DNA from: Antedon mediterranea
Lineage: Eukaryota > Animalia > Echinodermata
DNA length: 64,000 nt
Assembly (NCBI RefSeq): GCF_964355755.1
Contig: NC_092671.1
Coordinates: 33,614,304 to 33,678,303, forward strand
Reading direction: 5' to 3'
Part shown: piece by piece, positions 1 to 64,000 of the stretch
How the letters are laid out: each line of letters starts with the position of its first letter
Numbering within the stretch: position 1 is the stretch's first letter
The notes under the pieces: generated by a model
Seen by the model: the letters and a program-made list of their open reading frames with translations, nothing else
What the model was told of the DNA's origin: nothing
Databases searched by the model: none
Position numbers and translations under genes: made by a program

Positions 1-940
1 TCTAGTTGCATATTCATGTGCTCTTACCCACATGTTTTAATCATTATTTCCACTGTATATAGGCCTAGATCTCAGCCCTACAATTATGACAAAATTTGCC
101 GTAAATAAAGCATACCTCAGCATTTATTTAAGAAAAATATAGTAAAGCCAAATTTCTGTTTCTATTATTTTTATTTTGTAGTAAAAAAACATTTTCCCCA
201 GGCTCTTGTGTTGCGAAAATAAAGCAGGCCTCCTAATGATGAAGAAAAAATTGATTGTGATTAGTCTATCCAGTCCAGTCAAAGATATATATTCCCACCC
301 AGAGTCCAGTGCAGTCGGTTGCTAATAACCCTTAACTTGCTAATAAAAGGGACCCAGCTCTCTTGTTTGTTTACTGAATTTTTTAGGAGTTAGGGGGTTT
401 TCAGCATTAAACTTGTCCAGTCTAGTCTGCCTTGTATGATGAATGAGTGACTTGATGTCCCACGCTAGTTTTTAGCTTGAATGAAATGCGTGAATGGCTC
501 TAGGCCTAGCTAGGCCTAAAATCGGATGGGATCGTAGTCCCTATGTTTAAATACAAGGTGCAAGTATTTAGTCATTTGTTTGAAAATATAATGTTAATCA
601 GTTGATAGTAGTTTGTAGCCTTTGTAACAGTTGTATTTCTAGTGTAGTTAGGCCTTATTTATTCTGCCCTTTTTGTTATTGAAATCCATCTCACACATTG
701 ACGATACAAGATGTCAGCCTAGGTCAAATCTTGTTTCGCGTCATAACAGGAAACGTTCTGATTGGATACAACGTTGACTTACAGTAGCGTCGTACGCTAA
801 AATGGTACTATCAACCGTTTTCCACTACAACGCTACAACCGTTGTACGACGCGTTGTACGCTAATCCCCAACTGTTCAGACACACATTCTTTTAGCGTCG
901 TACGCTAAAACGGTCTAACGCCTTCGGTCTGAACAGGGCC

Positions 941-1211
941 TTAAACCCGGAAATTACTTTGACCGGGAAGAATTGAAATTGAGATAAAAATCTAATGTTG
1001 AAATCATAAATTGTGTTAAAAAACTCTTTATAATATCTTCCTAAGATAGAAATATGGAACAATAGCGTCGCTGTGAACACTAATGTTATCAAATCTACGT
1101 TTCGCGGTACATCTCAGATAGATAAGGTAGGTATCCAATGCGGAGATTTGTACCGAAGTTTTTGCATTGTGCTCGCCTATGTCAGAAATAACCATAATTT
1201 ATATATAGATG
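941..1211. repeat. Dispersed repeat, near-identical inverted copy at 28568-28835
   Basis: TTAAACCCGGAAATTACTTTGACCGGGAAG...CATAATTTATATATAGATG matches the reverse complement of 28568-28835 in SLC22 intron 1. Confidence 0.9.
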
Positions 1212-1399
1212 ACTGTTAAAATGTTATGATGTTAAAATGTTACGCTGACCTTCAATGATTTGCCACTACACAGTTGCATTTATTAGGGCTACAATATTCG
1301 TTTTTGGAAAATAAACTACTATTCATCAGAACCAGAGAATACCAATTCGTCCACAAGATAGGGCATAGGCAGATCTATGTGGCCACATATAGTTTGGCC

Positions 1400-2520
1400 C
1401 ATACAGCAAAGAGTTGCCTGTACACAAAGGATTCTAAAATAACCCATAAGGATTTTCCCGAATGAACCCTCTAAGGAACCTTTCGGAAACTCTATGTGGT
1501 GTCACTTAACTCTTCCCTGGTGGTGTGCTACATAAGGCCCTGTATTAGAAATTAATATGGGGTAAATAGTTCATAGATGAACTATAGAATAAAACTAAAT
1601 GTGCACCCTCAATCTTTAAATAACATTTATGAATTTGCCCAAATGAATCCAAGGGCTGACCTTCACGGACCTTTTGGGGTTCTCTATGTGGGCTACAAGA
1701 GACCCTATATTGGAAATACTGTATGTGGGGTGAACATGTAGGTTCATAGAGATATAATAAATATCTCTGTGCACCCTCGATCATCCATAAGGAACATTTA
1801 TCGATTTTCCCAAATTAACCAAAAGGCCGGTCATCCTCTGTGGATGGACATTAAGCCCCATAATGGAAATATAAGTGGTGACACTGTGAGTTCATATAGA
1901 CAGGCGCAGCCCATGGAATAAAGCTGCCTGTGCACTCTCGATTCTTAAGGAAAATTATGGATTTGCCCAAATTAACCCAAGGGCCGGTCCTCCATGGATG
2001 GACATTAAGCCCCATAATGGAAATATAATGGGTTACACTGTGGGTTCCTATAGACAGGCGAGGCCCATGGAATAAAGCTGCCTGTGCACTCTCGATCCTT
2101 AAGAAACACTTATATGGATTTTCCTAAATTAACCCAAGGGCCGGTCCTCCATAGACATTAAGCCCCATAATGGAAATATAAGGGGTGACAATGTGGGTTT
2201 ATATAGACAGGCACATAGAATAAACCCTCTCGATCCTTAAGGAACCCATATGGATTTTGCCTAAACTGAAAGAACAGGTCATCTATTTAGACCCTTCTGG
2301 GGTTCTCTATTGTATGTTCAGTTCAACATTAGGCACCTCTATCGGATCAATGCATTTGGCTACATTTAAGTTACTGTGTTAGAAATATATCGGGTAACTA
2401 AAACTGTGGGTTCCAAGATTAAGCCATGGGAAAAGTCATGTCTGTGTACCCACAATCCTTTTAAAAGGAACTCATATGGATTTGCCAAAATGAACCACGG
2501 GTAATTTCTGGACTCTCTAT
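1400..2520. repeat. Degenerate ~155-bp tandem repeat (about 7 units)
   Basis: Recurrent CTGTGCAC.CTCGATCCTTAAGGAA..ATGGATTT.CCCAAAT.AACCCAAGGG, best preserved at 1770-2260. Confidence 0.85.
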
Positions 2521-4248
2521 GAGCCGTACATTCCGTTTAATTAGATATACATGGATACCTGAATGAAATTGCTCAAATTTTTCTGAAAGACATTGTACTG
2601 TATATATTCCCCTTCCACACCTCTTTGAATTAAATCAGCCCCGATAGGCTCTTAGGTACAGGATTTCAAAGCAATAATCACACTTGTATTTTTCAAACAG
2701 TTATTCTAGTAGATTGAATAAAAATATCTATCATAAACGTTAGAAATATCTATGCCATGTCGTTATTTAGATGATAAAAACAGGTCAAAGGTTAAAATTA
2801 CAGAAAAATAGGTGTTTCAGTCACTTTTTGAAAAAAATGTTGCATTATGGCAAGTATAAACATATATATTGTGAATAATTTGACACCAAAATTGGCTCCC
2901 TATGATAAATATTTATTAATTTATGTTATTGTAACCTTATTCAATTATGTCAAAGGTCAATAACCACACTTCCTGTCATTTTCAAGCAATATCATCTGTT
3001 ACACTGAATATAAATGTATATCTTAGGAACAATTTGCTCCTATTTTTAATTCTCTCCGACCTGCCGTTACTTATAGATATAGCGAAAAGAGGTCAAAGAT
3101 CAAAATTGCTAAAAATGGGGTTTCCGGTCAATTTTACATAGACAATTCTGTTAGAGCTAATATAAACATATACATTGTGAACAATTTGACACCAAAATTA
3201 TCTCATTATGTCCAGTATTTCCAGAGATATAGCATGTTTTATAAAAAAATAGCGGCCATTTTGTTTATGCTAATTATGCAAATTGTTCAATGCTGACAGC
3301 CGTCCAGTAAAAAAAATCTTCATTCTGATGGTATAGAGAATCAAAATCCATAAAAAAAAAACTATAGAAAACATTGCAAGGTTAAACCCTTTGGCTTCCG
3401 GACTATAGGTACGTTCTATGATTGGTCAATATTGACATTTGACCCTTAATCACAAAGGGATTTTTTTTCATAACTTTCGATGTTTGTTCGTTATACAAAT
3501 TTATATATCTGCATGTACGTCGTAACCATACATATGGGATAACAAAATGATCGCAATTGTACCAGGAATTGTGGTTGGAAAATGTTAAAGTATTTTAATT
3601 ATCCCTGGAAAGTGGCTGGGAGTTCGGGGTGAGGATGGCCTATAACCAAGACCGAAACTGTATTGGAAATGTTTTTGAAAACTGCCACTGAGGGATTATG
3701 AGTGATGGCTAACATAATTTTTACTGGAACCTCCCTTTGAAGAGGGAGAGGAGGAGGACCGAAAATACTGGCGTAATGAAGTAGCCTATAGGATTGGAAT
3801 TGTAATAGGAAAAGCTACTACATTTGAACTGTCCAGGGGATGAGGTATTAAGGTCTGTTGATTGTGGCTTGGATATTGAGAGGAGAAAGAAGGCTAGGGG
3901 GCAGCAGTATCAAATTAGATATTTTAATAATCAGCCATGACACCCATTTATTTACACAGTTTACAACGTACTTAAACCATAGACCTATCGTAGATGTATT
4001 CTCTCTCATTTTGAAACTGAAGTTGAATTAAATTTGTACTGGGAAGAATTTGTTTTTAAAAAAGAGTGTGAGGTGTTATTAAAGAGAGGTGGGGGTTGGT
4101 GAGTATATGTAGGCCTACTGGCGTCGGCTTTCATGTACTGAGAAGGTTTTAAACGAATTTTAAAACCCGCCACGGGGCGGGTATAATTGATAGTATAAAT
4201 ATATTTGAAACGATAAAGATGAGGAAATCTGTGAGAATGAGAAAAAGT

Positions 4249-4320
4249 CGCCCCAAACGAGACTCGAACTCGGACCGCCTGCTTGATGTTCAGATGTCTT
4301 AACCATTAGACCACTGGGGC
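4249..4320 (-). mobile_element. tRNA-derived (SINE-head or pseudo-tRNA) sequence within a dispersed repeat
   Basis: GCCCCAGTGGTCTAATGGTTAAGAC...CCGAGTTCGAGTCTCGTTTGGGGCG has A box, B box and acceptor stem but a broken anticodon arm. Related pieces at 34680-34790, 34917-34940 and 36410-36490. Confidence 0.7.
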
Positions 4321-5580
4321 TTTTATGGTATTGTTCAAACTCGATTGGATAGCGACTCTTTAACATTCTCGGCTTGGTACGGCGGAACAGCGCTAGTCCT
4401 AAGTTGTACGCACGCGCACCAGAGATCAAATTGATATGCCTCGTGAATAAAAATGTATTGTTTCGATCTTATCTCGTCAGTGCAGCTCAGGTTTCGAAAT
4501 GAAATGTACCGCAGAACATAATTATATATATATATATATTAATGTTTTGTGTTTAAAAAAAAATGTAATACACCACTGGGTAATTAGCCTTATGGGTTCG
4601 TTCTACGACAAAAAAAAAAACTAAACAACAATTCGAATTCATAATTTATTTATTTGATTATCTTTTAAAGAAGAAATTATCAACATTATTCAATTTGATT
4701 GTTTTTCTTTTTTATTCCTTATGGCCCATTTTACAGGTTTACCAGTTACAAATACGGTAGAAAATCATAATTTTATTTCAATTGATACGTACTTTAACAT
4801 TGTTAAGTTTATAAATAATACTAGCATATACATTATTGATTAAATGCAAAATGTGATAAAATATAATATACATTAACAACTATATTCATTTTTTATGCTA
4901 CGACTGTGATTTTCGTCGAAACGAGTATATTTTTCGAATATGAAAGGTGTCAGCTCACAAAAAATTTGTGATGTTTTTATTTATATTATTATATTTCTAA
5001 CCAATTCACCATTCAGAACCCCAACAATTTAAATCACTTGAGAAAATTATAATAAGTGATGTAGACCTACTAAAAAAAATACATTAGGATAAAGCTACAT
5101 ATTTACAAGCTGTAATGATAATCATTTCACTCAACAAAGAAATTCATCCATATTGGTTTTAAACAGAAACTAGCTTTGTCGAAATGTACGTCTATTATTG
5201 ATGCATACTAATATAGAGAGTAGGTCTATAATAAATACTTTTGTGAAGTTGTCGAAAAAACAGTTACATAGACCCACTTCAAATGATCTACCATGAACCG
5301 ATGACGTTACACGTGATAATTTACCGACGGCGGCGGCGGCCAAAAGAAACTTAAAATAATCGAAATATTTGAATTATCAACCCTATTTTAGACGATTTAC
5401 AATTTTCGTGTGGTAGCCCTAGTATATAAAAGTATAATATTAAACTGATATTAAGGTTTTATAAATTTAAAAATAAGAATAATTATGGTTACAATATTTA
5501 AGTTATTAAAGATGTATTGTCATCCACAAACCCACATAAATATTACTACAATTTAATTTTGAATAGCCCATTTTGTAGTT

Positions 5581-8500
5581 TTAGTTAATCACTTCTGAAA
5601 TAAAAATTGTTTTTACTCTTAAAAGACAAAACAAATTCAACCCATTTAGGCCTACTGGTAGTCAGTTTTAAATTAGTTCTTTTGGTCAAAGTGAATAATC
5701 ATTATGGAATATTCAACAAACTAATTTAAAAAAAAGTCAAGGGGACAATTATTATATTATCTTTAATACTGTAATGCCTTGTAACCTAAACTCTCTTTTT
5801 TGCCACTCAATATCCTACAAATAATAATGGTGTTTTCTATAGACCTTCATTATCATACTGTGCAACTGGCCTATGTATTTTCTCAATTAACATATTATTA
5901 TTATTGAAAAACATCACAATTTGTATTTATATTCAACATAATCAGTTTACTTATTGCCTTGAAAGTTAAAAACTTAAATACAATATTGAAGTGTACGACA
6001 TAATATTATATAGATTTATTTAAACTTACTTATTTATCTTTGTTCTAAAATTGAGTTAAAAATCTTACCTATTTTGTTCACCTGCTTGCTTCCTTACATA
6101 AAATAAAAGAAATAATTAGAATATCCATCAATTAATTGTCTTAACTGGAATGTTGTAAAACAAATAGCCTAGGAAGAATAGTATGTTATAGGAAGTTGGT
6201 GGTACACATTTGACATAATTACATATTTTACTTATGATTAGGTTTAGTTATAATTTGTTATTGTTGTTTCAAAACTTCAAATGCGGCGAGCTTATCCATT
6301 CGAAAGTGTGCACACATTCGGGTGAATTTAAAATCAACTGAGTTGAATACTTAAATGTTCCCCTCTTCAAACTCTGGACACACTGAGGTTTATACGGTAG
6401 CAATTATAGGTTATTAAATGCAAATGGTAGGAGTAGAGTATGACGACACAACTGTTTATCTCCGTGGTTTGAACACGGTAGTTACACACCAATTGGTATT
6501 GTGTCAACAAAATGCATTTAACGGTACTTAAAATGAATATGTAAAAACGTTTTTCTAATAATACTATTTTCAAATAATTCTATTGAAAATTCTATTAAAA
6601 ACTGGATGCCTATTACAAACGCATCGGATTTTTCAAAGTATTAAAATAAATGTATACAGCTAAATCATTCCAGACTCACCTCCATCCCGACGGACTCTTT
6701 CATCTGAAGTGCATTCTAATGAATAGTATCAAAAGTATATAGTAATTAACCAGAGAATAGTAAAATTAAATTTGTAATTCAATCAATTATTTGTTTGTCT
6801 TATCAATATTGTCAAATGAATTATAACACAAAACTATGGTTATACATTTTTTAACCATTTAACATAATCTAATAATAATTATTAACTTAGCCTAATTATA
6901 ATGTACACGGGTTAAATTGAGTATGACAAAGTATAAAAATAATTATTGTTTATGATTACAAGGGGTAAACTAATTTCACGAAGTTCTCGTTTGGTTAGCC
7001 GTTCTCGATTGAGAACGTCAGGCCGTAGGTCACCTAATTGTGTGAGGTTCTTGTTTGGTTAGCCGTTCTCAATTGAGAACGTCAGGCCGTAATTGACAAG
7101 TTGACATATGCATTGCCTTTGCGTTAGAGAGACCAGTAACGTATTTGCATTATATATGTATATTAAAATTAAATAAAATTGAATTAATAATAAATAATAA
7201 GTATAAATCAATTAATCAATGTCTAGGGTCACACAACCAATCTAAAGCTCATGGATATAATACAAGTGATCGACTACTATACCTTCTTGGCTTAGATAAA
7301 TTATACTATACTACACTAGATTAGAATATGCATGTTGCAAAATATCTAAGTGCTGTGAATATGTGCAATGTATAACTATAATATTTTTTTTTATTACACG
7401 TCCAAATGTATTGTTTATTATAAATTTATTTTAGTTAAGATCATCAAGCATAATTTTGATTCTTAGTCTAATTCTCGAATCACTTTATGATACTACGGTT
7501 TTATTGTTTAATTCCTACATAGTTACCAATACTTATCACCAGCCTGATTGCCTTCTGGAGTGCATTCTATTGAATATAATAAAGCAGATCATTTGAAATT
7601 GCAATGATTGTATGTATTATCAATATTATTAATGATAATCATGATAATATAACATAACTTAGGTTAATAAGTTTTGATAAATTATTAAAAAATAAAATGT
7701 CTCGAATAATAAATTAATCAAAATACCGTTATAAATTACTTATTAGAAATTTAGAAATATTAATTTATTATTTGTTGACGGGTGTGACAAATTTAAGGTA
7801 TTTTACAAATAACTGTAACTGTAATTATTTAATTTATCATTATTTTTTTTTACAGGTTTTCAAGTAATTTATTCGTGTTTTAAAATTATTCCGATCAGGA
7901 ATGTGTAGTTATTCACATATCTCTACCTTCCCGGCGGATTGTGTTATGACCTGAAATTGATATGAATAAAAACTATTAATGATTCGGTAAATAAGATTGT
8001 TTGTATTTCATAATTATGACTTTGATAACATGAATTACGATATAAATAAAATATTAAACCTTTGATTTTTTATTAGTTTAAAAATGTAAACAAATATAAC
8101 ATTTGACTGTATTTGACCAGGGAGTTGTAACATTTTACAACTCCCTGATTTGACTTACTTTCTTTATTTATTCCAGAAAGAATAACACCTGGATCTGAAA
8201 GAAGAAATTATGTCAGGTTTAGTTTCAGTTGTTTTAAATTGTTATGTTCGTAAATAAATGAACCACGCGTTAAAACGTACATAGGAATGTGTAATGCATC
8301 TGTTTTTCTTTTCCATTTTCTTATACATTATTATTTCACAGCAAGATTTTGTTCTTTTTTTTTATTAATATAAAGCAAAATGTGAATAAAAATGATGAAA
8401 TAGATCGAATATCCAATCAAGCAAAGGAGAATAGGCCCTAATTAGTACCTTATATTGTCATTGTTATTTTCACCTACAAAATAAAAAAATTGTTGATTTC

Positions 8501-9483
8501 AGATAATATAACAGCAATTGGAAGAGTGAAACCTTGATTAAACCACCTAATCAAATACCACCCTGATAATAGTAAATGTGTCCTGCGTTGAACAGGACTT
8601 TTGAGACCAACTCGAAATTTCCAACAAACTTTATTGGCTACACAGTATCTGGCTTAGAGTTAAACACAATTGCTCTGAGAACTAGCTACATCATTACGGG
8701 AGTTATCAGCGTGTTTGATTCGATAACATAATTTGAAGCTTTAGGCATTAAGCGCTATAGTAATCACAATGGTATTGACAGTGTACCTGCAATGATTTAT
8801 GATTACTTACCCTCACTTTTCCCAAAACCTAAGTTAGAATGAAATATAAAACCTATCAAATATACAGCAACAAAAGATAGCAGGCTCCTGTAAATAAAAC
8901 AAAATAGAAAAAAAGAAATAAATTAAGCATTGAGAATTGCAACATATTATACTTACTAGATTTTTCAACATCTTCAATGTATCGATTTTTCTTAAAATAG
9001 TAGGCATAATACGTTAGTTGTATATTATTTACGAAAAAACATGAAAATAACTTTTAGTATTGTTTCACTAATGTACATGCATTCTTCTTTATAAATTACC
9101 ACTCAGGAGATAAATAAAGATATACAATTGAATTGCTGACTTTAAAGTAGACTTTATACTATGTCAACATACATAAATACAAAACAAGTAATATCATACA
9201 TTTATGTTTCATAAAATATCATATTGCTTCACACCCTAATTAGTATATCGAAATAACGTGACTGCAAAATAACAATATATCAATATTTATACTACGAGAT
9301 GCAAGTATTTAATTGTAAGCATCAGTGTATCTGTTTACCAATGAATAATCTTATTTTTTCTGAATATGGTTTGTTACATAGACACTCATTGCATCTCGTA
9401 GTAGGCCTATTGATATTATTATCAATAATAAAAGCGCTAAATAGATAGACCCACTTAACAAATACTTACAGTTTACCCAACAT
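5581..9483 (-). CDS. Micro-exon secreted precursor gene A (signal peptide plus IRR/RVRR spacer exons and short payload exons)
   Basis: Minus-strand exons with GT-AG ends: 9470-9483 (ATG TTG GGT AAA CT|gtaagt), 8811-8887 (SLLSFVAVYLIGFIFHSNLGFGKSE), 8159-8194 (36 nt, DPGVILSGINKE), 7927-7950 (24 nt, HNTIRRE), 6680-6703 (24 nt, ERVRRDG), 6069-6092 (24 nt, SKQVNKI, weaker aag acceptor), and a tentative terminal exon 5581-5594 (EVIN*). Joined: MLGKLSLLSFVAVYLIGFIFHSNLGFGKSEDPGVILSGINKESHNTIRREDERVRRDGGSKQVNKIEVIN*. Confidence 0.75.
6980..7092. repeat. Short tandem duplication (~63-bp period)
   Basis: GTTCT.GTTTGGTTAGCCGTTCTC.ATTGAGAACGTCAGGCCGTA occurs twice. Confidence 0.85.
8118..8147. mobile_element. 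30-bp TIR-only insertion with 7-bp TSD
   Basis: atttgac|CAGGGAGTTGTAACATTTTACAACTCCCTG|atttgac. Confidence 0.85.
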
Positions 9484-10148
9484 GATTAAAAGTACGATCA
9501 GCTTTAGTAGATTGAATAACCTCGTTCAAATATACATACACATAATTGACACGTTCAACATGTGGAGTTTTTCACTTCATTAATTTTATCACCTTTTTCA
9601 TTTAAAATTTCAATTAGCCATCTTATTGTTTTTACTACATTAAAATAATTATCACACTAAAACTAAATTAATTGCACTTTAATTTTTATTACAATAGTTG
9701 AATTTATTCAGATAATTAAATGCTTTAATTAGGGTCAAACTGTACCATAAGTAAGTGAACTTTAGACTGACAAATACATTCAACTACCATCATTTTAACT
9801 TAATGTTTAAGTATACGTCGTGCATATTTCATTCCCTTGATTTTTTTATGTAAATAATATATAAAGATGAAATTATGTGAATTAAAATCCATGATCTAAA
9901 TTGAAAGAACATTAACTTACCGTTTTATTGATTGAATATGTATATAATAGTTTATTCAAATTAAACAGTCCATTATTAATTTTAATATATACCACCTTTG
10001 TTATTTGTATTTTTTATTTATTTAACTAAGGGAACATCTCCACATGTTTGAAATGACGTAAACCTATACATGTCAACATCGTAATGACTTTAATTGAAGG
10101 TTCATTATCGAAACTGATCGACCTCTACGTTAACATTGCTCTTGCATC
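9484..10148. promoter_or_regulatory. Candidate bidirectional promoter between head-to-head genes A and B
   Basis: Start codons are 665 bp apart and divergent. The motif CTCCACATGTT(T)GAA occurs in inverted orientation about 75-110 bp upstream of each ATG (9556-9569 minus, 10038-10052 plus). Confidence 0.45.
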
Positions 10149-13070
10149 ATGATGCTAAGTAAACTGTAAGTATACATTACAAAATGATACAGTACCCGGT
10201 TTAATACCGTAGTCTATGTGCGTATGTACCATGTGTACTTTTACGTACGCGAAGGTATATTATCATTCTATTGCATGGTCTAATAGTATGATAAACCCTA
10301 CCATGGATAATAGGTCTAAACTACAATTGAGCTGCTCATGCGGTGTAATATCAGTGAAACATGTTGGGAAAACATCAACATTTTACCAACATCCAATCTA
10401 GAAAAATGGATCAAGTTTATGAAACGATCAGTATTTTTAAAAATTCAGTAACCTATATATATTCCCTACTTTGACGTAATTGTAATTTATACAAAGTACA
10501 TGTGAACAACAAATAAATAAATAATAAAGTGATCAATCAATATCTGGTAACAAACTAAAACTATCTAGCTATGTCTTTTACAGAAGCTTGTCATTGTTCG
10601 TGCTTGCATTTTTGTTTTATATTGACTCGGGCTTTGGTCAAAAAATTAAAAGTAGGTAATCTTTCGGATACTTCTTTAAGTTTTGTAGTTCATATATGCG
10701 TATTCAGCATGTTTCAGAATTTTTGCTTGTTTAAAATATGCTTTTTTTGTGTTCATCTCAGATTATCACATTTTCTATTATTTTTTTCCTTTTGTGTATA
10801 CTCTTATTTTATACCATGCATATTACTCTTAAATTAAATTTCCATTTAACTAACAAATCATCATATACATATTATTTTCTACGTATAGTCCTTTCTTTAT
10901 AACATACCGGTACCGTATTATCCATTAATACAATTTAATTAATAATCCATTACCATACTATTTATTTTATTTTATATATTTATCTATTATAATCGCACAG
11001 ACCTTCAGGTACTTAAATAATGATAATTTAGATTAGGCATTTTTCAGAACCTATTAAAAAAAATACAATATCATGTTTTGCTGCACGAGAAAAGAAGAAC
11101 AAGCACGAGTTCAAAGTAATTGAACAAATGCATTTGCGTATTTTGGCAAAGGGTGGCGCCCCCAATTTGACGTATTTTGACAAAGGTATTGCGTATTTTG
11201 GCATGATGATCACCAACCCTGATCTAATTGTATATTTTGGGTTATCAATAAAACGTATAGATACGTACTAAAACAAGACACCCGAAGTTTGTACAAGAAT
11301 AAGCATTATTTTAAAGTAATGAATATTATTACAAAGAGCAGATCACTGGTCACTGGACCACCACAAACAAAAGAAAAGAAACTCATGAAGAACAAGATAA
11401 CAAGGAACGTGTGTTTTCTTACAAAGACCTTACATACGCATATAGTTGCGGAACCAAACCAAAGCAACATACATATATAGAATTGTAAAACTCAGAAATA
11501 AATATTGCAAACCAGCTGAAATGCAAAATATTTTGTTTCAGAAACTCTTCCGCCTGGAATACACAATGGATGTAAGTAACAAATATGATTAATGAAATAT
11601 TATTTTCTATAGGCTAAACACTGAAAAACAATGTAAATACGAAAAAATAGGCGGCCTAATACATACTCAATTATCATACCCAATATCAATAGAAATAAAC
11701 AAAAACACATATAAAAGACAAATAAATAGTTGCACAAAGAGATTCGACTACACAAGTATGAAAAGTATGACTGAAAAAATGAAAGTAAAGAACATGATTC
11801 TCCACAAACTCCTGGCGAACTATTCTTATTGTTTGAAAACAAGTCACACATTAATACTTTTATTTACTGCGTTTCAGATCATGACAGAATTGGTCGGGAT
11901 GTCGGTGAGTAATTAACTAAAAGTTAATAAAACCTAATTAATTGAAATAAAAAAAATATTTGTCCTTAGGATTTCTTCTGACGAAGAAATGTCGAAAATT
12001 CAAATTAAGGTATGTTGAATTTTTACTGTGATGTAACCTTGTTGCTTGCTTGCTGGAACCCTTTATGTATTTACTCTCTTTTAGATAATGACAGAATTCG
12101 TCGGGATGAAGGTGAGTAACTCATTTATGCCTAAAGTTACCAGAACTTTAATAATCGAAATACAACGGTCGGGAATGTGTTTAACTCATCACGAGTGACG
12201 GCGGTCAACCGCCGAACTGTCGCTTATCACACATTATTGGCCTGATGTTAATCGGGTTTAATTTATAAAAAGTAAAAATATAATACATAAGTAAGCATCC
12301 CATCCTGTCCACAATCAATCTGACTGAGATGGGACACGTCATACACCAATTTATCCTTATTAATCGCTACATTTTTTTTTATTTCAGAAAAGAGCAGAAT
12401 TAGATGTTTGGATGAAGGTGAGTAGTTTTTATAAGATAATGAACTGTATTCATCCAGCTTGAAGCAAATACAAACAGGACGTAGGCCTACAACAAAACAA
12501 ACTGTACAAAAAATACGTAGAACATAATTATAACCTTTGAATGGTAAAAATAATTACCAACGTAAGGCACATAACCTACGGTACTTAAAAATAATATCAT
12601 ATTCAATGTTGTACTGTTGTACTTATTCTTAAGTGCAGCAATTTAGATAATTCCTACACAATGTGTTAACCTATACTTGTGAACGTGGGGAAAATACAGC
12701 TATGTTACCACACCTTGGTATTATTTAGGTTAAGAAAGTAAGCCTACTGCGGTACTGCTAGATCCGATTTATAATAAATAATAATTGTGCATGATTGCTA
12801 CTTTATAATAACTGCTACGCACCGACGACCAAAATCCGAGTGCTTAATTCACGTTTTTGTATGGCATGGAATTTAAAATTCAATTAAAGATGAAAGCGAT
12901 GGAACAATAATTGAAGTCTACATAATATCAAACCTTTTGTATTTTTTTTTCGAGAAAAATTATTTCCAATTGTTTTTATCTTTTAACTCATGAAGATATT
13001 ATTGTTTCCATTTAACTTTTCTTAATTTCTTTTTTTTTATTTACAGGAATAGGTAGACCTCCTAAAGAAT
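10149..13070 (+). CDS. Micro-exon secreted precursor gene B
   Basis: Exons: 10149-10165 (MMLSKL|gtaagt), 10584-10651 (SLSLFVLAFLFYIDSGFGQKIK), 11542-11571 (30 nt, TLPPGIHNG), 11878-11904 (27 nt, HDRIGRDV), 11970-12009 (40 nt, frame-breaking), 12085-12111 (27 nt, NDRIRRDE), 12388-12417 (30 nt, KSRIRCLDE), 13047-13070 (24 nt, IGRPPKE; may instead read on as a terminal exon GIGRPPKECK*). All have polypyrimidine-AG acceptors and GT donors. Confidence 0.78.
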
Positions 13071-15148
13071 GTAAATAACAATGTTAAATATAATCATGTT
13101 GTTTTCAAAACTTTTTCATTAATGTATTTAACTTTATTTTGGTTGATCAAGCGCATAGTTCATAGTTGATTTTCATTTCCGAAAAGAAAATTCGTTTTGA
13201 TATACAATACAAGAAAAGTACAAAAATATAACAGAGCTGCAAAATTAATTAAAAAGGTGCATTAACTAAGTTAATTAAAAAGCATGATAGTTACAACATA
13301 AGATATATTATTAGGAATACATTAATTCTCAATCATGACTAAAACTACTAATAGTTATGTCAAATATCAATAGGCCTGTAAATTAATATCAGAACAAAGT
13401 GAAATTACACTCTTCCCTGCTATTATTATTATTACAAATTAATTCAAATTGAATGTAAAATATACAATCAATGAACTTTGTTTCTGTGTCACATACAGCA
13501 GCAGTGTAAGTATAAAGGCATATTAATAGAAACATAAATAAATAAAACACTAAAGTTACCACAAGAGATCTACAAGACTGTTGTAATGTCACAGACATTG
13601 GCCCTCTAGAGGTCAATCTGTTTAATGACATTCTTATTAATTGTCATTTCTTCTGAAGAAGCTGTTCAAGCAGGACAGCGAAAATGTCAAGCAGCTAAGT
13701 TTTGCTAATTTGTGGGTATTTTTTTGAAAGTAATTAGAACATTTTTAATCAACTTTCTATAATTCTTTTAATTTGAACATTAAATGTTTGTTTAAATGTA
13801 CAGTATGTTTATAATTTTATTTTTGTTTACTTACTTGTAATCATCATCCGGACAAACATGCTCACTACGAAAACTGCATAAATATAACATGAACACTACC
13901 AACATGTTTTAATGAGAATAATACTATATGGACGTCGTCTATATGTGAGACATTAATACAAACAACATTTGCTCATTATTATATAGTCTTTGTCCCCGTC
14001 GCACCAAGTTTCAAAATGTTTTGCATTTAATATGTTTTCATTGTAATATAACTATAAAACGGTAACTGACGACATTAATGAAACAATAACAAAATCAAAC
14101 AAAATAACAGGTTGTGAATAAAAGTTCGACCCACCAACATTATAACATTAAATACGAAAGGGGAAACATTATTATATAAACTAATACAATATAAAAGATT
14201 ATAAAGCTAAACTTTACTTTAAATCAATGTATCCAATATTATCTGGTCGTATAAAATACTATTATAATATTTAACGTTTATCACTAGATAATAGTAAATT
14301 GTTCTTTTTCTGTTTTTGTTTTTGTTCTTAAATGTTAAAGTTGTAGATGTAATTTTTATATCTACGTGGATTGAATTCTATAACTATAGCTCCATGGTAT
14401 TTAATAGAGTTCTTGATCAAATTATTTGTATATTTAGGAAGAATATAGTCATATTTATCAAATAATATATTAGGCGTATTTATAGCCCTAAATAAATAGT
14501 AAGATGGTTCTCACATTTTTATTCAAACTTTAGCTATGCATTTTGATTTGTATGAAATAACTAATGCCTTTAATTAACTGTTTGAATAATAAAACAAATT
14601 ATTTTTAATAACTATTAATTTCGAAATTTTATCACGGATTAGTAATAATAATTAATAATAAATGATAATTGAATTATTCCATTATTCATAAAAATATAAT
14701 TACATGAGAAACGCCAGATGTTTTTTTAAATTTTTTTTTTCATTGACCTTGATGATTGGTACATGGATGGATTAACATATACTTATTTTTAAAATATTAA
14801 AAATTAGTAATTAGGCCTATTTGCTTTTGGTCATTCTTCAGCAAAATAAGATGATAAGGCTATGCGTAACTAAGGCAGGCTAGCCAGCGAGCGACCAATC
14901 AGATATGCTTACCCAGCCAGATCTACTGACATTTGGCTAAATAATGTAACAAATATCGTATCGGTAAATTATAACATTTCACATCCCTTTTAAAATTTTT
15001 CATTTCATTTCATTTATTTCACTATCATCATCGCAGACTAAGCTGAATTACAAAGATATTTACATTTTCCCAATATTAAAATTTGTATAAAAATATAAAA
15101 CCAATGATAATTATATATAAAAAAAGATGCAATTTACACAAGAAATAC

Positions 15149-16701
15149 TACTCTCTTAATGTAAACGAGTGATATTTCCACTCCAAATTTAGAGTGAACT
15201 GATGTTCACTATTGAATGAGTGGTAATCCACTCAAATTTGAGCGACTGCCATAATTATTAAGCATAAAACGTACCACTCTTTCAACGAGTGTGCATGTAT
15301 TCCCGCTCAAACTGTAAACACCCACCACTCGACTCCGGGAGTGAAAACATTTGATCGAGGCAGCCAATCAAATGCAAGCATTTCATAACTTTTCATCGTC
15401 TTCTCGCGCGCGCCCGCGGGCCGGCCGATTGACTGTTTCTCTCTCTTTTTCTCCTGCCGCCGCATTTCGAGATGGAGGAATTTTTACACCAGATATTTGG
15501 TGAACAAGATCAACATTTAATCAGGATATTTAATGGTAAATTTACATTTAAAATGTAGCTTTTGTTGCCGTGTATTGTAGAAATGATTATGATTGTTTTG
15601 TAATATGTTTTATTTGCGTGTGAATCCTGGTGTGCTAACGCCTAGCCTACTAGCTAGGGCCTAGCCTAGGCCTACTAGGGAGGGTGCTGGCAACGCGTAC
15701 CCAAACCAACTCGTCCCCACCATATGCTAACTCGTATCTAGCCTATAGGCGGACCCATACCCAAATTGTTTTGGCATGGGTACGGTACGACGGGTTGACC
15801 TGTCTTTATTGTTTTCACTTTATTCAACCACTCTTTATTATTATAGACCCGGCTAGGCTACAAAAATGGTAGTGTTTATTATGTGATATAGACTACAGTA
15901 CCTTTTGAGTATCGGAGGATTTGTGATAAATTCATATTTTTCAGCTTTTTATACTGTATTTTTATATTTTTCAGGCTGGGACAGATGTGGACAGCTTTTC
16001 AGCAGGTAAAGACCAGACATATGCACAGCCATTTATCCTTGCATTGGGTGATGTTAAAGAACCTACAGAGTTTTTTTTATTATTGTTGATGCAACATCTA
16101 TTCCTTGTGGTACCGTAACACAATTGTTCAGGCAATTGATCGACTTTTTAAAATTCATTATATGTAATGTCCATTTGCCAGTCCGCTTGTGACCTTTTTC
16201 AATTTCTTTGAAGGTCTCTTATACGAAATTACAACAAACATCAAACCAACTGTTAGGGAGTTATATTCCCATCTTATACAATTGTGTTTTAAATGCATGT
16301 TTTTATAGCTACTACCAAGTTTGGGATCTCAAAAGCAGCCTTGCAGACGGAAGACACAAGTAGAAAAAGAATACGCTAAAAATACCACTCCTAAAAAAGA
16401 GTGGTTTCTTTTCACTCATTTATGAGTTGATTATTTTCACTCTTTTTGAAAGAGTGGGTCACTTTCACTCTTTTATGAGTGTATTATTTCCACTCTTGTT
16501 AAAAGAGTGTTGAAAATGTTCACTCTTTTTAGAGTTGGTTTCACTCATTTTAGAGTGATTTGGTGACCACTCTTTTTTTCACTCCAAAACGAGTTGTCCC
16601 TCAGTTAACTCTTTGAAAGAGTGGAAGTTCACTCTAGTTTGAGTGGTTTCTCACTCTTTTACATTAAGCAGGGAGTAACAACTCCCTGCATTAAGAGAGT
16701 A
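15149..16701 (+). mobile_element. Non-autonomous CACTA/EnSpm-type DNA transposon carrying a spliced accessory-gene remnant
   Basis: TIR TACTCTCTTAATGTAAA..GAGTG, 3-bp TSD tac (15146-15148, 16702-16704) and many subterminal CACTC/GAGTG repeats. Exon remnants at ~15472-15535 (MEEFLHQIFG...) and ~15976-16290 (QPFILALG..AIDRLFKIHY..FFNFFEGLLY), degenerate. Confidence 0.75.
16669..16688. mobile_element. 20-bp TIR-only insertion with 7-bp TSD (same family as 8118-8147)
   Basis: cattaag|CAGGGAGTAACAACTCCCTG|cattaag. It interrupts the right TIR of the CACTA element, whose left TIR shows the empty site. Confidence 0.85.
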
Positions 16702-18577
16702 TACAGGAACATTCAAAAGGTTTAGCTTAAAATATTAAAATAAAAAAAACACCTAACAGGGCCAAAAAGAATCACATAGCTGTACTGGGTGATATATAAT
16801 GATTATTCATTTAGAAGCGAGATAAGGTATGGTATTGCACTTTTTCTATATCTTTCAACTCTGCATTTGGGTTGTTGATACTTTACACGTCTTAGTTTCA
16901 TGTTACTTACGCCCGTATTCTTAAACCGGACTTTAGTCGTAGTTCGAGCTAAAACTAAAAAAATGCTTATATATTTCCCGAGAACTTAATATCATTCCCG
17001 AGGGGATGTCTAATCTTATATTTTACCGATATAAAATGCGATATCTGTTATATTACATAGCCAACAACAAGTAGAATATCTGCTGGGTCGAGTAGCTAGG
17101 CTAGGCCTCCTTTTTGTATTGTATGTAAACAAGCTGCCCAGACCTTTCGAAGAATAATAAACAGATAATTACTAATTAATGGAAATAAAATATTCACTAG
17201 CCTACGTCGTTTAAATAATAACAGAAGAAATTCTATCAATAAGCCTACATTTATAATAATATTATTATCAGGTAGGCCGAATAAATAATAATTTGTCTTC
17301 TTCGATCGAGCCGAATCACCGGATGTTCAGTGCGTCGCGCGCGTATCGGTTACTACTGTGAGTATTAACCAATCACAAACGGTCTTTCATCACATCTAGG
17401 CATCTAGGGAGGACTAATAACAAATGAGGGCGCTATGTATGCATAGTTTAAATAGTTTAGTTGACTAACTTCTTCAAGCAAGTTCCGTGGCGCAGCGCAT
17501 GAAGCGTTGTCTTGTGATGGAGTGACAATTGCATCGCAAGTTTGCATCGCAAGACCTTGTTTATTTATCGGCAAACGCGAGTGTTGCACACGAAAATTAC
17601 ACAGTCAATATCATCGTACTCGAGAATTTATATGATTAATGACAGGGGACTCGATAATTACGCGAAAATTACACAGTCAATATCATCGTTCTCGAGGATA
17701 TATACGATTTACGATCCTCGCAGCGGTATGTGATGCAGTTTCAACCAATCACGTTCGCGTATTTACATAGGCTATGTAATATAAATCAATACTTGGTCTG
17801 CTTTGGGAAGTTATAGCAAAATGGTTGTTTACAAAAATACTTATACCAGGATAGTCATCCTGCGGAATATCCTCTACACTAATAAGTGGTTGGGGTTTAG
17901 TTTTATTAGGTAACATCTGCACGCCTTGGTGCCATTTATGGGGAATAGTGGCTTTTAAGTTTAATAAACGTTCATTGTAAAAGTTCATTTTGTCTTTCTT
18001 GATCACTCTTTGTACCATATTCCTATAGAAATTTCATTCCAGCGATTTACCATGATTAGTAAAAGCGTGTTGACGTTTCATTATAAGATCCTTTGCTTGT
18101 TGCGAAATCCATGGCTTATCAGTTGGATGTATCTTAATGGATTTAACCGGGAAGAAAGTGTTCATAGCAGAAGTCAATGACAAATAAAATGATTGCGTTT
18201 TCTGTTCAGTAGTACTCGCGTTAATAACCTCGTTCCAGTCATGGGTAGTTATCCAACGGCCAAATTCTTCAACACTTTTCGCTTTCATTGGTCTGATTAC
18301 ACGCTTTTGGATTGTGTTGCTATTCGTCCTTGTAGTTGCTGACAACAGAACACAAATATGATCGCTAGTAGCACCCATCGGCGACACAATTCGGGGATCG
18401 CAATAATAATGCTTTAGATTGGTGACTATAATATCTAGTATTGCATCCCCTCGCGTTGGTTCTTTCACAATTTGTTTTAGGTTATGTGCACGGCATAATG
18501 GGGCTAGGTCAGTTCTGTTCAGGTCCCCCATAATAATGAAGCCAGCGTCTGGGTGTTTAAGTTTAAGACTGTCACGA

Positions 18578-21143
18578 GTTCAAGTTCAAGTTCAAAAAAC
18601 ATTAATTTATTCAACAATGGCATTATACAGTATAATATAATTATAGGTGTGTACATAAATGAAAACATAGTAATAAGCCATCATTTGGGGTCTTCTCTAG
18701 AAGAAAACAAGTTTCTTGTCTCGAGAAAGACCCCAGAAACAATACACATACATTTAAACTAATACAATTTACTACATAAAATAATAAATAAAAACAAAAA
18801 CGATGAAATAAAAATAGATACTTTCAGTGTACTACAATCATAATAATATTAAAATTAGTATAAAGAAATAAGATATTTTTTAAAATTTTTACGAAAAGTA
18901 TAAAGAGATTTAAAATGCTTTAGTTTATCATCAAGATCATTCCAGATTCGCGGTCCTGAAACAGAAACAAAATATTCGGAAATTTTCAGTCTAAAAGGAG
19001 GTACATAAAGATGCTGAAATTTATTGTCGATACGTAAATATTACTTGTGTGATTTTGTATGATGACTTAATAGATTAGACATTGTCACAGGGAGTTTGGT
19101 ATTAAAGAATTGAAAAATAAAGGAAGCAATTTGTGTTGTAAATAGATCATGTAGACTAAGAATATTGAGTTTTTTAAGTAAAGGTTGGGAAGGGGCGAGA
19201 TAGTGAGAGAAAGTAATAATACGGGCAGCACGTTTAATTTGTTTATTAAGTTTTTCTAAATTTGATGGGTAGTCGGCTGCCCAAATAATGTTGCAATAAA
19301 GAAGATGAGGTTGTATAAGGGTGTTATATAACAAGAGTAAGATATGTTGTGGAAAAAAGTGTCTTAATTTAAAAAGGATGCCAATTACTTTAGATATCTT
19401 TTTAGATACATACGCTTGATGACTGGTCCATCTCAAGTATTCATGTAGATAAACTCCGAGGAATAGTACTTTGGGTTTACGTTCAATAATATTATTGTTA
19501 ATGTAAATATTAAGATTAGAGAAATCAATTTGTCTTTGTTGAGTACGAAATAAAATGTAATTAGTTTTCTGTACATTAACAATAAGCTTATTTGAGATGA
19601 ACCAATCAGTCATTTTATTTAGTTCAGTGTTGACGGTGTTATACAAGACATTGATATCAGATTGAGAAAACAAAATCGTAGTATCATCAGCAAAGGATAT
19701 GACTTTCAGAGTGTCACTTGATCTAGAAAGATCATTTACATTAATTAAAAATAGTAGTGGTCCTAAAACCGACCCTTGAGGCAATCCGCAATTTACAGCC
19801 TCCACTGATGATTTAAATGAGCCTAACGCAACATACTGTTTACGGTTTACTAAATAACTTTCAAACCAGTTTAATGCAATTCCTCTAATGCCATAATTAA
19901 ATAATTTACCAAGAAGAATTTTATGATTAATGACATCAAAAGCTTTTGACAAGTCTATAAAAACGGAGAGTAAAAATTGTTTATTGTCAAGAGATGAGGT
20001 GATGTTGTTAACAAGATCCAGAATTGCATGGGATGTGGAATGGTTATGACGGAAGCCATATTGGTGAGTATAAAGAATGTTGAATTTAGTAAGGTAATCA
20101 TAGAGTCGCTGGTGCATGAGTTTTTCTAAGATCTTGGAAAAAGCACTAAGAAGGGAGATAGGCCTGTAATTTTTAACTTGGCCCTTGTCACCTTTCTTAA
20201 AGATTGGGAAAACTTTAGCTATTTTTAATAAATTTGGAAATACACCAGATGAGAATGAACAATTTATAGAGAAGGTAAGGTGGTCAATTATGTACGGCAG
20301 TATTTGTTTGATCGTACGTGAAGTGATATTATCGTCACCAGATCCTTTATTAGGATTTAAATTGTTGACAATAATTATTATTTCTTCTTTTGTAACAGGA
20401 TTTATAAAAAAGGATTGAGAAATTGGATTTGGTAAATATGAGATTGGATCAATATGAGGGTCAGGCATAGAATTATTTAAATTTGAACCAACTGTTGAAA
20501 AGTAATTATTAAATGAATCGCATATTTCTTTAGTTGATGTAATTGTTTCAAAACCGTTATTTATGAGGGATGGGAAATTGTTTCGATTTTCTGGTCTTAA
20601 TACAGAATTTATTATAGCCCAGGTCTTTTTAAGGTTACATTTTACATTTTGAAATTTTGATATATAATGCATTCTTTTTGCGGTTCAACAGAGTTTAGTG
20701 TACATATTTTTATAATTTTTGTATATACTTTTATGTTGAATATCATGAGAATAAATATATTTTTTATAAAGTTTTTGTTTCTTTTTGCTACTTTTAATTA
20801 AGCCAGGTGTCATCCAAGACTGTTTTGCTTTCATTTTATTTGATACATTATATTTATTTTTAATATGTTTATTATGAATTTTATAGAATGTGTTAAGAAA
20901 TTTATCAAAAGATACGGGTTGGTCACAATCGTAAACCTCAGACCAATTTTCCTCAACCAAATCACCACACAAAGCATCAATATCTATTATACGAGATGGT
21001 ACATTGTCGGTGTCAGTATGGTATAATTTTTCATCTACTATATGAAAGATAGGAAGGTGGTCGGATATATCAAAAATAAATACACAAGAATGTATTTTTG
21101 TATCAATAATATTGGTGTAAAAATGGTCAATCAATCAATAAAG
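18578..21143 (-). mobile_element. 5'-truncated CR1/L2-group LINE with reverse transcriptase
   Basis: ORF 19041-20672 carries NYRPISLL, DLSKAFD, GLPQGSVLGPLLF and FADDT. ORF 20685-21134 carries the endonuclease C-terminus (IDH..SDHLP). The 3' end has AATAAA followed by a (TTGAAC)n tail at ~18578-18612. Confidence 0.92.
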
Positions 21144-21521
21144 AGATTTAATAATATGATCCAAAAGTAGTTGTTGGTCAGAAGAATTAAGTGGAATATA
21201 TATATTCCACAAACTATAATAGAGGATACAGCTCTAGGAAGCCTCTTCGGTCTTATAAAAACCCAAACACACTCTAGCTCTTCGGGTACTACTATTTCAG
21301 GTATTCTGCGCGACAGAAATTCAGAATTAACATATACGGCCACTCCACCACCCTTCCTATGCGTTCTATGACCTCCAGTGGCGCTGTGCAACACGGCGAC
21401 ACAGCTCGTCTCATTGTCTCACTGTTGTTACTCATTTTTTGACGTTATTTTCGTATATTTGGACTGTATTGTATTGTGGAAGAAGTCATTTGATTTATAC
21501 ATTATGTTGTATGTGAAAGTA

Positions 21522-23338
21522 TGGAACGCCGTTTACGCAACATTTCGATGATATTAATTTTATGACGCGGTATGAGAATGAAATGCATCGATATGAATTG
21601 AATGACGCGATATATGAATGAAATGTTTTGAATTGAATGCTTTGAATTGAATGTTTTGAATGAAATGTTTTGAATAAAATGTTTTGAATGAAATATTTTG
21701 AATGAAATGTTTTGAAAGAAATGTTTTGAATGAAATGTTTGAATTGAATTAAAAAGTCAAACTATTGGTGGCGTATGTCATTCCCGCTCGCGATTTTTTT
21801 CTCAACCTCTTATGCCTAAGCCTGGGTGCGATTTTTTTTTTCGTACATAAGTTGGGGACCCCCTCATGAAACGTCACAAAATATACATGAATAATTCATC
21901 AGTTAAATGTTCTTGTTCCGTGTGCACCCAAGCGTATAGCAACAAGAAGTGAAGTGAGGCCTATCTCCGCGCTGTTGTTGCGGCGTGCGATTTCATAGAA
22001 GAATAGCGGTGTTTTGTGTGGATTGTCGAAATAATCAGCCTTTAGTTTATGATAGTGTTTTTAATATAATTTATTACTAAAGAATTACGTGTTAAAATTA
22101 TAGTTTCTATTAATACTATTAGGCCTAGGCCTAATTATTAGTCTCTAAACATATGTCTATTCTAGTAGAGCTGTGTGTGTGTGTGTGTTATAGGTATGAC
22201 ACAATCCGAGTAATAAGTCAGCAAAATTAAACAATAAACATTACACAAAAATACATTTTTTATTCTCGTGGGTCTAATCTTCCCATCGCATGTGTTCATA
22301 TACGCGCATTTTTAAAGTTCCTTTGAGTACATGCGTTTGATAATAAATAGCAGAATTAAAAAAAATACAGTACACAAATTATACACATTCTTTATTCTTT
22401 TTGTGGGTCTAAGCTTTCTTTGGGCTATGTCCAATGAATTACTACTTAGTTTAATGTCTTGCCTAGCTGTCGATTAGCCTCGACTCGACACATTTTGTGT
22501 GAAGAAGAGTGCGCGAAGGAAATCGCGTGAATTGACTTAGAATCCTAGGCCTACTGTAGAAAGTATCGTATCGCAGTTGTGTAATCGCTTCTTGTTGCTA
22601 TACGCTTGGGTGCACACGGAACAACACATTTAACTGATGAATTATTCATGTTTATTTTGTGACGTTTCATGAGGGGGTCCCCAACTTATGTACGAAAAAA
22701 AAAATCGCAGCCTGGGTACCCTGATCTCCTTTCCACGCTGTCATCAATATGGATCCTTTACAGAGAATCCTAACAGACCTTAAACAGTTGAATGCATATT
22801 TCCATACCCAGATCTGTTAGGATTCTCTGTAAAGGCAGCGTGGAAAGGAGATGAGAGTACCCAGGCTTAAGAGGTTGAAAAAAAAATCGCGAGCGAGAAT
22901 GAAATACGCCGCCAATAGTTTGACTTTTCAATTCAATTCAAACATTTCATTCAAAACATTTCATTCAAAACATTTCATTCAAAACATTTCGTTCAAAACA
23001 TTTCATTCAAAACATTTCATTCAAAACCTTTCATTCAAAACATTTTATTCAAAACATTCAATCCAAAACATTTCATTCAAAACATTTTATTCAAAACATT
23101 TCATTCAAAACATTTCATTCAAAACATTTTATTCAAAACATTTCATTCAAAACATTTCATTCAAAACATTTTATTCAAAACATTTCATTCAAAACATTTC
23201 ATTCAAAATATTCAATTTAAAGCATTTAATTCAAAACATTTCATTCATATATCGCACCATTCAATTCATATCGATGCATTTCATTCACATAACGCGTCAT
23301 AATTCATATCATCGAAATGTTGCGTAAACGGCGTTCCA
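21522..23338. mobile_element. Foldback-type non-autonomous DNA transposon with TA target duplication
   Basis: Long terminal inverted repeats TGGAACGCCGTTTACGCAACATTTCG... containing 15-bp tandem units (TTCAAAACATTTCA-like). The inversion extends to 21830-21950 versus 22590-22708. Flanked by TA at 21520-21521 and 23339-23340. Confidence 0.85.
22709..22867. mobile_element. Small palindromic MITE nested in the right arm of the foldback element
   Basis: AGCCTGGGTAC...GTACCCAGGCT ends with internal inverted ATCTCCTTTCCACGCTG / CAGCGTGGAAAGGAGAT. Absent from the mirror-image left arm. Confidence 0.7.
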
Positions 23339-23588
23339 TATGAAAGTTTTGAAATTTCTGTATTTCTTGCTGATATTTTGGCTGTTCTTACTGTGTGGAT
23401 TGAGTAAGCCGGGCGGTGGAATTGCGTACACGTCATCTGATTTGCATTCCATGGGCGAGAGGTCGATCTCACCGCTATCGGCACACGTTGAATTACCATC
23501 CGAGATACAACGTCGCAGGCCTCGGAAACGGGGCAAGGCTGGTGGGGTCAGGAAGCGACTACAACGAAGGAAATGTAAGCCTTTTATA

Positions 23589-24670
23589 GGGGTGTCACGA
23601 AACCTAAGACCACGAAAGCTAAGACCCCCTAAGACCTAAGATCACGAAAGCTAAGACCCAAGACCTAAGATTACAAATTCTAAGATATACTACAGCTTAA
23701 AAACAATACTTTGTTTATCCATACATAATTTTAAACACAGTAGGTTTCATTTATTACCATAAATATAATTTAATAATACCGCAAAACATAGATAAACTCA
23801 CATTATTTTCGCACGTTGAGTAAATGTATATTTTTTCTTTACAACAAACAAACTTGACGGGTTGTTTGTTGGTATATATTTACTCCAATGTGTTGGTTCA
23901 GAGGATGTTTTTCTTACGCACCTGCCTTTCTTGTATTTTGACTCCAAATTTGTTGACTAACTTTATCCTGAATACCACACTTTAAAATTAGGACTTATAA
24001 GTACTTTCAGAAGGAGAAACACATAATAACAAATAAATAAATCCTTTCCCATCCTGATTTTACAGACGTGTTTCTTTGTATACTGTAATGTAACTCCTCG
24101 AGCTCCCCATGCTCAATGTTTTTGTTTATATGGAGCGCCAAAAGAGCAACAATAATAGTACAAGTATAAAAAAGAAAGAAAACGAAAAAAAAAAAACTTA
24201 TCATAGTTTTTAAGTTAAAATTTATTTGCCAGTATTTATTTCTTCGTACTTGCATGATTATACTATTATCATTACAATTTTAATTTTACATTGTTCCATC
24301 CACACTGTAGATGGACTCCACAGAGTTTTCAGCCCTCTATATAATTTTTGCTCTTTTGACGTTCCATAGAAACAAAAAAATTGAACATGGGGTAGGCCTA
24401 CTTCTAGTGTGCTGTAGGCTAGTCATTTTGTGTGCGAGAAAAACGTCTGTAAAATCATCAATTTAAAAATGTATTTGTTACTTTTTATGTGATTCTTTTT
24501 CATGAAAGTGCCAATTCTAAGGTGTGGTATTCGGAATAAATGTTGGGAGTTAAAATACAAGGCAGGTGCGAAAGATAAATATTTGTAATCTTAGGTCTTG
24601 GGTCTTAGCTTTCATGACCTTAGGTCTTAGGGGGTCTTAGCTTTCGTGGTCTTAGGTTTCGTGACACCCC
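23589..24670. mobile_element. MITE with ~90-bp TIRs and 8-bp TSD
   Basis: GGGGTGTCACGAAACCTAAGACC... / ...GGTCTTAGGTTTCGTGACACCCC with TSD cttttata at 23581-23588 and 24671-24678. It splits the LINE frame between KCKPF and IPSLIFGNVRS. Confidence 0.92.
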
Positions 24671-27600
24671 CTTTTATACCATCTTTAATATTTGGAAACG
24701 TTAGATCTTTGAATAACAAAGTCGATTTACTCAGAGCAAACGTCGAACACTTCAGGATTTTAGGAATGCCAGCTTACTTGCATTCACGGAAACCCACCTG
24801 AGCGATAAGCATAGTGATCAACATATTCAAGTAGTTCGCTTTAAATCTGGGAATCGTACAGCCGAAGCGAAAAAAGATGGCGGTGGTGGTCTTTGCCTCT
24901 ACATTAATGAGAAATACTGTCATCAAAATAATTCTACGCTTAAGCTTCATAAATGTACGCCACACTCGGAAGTGCTAGTTGTTGGTATTCGCCTCTACTA
25001 TCTTCCGAGAGAGTTCTCGCATGTTATCAATGTTATGGTATACATACCTAACAAACAGCTTGAAAAGCCTGCTATAAATGAGATCGCAGAAATAATCGAA
25101 GGTATTGAGTGTAGTCACCCTGAGGCGCTTGTAATTATCAATGGTGATTTCAACAGATGCAAGCTCAAGAAAACAACGGCCACTTATTATCAGCATGTTA
25201 CATGTAAAACGAGGGACAACGCGATTCTTGATTTATGCTACTCAAGTGTGAAGGATGCCTATATTTCGACCCCATTACCGAACTTGGGCAAATCTGATCA
25301 TAATTTGATTTTACTCAGTCCCAAATATCGCCCGTTAAATAAGACCTGCCAACCAACAATTATTAATGTACGTAAATGGTCTCCTGAAGCCGAGGAAGCC
25401 CCGAGGAATTTGAATCTACCGATTGGGATATTTTTACGGAGAATGAAGATTTGAATAGTATTACTTATGCAGTGAGCTCATACATAAACTTTTGTATTGA
25501 TAAATGCGTTCCAGTTAAAAAAGTGAAAATCTACCCTAATAACAAGCCATGGATCATGAAAGGCGTTAAATTACTGTTGTGTGAGAAACGTAGAGCTTTT
25601 AAGATGGGCGACTCTAATCGTATGAAAATATTGACTAGAGAGATTAAATCTGAAATAATGAAACAGAAGAACATTTATAGGAAAAAGTTGAACATAACTT
25701 CAGGTCTAATAATATGAAACAAGTTTGGCAGGGTATGAAACTTATGAGTGGTTACACAAACGGTGGTAATACACCCACCTCGATTCCGATTGTTACTGTG
25801 CAATATGTTAATGAGTTAAATGAATTTTATAACCGTTTTAATGTTCATGATTTAAAAAAAGAAAGAAAGGCTCTATTTAGCTCGTGTCGGGTGACTGAAG
25901 ATGATCCCAAATTTAGTATAAGCATTTCTGATGTACATAACGAATTCATGAAACTCAATTCATCGAAGGCTGCTGGGCTGGATAGAATCCCACCACGAGT
26001 ACTTAAGGTCTGCTCTCCTAACCTTGATGGTATATTTACATTTATTTTCAATATGTGTCTTTCTTATCATGCGTTCCCGGATATTTGGAAACTTTCATGC
26101 ATTATACCGGTACCTAAGAAACCTAAGATTAACAGCATGAATGATTTGAGACCCGTCGCACTCACGTCTGTCGCGATGAAAATATTGGAACGTATTATTT
26201 TAAAAATTATGAAACCTTATGCTGAAAAAGTGTTAGACCCGTTGCAATTTGCTTACCGATCACTCCGTAGTACCAGTGATGCGATATATTTTAAATTACA
26301 TAAATTGTATTCACATCTAGATAATGTAAAGAAAGGCCACTCGGCACGTGTTATGTATTTTGATTTTCAGTCTGCGTTTAATACCATACAACCCCATATC
26401 CTAGCAGACAAAATGTTGAATATGGAGTTTCCCCGTCCGATTGTTCGTTTAGTTTTAAATTTAATTTGTGATAGAAAACAATTTGTTAATATTAATGGTG
26501 TTAAGTCAGAAATCGTAACCTCTGACACCGGTGTTCCTCAGGGTACTGTCAACGCACCTAAATTATATTCCTTGTATACGGCCGATTACAGATCTTTAAA
26601 TGATGAGCTTTGCCCCGTTGTTAAATTCGCTGATGACACTTGTACTATTGGTCTCATAGTTTCAAACAATGATGAACATTATCGTAGCGAAATACAAATA
26701 TTTGTTAAATTTTGTGACGATAATTATCTCCAAATAAATGCATGGAAAACAAAGGAGATGATCATTGATTTTAGGACTAAACATAAATTAAATTTTCAAC
26801 CAATCACTATCAAAGGTAAAGAAATTGAAATTGTTGACCAGTACAAGTATCTAGGTATTGTTTTCAATGATAAACTGAGTTGGGGAGACCATATAGACTT
26901 CATCAGCAAAAAATGTAATCCCAGAATGTATTGTATGAGAACTTTATATAAATTTAACTCCTGTGATTTGATGTTACTTTCGTTCTATAGTTCCGTTATA
27001 TGTAGTGTTTGGACGTACTGCCTCTCCTGTTGGGCTGGTAATGTTACCGGAGGGAATAAAGGACGCCTTGAAACTTTCATCCGTCGGGCTGGTAAAATGA
27101 TTGGTCTGGAACTGCCTTCCATTACCGATGTGCACCTAGAACACCTCCAGAAAGATTTTGAACGCATTGAGTCGGATGTCTCTCATCCTCTGCACAAAGT
27201 GATCATAGACCAACTTAATCCAAGTGTTAGATTGAGGTTCCTCAGTGTGAAAACAAATCGATAATGCCAAATCCTTTATTCCCTCCGGTATCATCCAGTA
27301 CAATAGAAAGTCAAGAAGATAATTTAATCTTGTATTTTTGATGTTTTTATATGAATGGTTTTATGCTATATTTGTTTTTATTGTGTTTTCTTGTTATTAT
27401 GACGAGCAATGAATTTCCTTTTTGAGGATCAATAAAAGTTATCTTATCTTATCTTATCTTATGATAGGTATAAATATTGAAGTTGTTAATCATCAGTGCA
27501 TCATCTGTTATTTGCGGTGTTTGCCAAGTCTCTGTGACAACTGCTAAATCAATACAATTTTGAAGTAGAAGAATTTTGAAGTAAAAACATTATATTTTTG

Positions 27601-27918
27601 TAAGTGACGTCACACCCGTCGTAAATTTAACATTAAATGATAGTAATCTTCCTTTCTTGAAATCTGATCTAGTTTCAGACAAGACAGACAAGACAATGTA
27701 TTTTTATGACTTCTTCGATACTCATGTGATGCTAATAATATACTTTTTGTAGGTAAGGATGCAGAAAACATGAATTATTCATTAGTTGTATATATATCCG
27801 TTACCTTATTGAACATGTATTAGGTGTGACATTGCACCGGGAGTAGCAGTTGTTGTTTATATAACAATGCTACTAATACAACACTTGCCGACAGTCGCAT
27901 CCGTACTAATCCAACGCT

Positions 27919-30900
27919 ATGAAGGTTGATAACGTCTTTAAATACATTGGTGAATATGGTCAATATCACAAACTGGTGACATTGTCCATATGCTGTCTTG
28001 TATTTTCCAATTCGTTTGTTAACATATCAACCGTGTTTATCGGTGGAACTATGGATCACCATTGCAAGCATCCAGATACAGCGAATTGCAGCGAGCTCTA
28101 TTTCGGTGACTGCTGGAATAGAAACGATAGCATGATAAGACTGCCACCAGACGATGAGGGCACGCTATTCATTAACGAAACACAATGTAGAATGTATGCA
28201 AATGATAATACTGTACGACTAAACTGATTGATTGTGAAAATGGATGGGCCTACGATCGATCACGGTATGATTCCACTATTGTGTCTGAGGTAAGATTGTT
28301 TATTGTTTATTCATCAAGATGTGACCCCTGACACCAAACTTAAGGACTACCTTGGCGAGTTAGTTATCCACACGACACACGCCACGTGCACGTAGGTTAT
28401 AAAACATGCAGACAAAAAAACAATTATACCATTTGAAGCTAAAGAAAATGCCCTTAGTGTCATTAAGACATGAAGACAATATGTTTTTGCGTGTTGAATA
28501 TTTGAGATATATTTTATATAATACAGTTAACAGTATATACTGTATACTTACTACATAGAGTGTAGCATCTATATATAAATTATGGTTAATTCTGACATAG
28601 GCGAGCACAATGCAAAAACTTCGGTACAAATCTCCGCCTTGGATATCTACCTTATCTATCTGAGATGTACCGCAAAACGTAGATTTGATAACATTAGTGT
28701 TCACAGCGACGCTATTGTTCCATATTTCTATCTTAGGAAGATATTATAAAGAGTTTTTAACAGAATTTATGATTTCAACATTAGATTTTTATCTCAATTT
28801 CAATTCTTCCCGGTCAAAGTAATTTCTGGGTTTAAGATAAGTTCACCTTGCAACAACCTGGTTTCAAATATTTTCTCTCTTTTATACACAAGGGAGCAGT
28901 TAAAATAATAGATTTGACCCTAAAGGTGACTGGAAACAGGCACTTTCCATCAAGCAATACAGTGTCCCTTTGGAAGACGAAAAAAAATCAGATATAGTAG
29001 GACTGGAGCTTTAATCATAGCCATTTAAGTTTTTTGTTTATTTTAAAACATACCGCGCGTGTGTGAAGGTACCGTAGTTAATAATAATTAATAAAGATCA
29101 AATTAAATATACGCCATAAAGAATCAGAATATATTGTGGGGAATAGTATTATAAAATTACATAGGGAGATTTGATGATAAGACATTTTTCGAGTGAAATC
29201 CCGATAGCTGAGTTTTGTTGAGTAAGCTTGCAGGAATAACTGTAGGCTATCTTTCTGTGTCCCGTTAGGACCGAGATGTCTGCCCATGTTGCAAGCCGTA
29301 ATATCTTCTTTCTTGGGCCCACTCTGTCACGGCAGTTAGTTTCAAAAGATGATTAAATTAAATAATGTATTAATAATTATTAGGATGGTATTCATTTGAA
29401 TAAACGCCTCTCCAATAAAACATCACTTTGAATAATAACCCCCTCCTCACCCAACTATCTAATAAACGTCCATCCACATATTTATAATAACACAATTATA
29501 CTATTTGTAGTAGAATTCACCGCACTGTTATCTAAAATTTACCAAGCATTTGTTCTTCTTTTTTAGCACTTTTCATATCTATTAGAGGATTTCATTTGAT
29601 TATAAATGTTACCATATTATTCAAACTAAAAAAATTAACATATATCCCTCGAATAATCACCTCCCTCAAATGACCTCCGCCTCCCCAAAGGGCCCTATCA
29701 AACAATAAAAACTATACTTTAAAATGTTATTAATCATCTAAAACACTGTAAAACAAAGTAGTTTAGTTTTACGAATGTCAAGCATTTTCAATAATGGTAA
29801 CCGACAGAAAACGTATAAGGAGAACATTATCATTCCGAGAACCATCGTCTACACTTCCTAGAGGGGGAGCGAGCGAAGCGAGCTAACCCTCTAGTATGTG
29901 AAATTAAGGCAACCGCCTTTTATTCAAATGTTCAACATGAAGATTGCTATTTCTATAAAAAAAATTGTCTGAGCAACAACATTATAAACATGTTAAATAA
30001 ATTCGGATTACGTAGATATGCGCGCGATTTAACTGTGATGAACTATGATGCAAAATATGAAAATCCGACTTGTATAAATAACACTCACAATGAACGTGTT
30101 AAATAGCCTGTAGATAAATAATTGACCCAAATTAAAATGTCAACATTTCCTTTGAACAATAATTATAATATTATCACTAAATGCTGGTATAAATATGAAG
30201 CAAAACTTAAATACTTACTGGTTACTGCTTAATTTGTCCAATATCATTAATTATTAAAAAGTTTAATTTACATATCCTTAATTACAATAAAGCATTTTAT
30301 CGTCATATTATCATATTGTTCTGTTTGTCGTAGTTATGGAGCTTGTATAGGGAATGATCAGTAGTATCTTTATTATTTAATTAGCTGTCTTCTATGTATA
30401 TATCATATAATTACATCAATCGATATTTAACAATATATTATAATACTTATTAAACAATAACAGATTATTAACATAATAAAATAAGCCATTAGCATTTACC
30501 TTTAAAGTAGAAATTAAAAATATGTGCATAAAGAAAGTTACAATGACAGTCAATAATAATGTTTGGTGTGTAGATAGATTTTTTTTTGGAAAAGAAGAGA
30601 ACACAAAACTGTTTAATTTTAATTGAACATTTCTATCTTTTGTAATTTTTTTTATACTATATTTTATTGTATTTTGATATCGTACCTATCACAGTGACGT
30701 AACGTTGTTCTGTGACTTTGAATATGACGTGTAGGTGCCAATAGATTTACAACTTACACGTAGTGAATTCGTATCTCGCGAATGCTTCGGGCGTGAATTC
30801 ACTCCATGTTGCTTCATATACAAATTTGGCTAGTTTTGCGCTATTTGACGCTTGACGCGTGTCGCTTCGCACGTGTATGTTTGTGAGTGTGCACTGTCAA

Positions 30901-33900
30901 AAATAATATGCATTTTATTTTCACAGTTTGACCTGGTGTGTGAAGACAGTTATATGGTGTCATTGGCGTCATCATTGTACATAGCAAGATTTTTCTTTGG
31001 TTCGATTTTATTTGGACTTCTTTGTGATTGGTAAGTTAAAAAAAATGAAAGTAGGTACCTTAATTATATAGTGAAAACGATCCCATATTGTATTTAGTAT
31101 TGCTTTGTCATGGTTGGCGCTTCATATATTTTTTCAATAATTCCGATATTTGATGGATGTAATAATAATTCATTCATTTCATTGCATATTATCATATTTT
31201 ATAAATTACAATTTTTAGTCTTGGAAGAAAAAATGGAGTGTTTTTAGCATTTTCACTGGTTTTATCATTAACGGTGTTATGCAGTCTTTCGAAATCATAT
31301 GTTATGTATGTTATTTTCCGATTCCTGAACGGCATATCTGAGGTTGGCTTATATGTTTCAGTCTTCACATACGGTAGGAATAATACTATTATTTCATAAA
31401 CATCATTAATACTTTGAATCGTTGCAAGAACAAGAAAGTATTTATACATAGAACACAAATACAAAAATGCTGCATTTCAACATTATTGCTATATTTCGGA
31501 TCTGAAGAAATGGATAAATTATCTTAAAATGTTAAATATTGTTTTCTCTGTGATATTTTCAGTTACCGAATTAGTTGCATTAGTCTACCATTGCGTCGAG
31601 CTATTGGTGCTTGGGCATAATGATGTTAGCTCCGATTTCTTACTTCATTAGATCATGGGACAAGCTTCTCATGACTTTCGGCATTTCCCAGTCCCCTCTG
31701 TTGTTGCTTTACTTGTAAGAACCAATTATAATTGTATTTCATGAATTAAAAATGGAAAGTGAAAGAGTAAATAAATATTGTGAGTGTTAATATCATCCCA
31801 ACATTTATATATTCAATCTTATTAACCCACGTTCTGGAGATTTTGTAACACATTATGCTTATCGTGTCTTTGGTTTGAATAAGATATGTTTCATTCATAG
31901 AGGAATACACACAAGAACAATGATAGAAACGGAGTTGGTTATTAAATACAACTCTGAAAAAAACTGAAGACTTAAGCAATCTAACACCATGAAACCGAGC
32001 TCGCCTTGTCAAGATAGGAACTCGTAACAGTCCTTTGATCTTATGCCTGGCTGCGACAGTACTAGTACTAGTACATATTCTCCGTTGCGCGCGGTGTCTG
32101 TTAAAGGGCGTGGAACTGATCGTGTCGCAGATAAACCTTTCGATCTCCACCCTGTTAGATTGCCTAGGTTTAAGTACTGCGTCTTGTGATTATTTTTCTT
32201 AGTGGATTCGCTGTTGGTTATCGTTGCCAATTTTCTATAAATATATAAGAAAATAAATGGTCGAATAATAATTGATATTGTAATATTTATTTGGTGGCTG
32301 GTAGATAATCTAATACAGATAATTTTAGTTAGTTAGTTTTTTAATAATTAGTTTGATCGTTGTTACAGTTTTGTTCCAGAGTCACCACGGTGGCTTCTTG
32401 TTAAAGGCCGAAGTGAATAAGCAAAGCTTGTTGTAAAAAAAATTGGAAGGAAAAAAGCTGGGGTTTTACCAGATGACATATTGGACAATTTAGAAGTTGG
32501 AAATGTAAGCTGAAATATTTATATTTGTTCCACGGGAATGGTTTCCCGATTGTGGTTGATGCTCATGGTTATGTTTCAACAGCGAGTCACTAGGCATAAT
32601 TTATTTTCGTTTGAATAAAAAAAAAGTTATTAAAAAAGTGACGTAAAATTGATTTCTTTAATAAAGGATTCAAGTGAAAGTAGCAAGACAAGCCCAATGA
32701 TCATAATTCGATATCCACAGATGAGAAGGAAAGCGGTTTACATCACATATAGTTGGTACGACACATGCATGGTTTTATTTTTGTATTTCTCATTTGATTA
32801 TTAGTGAAGTGAATGACATTTGTATGTTACTAAGTGATATTACTAACTGATAATAATGTTCTCACAGATCACATAATACTAATTAATTGTGATTGGACCA
32901 ATGTTTAAATAGGTTTGCCGTTAACCTTGCTTACTATGGTTCAACATATGTGTTGAGGGTCTAAACGTCGACGTATACATTGGAACTTTCTTAAGTGGTT
33001 TTACCGAGTTGTTGGCCTACCTGTTCGCCTGGTTCATTATTCAGAAGCTCGGCAGACGATGTTCACTAGCAGGCACCCTTGTCACAGGTGGTTCTGCCTG
33101 TTTCATCAATATATGGATTCTTTGTACACCTGATTCACATGGTCAATTGAGTAACTTTGTGACGTACCAGGGTGCATTATGTAACTAAAGTAGAGTTAAA
33201 CTGTGAGATTGCCACTGTTTGAGAGGGTTGTAACTAAAGACTGTTCATTTATGGTTCACACGACTGGATTCGAAAATTATACTGAGAATAAATTAACAGT
33301 TGATTTTACAAGCTCTGTTTCGGAAATTATTGAGTGGTATATAATCGAGCATAATGGTAATATACTGAGAGTAATCATATATTCTGTTATATAATAATTA
33401 GTATTATTACAAAGGTAATTTTAACAATATAAATTGTATTTTTCTGGTCGACATCGAATATTCAATATGAATTATTTGGGCAACGTGTAATATAATAATA
33501 CATTTGACCTGTGCATATTCAGCAATACAACTCTTAGGATATCTTTGGCAATGATTGGAAATTTTTTTGTTACAGCTGCATTTTCAATTGTTTACATATA
33601 TACTGTAGAACTTTTCCCAACGAACATGAGGCAAGTTATATACATCGATTCTCACAATGTAGATAAGTTCGTAAAATAACGTTTTTCTTTACTACACACA
33701 TTTTGATAACACTAGTCCAAAATGACTGTTCAAAATTTAGTATTTTACTATTAAATCTATTAATATTGATACATTATTATATTTTTGTTATTGTCAGTCC
33801 AATTTGGGTTTCTTTATGTTATTTAAAACATAATTGATACACAGTAAACTCATCTGAAGTACAACATGACTTTATGTGTTTACACAGGAGCACCGGCTTA

Positions 33901-34279
33901 GGAATATGCTCCTTCTTTTCACCAGTGGCTGGGGTGCTTGCCGCTCCGATTCTTTTCCTCGAAAAATTATGGGCACCGCTGCCATTGGTGGCGTTCAGTT
34001 TTACGTCAGTGACTGCAGGACTGGTGGCGCTTCTTCTGCCTGAAACTTTAAATGTGCCACTCCCACAAACTATAGAAGAGGCTGAGATGATTACCAGGTA
34101 AGATCTTAAGCAACTAGTTTTTTTTAACCTGTAAGACAAAATATTTTGTCCGCCGTTGTTTTTGTCTATTGCCGATGACACCGTATAACTTCTATTTCTT
34201 TGTTTATTATTACAGAAAAAACAACGTAAAAAGAAATATATATTTTCAAAGTCTTCAAATGGATGGAGTCAAGTCCTAA
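27919..34279 (+). pseudogene. SLC22 / organic cation transporter-like (MFS) intron-containing pseudogene, 10 exons
   Basis: Exons 27919-28289, 30927-31030, 31219-31373, 31563-31714, 32369-32504, 32667-32755, 32913-~33150, 33523-33630 (GC donor), 33888-34097, 34216-34279. Family motifs: IGEYGQY, CENGWAYD..STIVSE|FDLVC, LGRK, PESPRWL, GRR, ELFPT, LLLPET. Lesions: frameshift near 28220, deletion/frameshift in exon 4, TAA at 32418-32420, frameshift near 32950. Confidence 0.9.
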
Positions 34280-35375
34280 GGATTGAAAAAATAGACATTA
34301 AAATAATTTTCATTGCTATAATTATGTTAATGTGTCATTGTTGATATGGAGAGTAAGTTCTCAGGCTAGGATAATTAACTCACATCACTATGACACTTGT
34401 GAATAAATAGTTAGCTTGTCTTGACAAGTTAGTGAAACAGTGTGGTGATGTGAGATTTCGTTTTCGGAATTTTTCGGTTGTCTTGTTCAACTTATTCGGT
34501 TTTTAGGCTATTTCGTGGTTTATTTTACATCAACATTTTATCCTTTTCACACTTGTGCTAAACAGCGCATAGAGACTATTTGTATTTTGCGCTATTTAAA
34601 TTTAAAACCATAAACCATAAACCATAAACTTTGTTTATAGGTTGTAAAATATGGGTATTCTGGCAAAGAATGTTCATCATGGTATTGTTCAAACTCGATT
34701 GGATAGCGACTCTTTAACACTCTCGGCGTGGTACGGCGGAACAGCACTAGTCCCTAGAGAGTGCACCATATATCAAATTGATACGCCATCATCTTTGAGT
34801 ATTGTATTCACGAAGCGGGTTCTCCGAAGAGATACTTTTATATATAAACACAGGCAACACCACAGGCACAGAACAAATTCTAAACCGGTCGGTGAACGAG
34901 TTTTAACAATTCATTAAAGTGGTCTAATGGTTAGGATATACATTATTCATTTATTGTCCAATATAAAGGGAAATTACAGTGGTCATAAATTATCTTGGCT
35001 TGCCTAAAATAAATATAAGGTTAAAAAAAAGAACTATCTAACAAATCTTTTGTTATAATGCCGTATCCCGGCTGGGTAGAACGTGTACCTGTAACGGTCC
35101 GTCTGCGCGTTTACCATCCCCATTCTACCACTTCTAACTATAACGGAGCCGATACTGTCGTTATGAAGAGGATGATTGGTGTCTTCCAATAATAGTATGG
35201 AAGATCGGAAAGATGTTCGCTGTAGAAAGAGTCAAGCGTTTGCACAGACGAACCAGTTACAGTAGGCCTACTTTACCCGCTCTACCCAGCACCTTTTTAA
35301 TTCGGTCTTTATCCCCTTTACTGATATTCCCTGCCCAGCCAAACATACAATAATATACTATTAGTTACACCCTGT

Positions 35376-36115
35376 TTTATTATTATTATTATTTATTATT
35401 TATTTCCTTTATTGCATCAAGTAAGCAGTGATGAAGTTGACATAAATATAATAGTAAATATGTAAACACATAGTATAACACAGTCCAAACAAGTAATACT
35501 AAAATATATCATAGTCCACAAATCAGTCTTTCAATGGCCATCATAGTACATCCAGTAACACAAACCAATAGAGGTTCACAATTTGCTTATCATAACTCAG
35601 TTACTGATCATTCACCAATCATTGAAAACTCCGTGGAAAGTAATGAAGTTTTTTGTGCGTTGTGTCCGGACTTTGGGGAGGGTGAACGATCTAACGCGTC
35701 GGAGCTGATGGTTGTGTGTTGGAGGTTTAGGTAAGAGAGAGTGTAATATATGATCTTCTTTTTTTCATTTTATCAAAGAATTTTCTTGACAACTTCTCGC
35801 GGCGTTCAGATAGAGTGATGATGTTAAGGTATCTGCGGGTATCAGCATACGAGGTACCATCGGGGCATATTATGTTACACGCTCTTCTTTGGACATGTTC
35901 GATTTGGTCAGATTGTGCTTTGGATAAACTCGGGGACCAAACAGCACAGGCATATTCGAGAACTGGTCGTATCACTGCTTGATAGTATCGGAGCAGTTCC
36001 AGTCTATCTAGGCCAGACCTCTTGAGTTGCTTAAGAAAAAACAACCTTGGTACAACGCGCTTGGTTAAACAGTCAACATGCGTCTGCCACGACAATTTAC
36101 GGTCAAGATTGACAC
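35376..36115 (-). mobile_element. 3' fragment of a LINE (RT C-terminus and tail)
   Basis: ORF 35727-36095 (LSWQTHVD..RLFFLKQLKRSG..IRPVLEYACAVWSP). AATAAA followed by a (TAA)n-like tail at ~35376-35412. Confidence 0.85.
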
Positions 36116-36865
36116 CTGTTTGTTCACGGAATACGTGAAATATCTACGTTCTGGTTCCATATTCCATGAGGCCGGGTTCATATTCGATGGTTGAAATCAA
36201 CGCATACGCGCGCTCAACGATAAAAATGCAATGCAATACATAAACAACGCCCGCGAAGAAACATCAAACAGGTAATACGGAATATATTACTCTTCTGATC
36301 CGCTTAACTGAGTAAATGGGCGTAATACGGAATTATATCTCATACATTGACCAATTTCGAATTACAGAATTCACGTACATTAAGAGATACAAATACATAT
36401 CTGCATACCAAGCTAAAGGTTCCAGGCTCGACTCTCGGTCAAGGCGACCTGTTCTCATTTTTAAAGATTTCCTCATCTTATCATCGTCTGTGTAAATTGG
36501 CCTTCAGACGGTTCTCACATTTACTCACATACATTTTGGTTTACATTGTAACCAATGAACTGGTGCGTTTTAATTAACTATTTAAATAATGAATACGACA
36601 ATATTTTAATACTTTTTATTTCAACAATGTCAACATGGCTTCAGTAAAAAAAGTTAGTAATGAAACTATTTTGTTATGGATAAAAATATAATTTTAATGA
36701 ATAGAAACGCCAGATGTTGAACTTTTAAAATGGTAATCAAACTAAATTATAAAAATAAAAACAATTTAATTTAATGTTTGTTTTTAGTGTAAGCCAAGAT
36801 TAAAATATCACCGAAAACATGTCGAAGCAATTTTTAAAATGTTCACGCGGCTATTATACATACAA

Positions 36866-37019
36866 CTTGGTTCTCACTAGGACGTAACGCAACGACGTAA
36901 GGGCAACGTAAGCAATCTAACCAATTACAAGCGATGGATTATCCGAACTGTCGCTTGTGATTAACTCGCTTTCGTTGTACTTACGTCTTGCGTTTTGACA
37001 AGTCCTAGTGGGAACCAAG
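36866..37019. mobile_element. Small MITE
   Basis: CTTGGTTCTCACTAGGAC ... GTCCTAGTGGGAACCAAG inverted ends. A related half copy lies at ~43030-43100. Confidence 0.65.
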
Positions 37020-37760
37020 CTTAAGCCTTGTCGAGAGAAGTGGTTAAAACAGCCAAATACCGGACATTAACGCCTATTAAACTACAGTAGTCTTATAATT
37101 GATCATTGTCTAGTTTTAATATTCAGTTTTCTCTTGTAATATTAATTAAGGTAAACATTCATTAATGAAATAAAATAAAAAGTAAATCAAACAAGAATTA
37201 AAACAAAAATGATAATGTAAACTTATACGTTTCTATTCGCTTCTCTGATCCTCAGTGGTTTATGAAGATAAATAGTAACCATCTAAAAATACAATCAACA
37301 TAGGGTGAATCAATTCATTACTCCATGGTTATCAAGGATGTAGTTTAGGTTCTAAACGGAGTTTATTAATATTGGTGGACTAACATAAAATAGTCAATAA
37401 CTACAGACTTGGGGCAAATCTACCGTTATGATGAATGTCTATATGACCTCACAGTATAAAGTAGAAATACAATAAACAAATGATAAATTTGTTGACATCA
37501 TATTATTTATTCTATGTATTCTTTATTTCAAGCCAACAGTGTAAACACCAATTACCAATTATGATACTTGCATAATGTAATATAGTATTGTTACGATGCT
37601 AAACTTGTTTCTAAATGTAATACGTATAACACTATTGCATATTTTATTTCTAAATCAGAGGCAGTGAATTGTTGCCTATCTTCAGTCTGAATTCACCGTT
37701 TAAGTGAGTGTAAGTTATGGATATTTGACTCACCACTTTCAACGTTTATTCACGTATACA

Positions 37761-37997
37761 CTGTTGCTGCTGTTGCTGCAGTTGCTGCTGTTGCTGCTGT
37801 TGCTGCTGTTGCTGCTGTTGCTGCTGCTGATGCTGCTGATGCTGTTGCTGCTGTTGCTGCTGTTGCTGATGTTGCTGCTGTTGCTGCTGTTGCTGCTGTT
37901 GCTGCTATTGCTGCTGTTGCTGCTGTAGCTGCTGTTGCTGCTGTTGCTGCTGTTGCTGCTGTTGCTGCTGTTGTTGCTGTTGCTGCTGTTGCTGCTG

Positions 37998-38036
<39 letters not shown>

Positions 38037-38045
38037 TTGCTGCTA

Positions 38046-38081
<36 letters not shown>

Positions 38082-38157
38082 TTGTTGTTGTTGTTATTAT
38101 CGCCATCGTCATCGTCATCGCCATCGTCATGTCATCGTCATCTTCATCGTCGTCGTT
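37761..38157. repeat. Compound trinucleotide microsatellite (GCT/GTT, then CAT/CGT)
   Basis: Dominant 9-nt unit GTTGCTGCT followed by (GTT)n and (TCA/TCG)n. Confidence 0.97.
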
Positions 38158-38446
38158 TTGATATATTGACAAAATGTCGCTTATAAAAAGACAAAATACA
38201 CAGTGAATTTAAAAATAAGTCCAATGACTCCCAGTTGAATTTTATTCTTTGAATTGTTGTTTTAGGCCTGCAGGCCTATGTAATCAATAATGTATATAGT
38301 AATAAATTGTAAAGCAAATTAAAAGCTTAGTACATTTGATACTAACTTACCATCACCATTACCAACACCACCAGCAAAACCGTCAAATTGGCATTGTCCA
38401 AAGTTAGCCTGAAATAAAAACACGACTAGAAACACAACGATCAACG

Positions 38447-38448
38447 TT

Positions 38449-38480
<32 letters not shown>

Positions 38481-38577
38481 TTGCTGTTGCTGCTACTGCT
38501 GCTGTTGCTGATGTTGCTGCTGTTGCTGCCGTTGCTGCCGTTGCTGCTGTTGCTGCTGTTGATGCTGTTGCTGATGT

Positions 38578-38612
<35 letters not shown>

Positions 38613-38818
38613 TTGTTGTTGTTGTTGTTATTATCGTCATCGCCATCGGCATGTCATCGTCATCGTCATCGTCGTCATTGCTATTGCTAGTGTTGTTGTT
38701 GTTGCTGTTGCTGCTGCTGTTGCTGTTGCTGTCGCTGTTGCTGTTGCTGTTGCTGCTACTGCTGCTGCTGTTGCTGTGTCTGCTGCTGTTGTTGGTGTTG
38801 TTATTATTAGTATTATTA
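38447..38818. repeat. Second compound trinucleotide microsatellite, related to 37761-38157
   Basis: Same order of sub-blocks, including the shared junction GTTGTTATTATCG.CATCG..CATGTCATCGTC. Confidence 0.97.
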
Positions 38819-39960
38819 AACACCTGCAAGGATGTTTGTTTCCAAATGTACATTAAATACACGTTTGCACAGATTGTATACTTCACTACCATGGTAATTC
38901 TTTCCATTACATTATGTTTTGATACGATAACAAATTAATTCTATCTTTCTTCAGGATTTGGCATTCCACTGCAGAACGTACCCCTTCTCCGAAACTCCCC
39001 ATTTACTTCTCTCAATTAGATGTTTTTATATTTCAATCATTTCTACATCATTGTTTAGCATTTAGTATTACAATATTATTATTGTTCGCATATAATTCTA
39101 CTTTTATTTCATATTACATAGGGTATGCCGTATGATACATGTATATAAACAGAAACAGCTTATAGTTATAGGCCTAACTGTTTGTATTTTTGTGTTGCCA
39201 CCTTAGAAATTTATTATTTACCAACGTTTTCGTCTGTCTGCCTGTCTGTTTCTCTACTTAACCACTTGTGGTCGTTTTAAAACGTCTGTATCTTAACGAA
39301 GTTGGTTCTTAAAAATATCTTTTTTAGTGGATTTATCTTTAGTCAAAATTGCTAGTTATCGCTAACAATGTTAACCTTCTTACTCATTAAAAGCCACGGA
39401 AAAGCGGTGCAGAGTCTATATAGAAAACGGCCTAACCTATCTATTTTGAGATTTCAATACAAAATGACAGTTATCTTTAACATATAAAACTCTTGTTTAT
39501 GTAAACACATCAAAAGTATGTATTTTGCAATTATTTAAGTCGTTTCCATTGAAACACTACTAGAAATTTGTATTTTTGTTCACTAAAAATAGACATTTGT
39601 TACGGCGCTTTTTATAGACAAACAGCTAACCCAAATCACGTCATGTTTGTTACCTACCTATCTGTTCAAAAATAATATTTCAGCTCCAGTAATTGTTAAC
39701 AATCTTTTTCTCTTTTTTTAAATAAATGTAGCCAGTGAATTGGTTTGGTGTTAGGTTGCTAGCATTTCCACCAAGAGTTTGTGCATCTTTGGCTGTGATT
39801 GGCTATACAGATTACGCTCTTTGATTGGAAACATCAAGGCTTCCACTGTAGTTTGAACTTCTCAACATTATGTGAATATTTTGGAATTTAATCGTTATTT
39901 TCTTTATTTATTTAAAGAAAAAAAATACAATATAATATTATGTACGGCATAGTAGTGACA

Positions 39961-41796
39961 ATATGTGTACCGCCAAACCAAAACCAGGCGTTTGTCGGCA
40001 GCAAGGGATTTCTGTAAAATGCTTCTGAATGTGTAAAACCTATATCTTGACCATTTTTAGTTTTTTAAATAATCTTACAGAAAATTTACCGTAGATTCCA
40101 AAAATCTATGTATTTTAAAGAAATTATAAGTATAAATCAATGAAAATAACATTTTAATGAGACCCCCCTTTTTCGTCTTTGGTGAAAAAATCAAGTTCTA
40201 TTCTGTAATTTGTGTCTATTTCTAACCAACTTTTACCTCTTTGATTATGAGAAGACCCCTTAATGTGTGGTATTTTTAGAAAGCTCGTGAAAAAATCTTT
40301 CCAAAGATAAAGGTTGTAGGTCATGTAAAATAATAGTATAGCCAATCAAACACATTCTTTAATAACCTTTTGGGTATAAGCAAACCAGTCTTGTTGCTAC
40401 GGAATCCTGAAACAGGCAATTTGATTGGCTAACAGAGTGGCTCAAGTCATTGAAGCGTTAAATTTGCCTTTAACAGCTATTCAAAGTACACTGAGGAAGC
40501 GGTAAGGTTTTAACAAAACATTCTTACTGTAAAAAACATTCAATATTAATTTATACTTGCTATTTATGCATCCTAGATAATAATAAAACAACATAGAATA
40601 GTTTAATGATTTATATAATATGAAAAGTAGAAATATTGGCTTCGCTAGCGAATCATAAACAACAAGAGGTTAGAAAGTACGAAATGACTTTCTAGCGCGA
40701 CACACTCAGTTTGGTGAACACTGAAACACTTTTGATCAAAATATTAGGCCTAGCCTAGGCATAAGATAAGAGATGAACTGTATGCCAGCTTAGTACTTCA
40801 AGTTAGCCTAGTAAAACCACCTAGCATACCTTGGTCTAGGCCTAGCCCAAAAAAAAAAAGATTTTTAAATGTGTTTAAAAAAGTTTAATTTAATTTTTCA
40901 TTCTGTTTTCAGATCTTGATTGGTAATACTGTAATGTATACCAATAGTTTTGACAGTGGTGGTGATGCTGTTGCTACTTTCTCTTCTCAAACAACTCCAA
41001 TAATGGTGATACGGTGCTTAATATAACTTTACAAAAATGACTTTGATTCTGATGATACATGACACATGTATTCTATTATGCAACGTAACCCTGAATAAAA
41101 CCGTGAAATAATTGTATCGAAAAATATGTATGTATTTAAAAGACCCGGCACAAAAGATGATAATACTGTTGTAACACGCAGCCTGAAATGACCAAAATGT
41201 TATAATTTAAAGTGTACCAATTGTAAATAAATTTAAACACATCAAACACAATCAACTGTCTGTGTATCATTAATTTTGGTTCATTTCTATGTGTTGTATT
41301 TTTATTGTCACTTTATTAATAGTACTTATTTATAGTTATTACAAGCCTCACACATAACATAAGTTTAGTAAAAAAAAGTTTACTAACGTATGTTGTTATT
41401 TGAAGTCTCATTTGACAATGTTAATGTTACTGGATTTCTTTGAAAATTTCAATGATTATAGAAAAATGTATTAGTTACATTTGTGCTAAATTTCAAAGTC
41501 ATAGGTATACTAGAAGTTAGCGTTGTCAAGGTGAACATGAGTCGCTGTCTGCCAGCACATTTAAACTTCCTGTTTGAACTATTGTTGATCTTTGAATGCA
41601 TTTTTCACTGCTAAATAAAAATGAATTCTTACTTGTATTTCTTTACTTATTGTATCATAACTCTAAAAATACTTGACCAAATTGAATAATTTTTTCAGTA
41701 TTTTGAAGCAAATTATGTGCTCTGTACAAATATCTTTAAAACTCAAAATGTCACATTTACGACAAATGCCTGGTTTTGATTTGGCTGTACACATAT
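39961..41796. mobile_element. Non-autonomous DNA transposon with ~37-bp TIRs
   Basis: ATATGTGTACCGCCAAACCAAAACCAGGCGTTTGTCG versus CGACAAATGCCTGGTTTTGATTTGGCTGTACACATAT. No transposase ORF was seen. Confidence 0.75.
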
Positions 41797-42721
41797 TTTA
41801 AAATTATTGATGAGTAAATGGCGAGTTTGTCAGCAGACACGTTGATCTGGCAGGCTACGCTAGGCCCAGCTAATCGGCGTCGCTCTTTCATTGTTAATTT
41901 TTCTCAAAATAAAAAAAAAATCCACATTTATTTCTTAAGTTATTTTCTTATTTTTAGTGTCACATTATTAAAAAATGCAAATCATGTTATACATTAATCA
42001 AATTCAATTTTTAGTATGGACGGCGTTCTCTACCACAGATTGATTTTCGGAGTCGCAACGTGCTATTACGTTACTGGCCTTTGAAATGAACAACCGAACA
42101 ATAAACAGTTCATAATTTATGCCATATGATCTTTTACCAGGTGTTTTAAAACGAAGACTTATAAAACGGCAACATTGCTACATTCACACCATTTTAGGGA
42201 ACGTTAAACAATGGAAAATCATAACAACAATTGAACGTCTTCCATTCCCTAAAACGGAACAAGTGTGAATGTAGCTTTATAACCATGTATATGCCTATAA
42301 AATGTTCTTTGATGCAATAATGATCAGTATAAGAAAATCTTAACCAATGATGAAGGAATTGCGAGTACAGTATATGAAAATAAAGACAGATACATTGTAG
42401 CTACAGAAGCATTTTAATTGCCAAATAAAATAACACTCTTAATAAACAACACATGGACGATCAAATAGTTACACCGCTGTAAAACCGCTATATACCGAAA
42501 CCAAAATACATAGGCCTAAACCATTGATTTTTTTTTAGGATTTTAAATGACCAAATTTGAATAGGAATTTAAAAGAACTACTGTACTCTGCTACAACCAG
42601 AGGAGACCAACATTAATGTGGTTCAGCCAGGGGTGTGTATAACTACACAGAACAAGTACTGAGAGACAATTTGTAACAGAGATTTGGTTAAACAGCGGAT
42701 GATTCAGTGTAAGTCAACTCC

Positions 42722-45700
42722 TTAGTAACCATCTAAAAATACAAGTGAAACATTACTAATTTATTAGATTAAAATGTACATACAATAATGATATAATAGT
42801 TAAAATTATTCACACTGTACAGTTTATGGAAATTGTGAAAATTGTATTATTGATGACAACTTGTATGCATTCTTGTATATTCTCTTCATGTTAAGATATA
42901 GTAGACACAAAAAAGATATAACCTCTTTCGATTTGCTATGACTGACGACCAACCTACGTCATGTTTATTTATTGTGATACTGGGACGTGTTTCTTCGCTT
43001 CTGACTTCGACACTTAAAATTAAGTTGATAAACCGTGCCGTGATTGGTCAATAATTTACTCGTGGTGACCTAGCGTTTCGTCCAAGTGGGAATGAAGCTT
43101 TAGTAATTTAATGATTGAGTGACGAATAATTGTGTATGTAAAAGTATTCGATATTAATTATATTTTCTTTTATCTGTAACACCAAAATATTTACTTCGAT
43201 GCCAACTTTTAAGTTGTTTTGACTATATTATTATTAATATATTGTGTTTTTTTAATATTATTCAAAGACTTACCGCTTTCCAAGTTTGTCTTTATTGGGG
43301 GACCACGAGGGCCTGATACAAGGAGTAGAAAAGAGAAAAGTTAAACACATTTTTACCAGCACAAAAATGATTGGTTATGTTAAGTTTATACTTATGTGTA
43401 ATAAATACTATCAACATAACTATTGGTTATAATCACCTTCTTCCCTACGGATTCTGTCATGATCTGAAATAAAAACAATTAGTGTATCAATAATGTATAC
43501 AGTAATGTGTGACATTTACAAAGATCAGATCTCGGTCCTCTAATCCGCCTAACCACCAATCATTCCAAAACATTTTTAAACTTTCGATTCAATTAATCAA
43601 TTCCAATTGACCCAGAAATATAATGAGGTAATATAAATCAGTAAATGCTGGTTACCGATTTCTTACTTTAGTTTAACATGGTTTAAAAACACAATTCTGC
43701 ATCTGTCAGTAAACTGACTCGTAGCTATATGACTTGCGATAGTCATTTGCACTCTTTCTACTTACAGCTGCACAATAGGACTGATTTATTATTTGTTTTA
43801 TTAACATCATACCAGAGTGACTCCTAAAGTGATATTGAAAGTTTTATTCTCTTGAATATGCCATTTTAATTTCACATACTGTAATTAATTTGTTCTCTTT
43901 CTTGACCAAAAATTGAAATAAAAAATATATTTACCTAAAACAACTGTAATTTAAAGCAAACCAAAGTCTGGAAGTCATTGATTTTTTGGTTGAATTTAAT
44001 GGTTTATTTTGTTGTTTATTTTGTATGTAAGTGGCGAAATTATTAAAACTGCGAAATGGTCTATATATAAAGTCATCTTTTTATTAATCTTAATGCTTCA
44101 TGTTTTTTGGGGAAAGGCCTAATATAGCTAACATTAGAACATGAAAATTTTCGTCGTTGTGACAAACATAACTCTGTCTTCAGCAAGTCCTATTTTATTT
44201 AGAAACATTCTGGTCGGTAAATATTTTAAATTGTCCAGTTCGTACATTACAAATACAATGTATTTAGGTATACATTTATATAAAAGTACTGAAGCGTGTT
44301 ATATAACAAGATGTGCTTAACATAGCAAATGTTGCGAACAAATAATTATTGTAAAAATATAGCCATTTCATCATTTTAAAATACTAATATGGATCGAGCA
44401 ATACCAAAATGAATTTAGGAAAATCACTTTTTCATTTTATGTTTCATTGTTTATACTCTTTCTTTCACCTACCTATAATTTCGAATTTTCATTGAAGCAT
44501 CTCTGTAAGGATAAAGGGAAAATCATTAATGTAATTGGAACATTTACGGTACGGATGCGTAGAACAAGTCCAACAAGAGAAGATTCGTAACTCTAATATA
44601 ATTTCCATATGGTAAAAACGACATTTAAATTAATTGTAAGTACACCGGTGCTGGTGCTGTACGCCTTCAATGCTGTACGAGTTTTGATTAACCAATCCAT
44701 CACGTCGTACTTGGTCAAGCATACGATCAGCTCCCGCTTGGACGCACAAAAGTATTCAAGTTGCTTGTGATTGGTAAACTTACTTAATAGGGTGATTTTA
44801 CCACATGGAAAGAATGCTCAACTGCTTAAAAAAGATTCTTTATGCCTACGTACCATCATCCCGACGGATCCTGCGAGTGAGAGCTATCTAGAGGTTTTTT
44901 TTTTAGTTACATATAGGCATATTACCATTCTTAATCTTTAATCGATCACTTGTTGTTATATTTCATTCCAAGCTGTCCTTGTCTTTCTGTCATGATGCCA
45001 AATAATGGTCTATACTTTATTTATTTATTTTTTTTTATTTTATTAATTTCGGCAAACACATAATTTTCATTTCATTTATTTATTTCACTTTACAAATATG
45101 TAAATATAAAGTGGAGGAGCCTAAAAGAAAGCAAAGCTTGTGGTGAATAGGCTCCTCAAAAAAAAAAAATAAATAAAATATAAATAAAATAACACAATCA
45201 GTAGAAACTCTAAAAAAAAACAACAATTTAACTAATATCTTTTCTCTAACACATAAGTTTAACATGTTTAAAACTAAAAAAACAAGTAAAAAAAAGATTA
45301 TATAAATTATTTAAGAAATATCCAAATATATCAATAATAAAAGAATCAATAATAAAAGAATTTACAAAGAACCTTCAACCAATAATAGTTTAAATTGACG
45401 TTTAAATAAAGCACAGTTATGAGATTTTTAAAGAAATACAGGAAGAGAATTCCAGAGTTTAGGTCCAGTGTATACAAGGGTATTCATTTTAAGACTAGTA
45501 AATGGCAGGTGATACTGATCTTTTTGTCTTGTTTGGTGAGTGTGGTATTGTTTATTTTGAGTGAATTTACTGGATATTATAGGGGTAAGTGTCCGGCAGT
45601 TAATTGAAATCTATAGAGATCCTCAATTTTTAATATTTTATTTTTTTGAAAGAGATCTTGGGTGTGAGCACGAAAAGTTACCCTGGAGATAATTCTGACA

Positions 45701-48700
45701 GCTCGTTTCTGGATTAATACAATTTTAGTAATAGTTGATTTTGAAGCATTTTCCCAAGCAAGAACACCATAATTTAAGTACGATAAAATAAGAGTAGAAT
45801 ATAAAATATTTAATACTTTTTGAGGAAATATTGATTTCAATTTATGCATCATGCCAACATGTTTTGATAATAATTTGCAAAGGTAATTAACATGGGCTTT
45901 CCAGTCAAGTCTGTCATCATTAAATATACCACGAAATGTTGAGTTGGTTATTTGATTAATAGGAACATTGTTGAAAATAATATCTATAACATACTATATT
46001 TGTTACTAAACAACATAAAATAGGTTTTTAGCATATTTAGTAAAGCTTGTTTGCATGGTATCCAAGTAGTAACTTTTTTTAGTTCTTGATTAACGATGTC
46101 ACAAAGACTATCTGGATCATCGTGTGAATAAAACAGACTTGAATCATCCGCAAACAGTATTTACGACATGACATTAGATATATTATTGCAATCATTTGCA
46201 TAATTATGAAGAGAAGTGGGCCCAGAATCGAACCGTAGGGACACCACATGTAACAGGTCTGCAGCTTGATTCAAAATTATTTAATGATACAAATTGTTGC
46301 CTATCAGAAAGGTAATTTCTAAACCATTTTTGAGTCACACCTCTAATTCCATAGTTTGATAATTTATGCAGTAAGATTTATGATTAACTGTATCGAAAGC
46401 TTTAGAGTAATCAAGGAAAATACCAATTATGCATATGGTTATCTAAGGCTGATGTAATCATGTCAACGAAGTGTAAAATGGCTTGTGACGTAGTGTGCTT
46501 TTCTATAAATCCAAATTGAATGTTTGAAAAAAAATTACACTGGTTTAAAAAATGTAAAGTCCGCATATATACAAGCATTTCTAAAATTTTTGAAAATGAT
46601 GTCAATAGTGAAATTGGTCGGTAATTTGATGCTTCTTGAGGACTTCCTTTCTTTAATAAAGGAATTACTTTCGCAATTGTCATTCTTTTAGGGACACACC
46701 CGTTACATATTGAGAGATTATATATATGAGTTAAAGGCGTTGGGAATAATGCATTTAATTAAATCATTGCTTATTCCATCTAATCCAGGACTTTTTTTTC
46801 TTAAGGGTATTTACACTATCAATAACGTCCATTTCAGTTATTGGAACGAAAAAAATACTGTTTTTATTCGAATCATTCTTATAACTATGAAAAGCTTTGT
46901 TTGTAGTTGGAATCGATTGTGCTAAGGAAGTGCCAATATTTGAGAAATATTCATTGAGGTGTTCAACTATGATCTGTTTGTCATCGATAGTTTGACCATT
47001 TTTTATTTTCCGATCTTTTTACGACTTTGGTCGGGATTAAATACAGGATTTATCACTTTCCACGTTCCTCTTATATCATTGTATACGGATTGGAATCGAC
47101 CGAAAAAAATAGTCTTTTTTAGCAGAACGTATTAAGTATGTAAGAATATTTTTATATTTGTTATATTTCGTCTTACATTCGAGTGTTTTAGAAAATTTAA
47201 ATTTATAAAAAAGTTTGTTCTTCTTATTTATTGATTTTAATATAGACCTTGATATCCATGACATACGAGGGATTTTTTTACGACTTCTGACGCGATTTGC
47301 CCTTCTTTGACTAAAACATTAATTTTGAAGAAATTTAAGTCTTTCCATAAATACATCAAAAGACTTGTTAACGTCATTTTCATCTAGAAATAATTGCACA
47401 TCAGAGTTTGCCAAACGTTCTTTAAAGTGAGCCAACGATTGGGGATTCAAAGAGTAAATTGTCTTATTACAATGACAGTTACAATGTTGATTAACCGTTA
47501 GCGAGGTTTTTGCAAATAACGGATACAATAATTCCCGAGACCGGGAAAGGGTGGATATTGCTAAATATATTGTAACAGTTACACGTGTGGGTTTGGTAAT
47601 AAGTGGAATAAGTGAAAATGAAATTAATGTATCTAGAAATTCACTAATGCGTGCATTTTCATCGTGATGTAGTAAATTTAAATTAAAATCACCCATAATA
47701 ATCACATTTTTATTTGTTAATGCTTGATGTGAGAGAATGTTTTCAATGTCAGTGTTAAATAATGATATGTTACTTTGTGGTGGTCTGTACACGACTCCAA
47801 CGACAATATTTTTTTTATTAGGACATCTGATTTCTCCAAATATAGATTCCAATATGTCATTCATAAATTGTAATTCAGATAATTCTTGGCAATCGAATGT
47901 ACAAGGCAAGTATATTGCTACACCACCTCCACGTTGATCGCCATGTCTAGGGTTTGTTAACAAATTATAGCCGGGGAGTGAGTAAAGGTTATATAAAAAA
48001 TCAGATAGCCAAGTCTCTGTGAGACCAACAATTGTAGGAGCAGAATCAATATGTAATAAAAAAGAATTATAAAGGTGGTCAAAATTTGTATTCATGCTAC
48101 GGATATTAAAGTGTAGTAATGAAATTTGGTTTTTATCCGATGCAAAATATTCATGAAATTTGTGTTCAGTGAGGTATTCACAATTGCAATTGCAATTCAT
48201 TATTGCAATGTCTTATTCATACTCACCTTCATCCCGACGAATTCTGCTACCATGCTCTGAAATGTAATAAAATAAGAACACACACGATCATGCTTCACTG
48301 TCATTTTTTAAATATTCTGTTATTATGCTAAATAATGGCGTATAATTATTTTGTTCCTTTAATATGTCATCCACTTTTACATAGTTACTGAAGTGAGGTT
48401 TACTGAAATTCAGTACATTATGGAAGTTAAAGGCAGCCATGTTGTGCAACATGACGATGATTCTGGGGGAGGAGATTATGTGAGATTGGTTTTTAGTTAC
48501 CTAAAGCTAATGTCAGAAGGCTAGGCTTATGGCCAGGTACTGTATAATAAATCGTATATATACTGAAAATGGAGAAGGAGGAAGTTAATTATTGCATTTA
48601 ATTATTATTATAACGCATTGCAAAATGACTCACTTTTATACTTTAATCAATCTAACTTACCGTTAGCGTTATTTACAACAGGAATATGGACACATTACTT

Positions 48701-51700
48701 ATAGATTATTAGTTCCAAGTCATTAAAAAACATAATATGGATCGAACAAATACTGAAATGTATTCACTTTTTCAGTTTGTATTTTTCTTTGTTCAACCTA
48801 CCAATTCGGTTAACTCCCTTTTGACCTCCTCTTCCTTGGAATATCTCTGTAAAGAATTGAAAAAGACGTTGCCTAAATTGAAACATTTGACAATATACAT
48901 TGACTTTATTGTGTTTTCCTATGTATTTGTCACATTTCTACATAGCTATGTCGATAATTATTTATATTATTTAGGAGTAGGTTTGCAAATTTATTACATT
49001 TTAACGCTGTTCTTTTTGACTGTTTTATTGCAATGTTTTATTCCTACTCACCCCTATCTCGACGAATTCTGCTACCATGTTCTTCTGAAATGCAATAAAA
49101 CAAGAATACACACGATCATGTATACTTCACTGTCATTTTTTAAACATTCTGTTATGGTGCCAAATAATGGCCTATAATTAGTTTGTTCCTTTATTATGTT
49201 ATCCACTTTTAAATAGTTACTGAAGTGAGGTTTTCTATTTTCTTTTATAATAATTATGCTATAATTAAATTGTTTGGTCTTTATGTAGTCTGTTGCTGAT
49301 GAAAAAATAACGTTGCATCAAGATGATCGTCATCACTGGTATGACCTGAAATGCAGTACATTATAGAAGTTAAAGGCAGCCATGTTGTGCAACATGGCGA
49401 TTGTTCTGGAAAAGGAGGTTATGTGAGATAGGTTTTTAGGGTTAGGGGTTTAGTTATTAAAGCTAAGGCCGTGAAGATAAGCTTATGGCCAATATATACT
49501 GTATAGTATAAGGTTTTGTACAGATTATTAAGGAGGAGGAAGTTAGTTGGTGCATTTAATTATTAATATAACGCATTGCAACATAACGCTAACTTTTATA
49601 CGTTATTTAATAATAACACATTATTTATAGATTATTAGTTCCAAGTCAATTTAAAATATGGATCGAGCAAATACTGAAATGAATTCACTTTTTTCAGTGT
49701 GTATTGCTCTTTCTCCCACCTACCAATTCCGCTACCTATTCGACCACCTCTTCCTCCAACGGGGAATATCTTTGTAAAGGTAAATTGAAAAACCGTTACT
49801 TAATTTGAAACATTTGACAATATACATAATCTTCATTCTGTATTTGTCATATTTCTACATAGCTATGTTGATAATTGTGTATACTATTTAGGAGTAGGTT
49901 TGCAAATTTATTACATTTTAACACTGTTCTTTTTTTACTGTTATTTTGCAATGTTTCATTCCTACTCACCTTCATCCCGACGAATTTTGCTACCATGCTC
50001 TGAAATGCAATAAAGAATAATAAATGGTCATATATAGTTCACCGTATTGCCCTGGCCCTGGTCTAGTAGGTTCTGTATAATAGAAGGTATATGATAATAA
50101 CTTAATTAGCGTTATTTAAAAAAAAAACAGAATATAAATTGCATTATAGATATATTTTTGAGACATGTGAGCCCGATAAACAAATACAAGGAAACAAGTA
50201 TTGGTTGTAAAGTTATTTAATATGAATGGCAAGTCATCGTTGCAGCATGCACATAAAAGGAAAACACAAAAAAGGAACATTGAGAGTCTCTGAAAGGGCC
50301 AAATTACATGTCTCAAAATCGTAATTGAAAACAAAATAGAGAGGGAGTGGAGGGAGGGAAGTGAAAATTATTTTACTTAGACAAAAACTGGCGTGGTAAT
50401 CTTTTGACAGCGTGAGGTGAAGAGGATGAGATGCTTACGCTGTCAAAAGATGATTGCGAGGGCGCCCCGCAATCACGTGATTTTGACACATGTGAGCCCG
50501 ATAAACAAATACAAGGAAACAAGTATTGGTTGTAAAGTTATTTAATATGAATGGCAAGTCATCGTTGCAGCATGCACATAAAAGGAAAACATAACAAAGG
50601 AGCATTGGGATGCTCTGAAAGGGCCAACACAGTTGGCAACGAAGGGGCCAACGAAGCAGCCCAAATTAAGTGCAGGTAGAACCGATGACAAGCCATTCCG
50701 ATGTTGGTGCAACATATGTTGACACCCAGAACGTATAGAAACTATATACATAGTCTACCTGGAGCAACATGTGTTGACTCCCGTACCCGGTTGACCATTA
50801 GAATCTGATAGGTGGAGCAACCAAATATTGACATCGAAAAACGTATAGAAACACCTACATTAGTCTACCTGGAGCAACATGTGTTGACTCCAGTACACAT
50901 TTAAACATTTTAATTAGGTAGGCAGTGTAACCAAATGTTGACACCGAAAAATGTAAAGAAACAATCTCCATTAGCCTGCCTTAGTACGCGTTTGAGAATT
51001 GAGTTTAATAAACGGTGCAACCATGTTGACACCGAAAACATATAAATAACTTATTAGTCTACCTGGAGCAACGTGTTGACTCCGATTGAACATATGATTA
51101 TAATTGGCGGTGCAACCTATGCTGTCACCGAAAGAAAACAAAAATGAAAAAAGTAAAACGATATACAGAAAAAATAAGTATCAAACTTTGTTTAAGCTTG
51201 ACGCTTAATGCCCAGTCATGCTTAGGAAATATGCCAACCAGCCAGCACCCATGTTTACAATGCTGTATTTGACAAAGTTATGTAGTTCGACCATCGTCCA
51301 AAAGTCATAATGTCTTGGTGAGAGTGTCCAAGTGATTTGATGAAGGTGTTAAACTGTGTATGTTTCAGACTAGCATGGCGAGCTAATTGTTTAAGCGACG
51401 AGGAAATCATTTTCCTATTTACTGGTGTTCCATTTTCAAGCAGGAAGAACGGGCCTGCCTTCGGTGGTCGCATCCTGACCTTGACGACACTGGACATATA
51501 TTGGGCTTCCGGATTTTTTGGTGCAAGACGAAAGGAGGTGAGGAACGCTTAGAGTGTTTGAAAGAGTTGAAGTTTATTTGCACTTTAGTGGCATGTACTG
51601 TGATATCAGTTAGCATTAGTGTGTGTTCTGCGGCCTTGGAGACTACTGCTTCACTGGCTCTGAGGCATGCGAAGTAACATATTATGAACAAGGCTCTGTA

Positions 51701-54700
51701 GAGGATGAATTCGTATTTGGATTTCATGCTACCTCGCATATGTCCAATTAGCGTTACAAGAATGTCGGAGGTGACCGGCGGTCTGATCGGTTTGGATGGA
51801 GAGTTCGTTTTTTGTTTCGCTACTCCTCTGCATAAAATGCTGACTGCTGGATTTGCGGTAGGGTCTTCCATAAATGATACCCTGTGCACGAATGACACTG
51901 CGCTAAGGTAGTTTCGAATCGTGGAAATCGCCAGTGCATTTTTAGTCAGCTTACTTACATAGAGAACAATTGTCTGTGGAGTTGCTGGTAGCGGAAGGCT
52001 TAGTGATTTCCTGAATTGGTTAAAATGGTGCCATTTGCTTTTATAGTTACTAGCGGTTCCTTTGCTTAATGAGTTCCACAGTATCTCTCGTGTGAGGATC
52101 TTCAGTTGTTTAGTGGTCCGAAGTAGATTGGTTGTAAGTGCTTTGGTATCTTTAGCGGTGTGCGGTTCATACTGTGCTCCTCTAGCATGGCTTCCGTTTC
52201 CTGAAAACGAGAAAGAGCGTCACATATCCTGTTTTGCTTACCAGGGATGTGCCTGGCTGTAAACTGAACCTTTTCGTTTGATGACGATTTTTTGTTAAGC
52301 ACATATACATCAGCTAGGTTATCACAGTGGAAAACTACATGGGTGTTGGCTAGCTGTTTTGCAAAAAACGAAAGCATGACATAGATGGGGTAAATTTTGA
52401 GAACCATGATGTCGAACATTTTTCAAGATTCCGGCCAGCGGCCTTGAATCCAGAACTTTTGGAAGGTCGCACAAAGTGCGGTATTTGAGGCATCAGAGGA
52501 GAAATGTAAACGCTGCGAGTCAAATTTTTGTGGGGGTGAAAAATGGTAACGCCATTGTGTTTGCTAAGAAAGTCAGCCCACATTTAGAGATCCTCCTTTG
52601 CTGAGTCAGAAAGGTGAATAGTTGAAAAGGGGTTAGTTAGACCGGCCGTTAGGGCATAAAGCCTTCTTATGAACGCCAGTCCAGAAGGTATGCAAGTGGC
52701 AAATTGTAGCTTTTCAAAGAGATTGAAGGGCTCTCAATGTAGTTGAGTGAAGTGTGTGAGGAAGTTTTGAACTTCAAAGGGAGTAACGTAATTGTATTAT
52801 CTCAGATGGAAGCCTGTCTTACATTTTCTGTAAATCAAGTTCAATACCCAGGAAAGAAATGGTGGTGGTTGGTGAAATTGGGCTGTTGTAACTTTTTTGT
52901 AAGGATATATTTCACTCCGTCAGAAAACTTATTGAATATTTGACACGAAGATCCGCCGCCTTGGGGAAGCGTTTTATCGTAGTAATACTAGCCTAACCAC
53001 GTGAAACCTGTGAGGTGATATTGAGTGGGATGTAAATGTATTAAGGGTCTTTCACACCTGTCCCGGCACGGTTCCGGTTCGGCGCCGGAAAATCCAATCG
53101 AACGTCAATGTTTCGTTTTCACGCGGCTACGCGCATATCGATTGGCGCATAGCCGCGTGAAAACAAAACATTGATGTTCGATTCGCCGGACCGGAACTGT
53201 GCCGGAACAGGTGTGAAAGACCCTTTAGTCTGTATGCGTTACTGGTGTCCGTCTTAGCCATGAATGCTGGGTGATTGTGTATGTCAATTATGTCTATTGC
53301 GTTGGCAATTGTTTCGTAATAAACTGTTATGCAAAACCCAGGGATGTTGTGATTGACAGCGTTTGAGTCATAGGGATAGGAGAGGTTGTGGAGGATACGA
53401 AATTTTTCAGGTACGGAATTTCCGGAAGGTTGTTGATGATAGCTTGGGAGTTATTTGCTGTAAAAGCAGCCCCATGTAAGGTAGAAGCCATGAGCGAAAC
53501 ATTGGGTTAAGTAAGCGTGGTGTTTTTAACCAGATAGGAGTGCGCTTATTCTAGTCGGAATTATTGGGATCCCGAGCACTGAAAAACGAGTGGCGGTACT
53601 GACAGTTTGTCTGGACACATCTATTGAATATGTTATGGTAGGAGATACAGAAGCCGAGTGGACGCTCCACGGTTGGATGTTTTAGAGGTTTATGGTTAGC
53701 TCGTTGCGTCTAGTTTATGGAGGAGGTCGGCTCAAACCAATGACCAAGAGCAAAGTGTGTACTCCCTAGCCATTCGAAATTATCAGTCGTAAAAGTACCA
53801 TTAATTTGGATGACTGCGCATGAGGTATTTAATATACTTAAAATAATTTAAGATGTCCTGCATGTATTTACTTAAATGAAATTGTGGCAAAGTCGTGAAA
53901 GGCCTAGTGCCAGTTGTATTCGTTTAAGATGCGGCATTTGGGCTTAGGCACAAGTTCAAAGGTACCAGTGAACGTTAGCGTCAAAGTTTCCGCTGCGCTG
54001 TTGAAGTCGAGCAGATTGTGCAGCTCGATGAATTTTTTGACACGGTAGGGGTTTGAGGAAGAGAGCTGCCGGTAGGTTTGGCTTACCGACATTAATCTCA
54101 ACCACAGAAGTTACCAGGGTTTCGACGATATGCCTCATGTCCTTTAATTCTTTATTTATGTCAAGTTCAGGTACTGGCATGGTTATTTTTTGGTGCCGTA
54201 TTTTTTACCTCTTGTTAGTTCTTTTCCGTCCTGACATGTTGTATCTGTAAGAAAATCTTTGTGCAATTAAGACGGAAAAAAAAATGTGTGTGGACAGATA
54301 TCATCAAGTTGCAGTGGAAAAGGGCCCTGCAACCATGTTAAAGGAGTGAATAAAAGATTGGAAACAAAGAGTCAGCATTGGGGTAGTGAATGAACCAGCA
54401 TGAGTCATTTAATGAAATACTGTACTTAGAGGAGGGTGATAAGACACCGCCGTATGGGGTGATAGTAGAGGGACCAGCATGAGTCATATAACCTGCGCAT
54501 GAGGTATTTAATATACTTAAAATAATTTAAGATGTCCTGCATGTATTTACTTAAATAAAATTGTGGCAAAGTCGTGAAAGGCCTAGTGCCAGTTGTATTC
54601 GTTTAAGATGCGGCATTTGGGCTTAGGCACAAGTTCAAAGGTACCAGTGAACGTTAGCGTCAAAGCTTCCGCTGCGCTGTTGAAGTCGAGCAGATTGTGC

Positions 54701-57574
54701 AGCTCGATGAATTTTTTGACAAGGTAGGGGTTTGAGGAAGAGAGCTGCCGGTAGGTTCGGCTTACCGACATTAATCTCAACCACAGAAGTTACCAGGGTT
54801 TTGACGATATGCCTCATGTCCTTTAATTCTTTATTTATGTCAAGTTCAGGTACTGGCACGGTTATTTTTTGGTGCCGTATTTTTTACCTCTTGTTAGTTC
54901 TTTTCCGTCCTGACATGGTGTATCTGTAAGAAAATCATATAATGAATGCTGTACTTAAGAGCATGAGAGATAAAACACCGCCGTATGTGGGGGTAGTTAA
55001 TGAACCAGCATAAGTAATTATGTGGTGGTAGTAGGGGAACCAGCATGAGTCATATAATGAATGCTGTACTTAAGAGCATGAGTGATAAAACACCGCCGTA
55101 TGTGGGGGTAGTTTATGAACCAGCATAAGTCATTATGTGGTGGTAGTAGGGGAACTAGCATGAGTCATATAATTAATGCTGTACTTAGGAGCATGAGTGA
55201 TAAAACACCGCCGTATGTGGGGGTAGTTAATGAACTAGCATAAGTAATTATGTGGTGGTAGTATGGGAACCAGCATGAGTCATATAATGAATGATGTACT
55301 TAAGAGCATGAGTGATAAAACACCGCCGCATGTGGGGGTAGTTTATGAACCAGCATAAGTAATTATGTGGTGGTAGTAGGGGAACCAGCATGAGTCATAT
55401 AATGAATGCTGTACTTAGGAGCATGAGTGATAAAACACCGCGGTATGTTGGGGTAGTTAATGAACTAGCATAAGTAATTATGTGGTGGTAGTATAGGAAC
55501 CAGCATGAGTCATAATAAATGCTGTACTTAAGAGGATGAGTGATAAAACACCGGCGTATGTCGGCGTATGAACCAGCATAAGTCAATTATGTGGTGGTAG
55601 TATGGGAACCAGCATGAGTCATAATGAATGCTGTACTTGGGAAACCAGCATGAGTCATAATGATGCTGTACTTGGGAAACCAGCATGAGTCTTAATAATT
55701 ATAATGAATGATGTACTTGGGGAACCAGCATGAGTCATAAGATGAATGCTATACTAACTATATAAACCATTCAGATGTGTGCAAAATATTTGCCAGTTTA
55801 GCGTAGCATCAAGAAAGAAAAACAACAAGTTATTATTTATTTCTTTTGGATGTAAAACAATGGGAAAATAATAAATGGTGTCAACAGTGTATTGCCTGGC
55901 ATTTTGTTTTGTTTATTCTGTTTAATTATGTATTTATTTTCCTCTAAAATCCGGTTCCGGATTGTCCACAGTGACTGCAGTAGTAGTAACAGATAATAAG
56001 ATTGTTGTTATTTAATGGCATAAGTTAGCATAAGAGGCTCCGTGCATTAAAGCAGACCTTACTTTTTAACTAGGTCATTCGATCCGAGGTCGATTATCAA
56101 AATATCTGGCTTGAATGTTTCCACTTGATTTACAAAATTAGTTAGGTCGTTTATCTTTAGGCCGGGCACCCCCCAAAGAACATATTATCATAGTGATGAC
56201 TGATTCGGAAGTCAGGCAAAGGTCGATGTGAACCAAGTATGGAGTCGGACGAATTACCCAAGCCATGATGGAAAGCGAGGCTTTCGCTCAAACCGGAAAC
56301 AAATGAGTTGAGCCTAGGCAACCAGACAACATAATTACAGTAAAGTATGAAAAATCGAACAAAATGGGGGTAAGATAAGGTGTTAGATAAATTCCAGTCA
56401 AAGTATATTGTGTGAGTACACACAGCCTATAAGTGTATGAGGATAAAATGAACTGGTAAATGTAAAAGTGAAAATTATTTTACATAGCCAAAAACTGGCG
56501 TGGTAATCTGTTGACAGCGTGAGGTGAAGAGGATGAGATGCTCACGCTGTCAAAAGATGATTGCGAGGGCGCCCCGCAATCACGTGATATTAGCTCAAAT
56601 GCTTCATTCATCTTCATTTTATAATACTACATTTTACGTATTTCAAAACATTGAGGAATACCACTTACTTTCTATATTATTACCTAAGGCAGGCTCAGCA
56701 TAGAAAAACAACAGTACCGGTAATAAAAATATAACAACCGACAATTGGAAGCTTCTGTAAAATAAAGAAAATAGACTACTTGGTAATTGGGTGGGATGGT
56801 CGCGGTTTGGAAGAGGTTCCGACATAGCCATTCTATACACAGGAAGGCAACTAAACAACACCAGATTTGGTTCCGATTACCTCACTTACTCCCGGAATGT
56901 GTAAAATTGCATTGATTATCTAAACATACAGTAGTAGTTATTTTGTTGTGGAGAAACCAGAATTAAATCTCTCTTGAGCTTATTTGTTTTCCCGGCTTTC
57001 TATTTATCTAATACTAAGAATAATAAGAATCTCTAATAACTTATCAAGTGTGAAATAAAACGAATGAATAAACAGTATGTCTAAATATGCATGCGATTGC
57101 CTACATAAGCAAATTGAACAAAATGTTAATTCAATTTTGCAAATAACACCAAACGAGCGATTGAATATACGATAATGTTTTATATAATAAATAATATAAT
57201 AATAAATTAAATGGCAAATTGATGATGTTGGTATTAGTGGCTGAAACTCAATGGAGATACAAACTAAAATAAGCGAAAAGCTAAATCAAAACGTAAAAAA
57301 AGTACAATTAGCAGATAAAGTAATATATTTTATGTATATAATATAATAAATATTTATATAATAAAGTAATATATTTATATAGTACCTGCTTTTATAACAG
57401 TAGTCCATTACAAATAGAAGATCTAGATTAGAAACCTCTACGCTGGCAATCCAATCAAGTCCTAAATCAAAATCAAGTGGTCATGACATCGAATAGTTTC
57501 TTGAACTGTTAATTTACCTAAAAATACTTGAAGCAGATTACGTAATCGAAAATTACTTACAGTTTACGTGTCAT
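42722..57574 (-). CDS. Micro-exon secreted polyprotein gene D (five RIRR/KIRR spacer exons, four payload exons)
   Basis: Exons: 57561-57574 (MTRKL), 56669-56754 (SFQLSVVIFLLPVLLFFYAEPALGNNIE), 49970-49999 (HGSKIRRDE), 49724-49771 (IFPVGGRGGRIGSGI, acceptor mutated to caa), 49052-49084 (EHGSRIRRDR), 48802-48846 (IFQGRGGQKGVNRI), 48227-48256 (HGSRIRRDE), 44854-44883 (LTRRIRRDD), 44473-44502 (MLQ*KFEII), 43437-43463 (HDRIRREE), 43274-43312 (PRGPPIKTNLES), 42722-42732 (DGY*). All internal micro-exons are 3n long and phase 1-1. Confidence 0.8.
45060..48200 (-). mobile_element. Degenerate CR1-like LINE (endonuclease and RT) in an intron of gene D
   Basis: ORF 47319-48200 (HFNIRS, GLTETWL, RGGGVAIY, YRPP, MGDFN). 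RT fragments include NYRPISLL (46411-46683) and LFADD near 46150. A-rich (AAATG)n-like 3' end near 45065-45085. Confidence 0.9.
48200..50020. repeat. Tandem duplication of a ~0.8-0.9 kb two-exon module of gene D
   Basis: Spacer exon and flanks recur at 48227, 49052 and 49970. Intron blocks such as AAAGGCAGCCATGTTGTGCAACATG and ATATGGATCGA.CAAATACTGAAATG recur, with an older copy of the latter near 44390. Confidence 0.92.
53044..53224. mobile_element. Tourist/PIF-Harbinger-like palindromic MITE inside the DIRS element
   Basis: tta|AGGGTCTTTCACACCTG...CAGGTGTGAAAGACCCT|tta, a near-perfect 181-bp palindrome with 3-bp TTA TSD. Confidence 0.85.
53812..54935. repeat. Direct duplication of ~445 bp (offset 679 bp) in the gag-like region
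   Basis: Near-identical ORF triplets at 53904/53956/54053 and 54583/54635/54732. Confidence 0.95.
54937..55750. repeat. 115-bp tandem array (about 6 copies plus shorter derivatives) in the DIRS element
   Basis: TAAAACACCG recurs at 54971, 55086, 55201, 55316, 55431 and ~55544. Confidence 0.95.
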
Positions 57575-58473
57575 GATTGTACAAGAATACTGCTTACATG
57601 TAGTGAATCAGATTCAAATAAATTAAACAATATTCACATCGATGATGAAATTGATATTTTAAGAAAAAGTGAAATTTGCCATTTCAAAAAGTGCTTTTCA
57701 TTTCAGAAAATGTTTTAATTTAAAACAGTTTATAAAAGATGAAATAAATTACGTCTGTGAGCCTGTTGCCATTTATTTCATAATCGATTTTTAATCCTTA
57801 TTGTTAAGCTATTCATATAATAAAACACACCTGTTAGTAACGTTATTTTTATGGAGAATATATAATAGAATTTATACAGTAATATATTGAAGCTAGTCTT
57901 TCTCTAAGCATAGTAATTTTAAACCAAAAATAATGTAGAATTGTAACTATTTTTTTAAAAAGAAAATTATGATTCATAATTATTTAAAAAATTAATGATA
58001 ATCTCATTTATATGTTGCATTAACTGAAATATTTATAGTATTTTAAATAGTTATGGAAGAGATATACTTTAACATCGGCGTTGAAGCTTCACATCCTATA
58101 GCCTAAAATTTTAGGCTACAGGATGGGCCTTATTTTACTAAAAACACATCTGAGTTGCAAATTATTTGCTTAATTCAATTGTTTTTTTTGCACTATATTT
58201 TAATTAGTAATTAATCAAAATTACACATATTTTGCTTGGATAATAATATAAGAGAAAATAATATGTGTGTTAGAAATAAAAAAATATACTAATAATAATA
58301 TAATTTTATTTTAGTGCATGCATAGCCTACTTATAGCGTTTAGCTTTTTATGTTGATCCAGTAATTATGTGAAATAAAATGTGTTTGTATTTAGTGTTAC
58401 CGTTTATCCCGAGGGGCATACTAATTAGATATATGAATTACACAAATTTGTATTGCATTTTTTCGGATTACCT

Positions 58474-59263
58474 TTTTTAGTCGCGTGGAAGCGACTCTAT
58501 AGTTCACTATGTCGGTCGGTTGGTCGGTCTGTCTGTCTGTCTGTCTGTCGGTCCGGTATCACTATGCGTTTTATCGCTTTCTGACCTTATCTTCATATCA
58601 GTTTAATCTAGCTAGGTCAATTTTTCACAGTATATTCCTTATGGCCAGGAATCAATGTGGTTATGTTTTCACGATGCGCAATAAAAAATTACGCGGTCTA
58701 CGCACGATTTAACGAAATCACGTTTGTAATCATATCTTCACAACCATGAATCACAATTAAATATAATTTGGTACTCATAAATTTCAGGGCATAAATCATC
58801 ATATGGCAATACAATTACGTGCGTAGCGCATGTAACGCATGCGTACGCGCGCTTAAAATTTTCAAAATTTATTTTCGATGAAATAAGAGTACATTTCAGG
58901 CAATTTTAAGCGTTTACAAAATTGCCATGAGTGCGCATATTTTTGCGCGCGCACTGCGCGTTAAATGTTCTTGCCCACTCTTTTTGCCCGATTTCTGTTT
59001 TCTTGACTTACTTTTCAACTCGAAATTACGTTATACGAGCACGTCGAAAGTGACAGGCTACGCACGTGTAAATTAAAAAAATATAAATGTTTTTAAACAT
59101 TTCAGTAATTCCGGTGAGTATAGTTCACTATGTCGGTCGGTCGGTCTGTCTGTCTGTCTGTCGGTCTGTCGGTCTGTCGGTCTGTCTGTCGGTCTGTCGG
59201 TCTGTCTGTCGGTCCGGTATCACTATGCATTGTAGCACGCAACTTAATGGCTGTTGGCCTTGT
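58474..59263 (+). mobile_element. DINE-1/HINE-like (Helentron-associated) non-autonomous element
   Basis: Starts in a T run with hairpin AGTCGC-gtggaa-GCGACT. Two copies of TATAGTTCACTATGTCGGTCGG-(GTCT/GTCG)n-GGTCCGGTATCACTATGC at ~58498 and ~59119. Confidence 0.6.
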
Positions 59264-59404
59264 TTAGTTAAACTTCATAAAAATGCATAAAAACAATAAT
59301 CAAGTGCAACTAAGCGAAATAAAAGCAAAACCTACACGTTCATAAACAAACGATTCATATAATATTACTGTATTGCGAGTAGGCCTATGTATAATTATAT
59401 TCAG

Positions 59405-59671
59405 ATCATGGCAGAATCGGGATGAAGGCGAGTAAGTAATTTAAATTTAATAACACTAATTTAAATATATATATTTTAAGTGTTCATATGTTTTTAGAAA
59501 ATATCCCAGTTTATTTTAAAGATGTCAAGTAACATAACATAAACCATGACTATTAAAACTGTAAAAATCAAGTACAATAGGCATAATATTGAACTATTCG
59601 TATTGTTTGAAAAGTTTTTAGTACTTTGATTTACTGCGTTTCAGACCGTGAGAGAATCCGTCGGCAAACAT
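59405..59671 (+). pseudogene. Orphan spacer micro-exons (remnant of family member E)
   Basis: 59405-59431 (27 nt, DHGRIGMKA|gtaagt) and 59645-59671 (27 nt, DRERIRRQT|gtgagt). Intron context 59596-59690 aligns by eye with 11821-11925 of gene B. No signal-peptide exons were seen upstream on +. Confidence 0.6.
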
Positions 59672-60004
59672 GTGAGTAATTTAACTAAACGTTTTATTTA
59701 GATAAAACCAGATGAAATATAACGTTTCAAAATATTCATGAATTCTTTTCGGCTCTTTGTAGATTAGATTAATTGATGACAATAAAATCACTTTATTATT
59801 GGTATAAAAAAGCGAAAATGCCATGTTTTTACCTTTAAAAATGGTAACCATAATTTTTTTAACAGTTTTATTGCGTCGATTTAATGGTTGTTAAAGGTAG
59901 ATAACAGATGGATTAAAATAGAAGACGTTTAAACAAAACCAATCACCAATTTAGTTTATTAAAAGCTGATGTTAAACACTTCGTACTGCAGTGTTCCTAT
60001 TATC

Positions 60005-61604
60005 ATGTCAACTAAACTGTAAGTATATACCATATAATGTTGTGTTACCTCCTAGTGACATAACATTCAATATCACTATTATTAGTACAATAATATACTT
60101 TCCATATTGATTTCTGTGAGATTTACTGATATTGTTATTGCACCATATTTCGGTGGCATAGTATACAAATAATAAATGTTTATGAGAGTAATGGTACAAA
60201 TGATGGCATGAGGTGAATGATGAAAGATTATATTTCACCAAGGCAAAGCCAAGTTGATATATAATCTTTCATCATTCACCAAACACCATTATTTGTACCA
60301 TTACACGAATATAAACATTCACTGTTTTTGTTTTATTGTTTTTCAAATAAAAGGTTATACAAGGCCAACATTTGATTCACATTGATTAAAGCAGTAACAT
60401 TTAATTTGTGGTCATATTGTATTTATATGGATTTTATAAACACACCTACTGTATTGTTAATTATGTATCGTATTAACAAACGACCAAATAATCCTAGGCC
60501 TAGCAAGGCTAAAACGCATAGGCATAGCCTAATACTAACTAGGCTGAAAGGTAGCAATACCAAATACAAAACTTTGGCAACTGGAACTCATCGTCTTATA
60601 GAGATGTTCACATTAATTAATGAAAATCCTACAAACGATCTAAAGCTAATTTAAATGCCTTTTTGATCTAAATTAGTACACATATATCTCTCCGAAAAAT
60701 GTACTTTCATCGCGAAACCAGTCATAACAGTCAATCTTCGCGGCGAAAGTACAGAACAGGTGGCGCTGTTGTATTTCAAAAGCAATAGTATGATAAAAAT
60801 ATTTTCAAAAGCGAAAAGGTATTTTTTTTAGTACACAATAAAAAGGACTATTAAACGATAGTTCAATAATGCGTACCATTGCACGTCATGTGACCACAAT
60901 CATCCAATCAAATGACAGGAATTTATATAGGTGTTATATAATATATTCTAGTTCTGGTTTTGAAAACCAAAAGTAACACAACTCCGTTGTAGATACGGAG
61001 CAATCAGTTAAATATCTGCAATGTTGTCAGTAAGCAGTTATATATTGAATTAGAAACTACTATTGCCACGAGGTATTGATCTATGAAATGAGGTTGAAGA
61101 TAGAAATTTACTTTCAGGGATAAGACCACTTAACACAACAATAAAGAACAATGTACACCTGGTGGTACCAATCGAAATTCATACATCAATGCCTTTTTAC
61201 ACAAATATTTTCTCAGATAAATAAATCACGCTAAACTTTTATTAATTTACACTTAAGTATTGCCAATTTTCGCGCGAAGTGAAAGCATCAGCTTTTACGT
61301 TTGCGTAAAAAATCATTATCTACACATAACAAACAAAATTAATGCTATAGAAAATATGGCTTTAAAAAAGAGAATAGCTACTTCCACCTGATGTCTGCAA
61401 CTGAGCTGTTTTCAATCGCAAAATGGGATTTGCAAGATGGAAATGCGTTGGCCTATCCCGACGCTTTTGACTTTCCAACAAATTCTTCTTGTGGGAAAAC
61501 AGGCTTTTATAGAAATCCTCAAAGAGTGATCTACACAATATTTCATTTTTATTACAGAGGCTCGTTGGTTTTGGCATTTTTAGTAGTGTTTGTGCAATGT
61601 GCAA
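60005..61604 (+). CDS. 5' part of micro-exon family gene F (signal-peptide exons; rest probably beyond the window)
   Basis: Exon 60005-60018 (atcATG TCA ACT AAA CT|gtaagt) and exon 61558-61604 (tacag|A GGC TCG...GCA A|gtaagt) give MSTKLGSLVLAFLVVFVQCA, with the same phase-2 and phase-1 introns as genes A, B and D. Confidence 0.72.
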
Positions 61605-61869
61605 GTAAGTAATTTATTTTTTTTAAATCGTTTTATTTTACCTTGTTTCTGTATTAGAGTAATCAAAATATTTCTTAAATTCAAGTATTTTATTTAACTT
61701 CTAATTTCCCAATACCCATAATATCTAGAGGTATAACTATATACTGCTATGACTGTGTCTTTTATTAAGAATAGATTTATTATTATACAATTATACATAA
61801 TTATAATATAAACAATAAATAAATTAATACACGTTATGCCAGGATTTACAACATCATCTATATATACTA

Positions 61870-63900
61870 GTATATACATTTACGTAAGGGCAAAATTCGG
61901 TAAATCGCACGTTACTTCTTGAATTTTTACTCGATGGTATATAAAGTTGGTTCGACTTTTGGTACTGCTTTTAACCACCTAATGTAATACTATTTAATAA
62001 TTAAATTGAGTTAGATAATTAATTATTGACAATTAAAACGAATTTAGGTTCAACAATTTGCCCCAAATAGGGGTGTTTTCCAATCGTGATATACACTGTC
62101 TAATGATGTCCTTCTTGAAAAATACCCTTACACAATCATACGAGAATGCTTCGTATTTACCTATATTCTTCTACGATAATTGTTTGTAACTAGATAGTAC
62201 GCTCGCTTCGCTCGCGTACCATCTAGGTCGTGCCCACAGATGGTTCTCGAATACATAATTATTTCAGCTTTAAAAAACTGACGATTTCAAATGTACGTAC
62301 AATAATACATGTCGTTTACAGGAACGAATAAATAGACACTGATTTATGTACTCAACTAAAATTAGCACACTGGGAATTACTTCCGAAAGAGAAACTTGTC
62401 ACAAAATGAGACCAATTGTTTAAGTCAAATGTAAACAAACTTAATTTGTGTTATGTATGTAACATTAGGGTTGAGGGATGGGGAAGAGGATAGGTGCAAA
62501 GAGGAACAATTTTTAAATATATTCTTTATCCATTTAGTAACGAAATATTAGGCCTAATTGTTTTCATGTTTTACAAATAATATACCAAAACACAGTAAAA
62601 CATTGCGATGTAATACTTTGTTGAAACTATCACCGTCCTAGTCAATTGAAGTAGTACAGTACATGTAACGATACATCACTACGACGTGTATTTTATATAA
62701 TGTAAAACAATTTGTGAAAACCACATCTATTCGGGGAAAATCATGAATTCGATTTAATCGTCAATAAATATTAAATTATCTAACTCAACTTAATTAGTAG
62801 GCCTAATGGTTTTCAATTGTTTCTTTGAGCCAATTCATACTTAAGTTGGTTCCTACCCTACCCACCAAAGTTGTTCTGCGTTTAAGGCATGTGATGCACA
62901 GTAGGCCTATCCTCTACTGGCTTTACAACGCTACTCATGCCAGTGAGGGAAGGGTGATGACGTGGGTGGTTTAACTGCAATAATAAAGATTTGTACATAA
63001 TATACGGCGACTGAAAACGCTAGCTCATTATCCGTTAAAATAAAATTTATATCCAACCTCTGCAGCACAGATTGAAAAAAAAAATGGATCGAATTTCTGT
63101 TATGAGTATACAGTACTTACCTTTACGACGCCTGAGGAATAGACACCTGTGGAACAGAGATTGGAATATTCCATTCTTCGCAAATCAATACATTTGTATA
63201 AACGTATATTAAATCTATCAAAATAGTATTTTTGTAAGAAAATTGGCCTGTCTTCAACATTATGATGCTGTACTCGAGCTGTTCAACCAGTTTTCAGCCA
63301 TTAAAAACAATTATCGTAGGAGGAGATAGGAAAATGCGAAGCATCCTCGTATATTGTCTGCGGGTATTTTTCAAGACGGACATCCATTAGACAGTGTATA
63401 CCACGATCGAAAAACACCCCTATTTGTGGCAAATCGTTGAACCTAAATTCGTTTTAATCGTCAATAACTAATTATCGAACTCAATTTAATTAGTAAATAG
63501 GGTTACATCAGGTGGTTAAAATCAGTACCGAAAGTACGAACCAACTTTATATACCATCGAGTAAACATTCTAGAAATAACGCGCGATTTACCGAATTTTG
63601 CCCTTACGTAAATTTATATATAGATAACTGAATATCGGTTGAACAACTCGAGTACAACATCATAATCTTACATGTTTTTCCTCTTTCCCATCCCTCAACA
63701 ATAATGTTATATATAAAACACAATTTCCAGGGTGCTAATTTTAGTTGACTACATAAATCATCGTGTCTATATTATTTATTCGTTTCTGTAAACGAAAATG
63801 TATTATAGCCCTGCGGTACGTACAAAAAAAAAAACACATTCTTTTACGCTGGAATTACCATCTGTGGGCACGACCAAAGTAAGCGTACCATCTAGTTAAG
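61870..63900. repeat. Long inverted-repeat (foldback) element(s) in intron 2 of gene F
   Basis: ~61875-62110 is the reverse complement of ~63380-63615, and ~62215-62485 is the reverse complement of ~63675-63895. Confidence 0.8.
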
Positions 63901-64000
63901 TTAAAGTATGACAGTATAAAATGAGGATATTATAATTGCAAAAGCCTCCTTCACAAAAAGGCTATTCTAAATGATCCATACATAATATTTTAATTTACTA

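Follow-up and report, generated by a model that had tools for sequence, protein, structure and literature searches.

Symmetric micro-exon genes for putative secreted multi-peptide precursors in Antedon mediterranea, a feather star

Precursors of the apidaecin type consist of tandem units of a spacer, a basic site and a short Pro-rich peptide; the units are near-identical and are trimmed at E-A/E-P dipeptides. A peptide family of a feather-star arm organ is said to comprise many secreted precursors without known homologues, some of them toxic to fish; it may or may not be the family reported here. Schistosome micro-exon genes (MEGs) encode a signal peptide and have very short exons, mostly multiples of three in length, with long introns; alternative splicing and duplication give them variation, automatic annotation misses them, and they are described as specific to Schistosomatidae (10.1101/2023.06.21.545858, in the part of the text available). 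Spider cupiennin precursors carry a signal peptide, varied linear peptides and short conserved linkers cut after Arg; the linkers, acidic 11-13-mers with iPQM/PQM ends, are cut out, and the peptides are strongly cationic (PMC7889660, available part). In crinoid neuropeptide precursors (PCNPs) a signal peptide precedes several peptides that basic sites separate.

Four loci (A, B, D and F) in a 64,000-nt stretch of the A. mediterranea genome (NC_092671.1, positions 33,614,304 to 33,678,303; "the window", in whose numbering all positions are given) have features in common with these systems. The signal peptide and the symmetric micro-exons below 81 nt by which MEGs are defined (10.1101/2023.06.21.545858) are both present. 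Unlike MEGs, however, the feather-star loci have two alternating exon classes, one with a repeated basic site; neither "furin" nor "convertase" appears in the available part of the MEG text (10.1101/2023.06.21.545858). No MEG motifs, MEG sequence matches or Pfam matches were found for the loci, and we infer that the likeness is one of convergent architecture, not homology. Unlike the spider linkers, those of the feather star hold one R-X-R-R site each, and the products are near-neutral and Gly/Pro-rich; no exon-per-linker layout was seen in the part of the spider source available (PMC7889660). Assignment to the spider-type complex precursors, with iPQM/PQM acidic linkers and cationic amphipathic products, was rejected (net charge -3 to +1). 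In contrast to the apidaecin type, the feather-star payloads are not alike, and sites and payloads occupy exons of their own.

Shared exon design of four loci

The loci form two head-to-head pairs, A/B and D/F, and each starts with a 14-17-nt first coding exon followed by a signal-peptide exon. The exons of A, B and F, and two orphan site exons (E) in the D-F gap, are as follows.

9470..9483, - strand: A, first coding exon, 14 nt, ending in phase 2
8811..8887, - strand: A, signal-peptide exon, 77 nt, phase 2 to 1; 10/25 residues identical to the D-type RefSeq protein
8159..8194, - strand: A, payload exon, 36 nt (model only)
7927..7950, - strand: A, site exon, 24 nt, with RR but without R-X-R-R; weak donor
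7527..7554, - strand: A, decayed paralogue of a site exon; the alignment to the 6703-6680 unit shows that the homologous donor is lost
6680..6703, - strand: A, site exon, 24 nt, R-V-R-R; 34.9 bits leave-one-out
6069..6092, - strand: A, payload exon, 24 nt, weak AAG acceptor
5581..5594, - strand: A, likely last coding exon with stop (model only)
10149..10165, + strand: B, first coding exon, 17 nt
10584..10651, + strand: B, signal-peptide exon, 68 nt; 11/22 residues identical to the RefSeq protein
11542..11571, + strand: B, payload exon, 30 nt
11878..11904, + strand: B, site exon without RR, 27 nt
12085..12111, + strand: B, site exon, R-I-R-R-D-E, 27 nt; 36.8 bits
12388..12417, + strand: B, site exon without RR, 30 nt
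13047..13070, + strand: B, payload exon, 24 nt, weak donor
13499..13509, + strand: B, possibly the final coding exon, with a stop and an AATAAA about 30 nt downstream (uncertain)
59405..59431, + strand: E, orphan site exon without RR
59645..59671, + strand: E, orphan site exon, with flanks paralogous to B 11878-11904 (77% over 110 columns)
60005..60018, + strand: F, first coding exon
61558..61604, + strand: F, signal-peptide exon, 47 nt; 7/15 residues match the RefSeq protein

The first-exon pattern ATCATG(NNN)2-3AAACTGTAAGT was found at all four loci, exactly where the preliminary description had placed it, and occurs four times in the window versus 0 in 200 order-2 Markov shuffles, a null that flatters the pattern because it was derived from the finding itself. 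The second exons had been claimed to complete a hydrophobic signal peptide in phase 2 to phase 1. Indeed, each has a polypyrimidine/CAG acceptor, an open frame of that phase and a best 11-mer Kyte-Doolittle value of 2.6-3.3 in the predicted frame. In A, D and F this frame exceeds the other two in hydrophobicity; in B another frame, interrupted by stops, scores slightly higher. Downstream of the signal exons of A, B and D, phase-1/phase-1 micro-exons of two kinds, site and payload, lie within the window. A generic splice-site scan returned multiple-of-three, stop-free exons for 15/23 sense candidates versus 0/9 antisense in the same regions (Fisher p 0.0009, with some candidates sharing a splice site and so not independent), and exon GC exceeded flank GC in 16/19 exons. 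We consider it highly probable that A, B, D and F, paralogous genes of the feather star, have their symmetric micro-exons spliced into secreted precursors.

R-X-R-R is the proprotein-convertase (furin) consensus. Twelve related site exons of 24-33 nt, with conserved R-I-R-R-D-E, are present in the window as proposed, but R-X-R-R is kept in only seven of them and RR in nine; B would thereby retain one intact site and A one or two. The broader convertase motif R-X-R/K-R likewise follows the signal peptide in 7/12 site exons, and the two RefSeq proteins described below have it 3 and 4 times. Leave-one-out scores of nine site exons were 22.4-36.8 bits (best of 60 shuffles, 21.7); indels put the other three out of register (-30 to 11). 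A non-synonymous allele was seen at 7941, in the P4 codon of the A site exon 7927..7950 (run X4). Among R-X-R-R codon changes, four were synonymous and three non-synonymous, an excess that is not significant (p 0.13), and net length differences among duplicated exons are multiples of three.

The site exons might instead be pieces of a dispersed repeat, the gene models having arisen by chance, as the orphan E exons (which have no same-strand first exon upstream in the D-F gap) and the repeat-rich window could suggest. Conservation, however, ends at the exon and its donor: between loci the site-exon cores are 76% identical, whereas the introns behind them are 52% identical, as in shuffles (52%; 25 pairs). 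In each gene the site copies also follow the sense orientation, and RefSeq models connect them without a break in the reading frame; a dispersed repeat is thus extremely improbable. Read as parts of genes, the sites suggest that the predicted precursors are probably cleaved at R-X-R-R by a furin-like convertase.

Locus D and its RefSeq counterparts

Locus D has the most cassettes in the window, site exons being numbered S1-S5 and payloads P1-P4.

57561..57574, - strand: first coding exon, 14 nt
56669..56754, - strand: signal-peptide exon, 86 nt; 20/28 identical to XP_071943191.1 and XP_071943192.1
50043..50072, - strand: first payload exon, 30 nt, added to the earlier list
49970..49999, - strand: S1, K-I-R-R, 30 nt
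49724..49771, - strand: P1 (IFPVGG), 48 nt, homologous acceptor without AG
49052..49084, - strand: S2, 33 nt; 9/10 residues match XP_071943191.1
48802..48846, - strand: P2, 45 nt; 14/14 residues match XP_071943191.1
48227..48256, - strand: S3, 30 nt; 9/9 residues match XP_071943191.1
44854..44883, - strand: S4, 30 nt, poor acceptor; without counterpart in either RefSeq isoform
44473..44502, - strand: P3, 30 nt, decayed, in-frame stop; without counterpart in either isoform
43437..43463, - strand: S5, 27 nt; 8/8 residues match XP_071943191.1
43274..43312, - strand: P4, 39 nt; 12/12 residues match XP_071943191.1
42722..42732, - strand: last coding exon, D-G-Y-stop, ending as in XP_071943191.1
48403..50045, - strand: tandem duplication of a site-plus-payload unit with introns (49346-50045 versus 48403-49133, 76%, 760 columns)

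When the genes were compared with the database, D-type A. mediterranea RefSeq proteins matched, with E 3.5e-4 for the signal exons alone. These are XP_071943191.1 (X1) and XP_071943192.1 (X2), uncharacterised isoforms, themselves computed models, that connect exons of the D type as the predicted frame requires. Five D exons (S2, P2, S3, S5 and P4) are 90-100% identical to them, and where both exons of a junction matched, the splice frame agreed at 7/7 junction residues, a figure that overstates the agreement, as phase-1 junctions favour E, D and G, which are frequent there. The first payload, 50043..50072, occupies the position of a divergent 13-residue segment in the RefSeq proteins (4/9 residues match), and P1 matches the last payload of X2 at 11/15 residues.

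X1 and X2 differ in their 3′ cassettes, and window D differs from both in cassette number and order: X1 has the same 3′ exon order, while the first payload differs, the P2 cassette is present twice and a P1-like payload stands last in X2. The isoforms could be chimeras of tandem paralogues. For locus D, the proposed architecture of a multi-peptide precursor gene is supported by the two isoforms, annotated independently, with the same exons in the same frame; its modularity is supported by the tandem duplication and by these cassette differences. That each cleavage site and each payload has an exon to itself is true only approximately: the cut would fall within the site exon, and several cassettes are decayed.

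No Pfam family was found for the isoforms, no function is annotated, and database searches returned no relatives outside Antedon. The first and signal exons of A, B and F, and the site exons of A and B, are homologous to the RefSeq family; no database counterparts of A, B and F themselves were found, and their payload exons match the RefSeq proteins at 2-4 residues only. With a database model found for only one locus of four, annotation probably underestimates the size of the family. Neither later F exons nor an F site exon were found in the last 2.4 kb of the window; the former probably lie outside it.

Predicted peptides and their possible role

Variable payload exons of 24-48 nt interleaved with the spacers are present as the preliminary description held, but alternation is not strict, consecutive site exons occurring in A, B and D, and two payload exons are damaged. 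As a class they are Gly/Pro-rich (21% Gly and 14% Pro overall, with G-R-G-G motifs). Because the cut would fall inside the site exon, each product would consist of a site-exon tail (D-E/D-G), the payload and the head of the next site exon, its basic end trimmed. The predicted products have 7-24 residues and no Cys, and their net charge of -3 to +1 makes them near-neutral or acidic; in this they differ from the cationic amphipathic type to which most cytolytic or antimicrobial peptides belong, a point that tells against a role in defence. Payloads are very different among paralogues, with no motif common to all, although the 3′ end of the A payload 6069..6092 resembles that of the D payload 48846-48802 (4/7 residues).

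Every internal exon is in the same phase, so cassettes could be duplicated, lost or skipped without frameshift, and a damaged cassette could be skipped with the remainder still read. Gene duplication, unit duplication and alternative splicing would jointly vary the peptide set. We propose, as an even call from sequence, that furin-like-cut, Gly/Pro-rich peptides from these micro-exon precursors serve defence in an external secretion. Taken by itself, defence as the role falls slightly short of even. Fast turnover, many paralogues and the lack of relatives outside Antedon are, we infer, typical of defence or host-interface secretions. The weakest step is that a secretory cell, of the skin or of saccule type, may release the peptides to ward off microbes, foulers or predators.

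Lineage-specific neuropeptides, hormones or pheromones would have the same plan of signal peptide and repeated basic sites, and P2 and P4 are identical between the window and A. mediterranea RefSeq, as a receptor ligand might be. Against this, 0/9 products end in an amidation Gly, payloads have no motif common across paralogues, and the sites are R-X-R-R, whereas crinoid precursors use mostly K-R (PMC9793003, available part). In the available part of that work and its supplements no described PCNP held a resembling peptide or the loci's motifs, and IRR, RRDE and RRDG were absent from its precursor file (PMC9793003). We therefore rejected the classical neuropeptide/PCNP class, and the broader neuropeptide reading seems distinctly unlikely.

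The same precursors, similarly processed, might instead yield structural material, as peptides or uncut disordered protein, for mucus, adhesive or refractive saccule content. This agrees with the Gly, Pro and G-R-G-G content, with near-neutral, Cys-free products and with a model of XP_071943192.1 in which a signal helix is followed by residues 40-130 below 50 pLDDT (single sequence, weak). Mucus secretion is also one proposal for the saccules, whose function is called unknown in the available part of 10.1101/2024.08.14.607903. Cut products of 7-24 residues and divergent paralogue payloads, however, suit a structural polymer poorly, and nothing in this analysis ties the genes to saccules; we regard a structural role as unlikely.

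Site and payload exons in one phase would let a multi-peptide precursor gain, lose or skip products without frameshift, a design known until now chiefly from the micro-exon genes of parasites, which lack such sites. Crinoids are slow and exposed, and the defence and saccule questions become testable with the exons named here, the probes and the exact masses of candidate peptides. A wider conjecture, rather unlikely in our estimate, is a crinoid-wide, genome-scale cassette library in which separate same-phase site and payload micro-exons are duplicated, reordered and alternatively spliced, and whose large set of peptides, specific to individual and species, is saccule content or chemical defence. 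If true, MEG-type exon combinatorics and convertase multi-peptide processing would be joined in a free-living deuterostome, in genes mostly missed by annotation.

Decayed copies and the neighbouring gene

Two further pieces (C) lie downstream of D.

38351..38408, - strand: Gly-rich exon-like piece, 58 nt, ending in phase 1, not symmetric (uncertain); possibly a relic payload
37260..37282, - strand: another copy of the last exon, identical to that of D over 22 nt around the acceptor; a relic or an alternative 3′ end

The family may be real with most window copies decaying relics, only a shortened D, perhaps with F, being active. A lost acceptor, an in-frame stop, three site exons without RR, the orphan loci C and E, the large transposon insertions in D introns and a broken adjacent transporter gene fit such decay. 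Yet in A and B the first and signal exons are undamaged, exon lengths are symmetric and the frames are open, though their introns no longer align to D's, and damaged cassettes are skippable, as X1, without counterparts of the decayed S4 and P3, illustrates. We consider this relic reading very unlikely.

The neighbouring transporter gene has an exon 92% identical to its A. mediterranea match, while the gene itself is broken, so the region holds decaying duplicates; the RefSeq isoforms and the best transporter match, whose contigs have the same length (40,927,303), are likely on one chromosome.

Architecture, duplication and decay of the micro-exon loci

The four paralogous loci, A (-), B (+), D (-) and F (+), were reported in the preliminary description to share a first coding exon and a phase-2-to-phase-1 signal-peptide exon, and twelve related 'site' exons (R-I-R-R-D-E) were said to accompany them; all of these were found as described. 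The first-exon pattern, itself derived from the original finding, has four matches in the window and none in 200 shuffles. Scored by leave-one-out, nine of the twelve site exons reached 22.4-36.8 bits (shuffle maximum, 21.7), and indels put the remaining three out of register. In a family-blind splice-site scan, symmetric and open candidates, which overlap in part, amounted to 15 of 23 in sense versus 0 of 9 in antisense (p 0.0009); in four flanking regions the same scan gave counts of 1/6 and 2/15. Between loci, the 19-nt core of the site exon is 76% identical, whereas identity in the intron that follows is no higher than in shuffles (52% vs 52%, 25 pairs).

The genes run from first exon and signal exon through a payload exon (variable, Gly/Pro-rich) to site and payload exons and a short, stop-bearing last exon, and every modelled internal exon begins and ends in phase 1. 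The models omit three exon-like pieces that are not symmetric and would shift the frame: 8473-8449 (25 nt), 5814-5786 (29 nt) and 11970-12009 (40 nt). The exons were hand-picked; a binomial test on their lengths is therefore circular and was not used. Later exons of F were not found within the 2.4 kb left in the window. A and B lie head to head 666 bases apart (9483-10149), as do D and F at a spacing of 2.4 kb (57574-60005). Among the upstream regions of the four genes, those of A and B are weakly similar, beating 200 of 200 shuffles, and no other pair does so; a bidirectional promoter in common or an inverted duplication are both possible readings of the A/B sequence.

D contains a tandem duplication of a unit made of site exon, intron, payload exon and intron (76% identity over 760 columns). 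The introns of the two copies are 87-90% identical and the site pairs 80-97%; the paired payload exons agree at 83%, interrupted by gaps of 6 and 3. Indels in exons come to multiples of three by net length only, the alignment gaps between payloads P2 and P3 being 4, 5 and 6. Decay is frequent: of D's payload exons P1 has no acceptor AG and P3 holds a stop, and in A one site-exon paralogue has lost its donor. For two orphan pieces the search found no first exon: E lies between D and F and consists of two site exons, and C has a second copy of the last exon and perhaps a relic payload. Of the 3′ regions, those of D and C are the one pair that aligns above all 200 shuffles. Long CAG/CAA-type triplet repeat arrays flank the 58-nt exon-like piece of C (37760-38830).

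RefSeq relatives of locus D and other searches

These genes are a real, uncharacterised crinoid family, partly corroborated, of multi-peptide precursors organised as micro-exon cassettes. Used as queries in an exhaustive profile search of 1.84 billion proteins, the four signal-exon frames gave three matches at E <= 0.001. One was XP_071943192.1 (isoform X2), with XP_071943191.1 (isoform X1) in the same cluster; both are A. mediterranea isoforms annotated as 'uncharacterized protein'. Isoform X1 agrees with D at 20/28 residues of the signal exon, 9/10 of site exon S2, 14/14 of payload P2, 9/9 of S3, 8/8 of S5 and 12/12 of payload P4, and the last residues are the same. At all seven junctions tested, the residue produced by the window's splice sites is that of isoform X1, agreement for which chance is not small (E, D and G are favoured there). 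Isoform X2 ends in a payload like P1 (11/15). RefSeq isoforms with exons of 27-45 nt presumably rest on RNA reads; they are computed models, and chimeras across tandem paralogues are possible. The other two profile-search matches were P0012, a low-complexity repeat protein, and a protein of 2696 residues with no matched stretch.

In the RefSeq isoforms there are two P2 cassettes and a P1-like payload comes last, whereas in the window P1 is second and P2 occurs once; the decayed cassettes S4 and P3 have no counterpart in isoform X1. Judged from these sequences, closely related genomes or paralogues differ in the number and order of their cassettes. Compared with the RefSeq proteins, the signal exon (56754-56669) is only 71% identical while payloads P2 and P4 (within 48846-43274) are identical, and on this basis D may combine the 5′ and 3′ ends of different paralogues as a mosaic, or its cassettes may be under gene conversion.

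With signal exons only as queries, no RefSeq counterpart like that of D was found for A, B or F. Of two word-indexed protein searches queried by signal exons, one gave 1509 candidates, none at E 10, and the other no candidate; the reach of these searches is low, because the RefSeq relative, present in that collection, was missed. In the ESM Atlas the D signal exon was unmatched, and the best match of the RefSeq protein (0.79, a plant Gly-rich cluster) was below the useful range. Pfam returned no families for the two RefSeq proteins or the four signal-exon frames, the PDB a single chance match (E 0.3), and metagenome scans no exact matches and 504 pattern matches, none of them confirmed. Contigs of sequencing runs X1, X2 and X4 (run labels, not the isoforms) were compared with 3000-10950, a stretch that covers A and the first part of B; of the 15 joints listed out of 57, none fell at a predicted intron. 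A run X1 contig (5524-5701) crosses the last acceptor of A unspliced; this run may be DNA and is hence silent on expression.

Predicted processing, products and role

Judged by eye with the -3/-1 rule for signal-peptide cleavage, the signal peptides of the family would stop at small residues whose positions are homologous, G-F-G for both A and B and A-L-G for D. R-X-R-R is the established consensus of furin-like convertases. The description of the spacers as RIRRDE with R-X-R-R stands for part of the set: seven of the twelve site exons have R-X-R-R and nine have RR, while five are without R-X-R-R. A furin-like convertase would cut at R-X-R-R, and the basic ends would then be trimmed. The predicted cut lies inside the site exon, and each product would therefore consist of the tail of one site exon, a payload and the head of the next. 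For the two RefSeq proteins this predicts nine products of 7-24 residues whose net charge runs from -3 to +1; Gly makes up at most 38%, Cys is absent and none has Gly at its C terminus. R-X-R-R codons have a synonymous excess in the expected direction that is not significant (p 0.13), and D-E codons appear unconstrained. Among the ten non-repeat substitutions listed relative to the runs, one is exonic: the run X4 allele at 7941 changes the P4 codon in A's first site exon, and processing may therefore be polymorphic. Units in the same phase could be gained, dropped or skipped without constraint, and this would account for the peptide variety and for the tolerated decay.

As to role, external defence, given expression, is a tentative assignment that falls a little short of probable, and it is the weakest step of the mechanism; structural secretion comes next. 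Fast birth and death within the cluster speaks for secretion at an interface. Neuropeptides are spoken against by the lack of amidation and of a common motif, and cytolytic peptides by near-neutral charge. That the genes belong to a library of spliced peptides that spans the genome and is linked with saccules or with defence is unlikely; the accessible part of 10.1101/2024.08.14.607903 terms saccule function unknown.

We found no description of the family in the literature searched, a scope outside which most subscription papers fall. A feather-star arm organ with many novel secreted peptide precursors has reportedly been described; if that report covers this family, the family is less new, though the layout of its exons may even so be new to the literature. 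Apidaecin serves as a comparison system. As far as the accessible parts of the sources go, the feather-star genes resemble schistosome micro-exon genes (10.1101/2023.06.21.545858) in exon design and spider complex precursors (PMC7889660) in product logic, but are members of neither. Nor is the family among the crinoid neuropeptide precursors in the text and supplement parts searched of PMC9793003, the rest of which could bear on it, and the accessible parts of PMC13079724, PMC11767717 and PMC11861897 hold nothing relevant.

Neighbouring elements

Neighbouring elements in the window
4249-4320 (-): tRNA-like sequence (41 bits, the sole Rfam match)
~18250-21400 (-), 24700-27450 (+) and 35000-36200 (-): broken LINE-like elements (by eye)
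21600-23330: large inverted-repeat element carrying tandem units of 10 bases (by eye)
~45100-48180 (-): broken LINE-like element inside D, directly after S3 (by eye)
~50200-56590 (-): insertion in intron 2 of D, retroelement-like, bearing a 266-aa ORF and internal repeats

The exons of an SLC22-like organic cation transporter (27918-34250, +) show 73-92% identity to A. mediterranea P0001. For its last large exon, identity to an organic cation transporter-like protein of A. mediterranea reaches 92% and 7/9 matches are crinoid, which places the window in a feather star that is Antedon or close to it. The copy in the window has in-frame stops and frame breaks and is likely a pseudogene. A single A. 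mediterranea contig has several near-identical transporter copies in its annotation. The genes of XP_071943191.1/XP_071943192.1 and the best transporter match lie on contigs of equal length and are therefore likely syntenic.

In Pfam, the 266-aa ORF in D intron 2 weakly resembles the N-terminal domain of an integrase (E 0.0018, which misses the cut-off), and a direct duplication of ~125 bases lies near both ends of the insertion, which we take to be a likely DIRS/Ngaro-type tyrosine-recombinase element. The tRNA-like match sits within a very high-copy repeat and is probably a tRNA-derived SINE.
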